From: Longimicrobiales bacterium | GTDB lineage: Bacteria; Gemmatimonadota; Gemmatimonadetes; Longimicrobiales; Gaopeijiaceae | DNA length: 64,000 nucleotides | Direction of reading: 5' to 3' | NCBI GenBank assembly: GCA_965204735.1 | Contig: OZ242008.1 | Location: forward strand, 2,240,001-2,304,000 | In this document: positions 1 through 64,000 of the stretch, piece after piece | Numbering within the stretch: position 1 is the stretch's first letter | How the letters are laid out: each line of letters starts with the position of its first letter | Position numbers and translations under genes: made by a program | The notes under the pieces: model-generated | What the model saw: only the letters and a program-made list of their open reading frames with translations | Told to the model about the DNA's origin: nothing | Database searches by the model: none

Positions 1-3000
1 GCGCTCCCGATCCCCAGCGCCAGCTGCGGCGTACCCGTCACCGCCACCGCCTTGTTGAACGCGACCTTCACCTCGATCGTCTCGCCACGCTCGAACGTGT
101 CGCCCACATGAGGCGAGCCGATCGACAGCGCACTCACACCCGGCGGTCCGAGCGCGCCGTCCACCTTATGCGACGCCGCGTTCGCGATCGCGCTGGATCC
201 CAGTCCCAGGCTTGCCGCCGTCGAACCGTCCCGCGCGTCGTTGATCGTGCCGCTGTTCAGAGCCAACGCGCTCGCGCCGACGCTGACGCCGTCGCTGTCC
301 GCGTCCGCAGCCGCCACCTCGTAGCCGAACGTCAGCGTCTTCGTCCCCGTCCCGCTCGCGTACTCCGCCTGTCGCGTCACCGCGCCCACCGTCAGCGCCA
401 GCTGCGGCGTGCCCGTCACGTTCACCGGCCGCGCGAATGTCACCTCGACCTCGATCTCCTCGCCCAGACCGTACGTGTCCCCGCTCGACGGAGCACTCGA
501 GATCGTCACCCCGCTCACCGACGACGCCGTGAACGTCCCGCCCGCCACCTTGTGCCCCGTGCTGTTCGTCACCGCGTGCGTGCTCAGCCCCAAGGTCGCG
601 TCCAGCGTCCCGCCCGACAGCCGGATCGTCCCGCTGTTCAGCGCCAGCGCGCTCGCACCGATGCTCAACCCGTCCGCGTCCACGTCCGCCGTCACCACCG
701 TGTACTGGAACACCAGCGCCGTCGTGCCCGTGCCGCTCGCGTACGACGCCTGCCGCGTCTGCGTACCGATCCCCAGCGCCAGCTGCGGCGTCCCCGTCAC
801 GTCCACCGGCCGGTTGAACGTCACCGTCGCCGCAATCACGTCGCCCCGCTCGAACGTGTCGCCCACCGGCGGCGACGCGACGACCAACCCCGTCACCCCC
901 GGCGGTCCCTGCGCGCCGTCCACCTTATGCGCCGCGGCGTTCGATATCGCGTAGCTCCCCAGGCCCAGGCCCGCCGCCATCGTCGTGTCGCGAGCGTCCG
1001 AGATCGTGCCGCCGTTCAGCGCCAATGCGCTCGCGCCGATGCTGATCCCGTTCGCGTCCGCGTCCGCCGCCGCCACCACGTAGCCGAACGTCAGCGTCTT
1101 CGTACCCGTCCCGCTCGCGTACTCCGCCTGCCGCGTCTGCGAACCAATCGTCAGCGCCACCCGCGGCGTGTCCGTCACCATCACCCGCCGGTTGAACGTC
1201 ACCTCGACCTCGATCTGCTCCGTCCGGCCGTACGTGCTGTCGCTCGCCGGAGCGCTCGTGATCGACACGCCCGCAACCGTCGCCGCCGTGAACGTCCCGC
1301 CGTTCACCACCAGGAAGTTGCTGAACGCCTGGTGCTCCAAGCTCAGCAGGGCGTCCGTCGTTCCCCCCGCCACGTCGATCGTCCCCCCGTTCAGCGTCAA
1401 CGCGCTCGCGCCCACGCTCAACCCGTCCGCGTCCACGTCCGCAGCCACCACCACGTACCGGAACACCAGCGACGTCGTCCCCGTGCCCGACGCGTACGCC
1501 GCCTGCCGCGTCTGCGCGCCTATCCCCAGCGCCAGCTGCGGCGTCCCCGTCACGTCCACCGACTTGTTGAACCGCACCGTCGCAACCACCGTGTCGCCGC
1601 GCTCGAACGTCGTGCCCGTCGGCGGCGACGCCACCGTCAGGCCCGTCACGCCCGGCGGTCCCAGCCCGCCGTTCACCTTGTGCGCCGCAGCGTTCGTCAC
1701 CGCGCTCGACCCCAGCCCCAGCGCAGCAGCAGCAGCGCCCGGCCGCACATCGGCGATCGCACCGCCGTTCAACGTCAACGCGCTCGCGCCGATGCTGAGC
1801 CCGTCCGCGTCCGCGTCCGAAGGACGAACCGCGTACCCGAACACCAGCGTGTCCACCTTGCTCGAAGCCGAATCGTAGACCGCCTGACGAGTGACCGTCC
1901 CGATCGTCAGCGCCAGCCGCGGCGTGCCCGTCACCGCCACCGGTCGCCCGAACGCCACCTTCACCTCGATCTGCTCGCCCAACTGGTACGTCTGACCGCT
2001 CGCCGGAGCGCTCGACACCGTCACCGCAGTCACTGCCGGCGTCGTGAACGTACTGCCAGACACCTGGTGGCCGCCACTGTTCGTCACCGCGCTCGCGCCC
2101 AGCCCCAACGTCGCGTCCAGCGTCCCGCCAGCCAGACGGATCGTCCCGCCGCTCAACGTCAGCGCGCCCGCTCCGATGCTCAATCCGTCCGCGTCCGCGT
2201 CGCCGCTCGCCACCACGTACTGGAACAGCAGCCCCGTCGTGCCCGTGCCGCTCGCGTAGCTCGCCTGCCTCGTCGCTGAACCGATCGTCAGCGCGAGCCG
2301 CGGCGTGCCCGTCACGTCCACCGCGCGGTTGAACTCCAGCTCGACCGCGATCGTCTCGCCACGCTCGAACACGTCGCCCACCACAGGAGAACTGATCGTC
2401 AGCGCATTCACCCCCGGCGGTCCCAGGTTGCCGTCCACCTTGTGCGCAGCAGCGTTCGATATCGCGTGCGTGCCCAAGCCCAGGCTCGCGTTCGTCGTGC
2501 CGCCCGCGATCCGGATCGCGCCGCCGTTCAGCGCCAAAGCGCTCGCACCGATGCTGATCCCCGTCGAATCCGCGTCCGCAGCCACCACCGTGTACGCGAA
2601 CCTCAACGTCCGCGTGCCCGTACCCCCCGCGTAATACGCGAACCTGCTCACGCTCCCGACGGTGATCAACACGTATGGCGTCCCGAGAGTTGTCGCCCCC
2701 GGCGTGCCCGTCACGTCCACCGAACGCTCGAACTCGACCTCCACCTCGATCGCCTCCGTACGTCCGTACGTGCTGTCGCTCGCCGGCGCACTCGTGATCG
2801 ACACGCCGCTCACCACCGGCGCCACCTCCTTCGTCCCGTCCACCTGGTACGCCACCGCGTCCGCGAAGTTCCACGGCGCCAACGTCAGCCGAGCGTCCGT
2901 CGTCGTGCCCGTCGCACGGATCGTCGCGCCGCCCGGCAGCGTCAACGCGCTCGCACCGATGCTGATCCCCGTCGAGTCCGCGTCCGCCGCAACCACCGTG

Positions 3001-6000
3001 TAGCAGAACACCAAGATGACGCCGCCCCCTGTCGTGCCGCACAGCGCAGCGCTCCGCGTCTGCGAACCGATCCCCAGCGCCAAACTCGGCGTCCCCGTCG
3101 CCGTGACGCCCGTGTTGAACCCGACCCCCACGCGAATCAGGTCGCCCAGACCGTACACGCTGTCCGTGCTCGCGTAGTTGATCCCGGCGAGCAGCGTCGC
3201 CGACATGAAGAACGCGCTCGTCACGTACGGAACGTCGCCCGCCACCTTGTGCGCCCCAGCATTCGCGATCGCATGGCTCCCCAACCCCAAACTCGCCGCC
3301 GTCGAGCCGTCCCGAGCGTCCACGATCGTTCCGCTGCCCTGCAACGTCAGCGCGCTCGACCCGACGCCGATCCCGTCCCCGTCCGCGTCCGACGCCGCCA
3401 CCACGTACCGGAACTCCAGCGTCTTCGTGCCGCTCCCGCTCGCATAGGTCGCCTGACGCGTCGAGTCGCCAATCGCCAGCGCCAGCTGCGGGACCGGGAG
3501 CGTCACCGTCACCGGCCGCACGAACGACACCTCCACCTCGATCGTGTCGCCCTGCACGTACGTGGCGTCCGCCGCCGGAGCGCTCGTGATCGCCAACCCG
3601 CTCGGCGACGACGCCGTGAACGTCGCGCCCGACACCTTGTGGCCCGCGCTGTTCGTGACCGCGCTCGCGCCCAGCCCCAAGACCGCGTCCGTCGTCGTGC
3701 CCATGCGTCGGATCGTACCGCCGTTCAGCACCAGCGCGTTCGCGCCGATGCTGGCCCCGTCCGCGTCCGCGTCCGCCTGCACCACCGTGTAGCTGAACGT
3801 CAGCGTCGCCGTGCCGCTGCCGCTCGCGTAGCCCGCCGACCTCGTGGCCGCGCCAAGCCACAACCGCACCTGCGGCGTGCCCGTCACCGCCACCGCACGG
3901 TTGAACGTCACCGTCACGACTATCGCGTCGCCCCGCTCGAACGTGTCGCCCGTCGGCGGCGAACCCATCGACACCCCCGTCACCCCCGGCGGTCCCTGCG
4001 CGCCGTCCACCTTGTGCGCCGCAGCATTCGCGATCACGTTCGTCCCCAACCCCAAGTTCGCGGCCGCCGTGCCGCCCGCGATCCGGACCGTCCCGCCGTT
4101 CAGCGCCAATGCGCTCGCGCCGATGCTGACCCCCGTCGTGTCCCTGTCCGTCGCCGCAACCGTGTAGCGGAACCTCAACGAGCGCGTTCCGGTGCCCGAA
4201 GAGTAGTCCGCCTGCCGCGTCTGCGTCCCGATCCCCAGCGCCACCTGCGGCGTTCCCGTCGCGTCCACCGGGCGGTCGAAGTCGACCTTGACCTCGATCG
4301 TGTCGCCTGTCCCGTACGTCGAGTCGGCGCCCGCGTCGCTGCTGATCGACACGCCGCTCACGTTCGGCGCCGCCTCCTGGGCGCCGTCAACCTGGAAAGC
4401 CATGTCGTTCGTGACCTCGTATCCGGCCAACGACACGTTCGCGTCCGTCGTCGTCCCCTGCCGCCGAATGTAGGCCCCCGACCCGGCAGGGAACGTCAGC
4501 GCGGTCGCGCCGATGCTGATCCCCGTCGAGTCCCTGTCCGCCGCCACGACCGTATGGCAGAAAATCGCGTATCTGACGGTCTGGCCGCACAGCGGAGCCT
4601 GCCGCGTCTGCGTCCCGATCCCCAGCGCCAGCTGCGCCTGCGTCGCCGTCGTCGACGCAATCCTAACGTTCGTGTTGAACTCAACGGCCACCCGAATCTC
4701 GTCCCCAAGCCCGAACACGCTGTCCGTGCCCGCCTGGAAGGTCTGTGTCCACTGCGCGTTCACGAAAAACATGTCCGTCACGTAGGGCACGTCGCCCGTC
4801 ACCTTGTGCCCCGCCGCGTTCGAGATCGCGTTCGAACCCAACCCCAAGTTCGCGGCCGTCGTGCCGCCCGCGATCCGGATCGTCCCGCCGTTCAGCGCCA
4901 ACGCGCTCGCGCCGATGCTCACCCCCGTCGTGTCCATGTCCGCCACGACCACTGTATAGCGGAACCTCAATGACTTGGTGCCCGTGCCCGCCGCGTACTC
5001 CGCCTGCCGCGTCAGCGTGTCGACCCCCAGCGCCACACGCGGCGTTCCCGTCACGTCCACCGGACGGTCGAAGTCGACCTTGACCTCGATCACGTTCCCT
5101 TCGGCGTACGCGCTGTCAGCGCCCGGGTCGCTGCTGATCGTCACGCCGCTGACGTTCGGCGCCACCTCCACCGTGCCGTCAACCTGGTAGGCCACATTGT
5201 TCGTGAACGTGTGGTCAGCCAGCGACACGTTCGCGTCCGTCGTCGTCCCCTGCCGCCGAATGTAGGCCCCCGACCCGGCAGGAAACGTCAGCGCGTTCGC
5301 GCCGATGCTGATCCCCGTCGAATCCCTGTCCGCCGCCACGACCGTATAGCAGAAGAACGCAAACCTGGGGTTCTGGCCGCACAGCGGGGCCTGCCGCGTC
5401 TGCGTCCCGATCCCCAGCGCCAGTTGCGCCTGCGTCGCCGTCGTCGTCGCAATACGAACGTTCGTGTTGAACCCAACGATCACGCGAACCACATCCCCCG
5501 ATCCGAACACGCTGTCCGTGCCGGCATGGAATATCTGCACCCCCTGCGGGTTCGCGATAAAGATCGTCGTCACGTAGGGCACGTCGCCCGTCACCCTGTG
5601 CCCCGCCGCGTTCGAGATCGCGTGGCCGCCCAAACCAAGGTTCGCGTTCGCCGATCCGCCCTTGAGCTCGATCGTCCCGCCGTTCAGCGCCAACGCGCTC
5701 GCGCCGATGCTGATGCCGTCCGCGTCCGCGTCCGCCACGACCACTGTATAGCGAAACCGCAATGAATTGGTGCCCGTGCCCGCCGCGTAGCCCGCCTGCC
5801 GCGTCTGCGTCCCGATCCCCAGCGCCACCTGCGGCGTTCCCGTCACGTCCACCGGACGGTCGAAGTCGACCTTGACCTCGATCACGTTCCCTTCCGCGTA
5901 CGCGCTGTCAGAGCCCGGATCGCTCGCAATCGACACGCCGCTCACGTTCGGCGCCACCTCCTTCGTGCCGTCCACCTTGAAAGCAGCATTGTCCGTGTTG

Positions 6001-7331
6001 TCGTGCGCCGCCAGCGACAGGATCGCGTTCGTCGACGTGCCCTGCCGGCGGATCGCGCCCCCGGGTATCGTCAGCGCGTTCGCGCCGATGCTGATCCCGG
6101 TCGAATCCCTGTCCGCCGCCACGACCGTGTAGTTGAAGTACAGCGAGTGGGCGGTAAACGCGTAGAAGGTCGCGCTTCTCGTGTTCGCCCCGATGGTCAA
6201 GGCCAGCCGCGGCCACTGAGTGTGCCAGCTGATCGGCCTGTCGAACGTCACCTTCACCCTGATGACGTCTTCCAGCCCGAAGGTGCTGTCCGCCGCAGCC
6301 TGCGTCATGACAGCGCCTTGTGCGGTGATGTATTCCACGGCGGATACGACCGGCGCCGTCACCTTGGTGCCGTCCACCTTGAAGGCCACATTGTTCGTGA
6401 CCTGGTGGTCAGCCAGCGACAGGTCGGCGTTCGTCGTCGTCCCCGCGGCAACGACCCGGGCTCCGCCAGGCAGCGTCAGCGCGTTCGCGCCGATGCTCAA
6501 CCCGTCCGAGTCGCTGTCCGCCGCCACGACCGTGTAGCAGAAGATCAAGAAGGACGCCACTGAGTTGCACAGCGGCGCACTCCGCGTCTGCGACCCGATG
6601 TTCAGCGCCAGCTGCGGCGTTCCCGAGCCGCTCACGTCCCTGCTGAATCTGACGCCCACCCTGATCCGGTCGCCCACCCCGTAGACGCTGTCGGCCTGTT
6701 CGAGGTTCGCTAGGAGGATCTGGACTCCGCGGGTCGGATGAAGGAACCAAACGGACACCACGGCGGGAACGTCGCCCTGCACCTTGTGGGCCGTCGCATT
6801 CGAGATTGCATGGGTGCCCAGCCCCAGGTTCGCGGCCGTCGCGCCGCCCGCGATCTGGATCGTACCGCTGTTGAGTGCCAGCGCGCTCGCGCCGATGCTG
6901 ATCCCGTCCGCATCGACGTCCGTGGTCGCTACCGTGTAGCGGAAAGTCAGCGTGCTCGTGCCCGTCCCGCTTGCGTAATTCGCCTGCTGCGTCGCCGCGC
7001 CGATCGTCAGCGCCAGCTGCGGCGTGCCCGTCACGTCCACCGACTGGTCGAAACGAACTTCGACCCCGATCACGTCGGTCGCCGCGTACGTCGAGTCGAC
7101 GCCCGCGTTGCTGCTGATCGACACGCCGCTCACGTTCGGCGCCTGGCCGCTCGCGGCGACCGGCAACCCGGCGGCAACCAGCCCGGCGACCACCAGCGCC
7201 AGGCCGAGAGCCGAAAGAAGCCTTCGCACTACCCACATGGCACGCCACCTGCATCCAGCTTTCGTCCGAGATGGCGAATACTTATTATGGCGAAGGGGGG
7301 GGGGGGGGGGGGGGGCGAAATGGAAGCTCAT
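1..7331 (-). CDS. Giant Ig-like-repeat surface protein/adhesin, gene A (5' part only; continues beyond left edge; >2,440 aa)
   Basis: Read manually on the minus strand from ATG 7331 (GGAG 10 nt upstream): MSFHFAPPPPPPLRHNKYSPSRTKAGCRWRAMWVVRRLLSALGLALVVAGLVAAGLPVAASGQAPNVSGVSISS. Alternative start ATG 7238 (AGGTGG upstream). A signal-peptide-like segment is followed by ~19 repeats of the same family as gene B. The domain-ending KV motif is in one frame at 162, 921, 1674, 2436, 3243, 4008, 4800, 5973, 6375 and 6780. Not in the ORF track because there is no stop in the window. Confidence 0.9.
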   Translation of the reverse strand, partial: MSFHFAPPPPPPLRHNKYSPSRTKAGCRWRAMWVVRRLLSALGLALVVAGLVAAGLPVAASGQAPNVSGVSISSNAGVDSTYAATDVIGVEVRFDQSVDVTGTPQLALTIGAATQQANYASGTGTSTLTFRYTVATTDVDADGISIGASALALNSGTIQIAGGATAANLGLGTHAISNATAHKVQGDVPAVVSVWFLHPTRGVQILLANLEQADSVYGVGDRIRVGVRFSRDVSGSGTPQLALNIGSQTRSAPLCNSVASFLIFCYTVVAADSDSDGLSIGANALTLPGGARVVAAGTTTNADLSLADHQVTNNVAFKVDGTKVTAPVVSAVEYITAQGAVMTQAAADSTFGLEDVIRVKVTFDRPISWHTQWPRLALTIGANTRSATFYAFTAHSLYFNYTVVAADRDSTGISIGANALTIPGGAIRRQGTSTNAILSLAAHDNTDNAAFKVDGTKEVAPNVSGVSIASDPGSDSAYAEGNVIEVKVDFDRPVDVTGTPQVALGIGTQTRQAGYAAGTGTNSLRFRYTVVVADADADGISIGASALALNGGTIELKGGSANANLGLGGHAISNAAGHRVTGDVPYVTTIFIANPQGVQIFHAGTDSVFGSGDVVRVIVGFNTNVRIATTTATQAQLALGIGTQTRQAPLCGQNPRFAFFCYTVVAADRDSTGISIGANALTFPAGSGAYIRRQGTTTDANVSLADHTFTNNVAYQVDGTVEVAPNVSGVTISSDPGADSAYAEGNVIEVKVDFDRPVDVTGTPRVALGVDTLTRQAEYAAGTGTKSLRFRYTVVVADMDTTGVSIGASALALNGGTIRIAGGTTAANLGLGSNAISNAAGHKVTGDVPYVTDMFFVNAQWTQTFQAGTDSVFGLGDEIRVAVEFNTNVRIASTTATQAQLALGIGTQTRQAPLCGQTVRYAIFCHTVVAADRDSTGISIGATALTFPAGSGAYIRRQGTTTDANVSLAGYEVTNDMAFQVDGAQEAAPNVSGVSISSDAGADSTYGTGDTIEVKVDFDRPVDATGTPQVALGIGTQTRQADYSSGTGTRSLRFRYTVAATDRDTTGVSIGASALALNGGTVRIAGGTAAANLGLGTNVIANAAAHKVDGAQGPPGVTGVSMGSPPTGDTFERGDAIVVTVTFNRAVAVTGTPQVRLWLGAATRSAGYASGSGTATLTFSYTVVQADADADGASIGANALVLNGGTIRRMGTTTDAVLGLGASAVTNSAGHKVSGATFTASSPSGLAITSAPAADATYVQGDTIEVEVSFVRPVTVTLPVPQLALAIGDSTRQATYASGSGTKTLEFRYVVAASDADGDGIGVGSSALTLQGSGTIVDARDGSTAASLGLGSHAIANAGAHKVAGDVPYVTSAFFMSATLLAGINYASTDSVYGLGDLIRVGVGFNTGVTATGTPSLALGIGSQTRSAALCGTTGGGVILVFCYTVVAADADSTGISIGASALTLPGGATIRATGTTTDARLTLAPWNFADAVAYQVDGTKEVAPVVSGVSITSAPASDSTYGRTEAIEVEVEFERSVDVTGTPGATTLGTPYVLITVGSVSRFAYYAGGTGTRTLRFAYTVVAADADSTGISIGASALALNGGAIRIAGGTTNASLGLGTHAISNAAAHKVDGNLGPPGVNALTISSPVVGDVFERGETIAVELEFNRAVDVTGTPRLALTIGSATRQASYASGTGTTGLLFQYVVASGDADADGLSIGAGALTLSGGTIRLAGGTLDATLGLGASAVTNSGGHQVSGSTFTTPAVTAVTVSSAPASGQTYQLGEQIEVKVAFGRPVAVTGTPRLALTIGTVTRQAVYDSASSKVDTLVFGYAVRPSDADADGLSIGASALTLNGGAIADVRPGAAAAALGLGSSAVTNAAAHKVNGGLGPPGVTGLTVASPPTGTTFERGDTVVATVRFNKSVDVTGTPQLALGIGAQTRQAAYASGTGTTSLVFRYVVVAADVDADGLSVGASALTLNGGTIDVAGGTTDALLSLEHQAFSNFLVVNGGTFTAATVAGVSITSAPASDSTYGRTEQIEVEVTFNRRVMVTDTPRVALTIGSQTRQAEYASGTGTKTLTFGYVVAAADADANGISIGASALALNGGTISDARDTTMAAGLGLGSYAISNAAAHKVDGAQGPPGVTGLVVASPPVGDTFERGDVIAATVTFNRPVDVTGTPQLALGIGTQTRQASYASGTGTTALVFQYTVVTADVDADGLSIGASALALNSGTIRLSGGTLDATLGLSTHAVTNSTGHKVAGGTFTASSVSGVTISSAPSSGDTYGLGEEIEVEVTFARPVNVTGTPQLALTVGAVTRQAEYASGTGTKTLTFGYEVAAADADSDGVSVGASALALNSGTINDARDGSTAASLGLGSSAIANAASHKVDGALGPPGVSALSIGSPHVGDTFERGETIEVKVAFNKAVAVTGTPQLALGIGS
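7295..7315 (-). repeat. G21 (poly-C on coding strand) homopolymer, candidate phase-variation tract of gene A
   Basis: 21 consecutive G counted at 7295-7315. In frame between ATG 7331 and the rest of gene A, encoding A-PPPPPP-L. Confidence 0.85.
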
Positions 7332-7402
7332 CTTGGCCAAGCTCCGGGAAGGTGGGCGAACGCCGAAGGACAGCACCGTTGGCGGCATGTATCGGTCGGT
7401 CG

Positions 7403-7411
7403 AATATAGCA
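7403..7411 (-). promoter_or_regulatory. Putative extended -10 promoter (TGC-TATATT) for gene A
   Basis: Minus strand reads TGCTATATT about 70 nt upstream of ATG 7331, in an AT-richer intergenic patch. The -35 match is weak. Confidence 0.4.
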
Positions 7412-7557
7412 GGTTGGTCATCTCCACTCCACGCCTTGGGTCGAAGTCATTTGGCGAAGAGGCACTTCCATCGCGGCACCAGCCCCCATGCGGGCCATCC
7501 CGCCACCGGCAAAGAACTCGCAGAAGCTGAACACCCGGGGACTCGTCTTGGGCGTCG

Positions 7558-8073
7558 CTACCGTGGCGACCCTTTGGGCGAAGCAGAGCCTTCCTCCGAT
7601 TTCCACAGTGGAAAAGCGCCTGCTTCTGGATCCCCAGGAAAGAACAGACCCTTTTCGCGATCTGCTCGTTCAGCCTTCTGCCAAGCGTCCAGCAGATCAT
7701 CCCCTCCCCCTTCCGGGGAAGACGGGGCGACACGCGTCCGCTCGGACAGCACCCCGCCGTTGTACGAGCGAAGCAGCTCTTCATGAGCCGCCAAGGTCAA
7801 CTCCATAAAGACACGCGCCCGCTCGGACAGCACGCCGTCGTTGTACGAGCGAAGCAGGTCTTCATGAGCCGCTGCCAGATCTGCGAGATCCTCTGCGCTG
7901 ACCCCCTCGACGGCCTGATCCTCAACGGCCTGGTCCGGCATGGGGGCGTCGCCCCCGCATGCGAGGACCGCGCCGCTGGCTATGAGAACGAGGGCCATGA
8001 CGGACCGCGCCACCACGCGCCCGCCGACCCGAGCGAACGCCCCGTAACAGGCAGCCTTCTTCGACCTGGACAT
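7558..8073 (-). CDS. Hypothetical lipoprotein with an internal 27-aa-period tandem repeat
   Basis: Strong SD AAAGGAGG before ATG 8073. Hydrophobic stretch with lipobox-like VLAC. Repeats AAHEDLLRSYNDGVLSERARV / AAHEELLRSYNGGVLSERTRV. Confidence 0.6.
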   Translation of the reverse strand: MSRSKKAACYGAFARVGGRVVARSVMALVLIASGAVLACGGDAPMPDQAVEDQAVEGVSAEDLADLAAAHEDLLRSYNDGVLSERARVFMELTLAAHEELLRSYNGGVLSERTRVAPSSPEGGGDDLLDAWQKAERADREKGLFFPGDPEAGAFPLWKSEEGSASPKGSPR

Positions 8074-8181
8074 AAGACAACCTCCTTTGCGGAAAACTGC
8101 CTTTGGGGGACCCGAGCGGCCCCCAGCGATGCCGACAGGCTGGCCCCGCCACGGCGGCCGGCCTCGGTCGGTGTCGACCAC

Positions 8182-9024
8182 CTACCTGCCGATCGCTTCT
8201 GACCCGTCGTCGCGCAACGCGACGGGAGGGCCCAGCACTTCCCGCGCCACAACAAGGCGCCGCAACCCGGCCACAGTGCCGAACCCCATCTCGTTCGCGT
8301 TGGGCGGACGGGCGTCCGGCGTCGGCACGTAGTCGGCGCCGGGCAGCATCGGGGCGGGCTCCGGAGACAACCGATCGCCCGACGTCTGGCGGGCGGGCCC
8401 GGGCGCTACCCTCGGGGTCGCATCCAGGCGCGAGTCCCGTGACCGGACGTCCGGCGTCGGCGTTCTTGAACGCACTTCCACGGGCCTCGGCGCCCTGTCC
8501 CTTTCCGGCGTCGCATCCCACCCCCCGCTCGCTTCCCGGGCATGGCCGGGCACTGGGAACGAAGGCGGGCCCGGCGCCGAACTCCCCGTCGGCTCACCCG
8601 GGCCGGACGCTCGGGTCGGCGAGGGAGGCCGGCGCCCGGTTTCCGCTTTGCCGCCCGAGACCAAGTCCTCCAGCTCCTTCCGTATCTCCGGCGGGACCAG
8701 GATGTCGAACGCCGACTGGCGCTTTCCCGCCGACCGAGGGGCGGCCGTGGAAGGCTGCGGGCGAGGTTGCGGACCCCTCCGCGTCGAGTCCCGCGGCCCC
8801 GGCCTGGCCGTTTCCGGACCGGGAGCCGCCACCGGACCCGGAAACCGCTGGGCTCCGTCCGGGCCGGGCACAGGGCGAGGACGCTCCTGCTCCACCTCGC
8901 CAGCGCCCGACGGCTCGTCCCCTTCGGGCAGGCCCAGGCCGCGCTTCTTCGCCTTCTTCACCACCGCGTCCAGGATCGACAGGACGACGACGACGACCAG
9001 GACCCAGATCTGGTATTCGCCCAT
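8182..9024 (-). CDS. Hypothetical membrane-anchored Pro-rich protein (third gene of nfeD-floA operon, YqfB-like position)
   Basis: N-terminal TM helix, disordered middle, C-terminal LRRLVVAREVLGPPVALR motif. Directly downstream of floA with a GAGGAG SD. Confidence 0.75.
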   Translation of the reverse strand: MGEYQIWVLVVVVVLSILDAVVKKAKKRGLGLPEGDEPSGAGEVEQERPRPVPGPDGAQRFPGPVAAPGPETARPGPRDSTRRGPQPRPQPSTAAPRSAGKRQSAFDILVPPEIRKELEDLVSGGKAETGRRPPSPTRASGPGEPTGSSAPGPPSFPVPGHAREASGGWDATPERDRAPRPVEVRSRTPTPDVRSRDSRLDATPRVAPGPARQTSGDRLSPEPAPMLPGADYVPTPDARPPNANEMGFGTVAGLRRLVVAREVLGPPVALRDDGSEAIGR

Positions 9025-9069
9025 GTGCGGCTCCTCGGCTGGCGGACTCGGGCTCGGCGTCCGGCGGGA

Positions 9070-10053
9070 CTAGGACTCGGAGTCGGCGGGCGAGTCGGGG
9101 TCGCCGGCGGCGATGGCGCGGCGCATGTGGGTGTCGGACTCCACGTTGCGGTACTTGGCGTAGTCCATGACCCCCAGGTTGCCGCTGCGGAAGGCGTCCG
9201 CCATCGCCAGCGGAACCTTCGCCTCCGCCGCCACGACCTCGGCGCGCATCTCCTCGACCCGCGCCTTCATCTCCTGCTCCTGGGCCATCGCCATCGCTCG
9301 CCGCTCCTCGGCCCGAGCCTGGGCCACCCGCTTGTCGGCCTCGGCCTGGTCGGTCTGGAGCTCGGCGCCGATGTTCTTCCCCACGTCCACGTCGGCGATG
9401 TCGATGGAGAGAATTTCGAACGCCGTCCCCGAGTCCAGCCCCTTCTGCAGCACGGTCTTGGAGATCGCGTCGGGGTTCTCGAGCACGGCCTTGTGACTGT
9501 TGGCGGAGCCGATCGTCGACACGATCCCCTCGCCGACCCGGGCCAGGATCGTCTCTTCGCCGGCGCCCCCGACCAAGCGGTTGATGTTGGCGCGCACCGT
9601 GACCCGGGCCACGGCGATCAGCTGGATGCCGTCCTTCGCCATCGCCGCCACCCGGGGCGTCTGCACCACCTTCGGGTTCACCGAGACCTGCACCGCCTCG
9701 AAGACGTCGCGGCCCGCCAAGTCGATTGCGGCGGCCTGCTGGAACGGAAGCTCGATGTTGGCCTTGTCGGCGCTGATCAGCGCCCGCACCACCCGGTCCA
9801 CGTCGCCCCCGGCCAGGTAGTGCGCCTCCAGGTGGGACACGTCGAGGGGGAGGCCGGCCTTCGTGGAGGCGATCAGGGGCCGCACGACCGCAGGAGGGCT
9901 GACCTTGCGGAGACGCATCCCCACCAAGCTGCCCAGCCCGAGCCGGACGCCGGCGAAGAGCGCCTCGATCCACAGTCGGACGGGCACGGCCCAGCTCAGG
10001 ACGGCGAGGCCTACGGCGACGAGCGCCAGGATCAGGATCGGGAAGAGTTCCAT
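9070..10053 (-). CDS. floA: Flotillin-like protein FloA (UPF0365/YqfA)
   Basis: Family motifs [71 protein letters not shown]. Confidence 0.95.
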
Positions 10054-10131
10054 GGGGGAGAGCGCTCCGGTTGCTTGAGTCGGTGGAGAGTTGGATGAAC
10101 TAGGGGGAACCCAGGTCGCGGGACAACGGCT

Positions 10132-11583
10132 TCAGGCGGACTCGATCGGGCGGACGATGTGGCGGTACCCCTCGGCGCGCTGGATCCGTATCCGGGTGCC
10201 TTCCTCGATCCACTCGCTTTCGGAGACCACGTCCAGCCGCTCGTCTCCGAAGAGTCCCATGCCGGCGGGGCGCAGGGCGGTGATCGCGACCCCCTCCGCG
10301 CCTTCCAGCTCGGGGCGCACGCTGGCCGAGATGTAGCCCTCGCGACGGTCGGTGGACTCGGGGAGGAGCACGCCGCTGCGCTTGAGCCGCCAGCTGCCGG
10401 GCAGGTAGCGGACCAGGGCCCACGCCAGGACCAGCACGATCAGGACGGACGCGCCGAGCACGCCGCCGGCGCTGGTGAAGTCCTGTCGGGTCGGGAGGTC
10501 TCCCAGCTGAGCCAGGAAGACGCCGCCCAGCAAGGCCGCGCCCCCCAGCACGCCGAAGACGCCGAAGCCGGGAATCACCAGCACCTCCAGCAGCACCAGG
10601 ACGACGCCGGCGCCCACGAGGATCAGGTCCTCCGCGCCGGCGAGCCCCACCAGGAGGTGGGCGCCGAAGAAGAGGGCGAGGGAGAGAAGCCCCGCAGCGC
10701 CCGCCAACCCGAAGCCCGCCGTCTTGATCTCGACGATCAGGCCCAGGAACCCCAGGGACAGAAGGAAGGGCGCGATGACCGGGTTCGTGAAGAAGCGAAC
10801 CAGCCGCTCGGCCCAGTTGACCCGCGCCTCCACGACGTCGGCGGACGCGAGTCCCAGGCGCTCCAGCACGCCGTCCCAGTCGGCCGCCTCTTCGGCGTAG
10901 CCCAGCTCCACCGCTTCCTCGGCGGTGAGGGTGAGGAGCTTGCCCGCCTCGACCACGCCTTCCACCGCCAGCTCCTCGTCCACCATCGCCTCGGCGATCC
11001 GGGGGTCCAGTCCCCTGGCTTCGGCCAAGGCCCGCATCCGACCCCGCATTGCGGACACGATCTTCTCCGACGCCTTGGTTCCCTGCCCGTCCACCGGCGT
11101 CGCCGCCCCCATGACGGCGCCGGGCCGCATCAGCACCTGGTCGGCGGAGAGGGCGATCATCGCTCCCGCCGAGTAGGCGTGCATGTTGACGAAGGCGTGG
11201 ACGGGCACTTGGGAGCGGCCCACGGCGCTGACGATCCGCTCGGCGGCGTCCACGCGCCCGCCCGGCGTCTCGATGTCCAGGATCACGGCCCGCGCCCCCG
11301 AGGCGGCGGCCTCCTCCAGCGTCCGCTCGATGAACGGAGCAAGCCCCATTTCCACGGTCCCGGCGACGGGAACCCGGACTACGACGAGCTGGTCTGGCTG
11401 CTGGGAAGCGCCCGCTTGCTGGGGAGCGCCTGCCTGCTGGAGACCGACTGCTTGCGGGGGCTGGCCGAGCGGCAACGTCGCGGCCAAGACGAGCGCGGCC
11501 GCCAGGGCGCCCGCGACGGTTCGGGCCCGGGCGACGCCCTTCGCAGCGGACCCCTCTGGGGTGGTCGGAAGTCTCGTGGTCAC
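10132..11583 (-). CDS. nfeD: NfeD/YqeZ-family membrane-bound serine protease (ClpP-like domain + TM + OB-fold)
   Basis: LDIETPGG, AYSAGAMIAL, GKLLTLTAEEA, multiple TM helices and C-terminal GVAITALRPAG...LDVVSE. GTG start at 11583 with AGGAGG SD. Lies upstream of floA as in the conserved operon. Confidence 0.9.
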   Translation of the reverse strand: MTTRLPTTPEGSAAKGVARARTVAGALAAALVLAATLPLGQPPQAVGLQQAGAPQQAGASQQPDQLVVVRVPVAGTVEMGLAPFIERTLEEAAASGARAVILDIETPGGRVDAAERIVSAVGRSQVPVHAFVNMHAYSAGAMIALSADQVLMRPGAVMGAATPVDGQGTKASEKIVSAMRGRMRALAEARGLDPRIAEAMVDEELAVEGVVEAGKLLTLTAEEAVELGYAEEAADWDGVLERLGLASADVVEARVNWAERLVRFFTNPVIAPFLLSLGFLGLIVEIKTAGFGLAGAAGLLSLALFFGAHLLVGLAGAEDLILVGAGVVLVLLEVLVIPGFGVFGVLGGAALLGGVFLAQLGDLPTRQDFTSAGGVLGASVLIVLVLAWALVRYLPGSWRLKRSGVLLPESTDRREGYISASVRPELEGAEGVAITALRPAGMGLFGDERLDVVSESEWIEEGTRIRIQRAEGYRHIVRPIESA

Positions 11584-11814
11584 TGGACATCCTCCTTCTG
11601 CTTCGACGCCCTTCTGCTTCGCCGCCTGCCGCCCGGGCGAAGCCAAGGCCGGCAGCGGCGCTCCTGCCTTCGTCGAAGCTACGTTGTCGCGCCCGGAAAC
11701 AATCTACGGCAACGACACCGCTTCCGCCCGGCAGCGGCTCGCCGTCGCAGCGCCGGCCTCGGCGTCCCAGCGGCCCGGCCTCTCGGAGCCTGCTGGTTAT
11801 CTTACGACGACGAC

Positions 11815-11865
11815 GGAGCCCGTTCACGCCGGAGCCCGTTGACGACGCCGGAGCCCGTTCACGCC
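11815..11865 (+). repeat. Three tandem copies of GGAGCCCGTT(C/G)AC(GAC)GCC upstream of the crotonase gene
   Basis: Units at 11815-11830, 11831-11849 and 11850-11865. Confidence 0.8.
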
Positions 11866-11885
11866 ACCCAAAACAGGTGACCCCC

Positions 11886-12686
11886 ATGACCGACAGCGTT
11901 CTCGTTCGCTACGACGCCACCGACGGCGTTGCCGTCCTGACCCTCGACGACCCGCCCGCCAACACGTACACCCACGAGATGATGCGCCAGCTCGACGACG
12001 CGGTCCTGCGGGCGCGCTTCGACGACTCCGTCCACGTGATCGTGGTCGCCGGCGCCGGCGAGAAGTTCTTCTCCGCGGGAGCAAACATCGCGATGCTCGC
12101 CGAGGTGACCACGGGGTTCAAGTACTACTTCTGCCTCCACGCCAACGAGACGCTGAACCGGTTGGAGCACACGCCGAAGCTGGTGATCGCGGCCCTGAAC
12201 GGGCACACGGTGGGCGGCGGGCTGGAGATCGCCATGGCGGCCGACATCCGGATCGCCCGGGCGGGCCGGAGCAAGACGGGGCTGCCCGAAGTCAACCTGG
12301 GGGTGCTCCCGGGGACTGGGGGAACCCAGCGCCTGTCGCGGCTGGTGGGCAAGGCCAAGTCGATCGAGCTGATGGCGACAGGCCGGACCTTCGGCTTCGA
12401 CGAGGCGAAGGAGCTGGGGATCGTCCACGAGGTGTGGGAGAGCGAGACCCGCGACGACTTCATGGCGCGAGTAGTGGAGTACGCGGGCCGGTTCTGTCCG
12501 CCCGCCACGGCCTCCAAGGCGGTGGGCGCGATCAAGCGCTCGGTTCAGACGGGCGCGGAAGTCCCCTTCGAGACCGCCCTGGCCCTGGAGCGGGAGCTTC
12601 AGCAGCAGCTCTTCGCCAGCGGCGACGCCCGCGAGGGCCTGTCCGCCTACGTGGAGAAGCGCCGGGCCGCGTTCGCAGGGAGCTAG
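11886..12686 (+). CDS. Enoyl-CoA hydratase/isomerase family protein
   Basis: Crotonase motifs [52 protein letters not shown] 11886 preceded by AGGTGA. Confidence 0.92.
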
Positions 12687-12702
12687 ACGGATGGGAGACG
12701 CC

Positions 12703-14148
12703 GTGGCCAACCGTCTCTGGATCGGGAACGAGTGGGCCGACGCCCGGAGCGGGGCCGTCTTTCCCACGGTGAACCCGGCCACCGGCGAAGTGATCGCAGA
12801 GGTCGCCGAAGCCGGGGAGGAGGACGTGGATCGGGCGGTGCAGGCAGCGCGCGCGGCGTTCGCGGACTCGCGCTGGCGGCGGGCGAGTCCACACAAGCGA
12901 TCTCAGCTGCTCTGGCGGCTGGCGGAGCTGGTGGACGCCCACGCCGACGAGCTGGCTCTGCTGGAGACCCGGGACAACGGCAAGCCCTACTTCGAGTCCC
13001 GCAAGATCGACCTCCCTTCGGTGGCCCTCACGCTCCGCTACTACGCCGGGATGGCGGACAAGGTGCAGGGCGACACGCTTCCGGTCCCGGGCCCGTTCCT
13101 CAACTACACCTTGCGGGAGCCGGTGGGCGTGGTGGGGGCGATCGTCCCGTGGAACTTCCCCCTCTCCATGGCGGCGTGGAAGGCGGCCCCGGCGCTGGCG
13201 TGCGGCGCCACCGTGGTGCTCAAGCCCGCCGAGGAGACTCCGCTGACGGCGCTGCGCTTTGGGGAGCTGGCCGCCGAGGCCGGGTTCCCGCCGGGCGCGC
13301 TGAACGTAGTGCCCGGCTACGGCGAGACCGCGGGGGCGGCGCTGGTGCGCCATCCGGGAGTGGACGCGATCTCGTTCACCGGCTCCACCGAGACGGGCCG
13401 CACGGTGATGCGCGAGGCGGCCGGCACGCTCAAGAAGGTCTCGCTGGAGCTGGGGGGCAAGTCGCCCAACATCGTCTTTGCCGACGCGGACTTGAGTCAA
13501 GCCGTGAAGGGAGCGTCCACCGGCGTCTTCTACGGGAAGGGCGAGGTGTGCGCGGCGGGGAGCAGGATCCTGGTGGAGGCGTCGGTCCACGACGAGTTCG
13601 TGGAGAGCTTGGCGGAGCGGGCGGAGCGGACGACGGTGGGCGACCCGATGGACCCGTCCACGCGGCTGGGCGCCATCGTGAGCGAGGCCCAGCTGGAGCG
13701 GGTCGCGGGGTACGTCGAGGCCGGGAAGCGCGAGGGCGCGCGTCTGGTGGCCGGGGGGGAGCGGGCGACGGTGGACGGGCGCGGCAACTTCGTGAGGGCC
13801 ACGGTCTTTTCCGAGGTGGACCCGGGAATGACGATCGCCCGCGAGGAGATCTTCGGGCCGGTGGCCGCGGTGATCCGCTTCGAAGACGTGGAGGACGCTG
13901 TGGCCAAGGCGAACGACACGCTGTACGGCTTGGCGGCGGGGGTCTGGACCCGGGACGTGGGCAAGGCGCACCGGGTGGCGGCCGAGATCGAGGCGGGCAC
14001 GGTTTGGGTCAACGCCTACAACCAGTACTCCCCGGCGTCGCCCTTCGGCGGCTGGAAGGAAAGCGGCTTCGGACCAGACCTGGGATTTCAGACGGCGCTG
14101 GAGAAGTACACCCACCTGAAGAGCGTCTGGGTGGCGCTGGACCGGTAG
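12703..14148 (+). CDS. NAD(P)-dependent aldehyde dehydrogenase
   Basis: PWNFP, LKPAE, FTGSTETG, LELGGKSP, catalytic GEVCAAGSR, EEIFGPV, PFGGWKESG. Start GTG 12703 or ATG 12691. Confidence 0.95.
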   Translation: MANRLWIGNEWADARSGAVFPTVNPATGEVIAEVAEAGEEDVDRAVQAARAAFADSRWRRASPHKRSQLLWRLAELVDAHADELALLETRDNGKPYFESRKIDLPSVALTLRYYAGMADKVQGDTLPVPGPFLNYTLREPVGVVGAIVPWNFPLSMAAWKAAPALACGATVVLKPAEETPLTALRFGELAAEAGFPPGALNVVPGYGETAGAALVRHPGVDAISFTGSTETGRTVMREAAGTLKKVSLELGGKSPNIVFADADLSQAVKGASTGVFYGKGEVCAAGSRILVEASVHDEFVESLAERAERTTVGDPMDPSTRLGAIVSEAQLERVAGYVEAGKREGARLVAGGERATVDGRGNFVRATVFSEVDPGMTIAREEIFGPVAAVIRFEDVEDAVAKANDTLYGLAAGVWTRDVGKAHRVAAEIEAGTVWVNAYNQYSPASPFGGWKESGFGPDLGFQTALEKYTHLKSVWVALDR

Positions 14149-14280
14149 CGGCGGGAGCGCGGGCGGCGATGGCTGGCGCAGCTGCGGCGAGGGCGCGAGT
14201 GGCGAGGGCTGGCGGAGCTGCGGCGAGGGCGCGGGCGTGGACGGCCGGCGGAGCTGCGGCGGAAGCGCGGGCGGCGGCCT
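14149..14280 (+). repeat. Intergenic 36-bp tandem repeat (~3.5 copies)
   Basis: GGC(T/C)GGCG(C/G)AGCTGCGGCG..GCGCG units start at 14171, 14207 and 14243, with a partial unit at 14149. Confidence 0.8.
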
Positions 14281-14305
14281 GCTTGGCCGCGGGGGGTCGT
14301 GGGTG

Positions 14306-15505
14306 ATGCGGGAAGCGTGGATCGTGGATGCCGTGCGCACGCCCGTCGGAAGGCACGGCGGGGCGCTGGCCCCGGTGCGGCCCGACGACTTGGCGGCAAC
14401 GACGATCTCGGCGTTGCTGGCGCGCAACCCCTCGCTTCCCGCCGCTCGCCTGGACGACGTGATCTTCGGCTGCACCAACCAGGCGGGCGAGGACAACCGG
14501 AACGTGGCCCGCATGGCGCTCCTGCGGGCGGGCGTGCCGGTGGAGGTCCCGGGACAGACCGTGAACCGGCTTTGCGGCTCGGGGATGCAGGCGGTGGCCG
14601 CCGCCTTCCACGCCGTGCGGGCCGGCGAGGGCGTCGCGTTCGTGGCGGGCGGGGTCGAGTCGATGAGCCGAGCGCCGTTCGTGATGCTGAAGCCGGAGCG
14701 GGGCTGGCCCCGGGGCGCGCCCCAGGTGGCGGACACGGTGCTGGGGTGGCGCTTTCCCAACCCGCGCTTCGCCCCCGAGTGGACGATGAGCCTTGGGGAG
14801 ACGGCGGAAGCGGTGGCCCGGGAGTTCGGGGTGAGCCGCGAGGAGCAGGACGCCTTCGCGGCCGAGAGCCAGCGGCGGGCGGCGGCGGCGCAGGAGGCCG
14901 GGCGCTTCGACGCGGAGATCGTGCCGGTGACGGCGCCGGGCCGGAAGGGCGAGCCGGTGGCGGTGGAGCGGGACGAGCACCCCAGGCCGGGGACGACCGC
15001 AGAGGCGCTGGCGCGGCTTCGGCCGGTGTTCGAGAAGGGCGGGAGCGTGACTGCGGGCAACTCGTCGGGGATCAACGACGGCGCCGCCGCGCTCCTCGTG
15101 GTGGAGGCGGAAACGGCTCGGGCGCTCGGCCTGGAACCGATGGGTTCGGTGCGGGCCACGGCCGTGGCCGGCGTGGCGCCGCATCGCATGGGAACCGGCC
15201 CGATCCCGGCGTCGCGGCGTTGCCTGGAGCGGGCGGGCGCGGCCGTCGGCGAGCTGGACCTAGCGGAGGTGAACGAGGCCTTCGCGGCCCAGGCGGTTCC
15301 TTGCGTGCGGGAGCTGGGACTGGACCCGGAGATCGTCAACGTCAACGGCGGCGCCATCGCTCTGGGCCACCCCGTGGGGTGCTCGGGCGCGCGCATTCTG
15401 GCGACGCTGGTGCACGAGATGGCACGGCGGGAGGCCGGGCTCGGACTGGCCACGATGTGCATCGGGGTGGGCCAGGGAATCGCCGCCGTGGTGGAGCGAA
15501 CGTGA
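14306..15505 (+). CDS. Acetyl-CoA C-acyltransferase (thiolase; PcaF/PaaJ-like 3-oxoadipyl-CoA thiolase)
   Basis: DAVRTPVGRHGGALAPVRPDDLAA, NQAGEDNRNVARMALL, TVNRLCGSG, NEAFAAQ, GHPVGCSG, TMCIGVGQG. Confidence 0.93.
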   Translation: MREAWIVDAVRTPVGRHGGALAPVRPDDLAATTISALLARNPSLPAARLDDVIFGCTNQAGEDNRNVARMALLRAGVPVEVPGQTVNRLCGSGMQAVAAAFHAVRAGEGVAFVAGGVESMSRAPFVMLKPERGWPRGAPQVADTVLGWRFPNPRFAPEWTMSLGETAEAVAREFGVSREEQDAFAAESQRRAAAAQEAGRFDAEIVPVTAPGRKGEPVAVERDEHPRPGTTAEALARLRPVFEKGGSVTAGNSSGINDGAAALLVVEAETARALGLEPMGSVRATAVAGVAPHRMGTGPIPASRRCLERAGAAVGELDLAEVNEAFAAQAVPCVRELGLDPEIVNVNGGAIALGHPVGCSGARILATLVHEMARREAGLGLATMCIGVGQGIAAVVERT

Positions 15506-15585
15506 GCGCGCGGGGCGAACTTGAGCGCGCGGGACGGCGCGTGACGCCCGGCGACTACGTGCTGCTCCGCGTGGAGCGAACTTGA
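15502..15585 (+). other. Possible 27-aa coupling mini-ORF generated by junction duplication
   Basis: GTG overlaps the thiolase TGA. Reads VSARGELERAGRRVTPGDYVLLRVERT*. Its TGA overlaps the TTG of the next gene. Confidence 0.35.
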
Positions 15586-16460
15586 GCGCGCGGGACGGCG
15601 TGATCGGCAAGGTGGGCGTGATCGGCGCCGGGACGATGGGCCACGGAATTGCTCAGGTCGCTGCTCTGGCCGGGCATCGGGTGGCCGTCCACGACGCCGA
15701 CGGCGGGCAGGTGGATCGCGCCGTCGCGCGGATCCGGGCCAACCTCGACAAGGGCGTCGCCTTGGGGAAGGTGGAAGCGCGGGCGCGCGAGGCGGCCTTG
15801 TCGCGCATCTCGGCCGCCGTCGAGGTGGGCCGTGCCGTCGCCGGCGCCGATCTGGTGATCGAGGCCGTGCCCGAGGTCCTCTCCGTCAAGGCCGAGCTCT
15901 TCCGCCAAGTCGCAGGACTGGTCGCCGACGACGCGATCCTTGCCACCAACACGTCCTCGTTGTCGGTCTCCGAGATCGCCGAAGGAGTGCCGGCGCCCGG
16001 CCGCTTCCTGGGGCTCCACTTCTTCAACCCGGTCCACATCATGGCCCTCGTCGAGGTCGTCAAGGGGAGGCGGACGGACCCGGCCGTCCTGGAGCGCGCG
16101 GTCGGGTTCGTTCGGGGGCTTGGGAAGGAGCCGGTGGTCGTGGCGGACTCGCCCGGGTTCGCGTCTTCCCGGCTGGGGATCGTGCTGGGGCTGGAGGCGA
16201 TCCGCATGGTGGAGGCCGGGGTCGCCTCGCCGGAAGACATCGACAAGGCGATGGTGCTGGGGTACCGTCACCCCATGGGTCCATTGCGCTTGACCGACTT
16301 GGTGGGGTTGGACGTGCGCCTGGGGATCGCCGCGTATCTTCACGAGACGCTGGGGTCGGAGGCGTTCCGTCCGCCGGCGCTGCTGGAGCGGATGGTGGCC
16401 GACGGACGGCTGGGGAAGAAGACGGGTCGGGGGTTCTACGATTGGAGAGAAGACGGGTGA
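15582..16460 (+). CDS. 3-hydroxyacyl-CoA dehydrogenase (3-hydroxybutyryl-CoA/PaaH-like)
   Basis: GVIGAGTMGHGIAQ, IEAVPE, ILATNTSSLS, GLHFFNPV, HPMGPLRLTDLVGLDV, LGKKTGRGFY. Start TTG 15582 or GTG 15600. Confidence 0.95.
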   Translation: MSARDGVIGKVGVIGAGTMGHGIAQVAALAGHRVAVHDADGGQVDRAVARIRANLDKGVALGKVEARAREAALSRISAAVEVGRAVAGADLVIEAVPEVLSVKAELFRQVAGLVADDAILATNTSSLSVSEIAEGVPAPGRFLGLHFFNPVHIMALVEVVKGRRTDPAVLERAVGFVRGLGKEPVVVADSPGFASSRLGIVLGLEAIRMVEAGVASPEDIDKAMVLGYRHPMGPLRLTDLVGLDVRLGIAAYLHETLGSEAFRPPALLERMVADGRLGKKTGRGFYDWREDG

Positions 16461-16531
16461 GCGGCGGAGGGCCAGACGGTCCAGCGGGGCGCGCGCCTGC
16501 CCTGCTCTACGAGTGGAGAGACCACGCGTGA
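16457..16531 (+). other. Possible 24-aa coupling mini-ORF generated by junction duplication
   Basis: GTGA overlap at both ends. Reads VSGGGPDGPAGRAPALLYEWRDHA*. Confidence 0.35.
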
Positions 16532-17373
16532 GCGCCGGGGGCAACCCCCTTGCTGGCCCCGAGGGCGTCCCGGCGGCAGGCTCCGATTCGTGGACGGGCT
16601 TTCGGTCGATCCAGGTGTCGGTGAGGGCCTTTGTGGCCGAAGTGGCCATTGACAGGCCCGAGAAGCTCAACGCCTTGAACGAGACCGTGCGGAGCGAGCT
16701 GTCGAGCGCCTTCGACGCGCTGGCGGAGACCGCCGACGTGAAGGTGGCCATCGTGCACGGAGGGGACGGGAAGGCGTTCGCGGCGGGCGCCGACGTGGCG
16801 GAGTTCGCCGCTCGAACGGCCGAGGAGCAACGCGCCGTCTACCGGAAGCGGCGCGTCTACGACGCCCTGGGCGACTTTCCCAAGCCGGTGATCTGCGCCG
16901 TGCACGGCCTTTGCATCGGCGGCGGCAACGAGCTGGCGCTCGCTTGCGACGTTCGAGTCGCCGACCGCACCGCCCGCTTCGGCCAGTTCGAGATCCGCCT
17001 GGGACTGATCCCGGGCGCCGGAGGGACCCAGCGGCTGGCCCGAGTGGTGGGACCCGGACAGGCTATGCGCATGGGCCTGTGCGGCGACTTGATCGACGCC
17101 GAGGAAGCGCACCGCATCGGTCTGGTCGAGTTCTTGGTGGACGAGGGTCGCCACCTGGAGAAGGCTCGAGAGGTGGCCGGCCGGATGGCGCGCTGGAGTC
17201 CGGTGGCGCTGGGCTTGGTCAAGAAGGCCGTTCGCGGGGCCATGGAGCTTCCGTTGAAGGAAGGCTTGGCCGTGGAGAGGGAACTCTTCCTGGAAGCCTT
17301 CGGATCCGCGGACGGGCGCGAGGGCGTGGCCGCGTTCGTGGAGAAGCGGCGGCCGACGTTCAGGGGACGGTAG
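16528..17373 (+). CDS. Enoyl-CoA hydratase/isomerase (PaaF-like)
   Basis: RPEKLNAL, AFAAGADVAEF, GGGNELALACDVR, FGQFEIRLGLIPGAGGTQRL, DGREGVAAFVEKRRP. GTG 16528 overlaps the preceding TGA. Confidence 0.92.
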   Translation: MSAGGNPLAGPEGVPAAGSDSWTGFRSIQVSVRAFVAEVAIDRPEKLNALNETVRSELSSAFDALAETADVKVAIVHGGDGKAFAAGADVAEFAARTAEEQRAVYRKRRVYDALGDFPKPVICAVHGLCIGGGNELALACDVRVADRTARFGQFEIRLGLIPGAGGTQRLARVVGPGQAMRMGLCGDLIDAEEAHRIGLVEFLVDEGRHLEKAREVAGRMARWSPVALGLVKKAVRGAMELPLKEGLAVERELFLEAFGSADGREGVAAFVEKRRPTFRGR

Positions 17374-17374
17374 C

Positions 17375-17490
17375 GGGCGCGTCGCCGCGTCCATGGCTGA
17401 ACGGGGACGGCCGCCGGAACGCCATCACGCAACCTCCCGAAGCTCAAGGGCGCGTCGCCGCTTCCATGGCTGAACGGGGACGGCTGTCGG
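17375..17490 (+). repeat. Direct repeat (~43 bp, 73-bp period) between convergent genes
   Basis: GGGCGCGTCGCCGC(G/T)TCCATGGCTGAACGGGGACGGC at 17375 and 17448. Confidence 0.8.
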
Positions 17491-17519
17491 GATCGCTCCC
17501 CCGCTCCCTCGGGCGCGGA

Positions 17520-17912
17520 TCAGAGCACGACGTCGCCGCCCGGATCTCGCTTTCTTAGGCGTGCCAACCTCTCTTCCGCCTGCGCGAGCCGTCGGGCACG
17601 CGCAGCCGGGTCGGTGGCGGCAGCCCCCCAGACGAGAATGCCGTCGGGCCTGGTGGGCACGTGCAGCACGTCGCCCTCCGCAACCTGGAAGGGGAGTTCC
17701 TCGACCCGCACTTCCACGTCGCCCGACGCGCCCGAAACCGGCTCTTCGTCGGCGACCAATGTCGCGACGCCGGCCTCGATCCGGTCCACCACGTAGGTCC
17801 GCCGGTCCGGCGCCGGCTCGGGATCGCCTGCACCTTCACGCCGCTCGGGAGCGTCCACCACGTAAGTCCGCCGGTCCGCCGGCGCCGGGGCTGGTTGTTG
17901 CGCTTCGCTCAA
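17520..17912 (-). CDS. DUF3006-like small protein with duplicated N-terminus
   Basis: TTG start overlaps the MBL stop, with GGAGG SD. YVVDRIEAGVATLV...LPFQVAEGDVL...RLARLR pattern. This family typically follows ComEC-like MBL genes. Confidence 0.7.
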   Translation of the reverse strand: MSEAQQPAPAPADRRTYVVDAPERREGAGDPEPAPDRRTYVVDRIEAGVATLVADEEPVSGASGDVEVRVEELPFQVAEGDVLHVPTRPDGILVWGAAATDPAARARRLAQAEERLARLRKRDPGGDVVL

Positions 17913-18892
17913 TGTCGTCCTCCGGGTGGCGGGTCTCCAAGCAGGACCCGGTGGGCACCGTCGGGAAAGCCCAGGACCGTGATCGTTCCGTCCCGGTCGG
18001 TGCGGTACAAAGGCCGGGCGCCGGACGAGAGCGCCGACGACGAAAACGCCGTCAGGGCTTGCGGCCGAGGATGTCCGTACTGGTTGTTCCTTCCCACCGA
18101 GATCACGACGACCTCGGGACGGGCGGCTTGCACGAACGCTGGCGTGAAGCCGGTGTGGCTGCCGTGGTGCGGCGCCTTGAGGACCGTAACCGGGGGCACA
18201 GCTCCACGCGCGACCAGGAAGTTCAGCTGGCGGATCTCCGAGTCGCCGCTGAGGAGAGCCGAGAAGCGGCCGTGGCGCACGATCAGCGTCACGGAGCGGT
18301 TGTTCTGGTCTCGTGCTGGTCCCGGAGGCGGCAGGGGCAGCACCTCGATGGAGGCGGCGCCCAGGGCGATGGTTCGGGGCTCGGCAAGAAGGTAGACGAT
18401 GTCGGAGCGCCGTTCCACTTCGTCCATCAGCCGCCGATAGGTGCGGGTGGTGTGGGCAAGGGCGTTGTCCATGAAGTAGCGGACGGGGAAGGCGCGCAGC
18501 ACGTCGGCCATCCCGCCGATGTGGTCGGCGTGGGCGTGGGTGGCGACAACCAGGTCGATCTCTTCGACGCCGAGGGCTCGGATCGCGTTCACGGGAGAAC
18601 GGCGGCCCGCGTCCACAAGGGCAGTCCGTCCCTCGGGCGCCTGGATCACGATCGCGTCGGCCTGTCCCACGTCCAGGAAGGTGATCCGCAGCGCCGCCGA
18701 GTCTTGGTGGTGGTGCGGGGCCGCGAGGCGGGGTTCTTCCGCGGCGGAGGGCGTCGGGAAGGCCGAGGCCGACAGCCACAGGAGCGTCGCGACGGCGGCG
18801 GGGACGCGGGCAAGCGGCATCGGGCGCCGGCCGACGACGACGTGGACGCCTGGCGCGAGATCATGCGTGGCGGGGACGCGGGCAGGCGGCAT
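17909..18892 (-). CDS. ComEC/Rec2-family metallo-beta-lactamase-fold hydrolase (secreted)
   Basis: FLDVGQADAI, LVDAG, THAHADHIGG, NNRSV, LLSGD, LKAPHHGS, ISVGRNNQYGHP, YRTDRDGTI. Signal-peptide-like N-terminus. Alternative ATG at 18820. Confidence 0.9.
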   Translation of the reverse strand: MPPARVPATHDLAPGVHVVVGRRPMPLARVPAAVATLLWLSASAFPTPSAAEEPRLAAPHHHQDSAALRITFLDVGQADAIVIQAPEGRTALVDAGRRSPVNAIRALGVEEIDLVVATHAHADHIGGMADVLRAFPVRYFMDNALAHTTRTYRRLMDEVERRSDIVYLLAEPRTIALGAASIEVLPLPPPGPARDQNNRSVTLIVRHGRFSALLSGDSEIRQLNFLVARGAVPPVTVLKAPHHGSHTGFTPAFVQAARPEVVVISVGRNNQYGHPRPQALTAFSSSALSSGARPLYRTDRDGTITVLGFPDGAHRVLLGDPPPGGRH

Positions 18893-18905
18893 CGGACGCC
18901 GGGCC

Positions 18906-21080
18906 TCAGTCTTGGTCGAACTTGATCCTGCCGAGGAGTCCTAGGCGGCGTTCCAAAGGCAAGCGACCGTCGGCGACTTGTTCTCCGAAGAAGTCGAGGA
19001 GCAGGCTCATTCCCGGCGCCTGGGCATCTTCGGTGGCCTTGCCGCTCAAGATCGCCCACTGGGTTCCCACGTTCAGTCGGTAGCCGGCCGGGCCTTCTCG
19101 GCTCCAGCGGCCGAAGGGCTTGAGCTGGCTGCCGCCGGGCAGGAACACCCCGTAGCTCAGCTCCATGGCCAAGCGCTCGGGCGCCCAGCCGGGGACGGCC
19201 CTGGTTGCGGAAAGGCCGTTGCTTGCCGGGCCGGGAACCACCGGAAGGCCGGCCGCCGGATCATCGCCTTGGGCTGCCGGGTCGCCGTTGGCGGAAGCGC
19301 CGCCGCCTGGCGCTGCCGGACCCGCTGCGCCCAGGCCCGCGCCGAGGCCCGACACGCCGGCGTTCCGCCACACGTCGCTGCCGCCCTGCCACAGCGTCTG
19401 GGCGCCGCCGGAGGCGTTCCCCCACGACGGCTCCAGCGAGAACGACAGGCCGCCGTCTTCGCGTCCGGGCTGCAGGCGCAACGCGACGCCGGCGCCCCAC
19501 TCCTTGAAGTTCCGGTCCTGGTGGATCAGCAGCATCCGGCCACGGGCGTCCAGGCTCAGGCCGCTGCCCGCGTGCGTGAAGCCCAGCTCGGCGCCCGCTT
19601 CGGCGCCCATTCCCGTCTCCGCGTCGCCCCGGTCGTAGCGTCCGCCCACCTCGATGCGCGTCCGCATGGCGACGCTGCCGCCGGACCATTGCCCGCCCAG
19701 CTCGGGCGCCAGCCGCACCCGCTGGGCGTCGGCCTTCACGGCAACCACATGTCCGTTCGACGCGTCCGTCGTCATGCGCACCGCGAAGGCGTCGGCCTTC
19801 AGCGCCAGGCCGCCCACCAGCCGCTGGCGCACGCCCAGCGCGCCCATCCGCATGTCCAGGTCGGCGTCGTAGGTGGGGCCCGTCTCGCCCACGTTGGCGG
19901 CGCCCCGCCCCGCGCCGGCCAAGCCCCAGATGCCGAAGCCGCCCTGGGACGACCAGCTGGCGTAGGGGTAGAGGCTGTTCAGGTGGGCCTTCGTCTTGCC
20001 CACGCCGTTGATCCCGCTCTCGTAGTTCGCCGCCATGTCGCTGCGCGAGCCGGCCAAGCCCATCAGGAAGCCCGAGCCGAAGCGGTAGTCCAGGCCCAGG
20101 TAGGCCGAGCGGGTGCGGCCGTCCATGGCGAAGTCGTCTTCGGGACGGCCCTCGAACTCGCCCACGTTGGCTTGGCCCCACAGCGTCCAGCCGGCCTGGG
20201 AGGCCGTCTGCGCCGGGGACGCGCTGGGCAAGCCGGCGTCGGTGCCGTCACCCTCCGCGACGGCGGCGCCTTGCCCGTCGGGCGAGCCGCCGAAGGAGAG
20301 CTGGAACGAGCTCCGGGAGCGGAGGTCGCGGCCCGTCAGCGGGCTGAAGGCGATGCCGCCGCGTTCGCGCTCGGCGGGCAGCGCGTCCTCTTCCCGCTGG
20401 CCCTGGTACGAGCCGCCCAAGCCGAGGGCGCCGTGCGGAGCGCCGCCCATGTCCGCCGTGGCGTCGCCAAAGAGAAGCGCCGCCAAGTCCAGTGTCCCGC
20501 CCGGGATGCCGCCGGGTCCCGAACCGGCGACGCCCGGGTGGGTGATCTGGAGCCCCAGCAGCCCCGTTGCGTCCCGCACCAGCGACTCGAGGCCGCAGCG
20601 GCCGCCCGAGACGCCCCCGCCCAAACCCGCGCCGGCGTGGGCCGAGGCCGTGCTGGCCTGGTCCGAGCCGCCTTGGTCTTGGCCTGAGCCGCCCTGGCGC
20701 GAACCGTCTTGGCCTGAGCCGCCATGGCCTTGGTCCGCACCGCCTTGGTCCGAACCGTCCTGGCCTGGGCCGCCCTGGCCCGGGGCCGAGGCACCCTGGC
20801 CTTGGTCCGCACCGCCTTGGCCCGCGTCCGCGACGCCAGCCGCTCCACCGTCCCCGACCGCTCGGGACGAGGATGTGCCGCTGGACGCGACGCCCGAGCC
20901 GCGGCCGCCGCCGAACGCGACGCAGCTCAGCGAACGCCCGCCCAGCTGCACGTGCGAACGGCCCAGCGAACCCGACGACTCCAGACCCAACCGACCGCCG
21001 ATCGCATCGACCGTCTCCGTCCCCAGCGACCGACCGAACGCCGCCAGCGTCAGCTTCAGCGCACGCGCCCGATCCGAACG
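18906..21080 (-). other. C-terminal autotransporter-type outer-membrane beta-barrel region of gene B
   Basis: Alpha-linker LKLTLAAFGRSLGTETVDAIGGR, then WTLWGQ...SAYLGLDYRF...LYPYASW...GGRYDRGDAETGMGAEAG...EWGAGVALRL...LSFSLEPSWG; aromatic residue near the C-terminus. Confidence 0.75.
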
Positions 21081-24000
21081 CGACGCCGACACCGTCACGC
21101 TCGCCTGCTGCGTCGCCGTCAGCCCGCCCGCATCGGTCGCCGTCACCGTCACCACCGCCGCGCCGATCCCCTGCGGCGCCACCGACAGCCGCCCCGCGCC
21201 CGACACCGACGCGGCCGCCACGTCCGGCAACGACGACACCACCACGTAGCTCAGCGCGTCGCCGTCCGGGTCCCGGAAGTACTCGCCCAGACCCACCTCC
21301 CACGGCGCACCGCCCACCTCCAGCACCGGCGGCGACAGCGAGCCCACCGCCTCCGGACCCTCGTTCACGTCCAGCAGCGTCACCACGACCGCCGCCTCGG
21401 CCGTCAGTCCGCCCGCGTCCGTGACGCGCACCACCAGCGCGAACTCCGGCGGACCGTCCTCGTAGTCTTCGCCGGCGCCCACGTAGCGCACCACCCCGCT
21501 CGCGCCGTTCACATCGAACCGACCCGCGTCGCCCTGCGCCAAGGTGTATGTCAGCGCGTCGCCGCGGTCCGGGTCCGTCGCCTCGACCCGTCCCAGCTCC
21601 CGAGGCCCGCGCACGTTCTCCGCCAGATCGAACGCATATGCGGAGTCCACGAACGCAGGCGCCTCGTTCACGTCCAGCAACAGCACCCTCACCTTCGCCA
21701 CCGCCGCCAACCCCGCACGGTCCGTCGCCACCACCTCGAACTCCCAGCCCTCTGGACCTGTCTCCGCGTCCTCGCCAGCGCCCACGTACCGCACCACGCC
21801 GCTCGACTCGCCCACGTCGAACAGCGCCGCGCGCGCGCCGCTCAAGCTGTAGCGCAGCGTGTCGCCCGCGTCCACGTCCGTTGCCTCGACCGTGCCCAGC
21901 TCCACCGGGCCCGCCATGTGCTCCGCCAACTCCCACTCCCAGATCGACTCCACGAACACCGGGCCCTCGTTCCGGTCCTCGAGCGTCACGACGACACGCG
22001 CCCGCGCTGTCAGGCCGCCTCGGTCCGTCGCCGTCACCTCCAGCTCCCAGCTGCCCGGGCCCGTCTCCGCGTCCTCGCCTGCGCCCACGTACTGCACCGC
22101 ACCGCTCGTCGCGTTCACCTTGAACCGCTCGGCGTCGCCCGCCGTCAGCGCGTACGACAGCCAGTCGCCGCCGTCCGGGTCCGTCGCCCGAACCTCGCCC
22201 AGCAGCAGCGGACCACGAGCGTTCTCCGCCAGATCGAAGGCGTACGCAGAGTCGGCGAACGCTGGCCCCTCGTTCACGTTCGTCAGCGCCACCGCCACCA
22301 CCGCCTTGGCGCTCGCGCCCGCCAGGTCCGTCGCCGTGACTTCCAGCTCCCACGACTTCGGCCCCGCGCCCTCGTAGTCCTCGCCCGAGCCCACGTACTG
22401 CACCTCGCCCGTCGCGCCGTCCACCTCGAACCGATCGGCGTCGCCCGCCACCAGCCGGTACGTCAGCGTGTCCCCTTCGTCCAGGTCCACCGCCTCCGCC
22501 ACGCCCAGCGCCAGCGGCCCGGCAACGTTCTCCGCCATGGCGAAGGCGTACCGCTCCGCCGTGAACACCGGCGCGTCGTTCACGTTCACCAGCCGCACCG
22601 TCACCGTCGCGTCGCCCGTCCGCTCCCCGTCGTCCGCCGTCGCGCGCACGATCATCACGAACTCCGAACGCGCCTCCGCGTCTTCGCCGCTGCCCACGTA
22701 CCGCACCTCGCCGGTGCGAGCGTCCACCTCGAAGAGGCCCTCGTCGCCCGCCGCCAGCGAGTACGCCACCTCGCCGCCGAAGGGGTCCGTCGCGCTCACC
22801 GTCCCCACCACCACCGGCCCCGCCACATCCTCCGTCAGCTCGAACTCGTACTCCGCTCGACCGAACACCGGGTCCGTTCCGCCCGCCCCGTTCACCTGGT
22901 GTTCCTCCAGGTTCTCCACCGCGTAGCTGCCCAGGTCCAACACCGCCGCCGTCGTGCCGCCCGCGATCCGCAGCGCGCCGCCTGCCGCAGTCAGCGCGTC
23001 GGCCGGGATGCTGATCCCGTCCTCGTCCCGGTCCGCGGGCTGAACCACGTACTCGAACACCAGCACCGGCGTGCCCGAACCCGACACGTAGCTCGCGTGC
23101 CGCACCGCCGTCCCGATCTCGATCGCCAGGCGCACCGGAGCCGTCGCAGCCGACATGTGGCCTGCCTGCTGCGGCGCCCCCGCCACCTCCACTGGACGGC
23201 TGAACGTCACCGCCACCCGGATCACGCTGCGCGGACCGTACAGTCCGTTCGCTCCCGGCGTGCTCATCACCGTCATCCCCACCACCACCGGCACAACCTC
23301 GACCGTGCCGTCCACCTTGTCGTTCGCGGCCGCCGCGATCGCGTGGCTGCCCAACGCCAGCACCGCCGGACGAACGCCGTCCGCCGTGTTCACGATCGTC
23401 GCGCCGTTCAGCGTCAGCGCGGTTGCCGCCACGCCCACGCCGTCGGCATCGGCGTCGACGCCGCCCGTCCCGCTCCCGCCACTGCCCGCGCCCTGCACGC
23501 GGTACGCAAACGACAGCGTCGCCGTGCCGCTGCCGCTGGCGTAGTTCGCCTGCCGCGTCGCCGTGCCCACCGTCAGCGCCAACTGCGGTGCGCCCGTCAC
23601 CGTCACCGCCCGGTCGAACGTCACCTCCACCTCGATCCGCTCGCCCAAGCCGTAGGTGTCCCCGCTCTCGGGCGTGCTCGACACCGCGACACCCGTCACC
23701 GACGCGCCCGCCAGCGTGCCGTCCACCTTGTGGCCCGCAGCCGCGCTCAACGCGTGGCTGTCCAGTCCCAACGCCGCTGTCGTCGTGCCGTTGCGGGCGT
23801 CGGCGATCGTCCCGCTGTTCAGCGCCAACGCGCTCGCGCCGACTTCGATCCCGTCGGTGTCGGCGTCCGCCTGCACCACCGTGTAGCGGAACGTCAGCGT
23901 GTACGTGCCCGTCCCGCTCGCGTAGCCCGCCTGCCGCGTCGCAGCGCCCACCGTCAGCGCCACCTGCGGCGTGCCCGTCACGGTCACGCGACGGTTGAAC

Positions 24001-27000
24001 GTCACCTGCACCTCGATCTGCTCGTCGCGACCGTACGTCGTCGCCACCGCCGGCGAGCTCGTCAGCGACACGCCGCTCACCGACGCCGCCGTGAACGTCC
24101 CGCCCGCAACCTTGTGCCCCGCGCTGTTCGTCACCGCGTGGGCGCCCAGCCCCAGAACGGCGTCCACCGTCCCGCCCGCCACGTCGATCGTACCGCCGTT
24201 GAGCGCCAACGCGCTTGCGCCGATGCTCAGCCCGTCCGCGTCCGCGTCCGCCGTCACCACCACGTACCGGAACACCAACGACGCCGTGCCCGTGCCGCTT
24301 GCGTAGCTCGCCTGCTTCGTCCCAGCACCGATCGTCAGCGCCAGCTGCGGCGTGCCCGTCACCGCCACAGCCTTGTTGAACGTCACCGTCGCAACCACCG
24401 TGTCGCCACGCTCGAAGGTGTCGCCGACTGGCGGCGACGCAATCGTCACGCCGCTCACTCCCGGCGGGCCCTGGTTCCCGTCCACACGATGGGCCGCGTC
24501 GTTCGATATCGCGTGGCTGCCCAGCCCCAGGCTCGCTGCCGTCGTGCCGTCGCGGGCGTCGGCAATCGTACCGCCGTTCAGCGTCAAAGCGCTCGCGCCC
24601 ACGCTCAACCCGTTCGCGTCCGCGTCCCCAGCCACCACCTCGTACCGGAACGCCAGCTGCCGGCCCGCGGTCACCGAGACGTACGCCGCTTGGCGGGTCC
24701 GGCTCCCGATCGTCAGCGCCAGCTGTGGCGCGCCCGTCACCGTCACGGTGCGGTTGAACGTCACCTCCACCTCGATCTGCTCGCTCAACCCGTACGTGCT
24801 GCCGCCCGCCGGGCTGCTCTGGATCGACACCTCGCTCACCGACGACGCCGTGAACGTCCCGCCCGCCACGCGGCGCGCGCGGTCGTTGCTGATCGCATGG
24901 TGCGCCAAGCTCAGCAAGGCGTCCGTCGTCCCGCCCGCCACGTCGATCGTCCCGCCGTTCAGCGCCAAGGCGCTAGCGCCGATGCTGATTCCGTCGCCGT
25001 CCGCGTCCGCCTGCGCCACCACGTACCGGAACACCAGCACCGTCGTGCCCGTCCCCGATGCGTAGCCGGCCTGCCGCGTCTGCGAACCGACCCCCAGCGC
25101 CAGCTGCGGCGTCCCCGTCACGTCCACCGCCTTGTTGAACGTCACCGTCGCAACCACCGTGTCGCCCCGCTCGAACGTCGTGCCCACCGGCGGCGCATCC
25201 ACCGACAAGCCCACGACGCCCGGCGGCCCCAAGCTGCCGTTCACCTTGTGCGCCGCAGCGTTCGACACTGCGTTCGCGCCCAGGCCCAGCGCCGCGGCCG
25301 CAGCGCCCGGACGCACATCGTTGATGGCTCCGCCGTTCAGCGTCAGCGCGCTCGCGCCGATGCTGATCCCGTCGGTGTCGGCGTCCGCCGGACGGACTGC
25401 GTAGCCGAACACCAGCGTGTCCGCCTTGCTCGTCGCCGACTCGTAGTCCGCCTGCCGCGTGACCGTGCCGATCGTCAGCGCGAGACGCGGCGAGCCCGTC
25501 ACTGCCACAGGACGGCCGAACGCCACCTTCACTTCGATCGACTCGCCCAGCTGGTACGTGCTCGCGCTCGCCGGCGTGCTCGACACCGTCACCGCGCTCA
25601 CCGCCGGCGTCGTGAACGTGCCGCCCGCAACCTTGTGGCCCCCGCTGTTCGTCACCGCGCTCGTGCCCAGGCCCAGCGTCGCGTCCAGCGTGCCGCCCGC
25701 AACCCGGATCGTCCCGCCGTTCAGCGCCAACGCGCTCGCGCCGATGCTGATCCCGTCCGCGTCCGTGTCGCCGCTCGCCACCACGTAGCGGAACACCAGC
25801 GTGTCCGTCCCTGTCCCGCTCGCGTAGCTCGCCTGCCTAGTCGCGCTCCCGATCGTCAGCGCCAGCCGCGGAGTCCCCGTCACGTCCACCGACCGGTTGA
25901 ACACCAGCGACACCTCGATCGTCTCGCCCCGCTCGAAGGTGTCGCCCACCGTCGGCGCACTGATCGACAGCGCCGTCACGCCCGGCGGCCCGCGGCTGCC
26001 GTCCACCTTGTGCGCAGCAGCGTTCGCGACCGCGTTGCTCCCCAGACCCAGGCTCGCCGCCGTCGAACCGTCGCGCGCGTCGGCGATCGTACCGCCGTTC
26101 AGCGCCAACGCGCTCGCGGCGATGCTCAACCCGTCGCTGTCCGCGTCCGCCGCCTGCACCGTGTAGCCGAACGCCAGCGTCGTCGTGCCGCTCCCGCTCG
26201 CGTACGCCGCCTGCCGCGTCTGCGAACCGATCCCCAGCGCCAGCTGCGGCACACCCGTCACCGTCACCGGGCGCGTGAACGACACCTCGACCTCGATCCG
26301 CTCCGTCCGTCCGTAGATGCTGTCGCTCGACGGACTGCTCGTGATCGCCACGCCGCTCACCGCAGACGCCGTGAACGTGCCGCCCGCCACCTTGTGGCCC
26401 GTGCTGTTCGCCACCGCGCTCGCGCCCAGTCCCAGCACCGCGTCCGTCGTCGTGGCCAACCGCCGGACCGTGCCGCCGTTCAGGGCCAGAGCGCTCGCCC
26501 CGATGCTGATCCCGTCCGCGTCCACGTCCGCAGCCGCCACCACGTACTGGAACACCAGCGTGTCCGTGCCCGTGCCCGCAGCGTAGCTCGCCTGCTTCGT
26601 CGCGCTCCCGATCCCCAAAGCCAGCTGCGGCGTCCCCGTCACCGCCACCGTCTTGTTGAACGCAACCTTGACCTCGATCGTCTCGCCTCGCTCGAACGTG
26701 TCGCCCACATGAGGCGAACCGATCAACAACCCCGTCACGCCCGGCGGCCCCTGCGCGCCGTCCACCTTGTGCGCAGCCGCGTTCGTGATCGCGCTGGAAC
26801 CCAAGCCCAGGCTCGCAGCCGTCGAACCGTCCCGCGCGTCGGCGATTGTTCCGCCGTTCAGCGCCAGTGCGCTCGTGCCGACGCTCAACCCGTCGCTGTC
26901 CGCGTCCGCAGCCACCACCATGTAACTGAACGTCAGCGTCTTCGTGCCTGTCCCGCTCGCGTACTCCGCTTGGCGCGTCCGGGTCCCCACCGTCAGCGCC

Positions 27001-30000
27001 AGCTGTGGCGTGCCCGTCACGTTCACCGGCCGCACGAACGTCACCTCGACCTCGATCTCCTCGCCCAACCCGTAGGTGTCGCCGCTCGACGGAGTGCTCG
27101 TGATCGCCACGCCACTCACCGACGACGCCGTGAACGTCCCGCCCGCCACCTTGTGCCCCGTGCTGTTCGATATCGCGTGCGTGCCCAGCCCCAAAGTCGC
27201 GTCCAGCGTGCCGCCCGACAGCCGGATCGTGCCGCTGTTCAGCGCCAACGCGCTCGTCCCGATGCTCAATCCGTTCGCGTCCACATCCGCAGTCACCACC
27301 GTGTACTGGAACACCAGCGCCGTCGTGCCGCTCCCGCTCGCGTAGCTCGCCTGACGGGTCTGCGTACCGATCCCCAGCCCCAGCTGCGGCGTCCCCGTCA
27401 CGTCCACCGCACGGTTGAACGTCAACGTCGCCGCAATCACGTCGCCCCGCTCGAACGTGTCGCCGGTCGGCGGCGACGCGACGACCAAGCCCGTCACGCC
27501 CGGCGGTCCTTGGTTGCCGTCCACCTTGTGCGCCGCGGCGTTCGCAATCGCGTTCGACCCCAAGCCCAGCCCGGCCGCCTCGCTCGCGTCACGAGCGTCC
27601 GCAATCGTTCCGCCGTTCAGCGCCAATGCGCTCGCGCCGATGCTGATCCCGTTCGCGTCCGCGTCCGCAGCCGCCACCGTGTAGCCGAACGTCAGCGTCG
27701 TCGTGCCGCTGCCGCTCGCGTAGTTCGCCTGCCGCGTCTGCGAACCAATCGTCAGCGCGACCTGCGGCGTCCCCGTCACCGCTACGCGCCGGTCGAACGT
27801 CACCTCGACCTCGATCCGCTCCGTCCGACCGTACGTGCTGTCGCTCGCCGGAGCGCTCGATATCGACACGCCGCTCGCCGACGCCGCCGTGAACGTCCCG
27901 CCCGCGACTCGGCGCGCGCCGTCGTTGCTGATTGCATGATGCGCCAAGCTCAGCAGCGCGTCCGTCGTACCGCCCGACACGTCGATCGTCCCGCCGTTCA
28001 GCGCCAGCGCGCTCGCGCCGATGCTCAACCCGTCTGCGTCCGCGTCCGCCTGCACCACCACGTACTGGAACACCAGCGCCGTCGTCCCCGTCCCCGACGC
28101 GTAGCCCGCCTGCCGCGTCTGCGTCCCAATCGACAACGCCAGCTGCGGCGTGCCCGTGACCGCCACCGCCTTGTTGAACGTCACCGTCGCCGCCACCGTG
28201 TCGCCCCGCTCGAACGTCGTGCCCACCGGCGGCGCAGCTACAGACAAACCCACCACGCCCGGCGGCCCCAAGCTGCCGTTCACCTTGTGCGACGCCGCGT
28301 TCGACACTGCGTTCGCGCCCAGGCCCAGCGCAGCAGCAGTCGCGCCCGGACGCACGTCGTTGATGGCTCCACCGTTCAGCGTCAGCGCGCTCGCGCCGAT
28401 GCTGATCCCGTCGGTGTCCGCGTCCGCCGGACGGATCGCGTAGCCGAACACCAGCGTGTCCGCCTTGCTCGTCGCCGACTCGTAGCTCGCCTGCCGCGTG
28501 ACCGTGCCGATCGTCAGCGCCAGACGCGGCGAACCCGTCACCGCCACAGGACGACCGAACGCCACCTTCACCTCGATCGACTCGCCCAGCTGGTACGTGC
28601 TCGCGCTCGCCGGCGTGCTCGACACCGTCACCGCAGTCACTGCCGGCGTCGTGAACGTCCCGCCCGCAACCTTGTGGCCCGCGCTGTTCGTCACCGCGCT
28701 CGCGCCCAGGCCCAGCGTCGCGTCCAGCATCCCGCCCGCGACCCGGATCGTCCCGCCGTTCAGCGCCAACGCGCTCGCGCCGATGCTCAACCCGTCCGAG
28801 TCCGCGTCGCCGCTCGCCACCACGTACCGGAACACCAACGTGTCCGTGCCCGTCCCGCTCGCGTAGCTGGCCTGCCGTGTCGCGCTCCCGATCGTCAGCG
28901 CCAGACGCGGCGTGCCCGTCACGTCCACCGCACGGTTGAAGCCCATCGACACATCGATCGTCTCGCCACGCTCGAAGGTGTCGCCCACCGTCGGCGCACT
29001 GATCGACAGCCCTGTCACGCCCGGCGGTCCCCGGCTGCCGTCCACCTTGTGCGACGCTGCGTTCGCGATCGCGTTGCTCCCCAGTCCCAGGCTCGCTGCC
29101 GTCGTGCCGTCGCGCGCGTCGGCGATCGTACCGCCGTTCAACGCCAGCGCGCTCGCCCCGATGCTGAGCCCCGTCGAGTCGACATCCGCCGATGCCACCG
29201 TGTAGCCGAATACCAGCGTCGTCGTGCCGCTCCCGCTTGCGTACGCCGCCTGTCGCGTCTGCGTGCCGATCCCCAGGGCCAGCTGCGGCGGGCCCGTCAC
29301 CGTCACCGGGCGCGTGAACGTCACCTCGACCTCGATCCGCTCCGTTCGACCGTACGTGCTGTCGCTCGACGGCTCGCTCGTGATCGTCACGCCGCTCACC
29401 GCAGACGCCGTGAACGTCCCGCCCGCCACCTTGTGGCCCGTGCTGCGGATCACCGCGTGGCTGCCCAGCCCCAGCACCGCGTCCGTCGCCGTGCCCGACC
29501 GACGGATCGTACCACCGTTCAGCCGCAAATCGGACGCGCCGATGCCCAACCCGTCCGCATCCGCGTCCGCAGCCACCACCACGTACCGGAACACCAGCGT
29601 GTCCGTCCCCGTCCCGCTCGCGTAGTCCGCCTGCTTCGAGCCGCTCGAGAACCGCAGCTGCAGCTGCGGCGTCCCCGTCACCGCCACCGCCTTGTTGAAC
29701 GCGACCTTGACCTCGATCGTCTCGCCTCGCTCGAACGTGTCGCCCACATGAGGCGCACCGATCAACAACCCCGTCACACCCGGCGGACCCTGCGCGCCGT
29801 CCACCTTGTGCGCAGCCGCGTTCGCGATCGCGCTGGAACCCAAGCCCAGGCTCGCAGCCGTCGAACCGTCACGAGCGTCGTTGATCGTGCCGCTGTTCAA
29901 CGCCAACGCGCTCGCGCCGACGCTGACGCCGTCGCTGTCCGCATCCCCAGCCACCACCTCGTAGCTGAACGTCAGCGTCTTCGTCCCCGTCCCGCTCGCG

Positions 30001-33000
30001 TAGTCCGCCTGCCGCGTCGCAGCCCCCACCGTCAGCGCCACCTGCGGCAGGCCCGTCACGTTCACCGGCCGCACGAACGTCACCTCGACCTCGATCTCCT
30101 CGCCCAGACCGTACGTGTCCCCGCTCGACGGAGCGCTCGAGATCGTCACGCCGCTCACCGACGACGCCGTGAACGTCCCGCCCGCTACCTTGTGCCCCGT
30201 GCTGTTCGATATCGCGTGCGTGCCCAGTCCCAAAGTCGCGTCCAGCGTGCCGCCCGACAGCCGGATCGTGCCGCTGTTCAACGCCAACGCGCCCGTCCCG
30301 ATGCTCAACCCGTCCGCGTCCGCGTCCGCAGTCACCACCGTGTACTGGAACACCAGCGCCGTCGTGCCGCTCCCGCTCGCGTAGCTCGCCTGACGGGTCT
30401 GCGCACCGATCGCCAGCGCCAGCTGCGGCGTACCCGTCACCGCCACCGCACGGTTGAACGTCAACGTCGCCGCAATCACGTCGCCACGCTCGAACATGTC
30501 GCCCACGGGCGGCGACGCGAGGACCAAGCCGATCACCCCCGGCGGTCCCTGGTTGCCGTCCACCTTGTGCGACGCAGCGTTCGCAATCGCGTTCGACCCC
30601 AGACCCAGCCCCGCCGCCTCGCTCGCGTCGCGAGCGTCCGCAATCGTTCCGCCGTTCAGCGCCAATGCGCTCGCCCCGATGCTGATCCCGTTCGCGTCCG
30701 CGTCCGCAGCCACCACCGTGTAGCCGAACGTCAGCCCCTTCGTCCCCGTCCCGCTCGCATACGACGCCTGCCGCGTCTGCGAACCAATCGTCAGCGCCAG
30801 CTGCGGCGTGCCCGTCACCGCCACGCGCCGGTCGAACGTCACCTCGACCTCAATCCGCTCCGTCCGACCGTACGTGCTGTCGCTCGCCGGGCTGCTCGTG
30901 ATCGCCACGCCGCTCGCCGTCGCCGCCGTAAACGTCCCGCCCGCGACTCGGCGCGCGCCGTCGTTGCTGATCGCATGGTGCGCCAAGCTCAGCAAAGCGT
31001 CCGTCGTCCCGCCCGCCACGTCGATCGTCCCGCCGTTCAACGCCAGCGCGCTCGCGCCGATGCTCAACCCGTCCGAGTCCGCGTCCGCCTGCACCACCAC
31101 GTAACGGAACACCAGCGCGGTCGTGCCCGTCCCCGAAGCGTAACTCGCCTGCCGTGTCTGCGAACCGATTCCCAACGCCAGCCGCGGCGTGCCCGTCACG
31201 TCCACCGCCTTGTTGAACGTCACCGTCGCCGCCACCGTGTCGCCACGCTCGAACGTCGTGCCCACCGGCGGCGAAGCCACCGACAAGCCCACCACGCCCG
31301 GCGGCCCCAGGCTGCCGTTCACCTTGTGCGCCGCAGCGTTCGACACTGCGTTCGCGCCCAGGCCCAGTGCCGCAGCGGTCGAGCCCGGACGCACGTCGTT
31401 GATGGCTCCGCCGTTCAGCGTCAGCGCGCTCGCGCCGATGCTGATCCCGTCCGCGTCCGCGTCCGCCGGACGGACCGCGTAGCCGAACACCAGCGTGTCC
31501 GCCGTGCTGGAAGCGGCCATGTAGCTGGCCTGCCGCGTCTGCGAACCGATCGTCAGCGCCAGACGCGGCGAGCCCGTCACCGCCACAGGACGGCCGAACG
31601 CCACCTTCACCTCGATCGACTCGCCCAGCTGGTACGTGCTCGCGCTCGCCGGCGTGCTCGAGACCGTCACGCCGCTCACCGCCGGCGTCGTGAACGTCCC
31701 GCCCGCAACCTTGTGACTCCCGCTGTTCGTCACCGCGCTCGCGCCCAGCCCCAGCGTTGCGTCCAACGTCCCGCCCGCGACCCGGATCGTCCCGCCGTTC
31801 AGCGCCAAAGCGCTCGCGCCGATGCTCAACCCGTCCGCGTCCGCGTCGCCGCTCGTCACCACGTAGCGGAACACCAGCGTGTCCGTGCCCGTCCCGCTGG
31901 CGTAGATCGCCTGGCGCGTCGCGCTCCCAATCGTCAGCGCCAGCCGCGGCGTACCCGTCACGTCCACCGACCGGTTGAACAGCAGCGACACCTCGATCGT
32001 CTCGCCGCGCTCGAAGGTGTCGCCCACCGTCGGCGCACTGATCGACAGCCCCGTCACCCCCGGCGGCCCGCGGCTGCCGTCCACCTTGTGCGCAGCAGCG
32101 TTCGCAATCGCGTTGCTCCCCAGTCCCAGGCTCGCCGCCGTCGCGCCGTCGCGTGCGTCGGCGATCGCACCGCTGTTCAGCGTCAGCGCGCTCGCGCCGA
32201 TGCCGATGCCCGTCGAGTCTGCGTCCGCCGCTGCCACCGTGTAGCGGAACGCCAGCGTCGCCGTGCCCGTGCCGCGCGCGTACTCCGCCTGCCGCGTCTG
32301 CGCCCCAATCGTCAACGCCAGATGCGGCGTACCCGTCACCGCCACCCTGCGGTTGAACGTCACCTCCACCTCGATCCGCTCCGTGCGACCGTACGTGCTG
32401 TCGCTCGCCGGAGCGCTCGTGATCGCCACCCCGCTCACCGACGCCGCCGTGAACGTGCCGCCCGCGACTTTGTGGCCCGTGTTGTTCGACACCGCGCTCG
32501 CGCCCAGCCCCAGCAGCGCGTCCGTCGTACCGCCCGCCACGTCGATCGTCCCGCCGTTCAGCGCCAGCGCGCTCGCGCCGATGCTCAACCCGTCCGCGTC
32601 CGCATCGCCACTCGCCACCACGTAGCGGAAGACCAGTGACGCCGTGCCCGTGCCCGCAGCGTAACTCGCCTGCCGCGTCGCAGCGCCGATCGTCAGCGCC
32701 AGCTGCGGCGTCCCCGTCACGTCCACCGCCTTGTTGAACGTCACCGTCACCGCAACCGTGTCGCCCCGCTCGAAGGTGTCGCCCACCACCGGCGAAGCGA
32801 TCGACAGCGCGGTCACCCCCGGCGGCCCCTGCGCGCCGTCCACCTTGTGCGACGCCGCGTTGGCGATCGCGCTGGACCCCAGGCCCAGGCTCGCCGCCGT
32901 CGAGCCGTCGCGCGCGTCGACGATCGTCCCGCCGTTGAGCGCCAGCGCGCTCGCGCCGATGCTCAACCCGTCGCTGTCGGCGTCGGACGCCGCCACCGTG

Positions 33001-36000
33001 TAGCTGAACGCCAGCGTCTTCGTGCCGGTGCCGGAGCCGTAGTCCGCCTGCACCGTGTCGGTCCCGACGCCCAGCGCCAGCTGCGGCGTGCCCGTCACGC
33101 TCACCGGCCGCACGAACGTCACCTCGACCTCGATCTCCTCGCCCAGACCGTAGGTGTCCCCGCTCGACGGAGCGCTCGATATCGTCACGCCGCTCACCGA
33201 CGCCGCCGTGAACGTCCCGCCCGCAACCTTGTGCCCCGTGCTGTTCGATATCGCGTGCGTGCCCAGCCCCAGGGTCGCGTCCAGCGTGCCGCCCGACAGA
33301 CGGATCGTCCCGCTGTTCAACGCCAGCGCGCTCGTCCCGATGCTCAGCCCGTCCGCGTCCGCGTCCGCCTGCACCACCGTGTACTGGAATACCAGCGACG
33401 TCGTGCCGCTCCCGCTCGCGTAGCTCGCCTGACGGGTCTGCGTACCGATCCCCAGCGCCAGCTGCGGCGTACCCGTCACGTCCACCGCACGGTTGAACGT
33501 CACTGTCGCCGCAATCACGTCGCCACGCTCGAACGTGTCGCCCGTCGGAGGCGACGCGACGACCAAGCCGCTCACGCCCGGCGGTCCCTGGTTGCCGTCC
33601 ACCTTGTGCGCCGCGGCGTTTGCGATCGCGTTCGACCCCAGGCCCAGCCCCGCCGCCTCGCTCGCGTCACGAGCGTCCGCAATCGTCCCGCCGTTCAGCC
33701 CCAACGCGCTCGCGCCGATGCTGATCCCGTTCGCATCCGCGTCCGCAGCCGCCACCGTGTAGCCGAACGTCAGCGTCGTCGTGCCCGTCCCGCTCGCGTA
33801 GTCCGCCTGCCGCGTCTGCGAACCAATCGTCAGCGCGACCTGCGGCGTGCCCGTCACCGCCACGCGCCGGTCGAACGTCACCTCGACCTCGATCCGCTCC
33901 GTCCGACCGTACGTGCTGTCGCTCGCCGGAGCGCTCGTGATCGCCACGCCGCTCGCCGACGCCGCCGTCAACGTCCCGCCCGCCACGCGGCGCGTGCCGT
34001 CGTTGCTGATCGCGTGATGCGCCAAGCTCAGCAAGGCGTCCGTCGTCCCGCCCGCCACGTCGATCGTCCCGCTGTTCAGCGCCAGCGCGCTCGCGCCGAT
34101 GCTCAACCCGTCGGCGTCCGCGTCCGCCTGCACCACCACGTACCGGAACACCAGCGCCGTCGTCCCCGTCCCCGACGCGTAGCTGGCTTGCCGCGTCTGC
34201 GAACCGATCGACAACGCCAGCTGCGGCGTGCCCGTCACGTCCACCGCCTTGTTGAACGTCACCGTCGCCGCCACCGTGTCGCCCCGCTCGAACGTGGCGC
34301 CCACCAGAGGCGCAGCCACCGACAGCCCCACGACGCCCGGCGGCCCCAAGCTGCCGTTCACCTTGTGCGCCGCCGCGTTCGTCACCGCGCTCGCGCCCAG
34401 ACCCAGCGCAGCTGCCGCAGCGCCCGGACGCACGTCCGCAATCGTCCCGCCGTTCAGCGCCAACGCGCTCGCGCCGATGCTGATCCCGTCCGCGTCCGCG
34501 TCCACCGGACGGACCGCGTAGGCGAACACCAGCGTGTCCGCCTTGCTGGAAGCGGCCATGTAGCTGGCCTGCCGGGTCTGCGTCCCGATCGTCAGCGCCA
34601 GCTGCGGCGAGCCCGTCACTGCCACCGGTCGGCCGAACGCCACCTTCACCTCGATCGACTCGCCCAGCTGGTACGTGCTCGCGCTCGCCGGCGTGCTCGA
34701 CACCGTCACCGCGCTCACTGCCGGCGTCGTGAACGTCCCGCCCGCAACCTTGTGGCCCGTGCTGTTCACCACCGCGCTCGCGCCCATGCCCAAGGTCGCG
34801 TCCAGCGTCCCGCCCGCAACCCGGATCGTGCCGCCGTTCAGCGCCAAAGCGCTCGCGCCGATGCTGATCCCGTCCGCGTCCGCGTCGCCGCTCGCCACCA
34901 CGTACCGGAACACAAGCGTGTCCGTCCCCGTCCCGATCGCGTAACTCGCCTGCCTAGTCGCGCTCCCGATTCCCAGAGCCAGCCGCGGCGTGCCCGTCAC
35001 GTCCACCGCGCGGTTGAACAGCAGCGACACCTCGATCGTCTCGCCCCGCTCGAAGGTGTCGCCCACCGTTGGCGCACTGATCGACAGCGCCGTCACGCCC
35101 GGCGGACCGCGGCTGCCGTCCACCTTGTGCGCAGCAGCGTTCGCGATCGCGTTCGTCCCCAGTCCCAGGCTCGCAGCCGTCGCGCCGTCGCGCGCGTCGG
35201 CGATCGCACCGCCGTTCAGCGTCAGCGCGCTCGCGCCGATGCCGATCCCCGTCGAGTCTGCGTCCGCCGCTGCCACCGTGTAGCGGAACGCCAGCGTCGT
35301 CGTGCCGCTCCCGCTCGCGTACGCCGCCTGCCGTGTTTGGCTCCCGATCGTCAGCGCCACCTGCGGCGTACCCGTCACCGCCACCCTACGGTTGAACGCC
35401 ACCTCCACCTCGATCCGCTCCGTGCGACCGTACGTGCTGTCGCTCGCCGGAGCGCTCGTGATCGCGACCCCGCTCACCGACGCCGCCGTGAAGGTGCCGC
35501 CCGCAACCTTGTGGCCCGTGCTGTTCGCCACCGCGCTCGCGCCCAGCCCCAGCAGCGCGTCCGTCGTCCCGCCCGCCACGTCGATCGTCCCGCCGTTCAG
35601 CGACAGCGCGCCCGCGCCGATGCTCAACCCGTCGGCGTCCGCGTCGCCGCTCGCCACCACGTAGCGGAAGACCAGCGACGCCGTCCCCGTGCCGCCCGCG
35701 TACGACGCCTGCCGCGTCGCAGAGCCGATCGTCAGCGCCAGCTGCGGCGTGCCCGTCACGTCCACCGCCTTGTTGAACGTGACCGTCGCCGCAACCGTGT
35801 CGCCCCGCTCGAAGGTGTCGCCCACCACGGGCGACGCGACCGACAGCGCGGTCACCCCCGGCGGCCCCTGCGCGCCGTCCACCTTGTGCGACGCCGCGTT
35901 CGCGATCGCGCTCGACCCCAGGCCCAGGCTCGCCGCCGTCGAGCCGTCGCGCGCATCCACGATCGTCCCGCCGTTCAGCGCCAAAGCGCTCGCGCCGATG

Positions 36001-39000
36001 CTGATCCCGTCGCTGTCGGCGTCGGACGCCGCGACCGTGTAGCTGAACGTCAGCGTCTTCGTGCCCGTGCCGGAGGCGTAGTCCGCCTGCACCGTGTCGG
36101 TCCCGACATCCAGCGCCAGCTGCGGCGTGCCCGTCACGCTCACCGGCCGCACGAACGACGCCTCGACCTCGATCTGCTCGCCCAGGCCGTAGGTGTCGCC
36201 GCTCGCCGGGCTGCTCGATATCGTCACGCCGCTCACCGACGACGCCGTGAACGTCCCGCCCGCAACCTTGTGGCCCGTGCTGTTGCTCACCGCGTGGCTG
36301 CCCAGCCCCAGCACCGCGTCCGTCGTCCCGCCCGCCACGTCGATCGTCCCGCCGTTCAGCGCCAACGCGCTCGCGCCGATGCTCAACCCGTCCGCGTCCG
36401 CGTCCGCCTGCACCACCACGTACTGGAACACCAGCGCCGCCGTCCCCGTGCCGCCCGCGTACGACGCCTGCCGCGTCTGCGTCCCGATCGTCAGCGCCAG
36501 CTGCGGCGTCCCCGTCACGTCCACCGCCTTGTTGAACGTCACCGTCGCCGCAACCGTGTCGCCACGCTCGAACGTGTCGCCGGTCGGCGGCGACGCAATC
36601 GACGCTCCGCTCACCCCCGGCGGCCCCCGACTGCCGTCCACGGCATGGCCCGCGGCGTCGACGATCGCGTTTCCGCCCAGCCCCAGGTTCGCCGCCGTCG
36701 ATCCGTCGCGGGGGTCCACGATCGTCCCGCCGTTCAGCGCCAGCGCGCTTGCCCCGACGCTGATCCCGTTCGCGTCCGCGTCGCCCGCCGCCACCACGTA
36801 GCGGAACTCCAGCTCGCGGCTGCCCGACGCCGCCGAGTCGTACGCCGCCTGCCGCGTCTGGCTCCCGATCGTCAGCGCCAGCTGCGGCGCGCCCGTCGCC
36901 GTCACGTTGCGGTTGAACGTCACCGTCACATCGATCTGCTCGCCCAGCTCGTACGTGCTCCCGTCCGACGGAGTGCTCGTGATCCCCGCCCAGCTCACCG
37001 CCGGCGCCGTGAACGTGCCGCCCGCCACGCGGAAGCCTGCGGCGTTGCTGATCGCGAGGCGCTCCAGGCTCAGCAGCGCGTCGGCCGTGCCGCCCGCCAC
37101 GTCGATCGTCCCGCCGTTGAGCGTCAGCGCGTTCGCGCCGATGCTGATCCCGTCGGCGTCCGCGTCCGACTGCACCACCACGTAGCGGAACTCCAGCTCC
37201 GTCGCGCCCGTCCCGCTCGCGTACGACGCCTGCCGCGTCGCGCTCCCGATCCCCAGCGCCAGCTGCGGCGTACCCGTCACGTCCACCGCCTTGTTGAACC
37301 GCACGCTTGCGATGATCGTGTCGCCCCGCTCGAAGGTCTGCGCCGACAGCGGCGCCGTGACCGCCAAGTGCGTCACCCCCGGCGGCCCCAGGCTGCCGTC
37401 CACCTTGTGCGCCGCCGCGTTGACGATCGCGTTCGACCCCAGGCCGAGGCTCGCCGCCGTCGCCCCCGCCCGCACATCGTTGATCGTCCCGCCGTTCAGC
37501 GCCAGCGCGCTCGACCCGATGCTGATCCCCGTCGTGTCCGCGTCCGCTGGACGGACCGCATACCCGAACACCAGCGTGTCCGCCTTGCTCGTCGCCGACT
37601 CCCAGCTCGCCTGCCGCGTCTGGCTCCCGATCGTCAGCGCCAGCTGCGGCGCGCCCGTCACCGTCACCGGGCGGCCGAACGCCACCTTCACCTCGATCCG
37701 CTCGCCCAGATGGTACGTGCTGTCGGCCGCCGGTGCGCTCGAGATCGTCACCGCGCTCACCGCCGGCGTCGTGAACGTCCCGCCCGCAACCTTGTGGCCC
37801 CCGCTGTTCGCGATCGCGTACGCGCCCAAGTCCAGCACCGCGTCCAACGCCTCGCCCGACGCCCTGATCGTCCCGCCGTTCAGCGTCAGCGCGCTCGCCG
37901 CGATGCTGATCCCGTCCGCGTCCGAGTCGCCGATCGCCACCACGTAGCGGAACACCAGCGTGTCCGTCCCCGTGCCGCTCGCGTACTCCGCCTGCCGCGT
38001 CGCTGCGCCGATCGCCAGCGCCAGCTGCGGCGCGCCCGTCACGTCGACCGCTCGGTGGAACACCAGCTCGACCTCGATCGTCTCGCCCCGCTCGAAGGTG
38101 TCGCCCACCGCAGGCGCCCCAATCGCCAAGCCCCTCGCCTCCGGCGCCCCCGTGGTGCGCGTCGGCGGTGGCGGCAGGCTGCCGTCCACCTTGTGCGCCG
38201 CGGCGTCCGACACGGCGTTCGACCCCAAGCCCAGGCTCGCCGCCGTCGTGCCGTCGCGAGCGTCCGCGATCGTCCCGCCGTTCAACCCCAGTGCGCTCGC
38301 GCCGATGCTGAGCCCCGTCGAGTCCGCGTCCGCCGCCACCACCTGGTACGCGAACGTCAGCGTCGCCGTGCCCGTGCCGTCGACGTACTCCGCCTGCCGC
38401 GTCAGCGTGTCGATCGCCAGCGCCAGCTGCGGCGTGCCCGTCACCGTCACACGGCGGTTGAACGAGACCTCGACCGCGATCTCCTCCGTCTCCGCATACG
38501 TGCTGTCGCTCGCCGGCGTGCTCGCAATCGTCACACCGCTCACCGACGCCGCCGTGAACGTCCCGCCCGCCACCTTGTGGCCCGTGCTGTTGCTCACCGC
38601 GTGACTGCCCAGCCCCAGCAAAGCGTCCGTCGTCCCGCCCGCCACGTCGATCATCCCGCCGTTCAGCGCCAAAGCGCTCGCGCCGATGCTCAACCCGTCC
38701 GCGTCCGCGTCGCCACTCGCCACCACGTACCGGAACACCAGCGACGCCGTGCCCGTCCCCGAAGCGTAGCTCGCCTGCTGCGTCGCCGAACCAATCCCCA
38801 GCGCCAGCCGCGGCGTGCCCGTCACGTCCACCGAGTCGGTGAACGTCACCGTCACCGCTATCGTGTCGCCGCGCTCGAACGTGTCGCCCACCACCGGCGA
38901 GGCAATCGACAACCCGCTCACGCCCGGCGGTCCCCGGGCCCCGTCCACCTTGTGCGCCGCCGCGTTTGCGATCGCATGGCTCCCCAACCCCAGCCCCGCC

Positions 39001-42000
39001 GCCGTCGCCCCGTCGCGTGCGTCGACGATCGTCCCGCCGTTCAGCCCGAGCGCGCTCGCGCCGATGCTGATCCCGTCCGAATCAGAGTCCGCAGCCTGCA
39101 CCGCGTAACGGAACGTCAGCGTCTTCGTCCCGCTCCCGCTCGCGTACGCCGCCTGCCGCGTCTGCGAACCGATCCCCAGCGCCACCTGCGGCGTCCCCGT
39201 CACCGTCACCGGCCGCGCGAACGACACCTCCACCTCGATCCGCTCCGTGCGGACGTACGTGCTGTCGCTCCCAGGCACGCTCGCAATCGACACGCCGCTG
39301 ACCGCCGCCGCCGTGAACGTCCCGCCCGCTACCTTGTGGCCCGCGCTGTTCGTCACCGCGTGCGCGCCCAGGTCCAGAACCGCGTCCGTCGTCGTGCCCG
39401 TCCGCCGGATCGTCCCGCCGTTCAGCGCCAAAGCGCTCGCCCCGACGCTCAACCCGTCCGCGTCCGCGTCCGCCGCCACCACCACGTACCGGAACACCAG
39501 CGACGCCGTGCCCGTCCCCGACGCGTAGCCCGCCTGCCGCGTCGCCGATCCAATCCCCAACGCCAGCTGCGGCGTGCCCGTCACCGCCACCGCCGCGTTG
39601 AACTCCACCGTCGCAACTATCGTGTCGCCGCGCTCGAACACGTCGCCCACCACCGGCGCGCCGATCGTCAACGCGCTTACGCTCGGCGCGCCCACGCCGC
39701 CGTTCACCTTGTGCGCCGCGTCGTTGCTGAACACGCTCGCCGACGTGCCCAGCCCCGCAGCCGACCCGCCGGCCCGCGCGTCGTTGATCGTCCCGCCGTT
39801 CAGCGTCAGCGCGCTCGCGCTCAAGCTGATCCCGTCCGCGTCCACGTCCGCAGCCGCCACCGCGTAGCGGAACCGCAACCGCTTCGTGCCGCTCCCGCTC
39901 GCGTACGACGCCTGCCGCGTCGCGCTCCCGATCCCCAGCGCCAGCTGCGGCGTGCCCGTCACCACCACTGCCCGCTGGAACAACACATCCAACTCGATCC
40001 GCTCGCCCAGCTTGTACGTGCTGTCGCTCGCCGGCACGCTCCGAACAACAACGTCTTCCACCGCCAGACCCGTGAACAGCGAGCCGTTCACCTGGTGACT
40101 CGAACTGTTCGTAATCGCGTGCGAACCCAGCCCCAGAACGGCGTCCATTGTCGTGCCCGCCGCCCGGATCGTACCGCCGTTCAGCGTCAAAGCGCTCGCC
40201 CCGATGCTGATCCCGTCGATGTCCCGGTCCGACTGCACCACTACGTACCGGAACACCAGCGTGTTCGTGCCCGTGCCCGACGCATACGCCGCCTGCCGCG
40301 TCTGCGAACCGATCCCCAGCGCCAGCCGCGGCGTGCCCGTCACGTCCACCGTCCTGCTGAACGACACACGGACATCGATCGCGTCGCCCCGCTCGTACTC
40401 CGCGTTGTACGGATCGTCGGCGAACGACACGCCGATCACCCCCGGCGTGCCCAGGCTCCCGTCCACCTTGTGCGCCGCCGCGTTGGACACCGCGTGAGCG
40501 CCCAGCCCCAGCGTCGCCGCCGTCGTGCCGTCGCGCGCGTCCGCGATCGTACCGCCGTTCAGCGCCAAAGCGCTCGCGCCGACGCTGAGCCCAGTCGAGT
40601 CGCGGTCCGTCCCCTGCACCGTGTACCGGAACGCCAACGTCGCCGTGCCCGTGCCGCTCGCGTACGACGCCTGCCGCGTCTGCGTCCCGATCGTCAGCGC
40701 CAGCTGCGGCGTGCCCGTCACCACCACCGGCCGCACGAACGTCACCTCCACTTCGATCCGCTCCGTCCGACCGTACGTGCTGTCGCTCGACGGCGTGCTC
40801 GCGATCGCCACCCCGCTCGGCGCCGGCCCCGTCAACGTCCCGCCCGCCACCTTGTGGCCCGTGCTGTTGCTCACCGCGTGACTGCCCAAGCCCAGCAAAG
40901 CGTCCGTCGTCTCGCCCGCCACGTCGATCGTCCCGCCGTTCAGCGACAGCGCGCTCGCGCCGATGCTGAGCCCGTCGGCGTCCGCGTCCGCCTGCACCAC
41001 CACGTACCGGAACACCAGCGACGCCGTGCCCGTGCCCGAAGCGTACGCCGCCTGCCGCGTGACCGCGCCGATCGTCAGCGCCAGCTGCGGCGCGCCCGTC
41101 ACGTCCACCGCCTTGTTGAACGTCACCGTCACGGCAATCGTGTCGGCGCGCTCGAAGGTGTCGCCCACCACCGGGTCGCCGATCGACACGCCTGTCACGC
41201 CCGCCGCGCCCTGGGCGCCGTCCACCTTGTGGGCAGCGGCGGCCGTGACGGCGTTCGCGCCCAGGCCCAGGCCGGCCGCCGTGCTCCCGTCGCGCGCGTC
41301 GGCGATCGCACCGCCGTTCAGCGTCAACGCGCTCGCGCCGATCCCGATCCCGTCGGAGTCCGCGTCCGCCACCGCCACGGCGTAGCGGAACGTCAAAACG
41401 GTCGTGCCCGTGCCCGACGCATACTCCGCCTGCCGCGTCTGCGCCCCGATCGTCAGCGCCAGCTGCGGCGTCCCCGTCACGCTCACGCGACGGCTGAACG
41501 TCGCTTGCACCTCGATCTGCTCGCCTAGACCGTACGTGCTGTCGGCGGCCGGGCTGCTGGTGATCGACATCCCGCTGACCGCCGCCGCCGTGAACGTCCC
41601 GCCCGCCACCTTGTGGCCCGAGCTGTTCGACAGCGTATGGGCGCCCAGGCTCAGGCTCGCGTTCGTGGTGTCGCCCGCCGCGTCGATCGTGCCACCGGCC
41701 AGGTGCAAAGCGCTCGCCGCGACGCTGAGCCCGTCGGCGTCCGCGTCGCCCGCCGCCACCACGTAGCGGAAGCGCAACGCCGTCGTGCCCGTGCCCGAGG
41801 CGTAGGACGCGGTGGGGGTCTGCGTTCCGATCGTCAGGAAGAGCCGCGGCGTTCCCGTCACGTCCACCGCCTTGTTGAACGTGACCGTCACCCAAATGGT
41901 GTCGCCCCGCTCGAAGGTGTCGCCCACCACCGGCGACGCAACGGCCACGCCGGCCACGCCCGGCGGACCCCTGGCGCTGTCCACCTTGTGAGCCGCCGCG

Positions 42001-45000
42001 GCGGCGATCGCGTTCGTGCCCAAGCCCAGGCCCGCCGCCGTGCTCCCGTCCCGGGCGTCGGCGATCGCACCCCCGTTCAGCGCCAGCGCGCTCGCGCCGA
42101 TCCCGATCCCGTCGGAGTCCGAGTCCGCCGTCCCCACCGCGTAGCGGAACGTCAGCGTCGTCGTGCCCGTGCCGGAGGCGTAGGCCGCCTGCCGGGTCTG
42201 CGCGCCGATCGTCAGCGCCAGCTGCGGCGTCCCCGTCACGCTCACGCGGCGGTTGAACGCCACCTGCACCTCGATCTGCTCGCCAAAGCCGTAGGTGCTG
42301 TCGCTGGACGGGCTGCTCGTGATCGACACGCCGCTGACCGACGCCGCCGTGAACGTCCCGCCCGCCACCTTGTGCCCCGAGCTGTTCGACACCGCTCGGC
42401 TGCCCAAACCCAGAAGCGCATCCGTCGTCTCGCCCGCCACGTCGATCGTCCCGCCGTTCAGCGCCAAAGCGCCCGCCCCGATGCTGAGCCCGTCGGCGTC
42501 CGCGTCCGCCTGCACCACCACGTAGCGGAAGACCAGCGCCGCCGTGCCCGTGCCAGAAGCGTAGGACGCCTGGCGCGTCGCCGCGCCGATCCCCAGCGCC
42601 AGCTGCGGCGTCCCCGTCACGTCCACCGCCTTGTTGAACGTCACCGTCACGACGATCGTGTCGCCCCGCTCGAAGGCGTCGCCCACCGGCGGCGAGCCGA
42701 TCGCCAGCGCCGTCACGCCCGCCGTGCCCTGGCTGCCGTCCACCTTGTGGGCCGCGGCGGCCGTGATCACGTGCGTGCCCAAGCCGTTGCTCGTCGCCGT
42801 CGTTCCGTCCCGCGCGTCGGAGATCGTCGCGCCCGACAGCGTGAGCGCGCGGGCAGGCAGGCCGATCCCGTCGGAATCCGAGTCCGATGCCTGCACCGTG
42901 TAGCGGAACGTGAGCGTCTTCGTGCCCGTGCCCGAGGCGTAGGACGCGTAGGGGGTCTGCGTCCCGATGTTCACCGCAAGCTTGAGGAGGTGCGTGCCCT
43001 GCACCACCACCGGGCGCGTGTACGTCACCTGCACCTCAATCACGTCGCCCAGCCCGTAGGTGCTGTCGGTGCCCGGAGGAGTGCTCGAGATCGTCACGCC
43101 GCTCACCGACGCCGCCGTGAAGGTGTTGCCCGCCACCTTGTGGCCCGAGCTGTTCGACACCGCGTGGGCGCCCAGGCCCAGCACCGCGTCCGTCGTCCCG
43201 CCCGCCTCGTCGATCGTCCCGCCGTTCAGCGCCAAAGCGCCCGCCCCGATGCTGAGCCCGTCCGCGTCCACGTCGCCACTCGCCACCACGTAGCGGAAGA
43301 CCAGCGCCGTCGTCCCGGTCCCGCCGGCGTAAGAGGCCTGCTTCGTCGCCGTCCCGATCGTCAGCGCCAGCTGCGGCGTCCCCGTCACGTCCACCGCCTG
43401 GTCGAACGTCACCGTCACGGCAATCGTGTCGTGCCGCTCGAAGGCGTCGCCCACCACCGGCGACCCGACCGTCACGCCCGTCACCCCCGGCGGACCCTGG
43501 GAGCCGTCCACCTTGTGGGCCGCCGCCGCGGCGATCGCGTTCGCGCCCAGGCCCAGCGTCGCGTCGGCACCCACGCTGCTCCGAATCGTGCCGCCGTTCA
43601 GCGCCAGCGCGCTCGCGCCGACGGCGATCCCGTCCGAGTCCGAGTCCGCCGCCGTCACCACGTAGCGGAACGTCAGCGCCGTCGTGCCGCTCCCGCTCGC
43701 ATACGACGCCTGCCGCGTCTGGGCGCCGATCGTCAGCACCAGCTGCGGCGCGCCCGTCACCGTCACGGGAACGCTGAACCCGACCTCCACCACGATCGCG
43801 TCGTGGGCGAAGTACGTGCTGTCGGCCCCGGCGTCGCTGCCGATCGTCGCGGCGCGCACCGTCGGCGTCGTTGCCGAGGAGCCGTCCACCTTGTGGTCCG
43901 GGGAGTTCGAGAACGCGTTCACGAAGAGGCTGAGGTTCGCGTTCGTCCCGGCGGCGCTGCGGACCGTGCCGCCGTTGAGCGTCAGGGCCGTGGGGCCGAC
44001 GCTGATCCCGTTCGAGTCCGAGTCCGCCGTCTGCACGACGTAGTCGAAGGCGAGGGCGGCGGTCCCGCTCCCGCTCGCGTAGTCGGCTTGGCGCGTCGCG
44101 TTGCCGACCGTCAGCGCGAGCTGCGGGGTCCCGGTCACCGTCACCGGTATCTGGAAGACGACGGAGACCGTGATCTTCTCGCCTCCGCCGTAGGTGTCGC
44201 CGCTGGCCGGCGCGCTCGAGATCGACATCGAGCTCACGAGCGGGGCCGTGGCGGCGCCGTTCACCTTGTGGCCCGAAGCGTTCGCGATGGCGTGGCTGCC
44301 CAGCGCCAGCGTGGCGTTGGTGCCCGACCCGCTCCTGATCGTGCCGCCGTTCAGCGTCAGGGCGCCGGCGCCCACGCTGATGCCGTCGTCGTCGCGGTCC
44401 GTCGCCAGCGTCACGTAGTCGAAGACCAGCGCCGTCGTCCCGCTCCCGCTGGCGTAGGCCACCTGCCGGGTCGCGCTCCCTACTGCCACCGCGAGCTGCG
44501 GGGCGCCGGTCACCGTCACCGGAATGCTGAACCCGACGCGCACCGAGATCGTCTCGCCCGCGCCGTAGGTGTCGCTCCCGGCCGGCGAGCTGGCGACCGC
44601 AACGCCGGTCACGACCGGGACCGTCGACGTTCCGTCCACCTTGTGGGCCGCCGCGTCGGCGATCGCGAACGTCCCCAGGCTCAGGGCAGCGTTGGTGCCG
44701 GCCCCGCTCTGAAGCGCGCCGCCGTTCAGCGTCAGCGCGTTCGCCGCGACGGCGATCCCGTTGCCGTCCACGTCCGTGGCCCGGACGGTGTAGCTGAACG
44801 TCAGGGTCTTGGTCCCGGTCCCGCCTGCGTACGCCGCTTGCCCGACGCCCGTCCCGATCGTCAGCGCCAGCTGCGGCGTGCCCGTCACCGTCACCGGTAT
44901 CTGGAACGCGACCTCGACCGACACCGCGTCGCCGGCGGCGTAGGTGCTGTCGTTCCCCGCGTCGCTGACGATCGTCGCGCCGGTCACGGCCGGCGCCGTG

Positions 45001-48000
45001 GCAGCCCCGTTCACCTTGTGGGCCGAGGCGTCGGCGATGGCGTAGGAGCCCAAGCCGAGCGCGGCGTCGGTGCCCACCGAACTCCGGACCGTGCCGCCGT
45101 TCAGCTCCAGCGCCCCCGCTGCCAGCGAGATGCCGTCGGCGTCGGCGTCGGTCGCGTCCACCACGTACTCGAACCGGAGGCTGGTGTTGCCGCTGCCGCT
45201 CGCGTAGTCGGCGTGCCGGGTCGCCGCGCCGATCGTCAGCGCCGCGCGAGGCGTGCCCGTCACCGTCACCGGGAAGTTGAACCCGATCTCGACGGCGATC
45301 GTCTCGCCCGCGCCGTAGCTGTCGCCGGTGGCCGGCGTGCTCGCTATCGACGCGGCGTTCACCGTCGGCGCCGTCGACGTTCCGTCCACCTTGTGGCCGG
45401 CCGCGTCCGCGATGGCGTGGGCGCCCAGCCCGAGCCCGGCGTTCGTTCCCACGCCGCTCCTGATCGTGCCGCCGTTCAGCCCGAGCGCGCTCGCCCCCAC
45501 GGCGATCCCGGTCGAGTCCGAATCGGCCAGGACCACCGTGTAGCGGAACGTCAGCGTCTTCGTGTTCGTGCCCGAGACGTACGCCGCCTGGCGCGTCTGC
45601 GCGCCGATCGTCAGCGCCAGCTGCGGCGCGCCCGTCACCGCCACGGGAACGTCGAAGCCGACGGCCACGGCAATCGCTTCTCCGGCGTAGTAGGTGTCGC
45701 CGCTGGCCGGCGCGCTCGTCACCGACGCCGACACCACCGCCGGCGTCGTGGCGCTGGCGCCGTTCACCTTGTGGGCCGAAGCGTTGGCTATGGCGTGGCC
45801 GCCCAGGCCGAGCGCCGCCGTCGCGCCCGCCGTGCTGGCGATCGTGCCGCCGTTCAGCCCGAGCGCGCTCGCCCCCACGCTGATCCCGTCCGCGTCCACG
45901 TCCGCCGACTGGACGACGTAGCCGAACGTCAGACCGGCGCCGTCGCCGCCCAGGAGCGCCGCCTGGCGGGTGGCCGCGCCCACGCCCAGCACCAGCTGCG
46001 GGCTTCCGGTCGTCCGCACCTCGAGGTTGAAGCCGACCTTCACTTCGATCCGCTCGCCGGCGCCGTAGGTGTCGCCGCTCACCGGCGCGCTCGTCACCGA
46101 GACGGAAGTCGCCTCGGGCGTCGTGGCCGTGCTGCCCGACACCTTGTGGCCCGACGCGTTGGCCACCGCGTGGGCGCCCAGCCCCAGCGCGGCCGCCGTC
46201 CCGATCGTGCTCAAGATCGTGCCGCCGTTCAGCGAGAGCGCGTTCGCCGCGATCGAGATGCCGTCGGCGTCGGCGTCGGACGACAGCACCGTGTAGTCGA
46301 AGTACATCGACTGGCCCGAGAGCCGCACGAACTCGGCCTGCCGCGTCTGCGATCCGACGGCCAGCGCCAGCCGGGGCGTCCCCGCGACCACGATCGGCAG
46401 CTGGAACGACACCCTGGCCGTGATCTTCTCGCCCGCGCCGTAGGTGTCGCCGCTCGCCGGCGCGCTCGTGATCGACACCGCGCTCACCGCCGGCGCCGTC
46501 GCCGTGCTGCCCGACACCTTGTGGCCCGAGGCGTCGGCCACCGCGTGCGCGCCCAGTCCGAGACCCGCGGCGGCCCCGGCCCCGCTCCGAATCGTCGCGC
46601 CGTTCAGCGTCAGCGCGCTCGCCCCGATGGATACCCCGTCGGCGTCCGCGTCCGCCGCCTGCACCACGTAGCCGAAGTGGAGCGACTGTCCCGACGCGCG
46701 GCTCAACGTCGCCTGGCGCGTCTGCGCTCCGACGGTCAGCGCCAGCCGGGGACTGCCGACGACCGTGATCGGAACCGCCGCGCCGAACCGAACGTGCACG
46801 TCGATCCGCTCCCCGCCGCCGTACGTGTCGCCGCTGGACGGACTGCTCGTGATCTGCACGAAGTCGACGAACGGGGCCGTCGCCGTCGCGCCGTTCACCT
46901 TGTGGGCCGCGTTCGCCGTGAAGGCGCGGGCGCCCAGGGAAAGCTGGGCCGACGCGCCGCCCGGACCCGATATCGTGCCGCCGCCGAGCGTCAGCGCCGC
47001 CGCCGCGACGCCGATCCCGTCGGCGTCCACGTCCCCGCTCCGCACCGTGTACGCGAACCGGACCGCGCGCTCCCGCACGCGCTCCATGGCCGCCTGCCGC
47101 GCGGCGGCGCCGATCGTCAGCGCCAGCCGGGGCGATCCCGTGACCGTCAGCACCGCGCTGAACTCCACGTCCACCCGCACCACCTCGCCCGCGCCGTAGG
47201 TGTCGCCGCTCACCGGCGTCCCCACGAACCGCACCGCCGTCACGACGGGCGCCGACGTCGGAGTCGCCCTCGCCTCCTCGCTCGCGTGTCCCGCCCCCAC
47301 CGAGTTCTGCGCCCGAACCTGGAACTTGTACTCGGTTCCGTTCGACAGCGACGGGACGATGTGGCTCGTCGTGCTGGCGTCGCTTCCCGATATGTCCGTC
47401 CAGCGGGAAAACGGCTCGGTGGCGATCGCCTGGCGGAACTGGTAGCCGGTGAGCGTCGTGTCCGACGGGTCGGTCCAGTTCAACGTGACCTGGGCGTTGC
47501 CCGGACTCGCCGAGAAGCCGGTGGGGGCCGCCGGCGTTCCCAGCAGTCCGTCCACCTTGTGGCTGGCGCTGTTGGCAATGGCGTACCGGCCAATCGTCGG
47601 AGAAGCGATGCTGAAGCGCGTGTTCACCCAGCCGGCGGTGAAGTCCAGCGCGTTGGGACCGATGCTGATCCCGTCGCTGTCCGCGTCGGCCGCCGTGACC
47701 GTGTACTGGAAGCGCGCGCTCGTGAGGCCGGTGCCCGAGTACGCCGCGTCCCGCGTGGCCGTCCCCACGCCGATCTTCAGCACCGGCGAGCCCGTGACGC
47801 GGGGGCGGAACGCCGAAAACGACACCGTGACTTCGATCGTCTGGCCGGGCCCGTACGTGTCGTCCGCGGTCGGCGAACTCGTGATCCGCACGCCGGTGAC
47901 CCAGATGTCGCTGGGCCGGGCCAGCGCGAAGCTCGCGCGTCCCGCCCTGGAGCCCGCCACGGCCCGGAGCTCGAAGCGGTAGTCCACCTGGTCGGTCAGC

Positions 48001-51000
48001 GACGAGACCGTGTGACTGGTCGTGCTCGCGCCGCTGCTCGCCACGTCCGCCCACGCCGTGAAGCTGCCCGAGCTCGACTCGTTGCGGTGTCGGACCTGGT
48101 ACTTGGTGATCGTCGTGTCGCTCGGATCGGTCCAGCGCAGCTGGATTGCGCCGCTGGCCGTCGGCGTCGCCGTGAGGCCGCTGGGCGCCGCCAGCGTCGC
48201 GAGGCTGCCGTTCACCTTGTGCGCCGCGCTGTTCGACACGGCGTTCGCGCCCAGACCCAGGCCGGCAGCCGTGGCTCCGTCCCGCGCGTCCGCGATTCCG
48301 CCGCCGTTCAGCGTCAGCGCGCTGGCCCCGATGCTGATCCCGTCGGAGTCGCTGTCCGTCGCCGCCACCGCGTAGCGGAACGCCAGCGTCTTCGTGCCCG
48401 TGCCGGCAACATAGTCGGCCTGGCGCGTCGCCGCGCCGATCGTCAGCGCCAGCTGCGGCGTCCCCGTCACCGCGACGGAGCGGGCGAACGTCACCTCCAC
48501 CTCGATCCGGTCGCCCGCGCCGTAGGTGCTGTCGCTGGCCGGGCGGCTCGTGATCGTCACGCCCGTCACCGCCGCCGCCGTGAACGTCGCGCCCGCCACC
48601 TTGTGGCCCGAGCTGTTCGACACCGCGTGAGAGCCCAGCCCGAGCGCGGCGTCCGTCGTCCCGCCCGCCTCGTCGATCGTCCCCCCGTTGAGCGTCAGCG
48701 CGCTCGCCCCGATGCTCAGCCCGTCCGCGTCCGCGTCGCCCGAAGCCACCACGTAGCGGAAGACCAGCGACGCCGTCCCCGTCCCGCTGGCGTAGCCCGC
48801 CTGCCGCGTCGCCGCGCCGATCGTCAGCGCCAGCTGCGGCGTCCCCGTCACGTCCACCGCCTTGTGGAACGTCACCGTGACGGCAATCGTGTCGCCCCGC
48901 TCGAACGTGTCGCCCACCACCGGCGACCCCACGGCCACGCCCGTCACCGTCGGCGGACCCCGCGTTCCGTCCACCTTGTGCGCCGCCGCGGCGGCGATTG
49001 CGTTCGTGCCCAGGCCCAGGCCGGCCGCCGTCGCCCCGTCCCGGGCGTCGGCGACCGCCCCGCCGTTCAAGGTCAGCGCGCTCGCGCCGATCCCGAGCCC
49101 GTCGCTGTCGGCGTCCGCGACCCCCACCGTGTAGGCGAACGACAGCGTGTCCGTACCCGTGCCCGAAGCGTACTCCGCCTGCCGCGTCGCCGCGCCGATC
49201 GTCAGCGCCAGCTGCGGCGTCCCCGTCACGCTCACGCGACGGCTGAACGCCACCTTCACCTCGATCCGCTCGTTCAGGCCGTAGGTGCTGTCGCTTGCCG
49301 GGCTGCTCGCGATCGCCACGCCGCTCACCGCCGCCGCCGTGAACGTGCCCCCCGCCACCTTGTGGCCGGAGCTGTTCGAGAGCACATGCGCGCCCAGGCC
49401 CAGGAGCGCGTCCGTCGTCCCGCCCGCCACGTCGATCGTCCCGCCGTTCAGCCCCAGCGCGCCAGCGCCGATGCTGAGCCCGTCCGCGTCCGCGTCGCCG
49501 CTCGCCACCACGTAGCGGAAGACCAGCGACGCCGTCCCCGTCCCGCTGGCGTAGCCCGCCTGCTGCGTCGCCGCGCCGATCGTCAGCACCAGCTGCGGCG
49601 TCCCCGTCACGTCCACCGCCTTGTTAAACGTCACCGTCGCGGCAATCGTGTCGCCCCGCTCGAAGGTGTCGCCCACCACCGGCGACCCGACCGCCAACCC
49701 CGTCACCCCCGGCGGCCCCCGCGCGCCGTTCACCTTGTGGGCCGCGCTGTTCGAGATCGCGTTCGCGCCCAACCCCAGGCTCGCCACCGTCGTGCTGTCC
49801 CGGGCGTCGGCAATCGCCCCGCCGTTCAGCCCCAGCGCGCTCGCGCCGATGCCGATCCCGTCCGCGTCGGTGTCAGCAGCCGCCACCGCGTAGGCGAACG
49901 ACAGCGTCTTGGTGCCCGTCCCAGAGGCGTAGTCGGCCTGCCGCGTCGCCGCGCCGATCGTCAGCGCCAGCTGCGGCGTCCCCGTCACCGCGACGGGCCG
50001 GGCAAAGGTCACCTCGACTTCGATCTGCTCGCCCAGGACGTAGGTGCTGTCGCTAGCCGGACTGCTCGTGATCGTCACGCCGCTCGCAGCCGCCGCCGTG
50101 AACGTGCCGCCCGCCACCTTGTGGCCCGAGCTGTTCGACACCGCAAGAGAGCCCAGCCCCAGCACGGCGTCCGTCGTCCCGCCCGCCATGTCGATCGTCC
50201 CGCCGTTCAGCCCCAGCGCGCCGGCGCCGATGCTGAGCCCGTCCGCGTCCGCGTCGGCCGCCACCACCGTGTAGCGGAAGACCAGCGACGTCGTCCCCGT
50301 GCCGGAAGCGTACGACGCCTGCCGCGTCGCCGCGCCGATCGTCAGCGCCAGCTGCGGCGTCCCCGTCACGTCCACCGCCTTGTCGAACGTCAGCGTGACC
50401 GAAATCGCCTCGCCCCGTTCGAAGGTGTCGCCCACCACCGGCGACCCGACAGCCACCCCGTCTACCCGAGGCGGACTCCCGGCGCCGTCCACCTTGTGGG
50501 CCGCGGCGTCCGCAATCGCGTGCGTGCCCAGCCCCAGCGCCGCGTTCGTCCCGGCGCCGCTCCGGATCGTCCCGCCGTTCAGCGCCAGCGCGCTCGCGCC
50601 CACGCTGATCCCGGTGCTGTCCGCGTCCGCCGCCTGCACCACGTAGTCGAACGTCAGCGTCTTCGTCCCGCTCCCGCCGGCGTACGACGCCTGCGCCGTG
50701 GCGGCCCCCACTCCCAGCGCCAGCTGCGGGCTCCCCGTCACCGTCACCGGAATCTGGAAGCCGACCTGCACCGAGATCGTGTCGCCCGCCGTGTACGTGC
50801 TGTCGGCGCCCGCGTCGCTGGCGATCACCACCGCAAGCACGGCAGGAACCGTCGTGGCGCCGTCCACCTTGTGGGCCGCGGCGCTCGCAATCGCATTCGC
50901 GCCCAGTCCCAGCGCGGCGTTCGTGCCCGTGCCGCTCCGGATCGTCCCGCCGTTCAGCGACAGCGCGCTCGCGCCCACGCTGATCCCAGCGCTGTCCACG

Positions 51001-54000
51001 TCCGTCGCCCGCACCGTGTAGCGGAACGTCAGCGTCTTCGTCCCGCTCCCGCCGGCGTACGACGCCTGCGCCGTGCCGGTCCCGATTCCCAGCGCCAGCT
51101 GCGGGCCCCCCGTCACCGTCACCGGGATCTGGAAGCCGATCCGCACCGCGATCCCGTCGCCGGCGCCGTACGTGCTGTCGCTTCCCGCGTCGCTGAAGAT
51201 CGCTGCCGAGACCACGGCCGGCACCGTCGCCGTCGCGCCGTTCACCTTCCCGGCGGCGACGCCGGCAAGCGCGTGGCTGCCCAAGCTCAGCGCCGCCGCG
51301 GCCCCGAAGGAACTCTGCAACGTGCCGCCGGCCAGCGACAGTGCGCTGTCCGCGACGGAGAATCCGTCGGCGTCCACGTCCGTCGCCCGAACGACGTAGC
51401 CGAACGTCAGGGTCTCCGTCCGGCTGCCGATCAGGTACGACGCCTGCCGCGTCGAGTCTCCGATCGTCAGCGCCAGCTCGGGCACGCCCGTCACGACCAC
51501 GGGAATGCTGAACTCGACCGCCACCTCGATCCGCTCGCCGCCCCCGTACGTGTCGCCGCTGGCCGGCGAACTCGCGACCCTCGCCCCCGTCACCGACGGC
51601 GGCGTCGCCGTGGAGCCGTCCACCTTGTGGCCGCTGGAGTTCGTGATCTGGTGGGTCCTTCCCAGCGCCAGCCTGGCGTTGGTTCCAGCCGCGCTCCGGA
51701 TCGTCCCGCCGTTCAGCGCCAACGCGGTGGGCCCCACGCTGACACCGTCCGCGTCCACGTCGGCGGACTGCACGACATAGCTGAACGCCAGCGACTTGCT
51801 CCCGCTCCCGCCCGCGTACGACGCCTGCACCGTGGCGGCCCCGATCCCCAGCGCCAGCTGCGGGCTCCCCGTCACCGTCACCGGAATCTGGAAGCCGATC
51901 CGCACCGCGATCAGCTCGCCGGCGCCGTACGTGTCTCCCGAAGCCGGGCTCGTGTCGAACCGCGCCGAGGCGACCTCGGGCGGCGTCACGCTCCCGTCGA
52001 TCTGGTCGCTCAGCAGCTCGACGTTCAGCCTCAGCGCCGCATCGGCCCCGCCGGCGCTCTGGATCGTCCCGCCGTTCAGGGTCAACGCCCCGCGCTCGAC
52101 GGTGAACCCGTCCGCGTCCCGGTCCGTCGCCCGCACCGTGTAGTCGAAGGTCAGCGTCTTCGTCCCGCTCCCGCCGGCGTAGGCCGCCTGCACCGTGTCG
52201 GCGTCCAGCGACAGCGCCAGCTGCGGCGTCCCCGTCACCGTCACGGCCAAGTCGAACCCGACCTGCACCGAGATCGTCTCGCCCGCCCCGTACGACCCGC
52301 CGATCGCCGGCTGGCTGGCGGCCGCCACGGACGAGACGGTGGGCGCGGTCGTCGTGCCGTTCACCTTGTGGCCGGCCGCGTTCGCAATGGCGTGGCCGGC
52401 CAAGCTCAGCGTCGCGTTCGCCGCCGTGGCACTCCGGATCGTCCCGCCGTTCAGGGTCAGGGCGCTCCCGCCGACGCCGATCCCGTCGGCGTCCACGTCG
52501 GTGGCGCCCACTTCGTAGTCGAACGTCAGCGTCTTCGTCTGGCTGCCGCTCGAGTAGGACGCCTGCCCGGTACCGCTTCCAATGGTCACCGCCAGCTGCG
52601 GCGTTCCCGTCACGGTCACCGGCACGTTGAACCCGACGGCCACGGAGATCGTATCGGTGGCTCCGTAGGTGTCGCCGTCGTCCGGAGAGCTGCTGATCTC
52701 CACCGAGGTCGCGGCCGGAGTGGCGTTGTTGGAGCCCAACACCTTCTGGCCGGCGGCGTCCTCGATCGCGTGGGCGCCCAAGCCCAGGACCGCGCCGGCG
52801 CCGGCGGCGCTCCGGATCGTCCCGCCGTTCAGCGCCAAGGCGCCCGCCAAGATGCTGATGCCGTTCGCGTCCAAGTCCGCCCGCTGCACGACGTAGCCGA
52901 AGCGCAGCACCTGACCCGTCGTCTCGAGCAACGCCGCTTGGCGCGTCTGGCTCCCGATGCCGATCGCCAGCTGCGGAGCGCCGGAGACCCGAATCGCGAT
53001 CGCCGCCGCAAACTCCACCTCCACCTCGATCCGCTCCCCGCCTCCGTAGCTGTCCGCGGACGCCACCGGCCGACTCGCGATCCGAACGGCGCTCACGAAC
53101 GGGTTCGGGGCGACGGCGCCGTTCACCTTGTGGCCGGACGCGTCGGAGAGCGCATGACTGCCCAGCCCCAGCGTGGCCGCCGCCCCCGCGTCGCTCCGTA
53201 TCGTGCCGCCGTTGAGCGTCAGTGCGCTCGCGCCGATCCCGATCCCGTTGGCGTCCCGGTCGGCCGCCTGCACGGCGTACTCGAAGTGGAGCGTCCGGCC
53301 CGCCGTCCGCAGGTACGTGGCCTGGCGCGTCTGCGTCCCGATCGTCAGCGCCAGCTGCGGGCTGCCGGTCACGGTGATCGGCAGCCTGAAGGTGACGCTC
53401 GCCCCGATCTTCTCGCCCGCTCCGTACGTGTCGCCGCTGACGGGCGTGCTGGTGACCGCGGCCCCCGTCACGGCGGGCGCGGTGGCGCTGCTGCCGGTCA
53501 CCTTGTGGGTCGCGGCGGCGGTGATCGCATGGCTGCCCAAGTTCAGGCTCGCATTGGTGCCGACCGTGCTCCGAATCGTCCCGCCGTTCAGCGTCAGGGC
53601 ACCCGCGGCGATCCCGATCCCGTCGGCGTCCGAGTCCGAGGAGCGCACCGTGTAGCGGAAGTGCAGCGACTGCCCCGCCGTTCGGGTCAGCGTCGCCTGC
53701 CGGGTCGAGTCCCCGATCGCCAGCGCCAACCGGGGCGCGCCCACGACTCGGATCGGCACCAGGGCGCCGAACCGCACCTCGGCCTCGATCTGCTCGCCCG
53801 CTCCGTAAACGTCGCCGATGACGGGCGTGCTGGTGATCCGAACCAGGTCCACGTTCGGGACGGTGCCCGTGCTCCCGTCCACCTTGTGGCTCGCGTTGGC
53901 CGCGTACGCGTAGGCCCCCAAGCCGAGCAGCGCCGCCCTGCTGTTGACGCCGATGATCGTCCCGCCGTTCAGCTTCAGGGCGCCCGCGGCGATCCCGATT

Positions 54001-57000
54001 CCGTCGGCGTCCACGTCGGCCGTCTCCACCGTGTAGCGGAAGTGGATCGTACTGGGCCGAGAGGGCAGGCGTACGCCAAATGCTTGCTTGACGCTGTCCC
54101 CGATCGTCAGCTCCAGCAGCGGTTCGCCGGTCACGGCGACCGAGTCGCTGAAGTCCACTTCGACCCGAACGACCTCTCCCGCCCCGTACGTGTCGCCGGT
54201 GCGCGGCCCGTTGGCGAAGCGCACGCCGCTGACGACCGTGACGGCGACCGGCGTCGCCCTGACTTCGGAGCTCTCCGAGCCGGTCCCGTTGGCGTTCGCC
54301 GCTCGCACCTGGAACTTGTACGCGGCGCCGTTCGTCAGCGACCCCACCGTGTAGCTGGTCGTGGTCGCGCTGCTTCCCGAGATGTCGGTCCAGCCCGAGT
54401 ACGAACCAGCCGCCGGCCCGTGCCGGACCTGGTAGCCGACGATCGTGGTGTCCTGCGGATCGGTCCAGTTCAAGGTCGCTTGCGCATTGCCCGGAGTCGC
54501 GGTCAACCCCGTGGGCGCCGCGGGAACCGATCCTGTTGGCGTGGCAGAAGCGTTGACCTTGTGGCCGGGGGCGTTGACGATCTGATTTGTGCCGATCGCC
54601 GGGGAGACTAGGCTGAAGCTTGGCCGGTAGACGTAGAGCTCTCTGGTGTACGTAAACGCTTGGGGGTCCCAGGTACCGAAGTCCAGTGCATTCGGTCCGA
54701 TGCTGATGCCGTCCGGGTCGTGGTCGTCGCTCACAACGGTGTAACGGTAGTCGAAATAGGTATAATGCATCGTAAGGCCTCCACTCTCGCCCTGGCTCGT
54801 GCGTGTACTGCTGCCGATTTGCAAACTGAGTATAGGTCCCCATGAGTCCGAATCGATGTCATGTCCGTCGATCACGTGGAACCTCACTCGTATTTCTTCT
54901 CCAGTGCGGTAGCTGGCCCCGGTCCGAGGGCTGCTTGTAATCTCGACCCGGTTGATCCGGGCCCTGAACAGGCCGATCGTTGTGAAGGCCGCGTCTCCCG
55001 CCGCGGTACCGACCGTGGCTCGCAGTTCGATCCGGTAGGGCCGGCCTCCGTTCGATACCGTGACTTCGCCGGAGGTCGTCGTCGCACTGCTGGAAGGAAT
55101 GTTCGTCCACCCGGTGAAAGCACCGCCGTCCGACGGTCGGTAGCGATACTGATACCCCGTGATCAAGCTGTTGCCGGGGTTGATCCAGTCGAGCCTGGCC
55201 TGGGTGGCGCCCAAAGGGGTGGCGGTCAGCCCGCTGGGCGCCGCCGCCACCTTGCGTCCGTCGACCGCGTGGTCCGAGGCGTCCGAGATCGCGTGGCCGC
55301 CCAGGCCCAGCCTGGCGTTGATTGCCGTGGCGCTCCGGATCGTGCCCCCGTTGAGCCCCAGCGCGGTCGCTCCGACGCTGATCCCGTTGCCGTCCCTGTC
55401 CGCCGCCACCACCGTGTAGCTGAAGGTGAGCGTCTTCGTCCCGCTCCCGCTTGCGTACGAGGCCTGTCGCGTGGCGCTCCCGATCGTCAGCGCCAACCGA
55501 GGCGTCCCGGTTACGGTCACGGCGATGCTGAAGCCGACCTGCACGGAGATCGTGGCGCCCAGCGTGTACGTGCCCCCTCTCGGCGTGCTGGAGATCGTCA
55601 CGGACGCCACCGTCGGCGCTGTCGTGCTCCCGTTCACCTTGTGCGCCGCCGAGTTCGAGATCGCGTGCGTGCCCAAGGCCAGCGCGGCGGTCGCGCCCCC
55701 CGCGCTCCGGATCGTGCCGCCGTTCAGCCCCAGGGCGCCGGCCGCGATGCTGATCCCGTCGTTGTCCCGGTCGCCGGCCACCGTTTCGTAGCTGAAGGTG
55801 AGGGTCTTGGAACCGCTCCCGCTCGCGTAGGCCGCGTAGCGCGTGGCGCTCCCCACCGTCACCGCCAGTCGGGGGGCGCCCGTCACCGTCACCGCCAGAT
55901 TGAACGCGACCTGCACCGAGATCGTCTCTCCCGCCCCGTAGGTGCTGTCGCTCGCCGGGCTGCTCGCGATCGCGACGGAGGCGACCGCCGGCACCGTCCT
56001 GGTCCCGTTCACCTTGTGGGCGGGCACGTTGGAGAACGCGTGGCTTCCCAGCCCCAGCGTCGCGGCGGCGCCCGTCCCGCTCCGGATGCTTCCGCCGTTC
56101 AGCTCCAGCGCGTTCGCGCCCACGCTGATCCCGTCCGCGTCCAAGTCCGTCGCGAGCGTCTCGTAGCTGAACGTCAACGCGCTCGTTCCGTTCCCGCTCG
56201 CGTAGGCCGCGTGACGGGTGGCGCTCCCGATCGTCAGGGCCAGCCGGGGCGTGCCCGTGACCGTCACGGCGAACCCGAACGACACCCGCACCGAGATCGT
56301 CTCGGCCGCTGCGTAGGTGTCCCCGCTGTCCGGCCTGCTCGTGACGAGAACGTTGGTCACCGCAGGCATCGTCCTGCTCCCGTCCACCTTGTGGCCCGAG
56401 GCACTGCTGATCGCGTGCGTGCCCAGGCCTAGCGTGGCGTTCTGGGCCGACTCGCTGACGATCGACCCGCCGTTGAGCGTCAGCGCGCCGGACCCGACGC
56501 TGATTCCGTCGCGGTCCCGGTCCGTCGCGCGCGCAACGTAGCTGAACGTCAGCGTGCCGGTCCCGGTTCCGCTGGCGTACTCGGCGTGCCGGGTCCTCTC
56601 GCCAATTCCCAGCGCCACGCGGGGCGTGCCCGTCACGCTCACCGGCGTGGTGAAGCCGATCTGCACCGAGATCGTGTCGCCCGCTCCGTAGGTGTCGCCG
56701 CTGGCCGGCGCGCTCGCAATCGACGCCGCGCGCACCGCGGGAACCGTCGCCGTGCTGCCGTTCACCTTGTGGCCCGAGGCGTTGGTGACCGCGTGAGCGC
56801 CCAGCGCCAAGGTGGCGTTCGCCCCGGCCGCGCTCCGGATCGTGCCGGAGTTGAGCGCCATGGCGAACACCGAGACGCCGTCCGCGTCCCTGTCCGCCGA
56901 CCGCACGACGTAGCGGAAGGCCAGCTTCTTGCTGCCGCTCCCGCTCTGATATGCGGCCGTCTTGGCCAGCGAACCGACCGTCAAGGAGACGGTGGGGCTC

Positions 57001-59039
57001 CCGGTGACCGTCACCGGCGCCGTGAACCCGACTTCCACGCGAACCGCCTCGCCGGCGCCGTAGGTGTCTCCGCTCGCCGGCGCGCCGACGACCGCCACCG
57101 AACTCACGGTGGGCGTGGTGGCGGTCGTCCCGACCACCCGGTGGCCCGACGCATTGGATATGGCGTGGCTTCCCAGATCCAGGTTCGCGGCGGCGCCGGC
57201 CGTGCTCCGAATCGTCCCGCCGTTCAGTTGCAGGGCGGTCGTCCTGATGCTGATCCCGTCGGGGTCGAGATCGCGGCTGGTCACCACGTACCCGAAGTGC
57301 AGCGACTGGCCCGACGTTCTGCGCAACGTCGCGAACGCAGGCCCGCCGCCGAAAGCGATCTGCAACCGGGGACTGCCGACGACCCGGATCGGAACCGCGG
57401 CAGCGAACTCGACCTCCACCTCGATCAGCTCGCCGCCCCCGTACACTTGGGCGCTCAACGAAGGAGTGCTGGTGATGCGCACGCCGCTCACGCTCGGCGC
57501 GGTTGCCGAGGCGCCGTTCACCTTGTGGCTCGCATTGGCCGAGAAGGCGGCGGCCCCCAGGCCGAGCCCGGCGTTCCGCGTTCCGCCGACCTCCTTGATC
57601 GTCCCGCCGTTGAGCGCGAGCGCGTTGGCGGCGACGCCGATCCCGTCCAAGTCCGAATCCCCCGCCTGCACGACGTACCGAAACCCGATGCTGTTCGACC
57701 CGACGCTCTCGTAGGCGGCGTGGCGCACGGCGCTGCCGACCGTCAGCGCCAGCCGAGGCGCGCCGGTCAACGCGATCGGCGCGCTGAACTGCACTTCCAG
57801 TTGGACAACCTCGCCGGCGCCGTAGGTGTCGCCCGCAAGAGGCGTGCCGACGAAGCGCACTGCCGACACCAGCGGAAGTGTGGTCGGCGTCGCCTTGGCT
57901 TCGCTCGTCGAGCCGGCCCCGGCGCCGTTCCTGGCCCGGAGCTGAAACTTGTACTTGCTTTCATTCGTCAGCGGACGGACCACGTGGCGGGTGGTGGTGG
58001 CGTCGCTGCCCGCGATCGTCGTCCAGCTCGACGGGTAGCTGGCCGTATCCAGGGCGTGGCGAACTTCGTAGCTGCCGATGGTGGAGTTCCCGGGGTCGGT
58101 CCACGTCAGCGTCGCTTGGCCCGGCGCCGCCGTCGCGGCTAGCCCGGCGGGGGCGGCCGGGGCGGCGAGCGCGCCGTTGACCTTGTGCCCGGCGGCGTCG
58201 ACGATGCGGTGCCGGCCGATCGTCATGGTGGGGTGGCCGCCCCAGGCGTAGAAGAGATCGGCGTCGCTCAGCGCGTTGGGACCGATGCTGATCCCGTCGC
58301 TGTCCACGTCCGCCGTTTGGACGGTGTAGCTGAACGTATGCGTGGCCTGACCACGAGCGGTGTAGTTCCATGTCGCCCGTCGGCTGGCGCCGCCGATCGT
58401 GATGTCCAGGTACGGATGGCTCAGACCAGCGTAGCGGACGCTGTTATTCCACCTGACCGCTACCACAATCGTCTCGCCGGCGGCGTACGTGTCGCCCGTC
58501 GGCGAACTCGTGATCGAAACGCCGCTGATCGGCACGTTGGCCGTACTGACTCTCGTCCTGCTCGCCCCGCCGCAGTCAGCGCCGGCGCAGGCCCTGATTT
58601 CGAATTGGTACCGCCTGGGGCTGCTCAGGCCTCCGACCGTGGCCGAAGTCGTGCTGCTGTCGCTGCTTGCGACGTCCGTCCATTGATTGGGGAGATTGGT
58701 TCTGTACAAGGCGTAGCGGTACTGGTACTTGGTGATCGCCGCGTTGCCCGGGTTGTCCCAGCCCAGATCGATCGACGAGGTGGTGGCTTGGTGGGCCCAG
58801 AACCCGGTCGGCGCCGCAGGCGCCTGAGCGGCGGCAGGGCCTGCCGGGGCGAACACCGACGCAACTCCGGCGAACGCGAGGGCCGCGACCACGCAAGACC
58901 GCTTGGCTTGATGCCAGGCTTGGCGCCAATCGGAACCCGGCAAGCCGAACAAGCGCGCGCCCGTTCCTCGAATCACTGGCATCGCGACGGTTGCGGGGGA
59001 CCAAACAAAGGGGGGGGGGGGGGGGGGGGGCGGAGACAC
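18906..59039 (-). CDS. Giant autotransporter-like adhesin, gene B (~13,370 aa): signal peptide, 6 FN3, ~90 Ig-like repeats, 5 cadherin, beta-barrel
   Basis: Uninterrupted ORF in the track (18906-59663). The upstream ~200 codons overlap a plus-strand gene, so the start is placed at GTG 59039 (alternatives ATG 59147 and ATG 58982). Signal peptide ...VVAALAFAGVASVFAPAGPAAAQ. Repeats of type SGDTYGAGETIxVxVxF...VTGTPQLALTIG...YASGTGTxxLxFxYxV..DADADGISIGASALALNGGTI...HKVDG. Cadherin motifs A.D.D and NVNE.P.F. C-terminal amphipathic beta-strands ending GRIKFDQD. Confidence 0.93.
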   Translation of the reverse strand: MSPPPPPPPPFVWSPATVAMPVIRGTGARLFGLPGSDWRQAWHQAKRSCVVAALAFAGVASVFAPAGPAAAQAPAAPTGFWAHQATTSSIDLGWDNPGNAAITKYQYRYALYRTNLPNQWTDVASSDSSTTSATVGGLSSPRRYQFEIRACAGADCGGASRTRVSTANVPISGVSITSSPTGDTYAAGETIVVAVRWNNSVRYAGLSHPYLDITIGGASRRATWNYTARGQATHTFSYTVQTADVDSDGISIGPNALSDADLFYAWGGHPTMTIGRHRIVDAAGHKVNGALAAPAAPAGLAATAAPGQATLTWTDPGNSTIGSYEVRHALDTASYPSSWTTIAGSDATTTRHVVRPLTNESKYKFQLRARNGAGAGSTSEAKATPTTLPLVSAVRFVGTPLAGDTYGAGEVVQLEVQFSAPIALTGAPRLALTVGSAVRHAAYESVGSNSIGFRYVVQAGDSDLDGIGVAANALALNGGTIKEVGGTRNAGLGLGAAAFSANASHKVNGASATAPSVSGVRITSTPSLSAQVYGGGELIEVEVEFAAAVPIRVVGSPRLQIAFGGGPAFATLRRTSGQSLHFGYVVTSRDLDPDGISIRTTALQLNGGTIRSTAGAAANLDLGSHAISNASGHRVVGTTATTPTVSSVAVVGAPASGDTYGAGEAVRVEVGFTAPVTVTGSPTVSLTVGSLAKTAAYQSGSGSKKLAFRYVVRSADRDADGVSVFAMALNSGTIRSAAGANATLALGAHAVTNASGHKVNGSTATVPAVRAASIASAPASGDTYGAGDTISVQIGFTTPVSVTGTPRVALGIGERTRHAEYASGTGTGTLTFSYVARATDRDRDGISVGSGALTLNGGSIVSESAQNATLGLGTHAISSASGHKVDGSRTMPAVTNVLVTSRPDSGDTYAAAETISVRVSFGFAVTVTGTPRLALTIGSATRHAAYASGNGTSALTFSYETLATDLDADGISVGANALELNGGSIRSGTGAAATLGLGSHAFSNVPAHKVNGTRTVPAVASVAIASSPASDSTYGAGETISVQVAFNLAVTVTGAPRLAVTVGSATRYAAYASGSGSKTLTFSYETVAGDRDNDGISIAAGALGLNGGTIRSAGGATAALALGTHAISNSAAHKVNGSTTAPTVASVTISSTPRGGTYTLGATISVQVGFSIAVTVTGTPRLALTIGSATRQASYASGSGTKTLTFSYTVVAADRDGNGISVGATALGLNGGTIRSATAINARLGLGGHAISDASDHAVDGRKVAAAPSGLTATPLGATQARLDWINPGNSLITGYQYRYRPSDGGAFTGWTNIPSSSATTTSGEVTVSNGGRPYRIELRATVGTAAGDAAFTTIGLFRARINRVEITSSPRTGASYRTGEEIRVRFHVIDGHDIDSDSWGPILSLQIGSSTRTSQGESGGLTMHYTYFDYRYTVVSDDHDPDGISIGPNALDFGTWDPQAFTYTRELYVYRPSFSLVSPAIGTNQIVNAPGHKVNASATPTGSVPAAPTGLTATPGNAQATLNWTDPQDTTIVGYQVRHGPAAGSYSGWTDISGSSATTTSYTVGSLTNGAAYKFQVRAANANGTGSESSEVRATPVAVTVVSGVRFANGPRTGDTYGAGEVVRVEVDFSDSVAVTGEPLLELTIGDSVKQAFGVRLPSRPSTIHFRYTVETADVDADGIGIAAGALKLNGGTIIGVNSRAALLGLGAYAYAANASHKVDGSTGTVPNVDLVRITSTPVIGDVYGAGEQIEAEVRFGALVPIRVVGAPRLALAIGDSTRQATLTRTAGQSLHFRYTVRSSDSDADGIGIAAGALTLNGGTIRSTVGTNASLNLGSHAITAAATHKVTGSSATAPAVTGAAVTSTPVSGDTYGAGEKIGASVTFRLPITVTGSPQLALTIGTQTRQATYLRTAGRTLHFEYAVQAADRDANGIGIGASALTLNGGTIRSDAGAAATLGLGSHALSDASGHKVNGAVAPNPFVSAVRIASRPVASADSYGGGERIEVEVEFAAAIAIRVSGAPQLAIGIGSQTRQAALLETTGQVLRFGYVVQRADLDANGISILAGALALNGGTIRSAAGAGAVLGLGAHAIEDAAGQKVLGSNNATPAATSVEISSSPDDGDTYGATDTISVAVGFNVPVTVTGTPQLAVTIGSGTGQASYSSGSQTKTLTFDYEVGATDVDADGIGVGGSALTLNGGTIRSATAANATLSLAGHAIANAAGHKVNGTTTAPTVSSVAAASQPAIGGSYGAGETISVQVGFDLAVTVTGTPQLALSLDADTVQAAYAGGSGTKTLTFDYTVRATDRDADGFTVERGALTLNGGTIQSAGGADAALRLNVELLSDQIDGSVTPPEVASARFDTSPASGDTYGAGELIAVRIGFQIPVTVTGSPQLALGIGAATVQASYAGGSGSKSLAFSYVVQSADVDADGVSVGPTALALNGGTIRSAAGTNARLALGRTHQITNSSGHKVDGSTATPPSVTGARVASSPASGDTYGGGERIEVAVEFSIPVVVTGVPELALTIGDSTRQASYLIGSRTETLTFGYVVRATDVDADGFSVADSALSLAGGTLQSSFGAAAALSLGSHALAGVAAGKVNGATATVPAVVSAAIFSDAGSDSTYGAGDGIAVRIGFQIPVTVTGGPQLALGIGTGTAQASYAGGSGTKTLTFRYTVRATDVDSAGISVGASALSLNGGTIRSGTGTNAALGLGANAIASAAAHKVDGATTVPAVLAVVIASDAGADSTYTAGDTISVQVGFQIPVTVTGSPQLALGVGAATAQASYAGGSGTKTLTFDYVVQAADADSTGISVGASALALNGGTIRSGAGTNAALGLGTHAIADAAAHKVDGAGSPPRVDGVAVGSPVVGDTFERGEAISVTLTFDKAVDVTGTPQLALTIGAATRQASYASGTGTTSLVFRYTVVAADADADGLSIGAGALGLNGGTIDMAGGTTDAVLGLGSLAVSNSSGHKVAGGTFTAAAASGVTITSSPASDSTYVLGEQIEVEVTFARPVAVTGTPQLALTIGAATRQADYASGTGTKTLSFAYAVAAADTDADGIGIGASALGLNGGAIADARDSTTVASLGLGANAISNSAAHKVNGARGPPGVTGLAVGSPVVGDTFERGDTIAATVTFNKAVDVTGTPQLVLTIGAATQQAGYASGTGTASLVFRYVVASGDADADGLSIGAGALGLNGGTIDVAGGTTDALLGLGAHVLSNSSGHKVAGGTFTAAAVSGVAIASSPASDSTYGLNERIEVKVAFSRRVSVTGTPQLALTIGAATRQAEYASGTGTDTLSFAYTVGVADADSDGLGIGASALTLNGGAVADARDGATAAGLGLGTNAIAAAAAHKVDGTRGPPTVTGVAVGSPVVGDTFERGDTIAVTVTFHKAVDVTGTPQLALTIGAATRQAGYASGTGTASLVFRYVVASGDADADGLSIGASALTLNGGTIDEAGGTTDAALGLGSHAVSNSSGHKVAGATFTAAAVTGVTITSRPASDSTYGAGDRIEVEVTFARSVAVTGTPQLALTIGAATRQADYVAGTGTKTLAFRYAVAATDSDSDGISIGASALTLNGGGIADARDGATAAGLGLGANAVSNSAAHKVNGSLATLAAPSGLTATPTASGAIQLRWTDPSDTTITKYQVRHRNESSSGSFTAWADVASSGASTTSHTVSSLTDQVDYRFELRAVAGSRAGRASFALARPSDIWVTGVRITSSPTADDTYGPGQTIEVTVSFSAFRPRVTGSPVLKIGVGTATRDAAYSGTGLTSARFQYTVTAADADSDGISIGPNALDFTAGWVNTRFSIASPTIGRYAIANSASHKVDGLLGTPAAPTGFSASPGNAQVTLNWTDPSDTTLTGYQFRQAIATEPFSRWTDISGSDASTTSHIVPSLSNGTEYKFQVRAQNSVGAGHASEEARATPTSAPVVTAVRFVGTPVSGDTYGAGEVVRVDVEFSAVLTVTGSPRLALTIGAAARQAAMERVRERAVRFAYTVRSGDVDADGIGVAAAALTLGGGTISGPGGASAQLSLGARAFTANAAHKVNGATATAPFVDFVQITSSPSSGDTYGGGERIDVHVRFGAAVPITVVGSPRLALTVGAQTRQATLSRASGQSLHFGYVVQAADADADGVSIGASALTLNGATIRSGAGAAAGLGLGAHAVADASGHKVSGSTATAPAVSAVSITSAPASGDTYGAGEKITARVSFQLPIVVAGTPRLALAVGSQTRQAEFVRLSGQSMYFDYTVLSSDADADGISIAANALSLNGGTILSTIGTAAALGLGAHAVANASGHKVSGSTATTPEATSVSVTSAPVSGDTYGAGERIEVKVGFNLEVRTTGSPQLVLGVGAATRQAALLGGDGAGLTFGYVVQSADVDADGISVGASALGLNGGTIASTAGATAALGLGGHAIANASAHKVNGASATTPAVVSASVTSAPASGDTYYAGEAIAVAVGFDVPVAVTGAPQLALTIGAQTRQAAYVSGTNTKTLTFRYTVVLADSDSTGIAVGASALGLNGGTIRSGVGTNAGLGLGAHAIADAAGHKVDGTSTAPTVNAASIASTPATGDSYGAGETIAVEIGFNFPVTVTGTPRAALTIGAATRHADYASGSGNTSLRFEYVVDATDADADGISLAAGALELNGGTVRSSVGTDAALGLGSYAIADASAHKVNGAATAPAVTGATIVSDAGNDSTYAAGDAVSVEVAFQIPVTVTGTPQLALTIGTGVGQAAYAGGTGTKTLTFSYTVRATDVDGNGIAVAANALTLNGGALQSGAGTNAALSLGTFAIADAAAHKVDGTSTVPVVTGVAVASSPAGSDTYGAGETISVRVGFSIPVTVTGAPQLAVAVGSATRQVAYASGSGTTALVFDYVTLATDRDDDGISVGAGALTLNGGTIRSGSGTNATLALGSHAIANASGHKVNGAATAPLVSSMSISSAPASGDTYGGGEKITVSVVFQIPVTVTGTPQLALTVGNATRQADYASGSGTAALAFDYVVQTADSDSNGISVGPTALTLNGGTVRSAAGTNANLSLFVNAFSNSPDHKVDGSSATTPTVRAATIGSDAGADSTYFAHDAIVVEVGFSVPVTVTGAPQLVLTIGAQTRQASYASGSGTTALTFRYVVTAADSDSDGIAVGASALALNGGTIRSSVGADATLGLGANAIAAAAAHKVDGSQGPPGVTGVTVGSPVVGDAFERHDTIAVTVTFDQAVDVTGTPQLALTIGTATKQASYAGGTGTTALVFRYVVASGDVDADGLSIGAGALALNGGTIDEAGGTTDAVLGLGAHAVSNSSGHKVAGNTFTAASVSGVTISSTPPGTDSTYGLGDVIEVQVTYTRPVVVQGTHLLKLAVNIGTQTPYASYASGTGTKTLTFRYTVQASDSDSDGIGLPARALTLSGATISDARDGTTATSNGLGTHVITAAAAHKVDGSQGTAGVTALAIGSPPVGDAFERGDTIVVTVTFNKAVDVTGTPQLALGIGAATRQASYASGTGTAALVFRYVVVQADADADGLSIGAGALALNGGTIDVAGETTDALLGLGSRAVSNSSGHKVAGGTFTAASVSGVSITSSPSSDSTYGFGEQIEVQVAFNRRVSVTGTPQLALTIGAQTRQAAYASGTGTTTLTFRYAVGTADSDSDGIGIGASALALNGGAIADARDGSTAAGLGLGTNAIAAAAAHKVDSARGPPGVAGVAVASPVVGDTFERGDTIWVTVTFNKAVDVTGTPRLFLTIGTQTPTASYASGTGTTALRFRYVVAAGDADADGLSVAASALHLAGGTIDAAGDTTNASLSLGAHTLSNSSGHKVAGGTFTAAAVSGMSITSSPAADSTYGLGEQIEVQATFSRRVSVTGTPQLALTIGAQTRQAEYASGTGTTVLTFRYAVAVADADSDGIGIGASALTLNGGAIADARDGSTAAGLGLGANAVTAAAAHKVDGAQGAAGVTGVSIGDPVVGDTFERADTIAVTVTFNKAVDVTGAPQLALTIGAVTRQAAYASGTGTASLVFRYVVVQADADADGLSIGASALSLNGGTIDVAGETTDALLGLGSHAVSNSTGHKVAGGTLTGPAPSGVAIASTPSSDSTYGRTERIEVEVTFVRPVVVTGTPQLALTIGTQTRQASYASGTGTATLAFRYTVQGTDRDSTGLSVGASALALNGGTIADARDGTTAATLGLGAHAVSNAAAHKVDGSLGTPGVIGVSFADDPYNAEYERGDAIDVRVSFSRTVDVTGTPRLALGIGSQTRQAAYASGTGTNTLVFRYVVVQSDRDIDGISIGASALTLNGGTIRAAGTTMDAVLGLGSHAITNSSSHQVNGSLFTGLAVEDVVVRSVPASDSTYKLGERIELDVLFQRAVVVTGTPQLALGIGSATRQASYASGSGTKRLRFRYAVAAADVDADGISLSASALTLNGGTINDARAGGSAAGLGTSASVFSNDAAHKVNGGVGAPSVSALTIGAPVVGDVFERGDTIVATVEFNAAVAVTGTPQLALGIGSATRQAGYASGTGTASLVFRYVVVAADADADGLSVGASALALNGGTIRRTGTTTDAVLDLGAHAVTNSAGHKVAGGTFTAAAVSGVSIASVPGSDSTYVRTERIEVEVSFARPVTVTGTPQVALGIGSQTRQAAYASGSGTKTLTFRYAVQAADSDSDGISIGASALGLNGGTIVDARDGATAAGLGLGSHAIANAAAHKVDGARGPPGVSGLSIASPVVGDTFERGDTIAVTVTFTDSVDVTGTPRLALGIGSATQQASYASGTGTASLVFRYVVASGDADADGLSIGASALALNGGMIDVAGGTTDALLGLGSHAVSNSTGHKVAGGTFTAASVSGVTIASTPASDSTYAETEEIAVEVSFNRRVTVTGTPQLALAIDTLTRQAEYVDGTGTATLTFAYQVVAADADSTGLSIGASALGLNGGTIADARDGTTAASLGLGSNAVSDAAAHKVDGSLPPPPTRTTGAPEARGLAIGAPAVGDTFERGETIEVELVFHRAVDVTGAPQLALAIGAATRQAEYASGTGTDTLVFRYVVAIGDSDADGISIAASALTLNGGTIRASGEALDAVLDLGAYAIANSGGHKVAGGTFTTPAVSAVTISSAPAADSTYHLGERIEVKVAFGRPVTVTGAPQLALTIGSQTRQASWESATSKADTLVFGYAVRPADADTTGISIGSSALALNGGTINDVRAGATAASLGLGSNAIVNAAAHKVDGSLGPPGVTHLAVTAPLSAQTFERGDTIIASVRFNKAVDVTGTPQLALGIGSATRQASYASGTGATELEFRYVVVQSDADADGISIGANALTLNGGTIDVAGGTADALLSLERLAISNAAGFRVAGGTFTAPAVSWAGITSTPSDGSTYELGEQIDVTVTFNRNVTATGAPQLALTIGSQTRQAAYDSAASGSRELEFRYVVAAGDADANGISVGASALALNGGTIVDPRDGSTAANLGLGGNAIVDAAGHAVDGSRGPPGVSGASIASPPTGDTFERGDTVAATVTFNKAVDVTGTPQLALTIGTQTRQASYAGGTGTAALVFQYVVVQADADADGLSIGASALALNGGTIDVAGGTTDAVLGLGSHAVSNSTGHKVAGGTFTASSVSGVTISSSPASGDTYGLGEQIEVEASFVRPVSVTGTPQLALDVGTDTVQADYASGTGTKTLTFSYTVAASDADSDGISIGASALALNGGTIVDARDGSTAASLGLGSSAIANAASHKVDGAQGPPGVTALSVASPVVGDTFERGDTVAATVTFNKAVDVTGTPQLALTIGSATRQASYAGGTGTASLVFRYVVASGDADADGLSIGAGALSLNGGTIDVAGGTTDALLGLGASAVANSTGHKVAGGTFTAASVSGVAITSAPASDSTYGRTERIEVEVAFNRRVAVTGTPQVALTIGSQTRQAAYASGSGTTTLAFRYTVAAADADSTGIGIGASALTLNGGAIADARDGATAASLGLGTNAIANAAAHKVDGSRGPPGVTALSISAPTVGDTFERGETIEVSLLFNRAVDVTGTPRLALGIGSATRQASYAIGTGTDTLVFRYVVASGDADADGISIGASALALNGGTIRVAGGTLDATLGMGASAVVNSTGHKVAGGTFTTPAVSAVTVSSTPASASTYQLGESIEVKVAFGRPVAVTGSPQLALTIGTQTRQASYMAASSKADTLVFAYAVRPVDADADGISIGASALALNGGTIADVRPGAAAAALGLGASAVTNAAAHKVNGSLGPPGVVGLSVAAPLVGATFERGDTVAATVTFNKAVDVTGTPQLALSIGSQTRQASYASGTGTTALVFRYVVVQADADADGLSIGASALALNSGTIDVAGGTTDALLSLAHHAISNDGTRRVAGGTLTAASASGVAITSAPASDSTYGRTERIEVEVTFDRRVAVTGTPQVALTIGSQTRQADYASGTGTTTLTFGYTVAAADADANGISIGASALGLNGGTIADARDASEAAGLGLGSNAIANAAAHKVDGNQGPPGVSGLVVASPPTGDTFERGDVIAATVTFNRAVDVTGTPQLALGIGTQTRQASYASGSGTTSLVFQYTVVQADADADGLSIGTSALALNSGTIRLSGGTLDATLGLGTHAISNSTGHKVAGGTFTAASVSGVTISSAPSSGDTYGLGEEIEVEVTFVRPVSVTGTPQLALGVGTDTVQADYGSGTGTKTLAFSYTVAASDADSDGLSIGASALALNGGTIVDARDGSTAASLGLGSSAIANAASHKVDGAQGPPGVTALSIASPVVGDTFERGDTVAVTVTFNKAVDVTGTPQLALTIGAATRQASYAAGTGTASLVFRYVVASGDADADGLSIGASALALNGGTIDVAGGTTDALLGLGASAVSNNTGHKVAGGTFTAASVSGVAITSAPASDSTYGRTERIEVEVTFNRRVAVTGTPHLALTIGAQTRQAEYARGTGTATLAFRYTVAAADADSTGIGIGASALTLNSGAIADARDGATAASLGLGSNAIANAAAHKVDGSRGPPGVTGLSISAPTVGDTFERGETIEVSLLFNRSVDVTGTPRLALTIGSATRQAIYASGTGTDTLVFRYVVTSGDADADGLSIGASALALNGGTIRVAGGTLDATLGLGASAVTNSGSHKVAGGTFTTPAVSGVTVSSTPASASTYQLGESIEVKVAFGRPVAVTGSPRLALTIGSQTRQASYMAASSTADTLVFGYAVRPADADADGISIGASALTLNGGAINDVRPGSTAAALGLGANAVSNAAAHKVNGSLGPPGVVGLSVASPPVGTTFERGDTVAATVTFNKAVDVTGTPRLALGIGSQTRQASYASGTGTTALVFRYVVVQADADSDGLSIGASALALNGGTIDVAGGTTDALLSLAHHAISNDGARRVAGGTFTAATASGVAITSSPASDSTYGRTERIEVEVTFDRRVAVTGTPQLALTIGSQTRQASYASGTGTKGLTFGYTVVAADADANGISIGASALALNGGTIADARDASEAAGLGLGSNAIANAASHKVDGNQGPPGVIGLVLASPPVGDMFERGDVIAATLTFNRAVAVTGTPQLALAIGAQTRQASYASGSGTTALVFQYTVVTADADADGLSIGTGALALNSGTIRLSGGTLDATLGLGTHAISNSTGHKVAGGTFTASSVSGVTISSAPSSGDTYGLGEEIEVEVTFVRPVNVTGLPQVALTVGAATRQADYASGTGTKTLTFSYEVVAGDADSDGVSVGASALALNSGTINDARDGSTAASLGLGSSAIANAAAHKVDGAQGPPGVTGLLIGAPHVGDTFERGETIEVKVAFNKAVAVTGTPQLQLRFSSGSKQADYASGTGTDTLVFRYVVVAADADADGLGIGASDLRLNGGTIRRSGTATDAVLGLGSHAVIRSTGHKVAGGTFTASAVSGVTITSEPSSDSTYGRTERIEVEVTFTRPVTVTGPPQLALGIGTQTRQAAYASGSGTTTLVFGYTVASADVDSTGLSIGASALALNGGTIADARDGTTAASLGLGSNAIANAASHKVDGSRGPPGVTGLSISAPTVGDTFERGETIDVSMGFNRAVDVTGTPRLALTIGSATRQASYASGTGTDTLVFRYVVASGDADSDGLSIGASALALNGGTIRVAGGMLDATLGLGASAVTNSAGHKVAGGTFTTPAVTAVTVSSTPASASTYQLGESIEVKVAFGRPVAVTGSPRLALTIGTVTRQASYESATSKADTLVFGYAIRPADADTDGISIGASALTLNGGAINDVRPGATAAALGLGANAVSNAASHKVNGSLGPPGVVGLSVAAPPVGTTFERGDTVAATVTFNKAVAVTGTPQLALSIGTQTRQAGYASGTGTTALVFQYVVVQADADADGLSIGASALALNGGTIDVSGGTTDALLSLAHHAISNDGARRVAGGTFTAASASGVSISSAPASDSTYGRTERIEVEVTFDRRVAVTGTPQVALTIGSQTRQANYASGSGTTTLTFGYTVAAADADANGISIGASALALNGGTIADARDASEAAGLGLGSNAIANAAAHKVDGNQGPPGVTGLVVASPPTGDTFERGDVIAATLTFNRAVDVTGTPQLGLGIGTQTRQASYASGSGTTALVFQYTVVTADVDANGLSIGTSALALNSGTIRLSGGTLDATLGLGTHAISNSTGHKVAGGTFTASSVSGVAITSTPSSGDTYGLGEEIEVEVTFVRPVNVTGTPQLALTVGTRTRQAEYASGTGTKTLTFSYMVVAADADSDGLSVGTSALALNGGTIADARDGSTAASLGLGSSAITNAAAHKVDGAQGPPGVTGLLIGSPHVGDTFERGETIEVKVAFNKTVAVTGTPQLALGIGSATKQASYAAGTGTDTLVFQYVVAAADVDADGISIGASALALNGGTVRRLATTTDAVLGLGASAVANSTGHKVAGGTFTASAVSGVAITSSPSSDSIYGRTERIEVEVSFTRPVTVTGVPQLALGIGSQTRQAAYASGSGTTTLAFGYTVQAADADSDGLSIAASALALNGGTIADARDGSTAASLGLGSNAVANAAAHKVDGSRGPPGVTALSISAPTVGDTFERGETIEVSLVFNRSVDVTGTPRLALTIGSATRQASYASGTGTDTLVFRYVVASGDTDADGISIGASALALNGGTIRVAGGTLDATLGLGTSAVTNSGGHKVAGGTFTTPAVSAVTVSSTPASASTYQLGESIEVKVAFGRPVAVTGSPRLALTIGTVTRQADYESATSKADTLVFGYAVRPADADTDGISIGASALTLNGGAINDVRPGAAAAALGLGANAVSNAAAHKVNGSLGPPGVVGLSVDAPPVGTTFERGDTVVATVTFNKAVDVTGTPQLALGVGSQTRQAGYASGTGTTVLVFRYVVAQADADGDGISIGASALALNGGTIDVAGGTTDALLSLAHHAISNDRARRVAGGTFTASSVSEVSIQSSPAGGSTYGLSEQIEVEVTFNRTVTVTGAPQLALTIGSRTRQAAYVSVTAGRQLAFRYEVVAGDADANGLSVGASALTLNGGTIADARDGTTAASLGLGSHAISNDAAHRVDGNQGPPGVSGVTIASPPVGDTFERGDTVVATVTFNKAVAVTGTPQLALTIGAGTKQASYASGTGTASLVFRYVVVTADADADGLSIGASALALNGGTIDVAGGTVDAVLGLGAHAVTNSAGHKVAGGTFTAASVSGVSLTSSPAVATTYGRDEQIEVQVTFNRRVTVTGTPQVALTVGAATRQAGYASGTGTYTLTFRYTVVQADADTDGIEVGASALALNSGTIADARNGTTTAALGLDSHALSAAAGHKVDGTLAGASVTGVAVSSTPESGDTYGLGERIEVEVTFDRAVTVTGAPQLALTVGTATRQANYASGSGTATLSFAYRVQGAGSGGSGTGGVDADADGVGVAATALTLNGATIVNTADGVRPAVLALGSHAIAAAANDKVDGTVEVVPVVVGMTVMSTPGANGLYGPRSVIRVAVTFSRPVEVAGAPQQAGHMSAATAPVRLAIEIGTAVRHASYVSGSGTPVLVFEYVVQPADRDEDGISIPADALTAAGGALRIAGGTTAAVLDLGSYAVENLEEHQVNGAGGTDPVFGRAEYEFELTEDVAGPVVVGTVSATDPFGGEVAYSLAAGDEGLFEVDARTGEVRYVGSGEDAEARSEFVMIVRATADDGERTGDATVTVRLVNVNDAPVFTAERYAFAMAENVAGPLALGVAEAVDLDEGDTLTYRLVAGDADRFEVDGATGEVQYVGSGEDYEGAGPKSWELEVTATDLAGASAKAVVAVALTNVNEGPAFADSAYAFDLAENARGPLLLGEVRATDPDGGDWLSYALTAGDAERFKVNATSGAVQYVGAGEDAETGPGSWELEVTATDRGGLTARARVVVTLEDRNEGPVFVESIWEWELAEHMAGPVELGTVEATDVDAGDTLRYSLSGARAALFDVGESSGVVRYVGAGEDAETGPEGWEFEVVATDRAGLAAVAKVRVLLLDVNEAPAFVDSAYAFDLAENVRGPRELGRVEATDPDRGDALTYTLAQGDAGRFDVNGASGVVRYVGAGEDYEDGPPEFALVVRVTDAGGLTAEAAVVVTLLDVNEGPEAVGSLSPPVLEVGGAPWEVGLGEYFRDPDGDALSYVVVSSLPDVAAASVSGAGRLSVAPQGIGAAVVTVTATDAGGLTATQQASVTVSASRSDRARALKLTLAAFGRSLGTETVDAIGGRLGLESSGSLGRSHVQLGGRSLSCVAFGGGRGSGVASSGTSSSRAVGDGGAAGVADAGQGGADQGQGASAPGQGGPGQDGSDQGGADQGHGGSGQDGSRQGGSGQDQGGSDQASTASAHAGAGLGGGVSGGRCGLESLVRDATGLLGLQITHPGVAGSGPGGIPGGTLDLAALLFGDATADMGGAPHGALGLGGSYQGQREEDALPAERERGGIAFSPLTGRDLRSRSSFQLSFGGSPDGQGAAVAEGDGTDAGLPSASPAQTASQAGWTLWGQANVGEFEGRPEDDFAMDGRTRSAYLGLDYRFGSGFLMGLAGSRSDMAANYESGINGVGKTKAHLNSLYPYASWSSQGGFGIWGLAGAGRGAANVGETGPTYDADLDMRMGALGVRQRLVGGLALKADAFAVRMTTDASNGHVVAVKADAQRVRLAPELGGQWSGGSVAMRTRIEVGGRYDRGDAETGMGAEAGAELGFTHAGSGLSLDARGRMLLIHQDRNFKEWGAGVALRLQPGREDGGLSFSLEPSWGNASGGAQTLWQGGSDVWRNAGVSGLGAGLGAAGPAAPGGGASANGDPAAQGDDPAAGLPVVPGPASNGLSATRAVPGWAPERLAMELSYGVFLPGGSQLKPFGRWSREGPAGYRLNVGTQWAILSGKATEDAQAPGMSLLLDFFGEQVADGRLPLERRLGLLGRIKFDQD
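21085..22880 (-). repeat. Five cadherin-like domains plus one Ig-like (FRDPDGDALSY) domain in gene B
   Basis: Repeated P.F....Y.F.L.E/ ATDPD.GD.L.Y.L / F.V....G.V.YVG.GED.E / V.ATD..GL / L.DVNE. Confidence 0.85.
23700..37900 (-). repeat. Higher-order tandem repeat, 3039-bp (1013-aa, 8-domain) period, ~4.5 units
   Basis: Equivalent TCCACCTTG anchors at 23722, 26761, 29800, 32839 and 35878. Shadow ORFs recur at 27076/30115/33154/36193 and 28150/31189/34228. Confidence 0.9.
59010..59030 (-). repeat. G21 (poly-C on coding strand) homopolymer, candidate phase-variation tract of gene B
   Basis: 21 consecutive G at 59010-59030. In frame: GTG TCT CCG (CCC)7 TTT GTT TGG = VSPPPPPPPPFVW. Confidence 0.85.
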
Positions 59040-59363
59040 TGACGAATGATACACGCCGGGCCGCCTGGCTGCTACCGTTGCCCTCGTCCCCGGGCCGCGT
59101 GCGTTGACCGGATAGTGATCTCTGCGACCGGATCGTCCTCGCGGCATCGTCCACGGGCGCGTTGACCCCGGCCCGCATGCGGCGGTGACCAGCCGGCGCG
59201 CCCACATTGCTCCACCGCACGCGTTGGCCCGGCGTCGGCCGCCGGCTACCGGCGCGTTGGCCCGAGCGGCGGCGACGCCGTACACTTGGGCCGATCGCAC
59301 ACTTGAGCCGACTCGGCCGGGCGGATGCTCGGCTCCGGCTCCCGATGCCCACGGAGCGTCGAA

Positions 59364-59639
59364 ATGCCCTTCGCCACATGGGTCCGGATCGCCTGGGCCT
59401 ACCACCTCGCCTTCGCCGCGGCCGTCACGTGGCCGGGCCAGACGCTTGTGAACGTCCCGTCGCCCTTCGTGCTCGGGATGCCGCGCCAGATGGCGTGGGT
59501 GGCGGCTTGGCTGGTCGGCAGCCTCCTCGTGCTGTGGCGCATGGAGGCGGCGCGCAGGCGGAGCCGCGGCGAGGCGCCGGCGGGCTCGGCGCACACTCCG
59601 CCCGAGGAATCGGTCAGGCGCGAGCCCTCTGGTGAGTAG
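59364..59639 (+). CDS. Small membrane protein (DUF3311-like partner of sodium:solute symporter)
   Basis: ATG 59364 with GGAG upstream. Two hydrophobic segments and a PFVLGMP motif. Overlaps the start of the symporter gene. Confidence 0.7.
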   Translation: MPFATWVRIAWAYHLAFAAAVTWPGQTLVNVPSPFVLGMPRQMAWVAAWLVGSLLVLWRMEAARRRSRGEAPAGSAHTPPEESVRREPSGE

Positions 59640-61092
59640 GGTCGCGCTCGTCGCCGTCGTCATCGTCGGCTACTTGGCGACGACGCTGGCGGTCGGTCTC
59701 TTGGCGGGCCGCCGGGCGTCCAAGAGCGTCCAGGGCTACGTGGCCGGCGACAGGAACTTCGGCCTGCTGGTCATGTACTTCGTCACCGGGGCGTCGGTCT
59801 TCTCCGCCTTCGCCTTCCTGGGCGGACCCGGCTGGGCGTACTCCCGGGGCGCGGCCGCCTTCTACATCCTTTCCTACGGCGTGCTGGGCATGGCCCCGTG
59901 GTACGCGATCGGACCCAAGGCCGCCGCCCTGGGCCGCCGCTTCGGCTTCGTGACCCAGGCCCAGCTGCTGGTAGGGCGCTTCCCGTCCCGAGGCCTGTCG
60001 ACGCTGATGGCGGCGCTGACGCTGGTTTCGTTCGTGCCCTACGTCGCCATCCAGATGAGGGGCGCTGGGATCGTCGTGGAGGCCGTGACCGACGGGGCCG
60101 TTCCCTTGGCCGCAGGGGCGGCGGTCGCCTACGGGATCGTGATGGTCTACGTCCTGGCGAGCGGCGTGTCGGCTGTGGGATGGACCAACACCTTCCAAGG
60201 CGTCTTCATGCTGACGATCGCATGGGTGCTGGGGATCTACTTGCCCTACCGGCTCTACGGTGGCGTCGGTCCGATGTTCGAGGAGATCCTCGCCGCCCGT
60301 CCCGAGCTGCTGACCGTGCCCGGGCTGGACGGGGACGGTAACGCATGGAGCTGGGGATCGTACTCTTCGGCAATCCTCGTCAGCGCCATCGGCTTCACAA
60401 TGCTTCCCCACCTCTTCATGAAGGCGTTCACCGCAAGGGACGACGACACGATCCGCCGCACGGTCGTGCTCTTCCCCACGTTCCAGCTCTTCCTGATCCC
60501 GGTCTTCCTGATCGGGTTCGCAGGCGTGCTCTTCCCCGAGTCGCCGGAGCGCTCCGACTTCATCCTCCCCTTCTTGATCCTGCGCACCGACCTGCCGGCG
60601 CTGGTGGTGGGACTCTTCTGCGCGGGCGCGCTCTCGGCCTCCATGTCCACCGGCGACGCCCTCCTCCACGCGGGAGCCTCCGTGGTGGTGGAGGACGGCG
60701 TACAGCCTTTCCGCCGGCTCTCGGACAAGGCCCAGCGAAACCTCATTCGCGCACTCGTGGTGGCCGTGGGGGCGGTTGCCTACTGGCTGGCGCTTTCGGA
60801 CTCGTCGTCTCTGGTCGACCTGCTGCTGGCGTCCTACGGGATCATCTGCCAGTTCATGCCAGCCGTGCTGGCGGCGCTGTACTGGCGCCGCGCGACGACC
60901 GCCGGCGTGGTCTCCGGGCTGGTGGCCGGCTCCGCGGTGGCCGCGCTCTTCTTGCTGATGCCCGAGTGGAAGCCGCTGGGCGTTCACGAAGGCATCCTGG
61001 GACTGCTCGTCCACGTCCCGGTGCTGGTGGGCGCGAGCTTGGCCGGGAAGCCCCAGGACCCGGAGCACGCGAGCAGCTACGTGGATGCGTGA
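59632..61092 (+). CDS. Sodium:solute symporter family protein
   Basis: YVAGDRNFG, FSAFAFLGGPGWAYSRG, SAVGWTNTFQG, GALSASMSTGD, LYWRRATTAG; ~13 TM segments. Confidence 0.93.
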   Translation: MSRVALVAVVIVGYLATTLAVGLLAGRRASKSVQGYVAGDRNFGLLVMYFVTGASVFSAFAFLGGPGWAYSRGAAAFYILSYGVLGMAPWYAIGPKAAALGRRFGFVTQAQLLVGRFPSRGLSTLMAALTLVSFVPYVAIQMRGAGIVVEAVTDGAVPLAAGAAVAYGIVMVYVLASGVSAVGWTNTFQGVFMLTIAWVLGIYLPYRLYGGVGPMFEEILAARPELLTVPGLDGDGNAWSWGSYSSAILVSAIGFTMLPHLFMKAFTARDDDTIRRTVVLFPTFQLFLIPVFLIGFAGVLFPESPERSDFILPFLILRTDLPALVVGLFCAGALSASMSTGDALLHAGASVVVEDGVQPFRRLSDKAQRNLIRALVVAVGAVAYWLALSDSSSLVDLLLASYGIICQFMPAVLAALYWRRATTAGVVSGLVAGSAVAALFLLMPEWKPLGVHEGILGLLVHVPVLVGASLAGKPQDPEHASSYVDA

Positions 61093-61490
61093 CTGCGAAG
61101 CCGATGCATGACCCGAAGAGTGCGCGGGACCCGAAGTCGGCGCCGGGCATCGACGCGACCGCCCGCCGGCCGCCGCCGGAGCTGGCGCGCCTTCGCCGGG
61201 AGATTCTGGAGTGCGACCGCGAGCTCGTCACGGTGATCGCCCGCCGGCGCGATCTGGTGCAGCGGGTCGGCAAGCTGAAGCGGCGGCTCGGGCTGCCGGT
61301 GACGGACCCGGCCCGAGAGGCCGCCGTCGCCCGTCACGCCGCCGAGGCGGCTCGCGCCGAGGGAATCGACGACGAAATGGTGCGCGAGCTCGTGTGGAAG
61401 GTCATGGCCTCGGCCCGAGACGAGCAGTCGAAGCCGAGTTCCCCGCCCAACGCCGACGGTTCCAACGCCGACGACCGGCCGCCCCCCTAA
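61089..61490 (+). CDS. Chorismate mutase type II (AroQ-class) domain protein
   Basis: LARLRREILECDRELVTVIARRRDLVQRVGKLKRRLGLPVTDPAREAAV. GTG overlaps the symporter stop; alternative ATG 61104. Confidence 0.8.
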   Translation: MTAKPMHDPKSARDPKSAPGIDATARRPPPELARLRREILECDRELVTVIARRRDLVQRVGKLKRRLGLPVTDPAREAAVARHAAEAARAEGIDDEMVRELVWKVMASARDEQSKPSSPPNADGSNADDRPPP

Positions 61491-61813
61491 CGCTCGTCGA
61501 GCTTGGCGCCCAAGACCTTGACCGCCGCCTTCGTCTCCGCCAGCGCGGCGGACAGCTCTCGATGGTTCTCGTCGACCCGCCTCTCCAGACTATCGATCCG
61601 GGCACCGAGCCGCTTCTCGCCCTCTCCCTGCCGCCTCTCGGCGCGCTGGTCCACCTGGGCGATCTGTTCGGCGAGCCGCTTTTCGCCCTCCGCTCGTCGC
61701 CTTTCGGCCTGCTCGAAGTCTTTTCGACGATCGGCCTTGGCCGCAAAGTGCAACGCGAATGCGGACAGCACGACCGTCGCAATCGTCCAGAAATTGCCTG
61801 GGAGGGTCTCCAT
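61487..61813 (-). CDS. Small membrane-anchored coiled-coil protein
   Basis: AAAGGAG SD. N-terminal TM helix. 22-aa repeat AERRRAEGEKRL / AERRQGEGEKRL. Confidence 0.65.
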   Translation of the reverse strand: METLPGNFWTIATVVLSAFALHFAAKADRRKDFEQAERRRAEGEKRLAEQIAQVDQRAERRQGEGEKRLGARIDSLERRVDENHRELSAALAETKAAVKVLGAKLDER

Positions 61814-61873
61814 CTGGGCTCCTTTCCTGTCCTGCCGGATTACGACCTCGGATTCGGGACGGGCCGCCCTTCC

Positions 61874-62137
61874 CTACGCCGGACCAGGAGGGGCGTAGAC
61901 CGACACCACCCGCCGTCGGCGGAGGTTCTCGAACTTCACTACGCCGTCGGCCTTGGCGAAGAGCGTGTCGTCCCTGCCCCGGCCCACGTTGACGCCGGGA
62001 TGAAACTTGGTGCCCCGCTGGCGGATCAGGATGCTGCCCGCCCGCACGCGCTGTCCCGCGAAGCGCTTGACGCCCAGCCGCTTCGGATTGCTGTCCCGAC
62101 CGTTGCGGGACGACCCCACGCCTTTCTTGTGCGCCAC
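61874..62137 (-). CDS. rpmA: 50S ribosomal protein L27
   Basis: [23 protein letters not shown]...[26 protein letters not shown]. Confidence 0.98.
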
Positions 62138-62152
62138 CTTCAGCCTCCCTGG

Positions 62153-62464
62153 CTAGACGACGATCTCGCCGATGCGGACGACCGTGAACCCCTGCCGGTG
62201 CCCCTGCTTCCGCCGGTACTTCTTCCGCCGCTTCCGCTTGAAGACGACGATCTTCTTGGTGCGGTCGTGAGCCACCACCTCCGCCTTCACCTGCGCCCCC
62301 TCCACGGTGGGCGCGCCCACGGCGATGCGGTCGCCCTCGGACGCCAGCAGCACGTCGTCGAAAGTCACCGTGCTGCCCGGCTCGGCGGCCAACGTGGGCA
62401 CGAGGAGCGTGGCCCCCGGCTCCGCCCGAAACTGCTTCCCCCCGGTCCTGAATACCGCAAACAT
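62153..62464 (-). CDS. rplU: 50S ribosomal protein L21
   Basis: [13 protein letters not shown]...[24 protein letters not shown]; canonical rplU-rpmA order. Confidence 0.98.
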
Positions 62465-62568
62465 GAGCGTTCCCTGCGCGTCTGGAGTCGATCCTGCCGC
62501 CCGCCGAGGACGTCCGACGTTCCCGCGGGCTGCAATCCGCGAGAGCGTGAGATGGAACGCCCGCCTTC

Positions 62569-62596
62569 AAGCTACCAAAGGCGGGGCCGAGGTCAA
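62569..62596 (-). promoter_or_regulatory. Putative sigma70 promoter for rplU-rpmA
   Basis: Minus strand TTGACC-16 nt-TAGCTT with extended TG (TGG-TAGCTT), about 100 nt upstream of rplU. Confidence 0.6.
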
Positions 62597-62671
62597 CCTT
62601 GCGGGGCCCCAGACCGGATCTCAGCTTTCCGCGCACGACACTTCCCGCAACCACGACGAGGCAAGGCTTCG

Positions 62672-63907
62672 GTGAACGCATTCGACACGGCCCGGGCTCG
62701 CGTACGGGCAGCCACCATCGCCGTCCTCGCCGTCGCGCTCCTCGGCGGCTGCGAAAGTTCCTCTTCCGGCGACGGGGCGATCGTTCGCGACACCTTGCCG
62801 TCGGGCGTCGAGCGCGTCGTCAGCACGCCCCCTGCGACACCCGGATGGACCTTGGTCGAGGAGATGCGGATCGGCACGGCCGGCGGCGAAGGAGCCGAGT
62901 CGTTCGCCAGGCTCAAGGGCTTGGCGGTCCTGGACGACGGACGGGTCGCCGTGCTGGAGTCCCTGGCCGGGGAAGTCCGCGTGTTCGGCTCGGACGGCGC
63001 CTACTTGGCAACCCACGGTCGGGCCGGCGAGGGACCCGGCGAGTTCCAGGACGCCAACGGGCTGATGCTGGCGCCGGACGGCCGCCTATGGGTGGCCGAC
63101 GAACGCGCCGGGCGCATCTCCGTCTTCGACGCGGAGAACGGGTTCGTCGATTCGTTCCGCTTCGAAACTTCCGCGTTCCACTGGCTTTGGCGCGGCCGGA
63201 TGGCGTCCGACGGGCGCGTCTTCTACCCCGCCGAGGAAGGCGAGAGCTCTCGTTGGCGCAACGTCCTCCGCGTCTACGACCAGACGATGACCGAAGCGAC
63301 GTCGCTGCCGATGCCGGGCAGCGTCGACTTCAGCGATCCATTGGACCAGCCTTCGGCGTTCTGCTGGTCGTTCTCCGGCGGCATGGGGTGCAGGGGCGTG
63401 CCGTGGTATGCCGGCGAAGTCGTGCACATCGACCCGTCGGGCGACGTCTGGTCCACCACCGGCGGCAGCCCCGCCTATCGGATCGCCAAGTGGACCCCCG
63501 GCGGCGACACCGCGTTCGCGGCTGTGGTGGAGCGGGCGCCGGTCCCGGTCTCTCCGGCGGAGCGGGACTCGGCGGAGGCCGTGATCCGCGAAGGAGCGCC
63601 GGACGGCGTGGATTTCGATCTGTCCCGGATCCCCGACGTCAAGCCGCTGGTGCTGGACGTCTTCACCTCCGCCGAAGGGTACGCATGGGTCCGCACCCCC
63701 CTGCCCGACGTCGAGACGGCGTTCGACGTGCTCGCGCCGGACGGCGGCCTGACGCGCACGGTGACCTGGGGAACGCGCTTGTCGGCGGACGTCGAGCCGG
63801 TGGTGCGGGGCAGTTTCCTGTGGGCGGTGGTGGTGGACGAGCTGGGCGTGCAGTTCGTGGTCAGGGCTCGGGTCTCGCCGGCGACGGGAAGCGACGCCGC
63901 AGGATAA
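62672..63907 (+). CDS. Lipoprotein with NHL-like/6-bladed beta-propeller
   Basis: Signal with lipobox LLGGC. RIGTAGGEG, VRVFGSDG..LATHGRAGEGPGEF, LWVADERAGRISVFD, and C-terminal DELGVQFVVR. GTG start at 62672 inferred. Confidence 0.8.
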   Translation: MNAFDTARARVRAATIAVLAVALLGGCESSSSGDGAIVRDTLPSGVERVVSTPPATPGWTLVEEMRIGTAGGEGAESFARLKGLAVLDDGRVAVLESLAGEVRVFGSDGAYLATHGRAGEGPGEFQDANGLMLAPDGRLWVADERAGRISVFDAENGFVDSFRFETSAFHWLWRGRMASDGRVFYPAEEGESSRWRNVLRVYDQTMTEATSLPMPGSVDFSDPLDQPSAFCWSFSGGMGCRGVPWYAGEVVHIDPSGDVWSTTGGSPAYRIAKWTPGGDTAFAAVVERAPVPVSPAERDSAEAVIREGAPDGVDFDLSRIPDVKPLVLDVFTSAEGYAWVRTPLPDVETAFDVLAPDGGLTRTVTWGTRLSADVEPVVRGSFLWAVVVDELGVQFVVRARVSPATGSDAAG

Positions 63908-64000
63908 GGAAGCCGGCGCAGCCGGAAGACGACGGCGCCCGCCGCAGGACGCCGGACCCTACGCCGTTCGGTACTTCTCCGTCACGTCCACTTGGGCCTT

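Follow-up and report, generated by a model that had tools for sequence, protein, structure and literature searches.

Long poly-C tracts at the 5' ends of giant putative adhesin genes in a Longimicrobiales bacterium: a candidate frame switch

Two giant genes in a 64,000-nt stretch of a Longimicrobiales genome (referred to as the window) each carry a run of 21 cytosines just downstream of a candidate start codon. Do such runs switch genes by changing the reading frame, or do they have another role, or none? The initial annotation of the window had proposed a phase-variable giant-adhesin system. The part of this proposal in which a slippage-prone tract behind an upstream start serves as a frame switch has held up, whereas reversible switching is something that we only infer. 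A frame-dependent translational slippage switch, in either a plain or a three-state form, is the reading that we favor from the sequences, with a probability of about 0.68.

The two C21 tracts and the genes behind them

The window sits in a closed 4.14-Mb genome of 69% GC (G000), and the host bacterium is probably sponge-dwelling. As had been claimed, exactly 21 guanines occupy positions 7295 to 7315 and 59010 to 59030 of the plus strand. They are the sole G/C runs of at least 8 nt in the window, in agreement with the reported absence of comparable homopolymers. Both genes are encoded on the minus strand, to which all features below belong; there, the runs read C21 and lie 16 nt after ATG 7331 in gene A and 9 nt after GTG 59039 in gene B. 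Both are in frame with the long open reading frames, as had been noted, yielding MSFHFA-P6-L in gene A and VS-P8-F in gene B. The flanks of tracts A and B are unrelated to each other, as described, but a paralog of gene A at another site in the genome has C27 between flanks that are 83 to 84% identical. The statement that a single slip would affect a 40-kb gene is true of gene B only, gene A being about 15 kb long.

In gene A, the upstream start (ATG 7331 with GGAG at 7345 to 7342; 7329 to 7345) has a predicted anti-Shine-Dalgarno pairing energy of -5.8 kcal/mol, and the tract (7295 to 7315) makes up codons 6 to 13 of its frame. The paralog (C27) and the homolog from a related genome, G002 (C24), both of which are out of frame, retain the few bases surrounding this ATG; farther upstream, the DNA of the G002 homolog is unrelated to that of gene A. 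The homolog from another genome, G031, has a wholly different leader, yet it too has an ATG followed by C20. Tract A probably lies inside the transcript, about 80 nt from its beginning, because similarity to the paralog starts at an extended -10-like element, TG-c-TATATT (7403 to 7411), the predicted promoter of gene A. Scans for consensus sigma-70 sites around tracts A and B returned none.

The 56-nt linker that follows tract A (7239 to 7294) is stop-free in the gene frame. Of its other frames, one stops 46 nt before the second ATG and the other 10 nt into it. This second start, ATG 7238, has a Shine-Dalgarno sequence of its own (AGGTGG, 7250 to 7245; -5.9 kcal/mol) and opens a signal-peptide-like sequence, MWVVRR...ASG/QA (7146 to 7250), recognized by eye from known Sec features. 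Tandem Ig-like repeats of about 125 aa form the passenger, which fills positions 1 to 7145; the gene continues for 7.6 kb beyond the window on the left, to G000:2232356. Counted from ATG 7238, it encodes 4,960 aa and ends in the C-terminal barrel of its family. A weak match of 23 aa to TssD (E 1e-4, below the cut-off) was treated as chance.

Gene B lacks an upstream ATG. Its candidate upstream starts, GTG 59039 and GTG 59054 (59037 to 59054), are both in frame at C21 (59010 to 59030). GTG 59054 is preceded by AGGCGG, with a pairing energy of -5.8 kcal/mol. GTG 59039 lies 6 nt after TATCAT (59051 to 59046) in a leaderless-like arrangement; as a leaderless start it is weak because, genome-wide, a leaderless peak is seen for ATG genes but not for GTG genes. 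The second start, ATG 58982, has no Shine-Dalgarno sequence and is followed by a long N-region that ends in the hydrophobic core VVAALAFAG...AAA/QA (58827 to 58982). The passenger of about 12,900 aa (20202 to 58826) contains Ig-like repeats and, according to Pfam, fn3 domains (4 stretches within its initial 1,661 aa), Big_9 and three cadherin domains (3 stretches) near its end. From ATG 58982, the 40-kb gene encodes 13,358 aa. The two orthologs of gene B have G12 and G22 runs in unrelated leaders, behind a GTG or an ATG. Placement of the tract inside the translated frame has statistical backing for the family; it is likely for gene A and weak for gene B. Translation of genes A and B may instead start at ATG 7238 and ATG 58982, the outcome that the initial annotation had named as contrary to its proposal.

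The two proteins are 78% identical over their last 500 aa and about 41% identical over 170-aa pieces of the first 500. Their putative signal peptides were identified by eye from a charged N-region, a hydrophobic core and an AxA-like site. At the other end, gene B encodes an autotransporter-like outer-membrane beta-barrel (18906 to 20201). These C-terminal 431 aa scored 0.96 in Atlas, where 28 of 30 matches were autotransporter clusters; PF03797 is carried by 2 of 74 homologs. The structure model (pLDDT 77, 18 strands) best matched the beta-domain of BrkA over residues 5 to 240 (Foldseek E 7e-6, Z 16.1, rmsd 4.3, 219 aligned), and other barrels trailed this match by 1 to 2 Z units. In classical (type Va) autotransporters, the barrel has 12 strands and a linker helix lies in its pore; in the model, of which the upstream helix is not part, five further strands follow a disordered insert beyond the matched residues. 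The Atlas clusters, the homologs with PF03797 and the match to BrkA indicate that the C-terminal barrel is homologous to the autotransporter beta-domain. Neither the main repeat nor the barrel was assigned to a Pfam or NCBIfam family above the cut-off. The Ig-like repeats reached 0.94 to 0.95 in Atlas, with Big_5 or Big_12 on a minority of the cluster members. The fn3, cadherin and Ig-like domains suggest a role as adhesins, and we use this term for a putative function.

Could such long homopolymers be poly-G artefacts of sequencing or assembly? Tract A was looked up in the assembled contigs of 4 of 19 listed public runs, sponge and marine metagenomes among them. Contigs of three of the four runs (X1, X3 and X7) contained the tract with the correct flanking sequence on one side or both, and X4 gave no cover; X1 may be the source sample of the assembly. 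A contig record from X7 covering 7227 to 7324 has G21 and no difference, but it extends only 9 letters past the tract. Contigs of the four runs break at tract A and none extends 31 letters past it in both directions, so no allele lengths are readable. An artefact could account for the poly-G contigs that pile up on the tract in a depth spike, and for the many such runs found at contig ends in some fragmented genomes of the phylum. Against it, the tract occurs with the correct flank in contigs of runs from three studies, and tracts are found at homologous positions in five independently assembled genomes, tied to gene starts. Tract A is real sequence and not an assembly artefact; the artefact explanation in general, already largely refuted, is barely credible.

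Spread of the tracts within and between genomes

A scan of the whole genome for long runs, a check that had been suggested, found 27 G/C runs of 12 to 36 nt. Runs of 6, 7, 8, 9, 10 and 11 nt number 1,419, 168, 15, 1, 2 and 0, respectively, and these counts predict at most 0.03 runs of 12 nt or more. The 27 long runs are therefore not due to chance. Typical switch tracts are shorter than the 13 to 36 nt seen here.

Twelve of the 16 giant genes (>3,000 aa), all of one family, bear C runs of 16 to 33 nt at their 5' ends. These 12 genes encode 3,400 to 13,400 aa each and together span 210 kb, or 5% of the genome. Tracts occur at 14 others among the 2,723 remaining predicted genes (P about 1e-22 with one paralog pair merged; the gene set consists of 2,739 crude calls). 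The proposed toggle between two adhesins thus gives way to 12 independent tracts.

Other tracts in G000 lie in or before genes for a type IIG restriction-modification (R-M) enzyme, DISARM DrmMI, type I HsdR, SspD-like and PDC-M33-like proteins, PMT_2-like and SGNH-like surface enzymes and an MFS transporter, although several of these assignments rest on weak matches. The DrmMI gene is split by C18 at the adjacent profile positions 579 and 598. G000 and G001 have the tract inside the type IIG gene in frame; in G002, G003 and G031 it is out of frame.

Four related genomes (Longimicrobiales) have 6 to 44 runs of at least 12 nt each and show the same design, mostly between unrelated flanks and at other tract lengths. 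Of the 143 tracts counted across the five genomes, with one G000 paralog pair merged, 42 lie in front of family homologs with C on the coding strand and 3 more do so with G, homologs being judged on the 1.5 kb downstream. A strict C-on-coding-strand rule was dropped in view of the 3 G-run cases. In a sample of the phylum, 89 of 150 other genomes had no C14 run and 5 had 20 or more, as compared with 24 in G000; because many of the sampled genomes are fragmented, this comparison shows no more than that G000 belongs to the upper tail. Loss of mismatch repair was rejected as the source of the long tracts, since all five genomes have intact MutS and MutL. Neither the gene A leader nor a tract followed by a signal peptide was matched in two pattern searches of JGI metagenome contigs.

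Comparison of tract lengths across genomes, another suggested check, set C21 in gene A against C27 in the paralog, C24 in G002 and C20 in G031. Nearly all of 42 homologous tract pairs differ in length, the comparison being between species and paralogs and not within a species. Two hallmarks of contingency loci are present here: a far-above-chance repeat at the 5' end or promoter of surface and defence genes and a length that differs between related copies with kept flanks.

The tracts might also be stable or neutral by-products that spread with duplicated gene heads and have no effect on expression. Several leaders are homologous (the 33 linkers analyzed below form 16 clusters), and the contigs of the four runs, broken as they are at the tract, reveal no population variation, both of which would fit. 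Neutrality does not account for the same gene having unrelated leaders in different genomes with the start and tract kept, even when C is replaced by G, or for targets that fall into the classic contingency classes (adhesins, R-M/DISARM and surface-modifying enzymes). We regard it as very improbable.

Starts, linkers and reading frames

At 30 of the 42 tracts, an ATG open to the tract is found at most 30 nt upstream. Dinucleotide shuffles gave 17.7 such cases (sd 2.5; 0 of 300 reached 30), the opposite strand gave 8 and shifted windows gave 6 to 11. Eight of the 42 tracts had no open ATG within 60 nt. Removal of 4 tracts of promoter type (followed at once by TTGACA), 3 distal tracts and 2 tracts without a recognizable signal-peptide start left 33. 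In none of these 33 does the linker to the signal-peptide ATG contain a stop in the gene frame, as opposed to 4 and 12 in the other frames. With one linker per cluster (16 clusters), no stop was seen where shuffles predict 3.5 to 4.0 (P 0.006 to 0.015), although P values overstate the case because paralogs and congeners are not independent. The linkers differ by indels of 1, 7 and 8 nt, their slight third-position bias (14/8/7) is not informative, and no protein-level selection is visible in their sequence.

Anti-Shine-Dalgarno pairing of the upstream ATGs has a median of -4.1 kcal/mol, against -3.9 kcal/mol in ordinary genes, and 11 of 29 are at -5 or below. For the second ATGs, the median is -2.4 kcal/mol; 4 of 33 are at -5 or below, and pairing is weak in the other 29. 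Of 35 proximal cases, 33 nevertheless retain the second ATG at the signal peptide. The excess of upstream ATGs, the stop-free linkers and the other tracts, which split restriction and DISARM genes, give good support to a slippage switch that the ribosome reads.

The second ATG could instead be the real start, with the tract acting as a promoter or 5' untranslated region element that tunes the level of expression gradually and not by frame. This would explain why the second ATG is so well kept, why ATG 7238 has a fair Shine-Dalgarno sequence and why TATCAT is found 21 nt before tract B. It also fits four tracts located right before a TTGACA-17-nt-(-10) arrangement. Three of these four precede in-frame stops before the gene, so not every tract acts by frame. 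Promoter-associated poly-C/G tracts are known from Neisseria opc and porA and from Bordetella fim; the four tracts before TTGACA (one of them in G000, at G000:1448582) match this type, and tracts A and B do not. An element of this kind, however, does not predict the excess of upstream ATGs, the stop-free linkers or the weak Shine-Dalgarno sequences at most second ATGs, and -10-like elements lie mostly 50 to 130 nt upstream, so that the -35/-10 spacing is not involved. We consider this explanation unlikely.

If the ribosome reads through the tract, its length would set the state of each gene. Among the 29 tracts with an upstream ATG before giant genes, 9 are in the fused state, 16 are one base short and 4 are one base long. 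The corresponding counts in 24 hand-picked single-start genes from these assemblies, in which conserved sequence follows a few codons after the ATG and tract, are 8, 5 and 11 (Fisher P 0.006 for short versus long, the copies not being independent). This contrast argues against a general under-calling of tract length, although individual states are uncertain because the long-read consensus of a 20-nt homopolymer may be a base off. The single-start genes, whose families include copies in frame (8) and copies out of frame (16), with three uncertain starts among them, offer the clearest control for frame switching, and some of their states may be consensus errors.

In 29 of 33 cases, the one-short frame terminates between +1 and +16 relative to the second ATG (TGATG, ATGA or a stop in codons 3 to 5), which is partly ordinary codon content because the background is 46% of 1,367 crude ATG gene calls. 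The contrast with the single-start genes hints that this commonest off-frame state is tolerated, or active through re-initiation, although the copies are related; it may be a coupled ON state. Criteria for translational coupling are an upstream stop at or next to the downstream start and a weak ribosome-binding site (PMC3711429). The plain ON/OFF outcome in the initial annotation found no support in that form, since the second ATG is kept in nearly all proximal cases and has its own Shine-Dalgarno sequence in gene A.

Recoding could take the place of heritable switching: RNA polymerase or the ribosome would slip on the C run, every length would yield some full-length protein, and the tract would act as a damper, possibly with poly-proline stalling. 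Homopolymer slippage and +1 frameshifts at CCC-C codons are known, the runs encode 5 to 11 consecutive prolines, and EF-P is present in the genome. A +1 ribosomal shift would rescue the one-base-too-many state, yet this state is the rarest before giant genes (4 of 29), and recoding leaves the promoter tracts unexplained. We find it quite improbable.

A proposed switch and its relation to known systems

The frame switch that we favor would be built on a recurrent anatomy: a start codon, a few codons, a C run of 13 to 33 nt, a brief linker free of stops and then a second ATG with the signal peptide of a giant surface protein that has Ig, fn3 and cadherin domains and an autotransporter-like barrel. 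Replication slippage would add or remove cytosines by slipped-strand mispairing and so change the frame of the leader. At C21, the leaders of genes A and B would be fused to the gene, giving a signal peptide extended by poly-proline (ON). At C20 or C23, the leader would end 10 nt inside the second ATG in either gene. At C19 or C22, it would end 46 nt upstream of this ATG in gene A or 407 nt downstream of it, out of frame, in gene B (OFF), and polarity on the 15- to 40-kb mRNA would be probable. With the 12 giant genes switching independently, a population could display many combinations of adhesins that share the C-terminal anchor and differ at the N-terminus.

A three-position version is possible, and we put it forward tentatively. 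Its positions would be fused, stopped on the second ATG with a restart and a normal signal peptide, and OFF. Such a switch would have been rebuilt repeatedly with unrelated leaders across a genus of sponge symbionts, and about a dozen megadalton-scale adhesins would be set combinatorially.

Slipped-strand mispairing is established (PMC5472700, PMC9187656, PMC3711429, PMC2831843). In Neisseria meningitidis, the genes for NalP and AusI/MspA have poly-C in the coding region, and those for AutA and AutB have AAGC repeats right after the start codon (PMC5472700). The giant genes would resemble NalP, AusI and AutA as autotransporters under slipped-strand mispairing (PMC5472700), with switching here a proposal. 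They differ in having 12 paralogs of 3,400 to 13,400 aa in one genome, tracts of 16 to 33 nt and a second ATG at the signal peptide, and their host is an uncultured marine member of the Gemmatimonadota, unlike Neisseria, a mucosal pathogen.

In the sortase-dependent pilus of Bifidobacterium breve, the length of a G tract (G10 to G12) decides whether a first ORF is fused to a second, which has no active initiation, with polarity otherwise (PMC9187656). The likeness extends to an adhesion structure of a non-pathogenic symbiont governed by tract-dependent fusion (PMC9187656). In contrast to the pilus, the second ORF here begins with a conserved ATG of its own, on which one of the off-frame states terminates. 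Phase-variable R-M genes form phasevarions (PMC7383803, PMC3711429). The internal poly-C tracts in the type IIG and DrmMI genes of these genomes are similar, except that the systems are type IIG and DISARM, not type I or III.

Most likely, the system works like known contingency loci, which are best known from pathogens. It differs from them in scale (12 genes of 10 to 40 kb), in tract length, in the rebuilding with unrelated leaders, in the kept second start and in lineage. A search of largely open-access literature returned no paper on the phase variation of Gemmatimonadota or of sponge symbionts, nor any on a switch between a leader and a second start. A full-text search of a paper on Gemmatimonadota ecogenomics (PMC10469786) returned no mention of adhesins or phase variation in the text that it covers. 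The coupled state, if real, would be a switch design not found in the literature searched.

The tracts point to genome-wide phase variation, of the kind seen in mucosal pathogens, in a marine Gemmatimonadota lineage that is uncultured and occurs in sponge metagenomes. If so, 5% of the genome, encoding 12 giant surface proteins, would be under stochastic control together with phage-defence and surface-modifying genes. This would allow tests of how symbionts of hosts with a high microbial load afford adhesin genes of 10 to 40 kb and evade host cells or phages. In practice, short-read assemblies break at the tracts, and gene callers will misplace the starts of the genes behind them.

Tracts at the giant surface-protein genes

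In one subfamily of the giant surface-protein genes, found in four genomes, a poly-C run of C19 to C33 lies immediately 5' of a near-consensus promoter, TTGACA with a 17-nt spacer (positions 1448582-1448650 of contig C1 in G000, the genome containing the window; loci L079, L081 and L210). This arrangement is a candidate for a switch that acts on transcription. One giant gene of G000, 12,945 aa long and lacking a tract, stops short of a complete barrel through an apparent frameshift, either genuine or an assembly error (C1:2772607-2774600, L222).

Tracts in or near defence, putative surface-modification and mutS genes

Tracts were also found within defence genes of G000. A DISARM DrmMI-like gene is cut into two by a C18 run (C1:2685711-2689731; L236 and L237), and the two halves match adjoining parts of the profile. 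A type IIG restriction-modification fusion (C1:3422133-3426575, L235) has an internal tract that occupies the same place in five genomes, with lengths of C13, C26, C18, C13 and C15, and the reading frame is kept in two of the five. Homologs in the related genomes G001, G003 and G031 contain additional G runs.

A cluster of PMT_2-like and SGNH/AlgX-like paralogs (G000 C1:967590-985243 and 2853444-2854957) carries tracts both at the gene start (C19, out of frame; C14, in frame) and within the gene (C12 and C15), and likely provides variable surface modification. In G031, a C20 tract about 45 nt 5' of the apparent mutS start (L207:1540-1700; C1:2516939-2517400) makes this gene a candidate switchable mutator; no such tract was seen at mutS of G000.

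Small open reading frames behind tracts

Families of Cys-containing ORFs of 60 to 80 aa occur in G003 (L082, L083, L098, L104-L108, L141-L143) and G031 (L193-L198, L218). Judging by their leader motifs, these ORFs resemble RiPP precursors. Their 5' ends consist of a strong Shine-Dalgarno sequence, an ATG and then C14 to C27; most copies are out of frame and some in frame, and together they may possibly form a switchable peptide library. In several genomes, a conserved family of short ORFs of about 100 to 110 aa (G000 C1:1237406 and 3620537; L080, L150, L090, L112, L171) is preceded by a poly-C run (C36, C15, C16 and C22-26); no in-frame upstream ATG was noted.

Leaderless starts and neighbouring genes

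Genome-wide in G000, the motif TANNNT peaks 5 to 8 nt 5' of ATG starts (20, 41, 31 and 21 versus a background of about 5), which suggests that a minority of its mRNAs are leaderless. Within the window, a FloA flotillin-like gene (9070-10053) and a sodium:solute symporter gene (59632-61092) are ordinary neighbours, and positions 61211-63907 give a weak NHL/beta-propeller match.

Follow-up and report, generated by a model that had tools for sequence, protein, structure and literature searches.

The giant gene and its surroundings

The window, a stretch of 64,000 nt from a Longimicrobiales genome without a single N, carries on its minus strand a reading frame (18906-59663) of 13,585 codons that is not interrupted by a stop. 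The sensible start within this frame is either the ATG at 58982 or the in-frame GTG at 59039. The ORF that begins at the ATG (18906..58982) encodes 13,358 aa followed by the stop codon, and the one that begins at the GTG encodes 13,377 aa; thus, the uninterrupted 40-kb ORF of ~13,400 aa described by a sequence-only reading of this DNA is real. The ATG precedes a signal-like peptide, and the GC content of the ORF at codon positions 1, 2, and 3 is 0.65, 0.59, and 0.93, respectively. The GTG is a possible upstream start, whose use would add an in-frame leader of 19 codons (VSPPPPPPPPFVWSPATVA; 58983..59039, minus strand) containing a run of 21 C residues. This C21 homopolymer, which lies on the coding strand at 59010..59030, 27 nt upstream of the ATG, is a candidate slipped-strand switch. 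Starting at 59663 would bring the ORF into overlap with the solute-symporter gene of the opposite strand, and this start was rejected for that reason. The long plus-strand ORFs over the giant gene were set aside as shadows; three such ORFs tested over a paralog have no Pfam match. Neither end of the gene has a consensus promoter or terminator, and its leader RNA is less structured than shuffled sequences.

The genes on either side (9073-18892 and 59632-62566) are housekeeping genes, encoding FloA/NfeD, a beta-oxidation-type cluster (two enoyl-CoA hydratases, an aldehyde dehydrogenase, a thiolase, and a 3-hydroxyacyl-CoA dehydrogenase), a metallo-beta-lactamase-fold protein, a sodium:solute symporter, and ribosomal protein L21. 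No synteny was found between these flanks and those of the congeners' giants. At the edge of the window (1..7331, minus strand) lies the 5' part of a second member of the same family, a 5,146-aa frame that runs off the window and whose leader, starting at an ATG, reads in frame through a C21 tract (7295-7315).

Predicted signal peptide and passenger

The protein begins with a predicted Sec signal peptide of 52 aa (58827..58982, minus strand), read by eye and ending AAA/Q. Both here and in the paralogs, this peptide has a basic segment, then a hydrophobic one, and an AxA pattern, again as judged by eye. There follows a passenger stalk (22887..58823, minus strand) of 90 repeats of ~126 aa that carry a DxDxDG motif, with 6 FN3 domains interspersed in the order F r1 F r7 F r1 F r16 F r1 F r64 (F, FN3; r, repeats). 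Within the distal stalk, two repeat types alternate, giving a higher-order period of 3,039 nt, or 8 domains. The stalk is succeeded by five cadherin-like domains (21363..22877, minus strand; Pfam PF00028, E 2e-35) and by a bacterial Ig domain, Big_9 (21084..21362, minus strand). The unit counts come from a self-built HMM; on the segments scanned with Pfam, fn3, Cadherin, and Big_9 were matched. FN3 domains and cadherins had been proposed before from the letters alone, and both are found. Of the ~90 Ig-like repeats proposed along with them, the count stands, at exactly 90, and the Ig-like character has weak leads.

These leads are as follows. The ~126-aa repeat has no match in Pfam, NCBIfam, or the PDB. 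It is widespread: of 8,000 candidates that were scored, 1,976 have it at E<=1e-10, and many of these carry Pfam PF17964 (Big_10) or PF17957 entries. A search of the ESM Atlas led to Big_5/Big_12 clusters only (0.88). From its sequence, the repeat is likely to be Ig-like.

The interval 22887-58823 also contains 21 RGD motifs, 19 of which fall within the FERGD turn of one repeat type; they may be incidental to a conserved G-D/E position. Separately, positions 23500-44000, over which the 3,039-nt higher-order period extends, include a 503-nt exact match to a second genomic locus, seemingly the third giant, which suggests recent exchange between paralogs.

The C-terminal region

Between the passenger and the C-terminus (20199..21083, minus strand) are a conserved predicted α helix (RSDRARALKLTLAAFGRS; the helix is inferred from sequence), a G/S/Q low-complexity linker, and a conserved RSSFQL motif. 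At 54 of 59 family loci, the barrel has this helix motif ahead of it. The C-terminal region of 435 aa then starts with predicted autotransporter-like strands 1-12 (19464..20198, minus strand) and continues into six more amphipathic strands, also predicted (13-18; 18909..19463, minus strand), an extension that ends LGLLGRIKFDQD. The strands were assigned by eye, from the alternating hydrophobic pattern of the sequence only: 12 map onto the autotransporter domain and 6 more make 18. The last predicted strand ends GRIKF, and the chain ends RIKF-DQD.

Plain Pfam and NCBIfam scans of the barrel region found nothing, and the C-terminal 726 aa have no Pfam match at E<=0.01. When the genome was searched with PF03797, the giant matched model positions 1-112 of 255 with 22.8 bits, short of the cut-off of 26. 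One paralog and several relatives exceed this cut-off; among the relatives, L234 and L235 reach 62.8 and 60.5 bits over positions 1-211 of 255, and these match the giant's barrel family at ~1e-47. In the ESM Atlas, 29 of 30 matches to the barrel are autotransporter clusters (top 0.96), with a recognition score of 2244, below the tool's mark of 2300. Sequence searches of the PDB returned no relative of the barrel, and a tblastn search of plasmids with a bridging barrel returned nothing. The barrel family comprises 7,793 clusters (50% identity) at E<=0.001. A sample of 141 barrels, taken from the best 150 matches, has a median length of 382 aa; an aromatic residue, the BAM signal of type Va autotransporters, occurs within the final four positions in 118 of them.

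The C-terminus is thus likely a divergent, C-terminally extended autotransporter-type barrel, as predicted from its sequence, and departs from the 12-strand ending by six predicted amphipathic segments beyond strand 12. An earlier proposal of a C-terminal barrel survives as regards barrel-like strands in the sequence and is lost as regards a canonical Pfam autotransporter domain.

Length of the gene

The longest exact repeat inside the giant gene is 80 nt, and its repeat blocks, when aligned, are 71-84% identical. A collapsed or inflated assembly would leave near-identical copies; the divergence of the repeats therefore indicates that the length is not an assembly artefact. The genome itself is a single contig of 4.14 Mb, 98% complete. 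Frames of >10,000 aa with the same C-terminal family are present in all three congeneric genomes examined: those ending in the barrel are 11,976 and 12,557 aa in G001, 13,057 and 11,123 aa in G002, and 10,722 aa in G003. A genome of a different genus (G254) has a 13,298-aa frame that also ends in the barrel. In the G002 counterpart the order of FN3 and cadherin domains is identical, with 22 and 56 repeats versus 16 and 64 here. As in the congeners, passenger and C-terminal region share one open frame.

Metagenomes add to this picture. Contigs assembled in three further studies match portions of the 5' 10 kb at ~89-100% identity, mostly >95%, and no contig of the four metagenome runs compared spans the whole 12.5-kb 5' stretch; contig joints with short sides, which arise from repeats, were left out of this comparison. 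Mis-assembly of the repeat array, which the sequence-only reading had named as fatal to its proposal, does not hold up in view of the diverged repeats and of the giant counterparts in congeners, and an assembly artefact is largely excluded, mostly by the homologs.

The gene family and its host

The genome contains 17 genes with the common C-terminal family, which together amount to 303 kb, or 7.3% of the genome. Their N-termini differ and their C-terminus is common. Three of the 17 paralogs are ~13,000 aa long, one of them broken by a single-base loss in the barrel. This third giant (L011, G000:C1:2771492-2811507) has no 5' tract, and its one-base loss falls early in the barrel. The barrel is likewise broken in G003 (a 2,405-aa frame) and in L045/L046; such broken barrels are possibly pseudogenes, released forms, or sequencing errors. 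Another locus (L017, G000:C1:3500616-3503963) is a 1,116-aa frame of the ~126-aa repeat with a lipoprotein-like N-terminus and without a barrel.

All 59 family loci from the genome collection searched belong to Longimicrobiales or Gemmatimonadota MAGs. Within the host's taxonomic family, 20 of 120 genomes have the barrel family, nearly all of them assemblies of <=20 contigs, and its absence from other genomes may reflect fragmentation. Eight metagenome runs hold at least half of the 5' stretch: four from sponges (one study), two marine, and two that are a possible source. No RNA dataset is listed among those with the stretch. One sponge run (X5) has long pieces matching the 5' stretch. The host is likely a sponge symbiont.

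C tracts at the starts of family genes

C/G runs of at least 10 nt number 29 in the genome, in which run lengths fall off at 6-8 nt. Of the 17 family genes, 12 carry one of these runs, C16-C33 on the coding strand, at the 5' end, for an expected 0.2; with the giant set aside, 11 of its 16 sister genes have one. The other five paralogs, one of the three giants among them, do not. When broken and fragment rows are excluded, a tract is found in 10 of 16 family genes of G002, 11 of 16 of G003, and 1 of 6 of G001; in one G002 gene (L082) it precedes the signal peptide, outside the counting window. Of genes whose start fell inside the retrieved flank, one further genome has a tract in 6 of 9 and two others in 0 of 3 and 0 of 2. 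Paralogs and congeners are not independent, and the statistics of enrichment overstate it.

The position of the tracts was examined at 35 of them (L089 and L091, which have none, having been dropped). An ATG lies <=40 nt upstream in 24 of the 35, versus 100 of 350 control windows, for loci that are not independent. Of the 24 resulting leaders, 8 share the adhesin's frame, 11 are shifted to +1, and 5 to +2 (the frame of L100 was assigned by hand), a split that fits thirds (chi-square ~2.3, by hand). In all 11 of the +1 leaders, the stop codon falls between -2 and +13 nt relative to the main ATG. Stops in the +1 frame are common in high-GC genes, however, and with a split of about thirds, a three-state model of fusion, translational coupling, and off is not claimed. 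Shine-Dalgarno energies do not differ significantly between the upstream and the signal-peptide ATG (-4.4 versus -3.6 kcal/mol; random, -3.9; p 0.08-0.19). The giant's own leader has a GTG rather than an ATG ahead of the tract.

Another four tracts have promoter-like sequence around them: in three, TTGACA follows immediately, and the fourth is flanked by TTGACT and TATAAT, its locus reading TTGACT-T-G14-CAT-TATAAT. Two loci carry G instead of C on the coding strand. The G002 counterpart of the giant has G12 within unrelated flanking sequence, which speaks for selection acting on a slippery run rather than on prolines.

Tract lengths differ between homologous starts, paired by eye from N-terminal sequences: C16/C21, C19/C28, C26/C22, C20/C17, C27/C21/C24, C33/C19/C26, and C21/G12. 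The paralogous leaders L036 and L037 have C22 and an interrupted run ending in C11, respectively, the latter possibly a stabilised tract. Contigs of metagenome run X1 break at 58995-59043, that is, at the C21 tract, and an X5 contig runs through this stretch with 18 gap letters; both fit biological variation or homopolymer error alike. Long homopolymers are error-prone in assemblies, and the lengths given here come from consensus assemblies, so ON and OFF frames read from them are unreliable. A metagenome pattern scan with the shared signal-peptide start gave chance matches, with 0 of 80 checked loci (of 120) having the family signal or a tract. The placement of tracts at the 5' end of surface genes, together with the length differences between homologs, fits a simple-sequence contingency locus. 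The family tracts likely represent slipped-strand phase variation, and each would be a candidate switch.

The genes assigned to the remaining tracts are of the usual contingency classes. A type IIG (MmeI/Eco57I-like) restriction-modification gene (L223, G000:C1:2685702-2689728) is frameshifted exactly at a C18 run and is a candidate phase-variable methyltransferase. A 1,501-aa Mrr/helicase/N6-methylase gene (L224, G000:C1:3422070-3426572) has an in-frame C13. Three tandem paralogs (L225, G000:C1:967593-973351) have runs just after their start codons, namely C19 out of frame, C14 in frame, and one interrupted; the two that were scanned have weak PMT_2 (GT-C) matches. AlgX-type acetyltransferase, Cas3, and HsdR genes likewise contain or adjoin tracts. 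The genome shows no mutS deficiency.

A proposed surface adhesin under a candidate switch

The giant is best read as a type Va-like autotransporter adhesin, with Sec export, a predicted 18-stranded barrel as anchor, a stalk of ~100 domains, and the C21 tract as expression switch, a reading to which we give a probability of about 0.7. From the sequence we infer the barrel fold and its strand number, export, Ca2+ stiffening, a reach of 400-500 nm, adhesion, and switching by the tract. The predicted signal peptide would take the chain through Sec, and the predicted C-terminal barrel of 18 strands would be inserted by BAM/TAM and anchor the chain. Omp85 and TamB are above cut-offs in the genome, where BamA adjoins TamB at 714-720 kb. 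Two more Omp85-type frames, of 2,408 and 1,636 aa, are at G000:C1:1121199-1128422 and 2000151-2001116. Outside the cell, the ~100 domains, which are likely of Ig type, would form a long stalk with the FN3-rich end distal and the cadherins near the membrane; at 4-5 nm per domain, it would reach ~400-500 nm. Its DxDxDG motifs may provide stiffening by Ca2+, and its target may be the sponge matrix or neighbouring cells. In most paralogs, where the tract follows a start codon, tract length would set the reading frame of the short leader; in the four with a tract abutting or inside a TTGACA-type promoter, it would set promoter spacing. Slippage could then cause cells within one host to display different subsets of the family.

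That the length is an assembly artefact, or that the protein is instead a type I secretion substrate, is extremely improbable. The gap in contig coverage of the 12.5-kb stretch would suit an artefact, and the genome does have TolC-like and membrane-fusion genes that score below cut-off; against these stand diverged repeats, equivalent giants in four other genomes, a predicted N-terminal signal, and the absence both of GGxGxD (RTX) nonapeptides from the giant and of any genome match to TolC or HlyD at the cut-offs for type I secretion. An earlier remark that the window shows no type I secretion genes or RTX nonapeptides is in this way extended to the whole genome, at those cut-offs, and to the giant. 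A passenger exported in the same manner might also act as a spacer, as a shield versus phagocytes or phage, or after cleavage as a released protein, and not as a ligand-binding adhesin. No ligand-binding tip domain or enzyme appears in the segments scanned, 90 near-equivalent repeats make up most of the chain, and the low-complexity linker ahead of the barrel could be cut. We regard this as unlikely, however, given that a role in host attachment has been proposed for the FN3 and cadherin domains of sponge symbionts (PMC6506613, PMC10947273) and that variable N-termini with a common C-terminus are expected of varied tips on a common anchor.

The anchor itself could be a type Va barrel of the ordinary 12 strands, with the final ~185 residues outside the wall as a periplasmic tail or accessory sheet. 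Homology to PF03797 does reach only about the first ten strands, and the extension has a long unconserved loop and a length that differs among members. Nevertheless, the extra segments alternate hydrophobic residues as membrane strands do, and the terminal aromatic is on the last extra strand rather than on strand 12. The strand-13 motif was found in 91 of 158 sequences, and in all 91 it is followed by at least 60 residues. Members counted by eye end at 16 strands (L234, L235, L249, L252, L254, L259, and L237), 18, or ~22 (P0045), always an even number. A closed antiparallel barrel needs such even steps, which favours a wider barrel over a tail. We consider the 12-stranded form distinctly unlikely. 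As for the tracts, fixed polyproline leaders or sequencing artefacts could take the place of switches, since C runs encode proline in every frame and the lengths come from consensus assemblies. This is highly unlikely, with G on the coding strand at two loci, four tracts in promoter-like sequence, only 8 of 24 leaders in frame, a methyltransferase gene broken at a C tract, and recurrence of tracts at gene starts across separate assemblies.

Comparison with known systems

The giant resembles type Va autotransporters (PF03797) in having a predicted N-terminal signal, a passenger, a predicted helix linker, and a C-terminal barrel-like domain with a terminal aromatic, and members of its family pass PF03797. 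In contrast, its barrel gave no detectable alignment by hhalign/hmmsearch with four E. coli K-12 autotransporters, Ag43, YfaL, YpjA, and YcgV (not significant, probability 2.5%, with a shallow four-sequence template). LapA, SiiE, and RTX adhesins are type I-secreted giant adhesins that likewise consist of very long chains of repeated domains. Unlike these, the giant lacks an RTX motif and a type I system over cut-off, and has its own barrel-like anchor.

In Neisseria, the autotransporters NalP and MspA undergo homopolymer phase variation. Like those of Bordetella and Neisseria, the tracts described here are long C/G runs that occupy either the promoter or the 5' coding part of genes for surface proteins, autotransporters included. 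The present family differs in that tracts head most of a 17-gene family, often in a leader before the signal-peptide ATG, in an uncultured marine Gemmatimonadota, where they are a candidate switch. In Bordetella, the variable run is a coding tract in bapC and a C-stretch in the promoters of fim2, fim3, and fimX, according to the account in PMC1891110.

The largest autotransporter given in a 2012 survey is BigE, with 10,429 aa, and the reference barrels listed there are <=294 aa (PMC3419190). The giant is ~28% longer than BigE, its passenger consists of discrete FN3, cadherin, and Ig-like repeats whereas BigE is described there as BrkA-like, and barrels of its family, at ~340-435 aa, have 4-10 extra predicted strands. 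A type V passenger, as the sequence-only reading proposed, remains the best reading, with neither a canonical barrel nor, in view of BigE, a wholly unprecedented size. Omnitrophota giants are also very long chains of repeated domains for which adhesion is proposed; as described, they include transmembrane as well as SecA-like domains, with type II secretion-like loci next to them (10.1101/2023.11.21.568195).

Among sponge symbionts, the cyanobacterium 'Ca. Synechococcus feldmannii' has FN3, cadherin, and autotransporter domains together, with a proposed role in adhesion; the domains are of the same kinds as here, and the giant size, extended barrel, and homopolymer switch are absent from the domain lists of that paper (PMC6506613). 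FN3/cadherin-type domains have more generally been linked to attachment in sponge microbiomes (PMC10947273). The main text of a paper on sponge-associated Gemmatimonadota (PMC10469786) mentions no cadherin, fibronectin, secretion, adhesion, or phase variation. The literature searched, in which subscription journals are thinly covered and from which supplements are excluded, has no description of the barrel family, of an 18-stranded or extended autotransporter barrel, or of phase variation in a sponge symbiont.

We tentatively suggest that these proteins form a distinct, very large type V subclass, in which a translocator of 16 to 22 strands has grown by hairpin additions and exports Ig/FN3/cadherin passengers of up to ~13,400 aa, and that Gemmatimonadota in sponges deploy a switched repertoire of up to ~17 such adhesins through poly-C leaders. 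Within the wider-barrel reading, chains of ~13,400 aa may be, with similar reservation, the longest autotransporter-like proteins found on record. As an autotransporter adhesin, the giant would extend how large a single-chain type V protein is known to be, and would offer a natural test of the barrel width needed to export a passenger of Ig-type domains. The FN3 and cadherin proteins whose enrichment in sponge symbionts has long been reported would also gain a candidate route of export. The family suggests, further, that a likely symbiont gives 7% of its genome to a pathogen-style phase-variable surface repertoire, so that sponge host recognition becomes testable from read-level tract lengths. 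Set beside the known systems, the giant likely works like a type Va adhesin, yet it misses the PF03797 cut-off and, as judged from sequence, the strand-12 ending.
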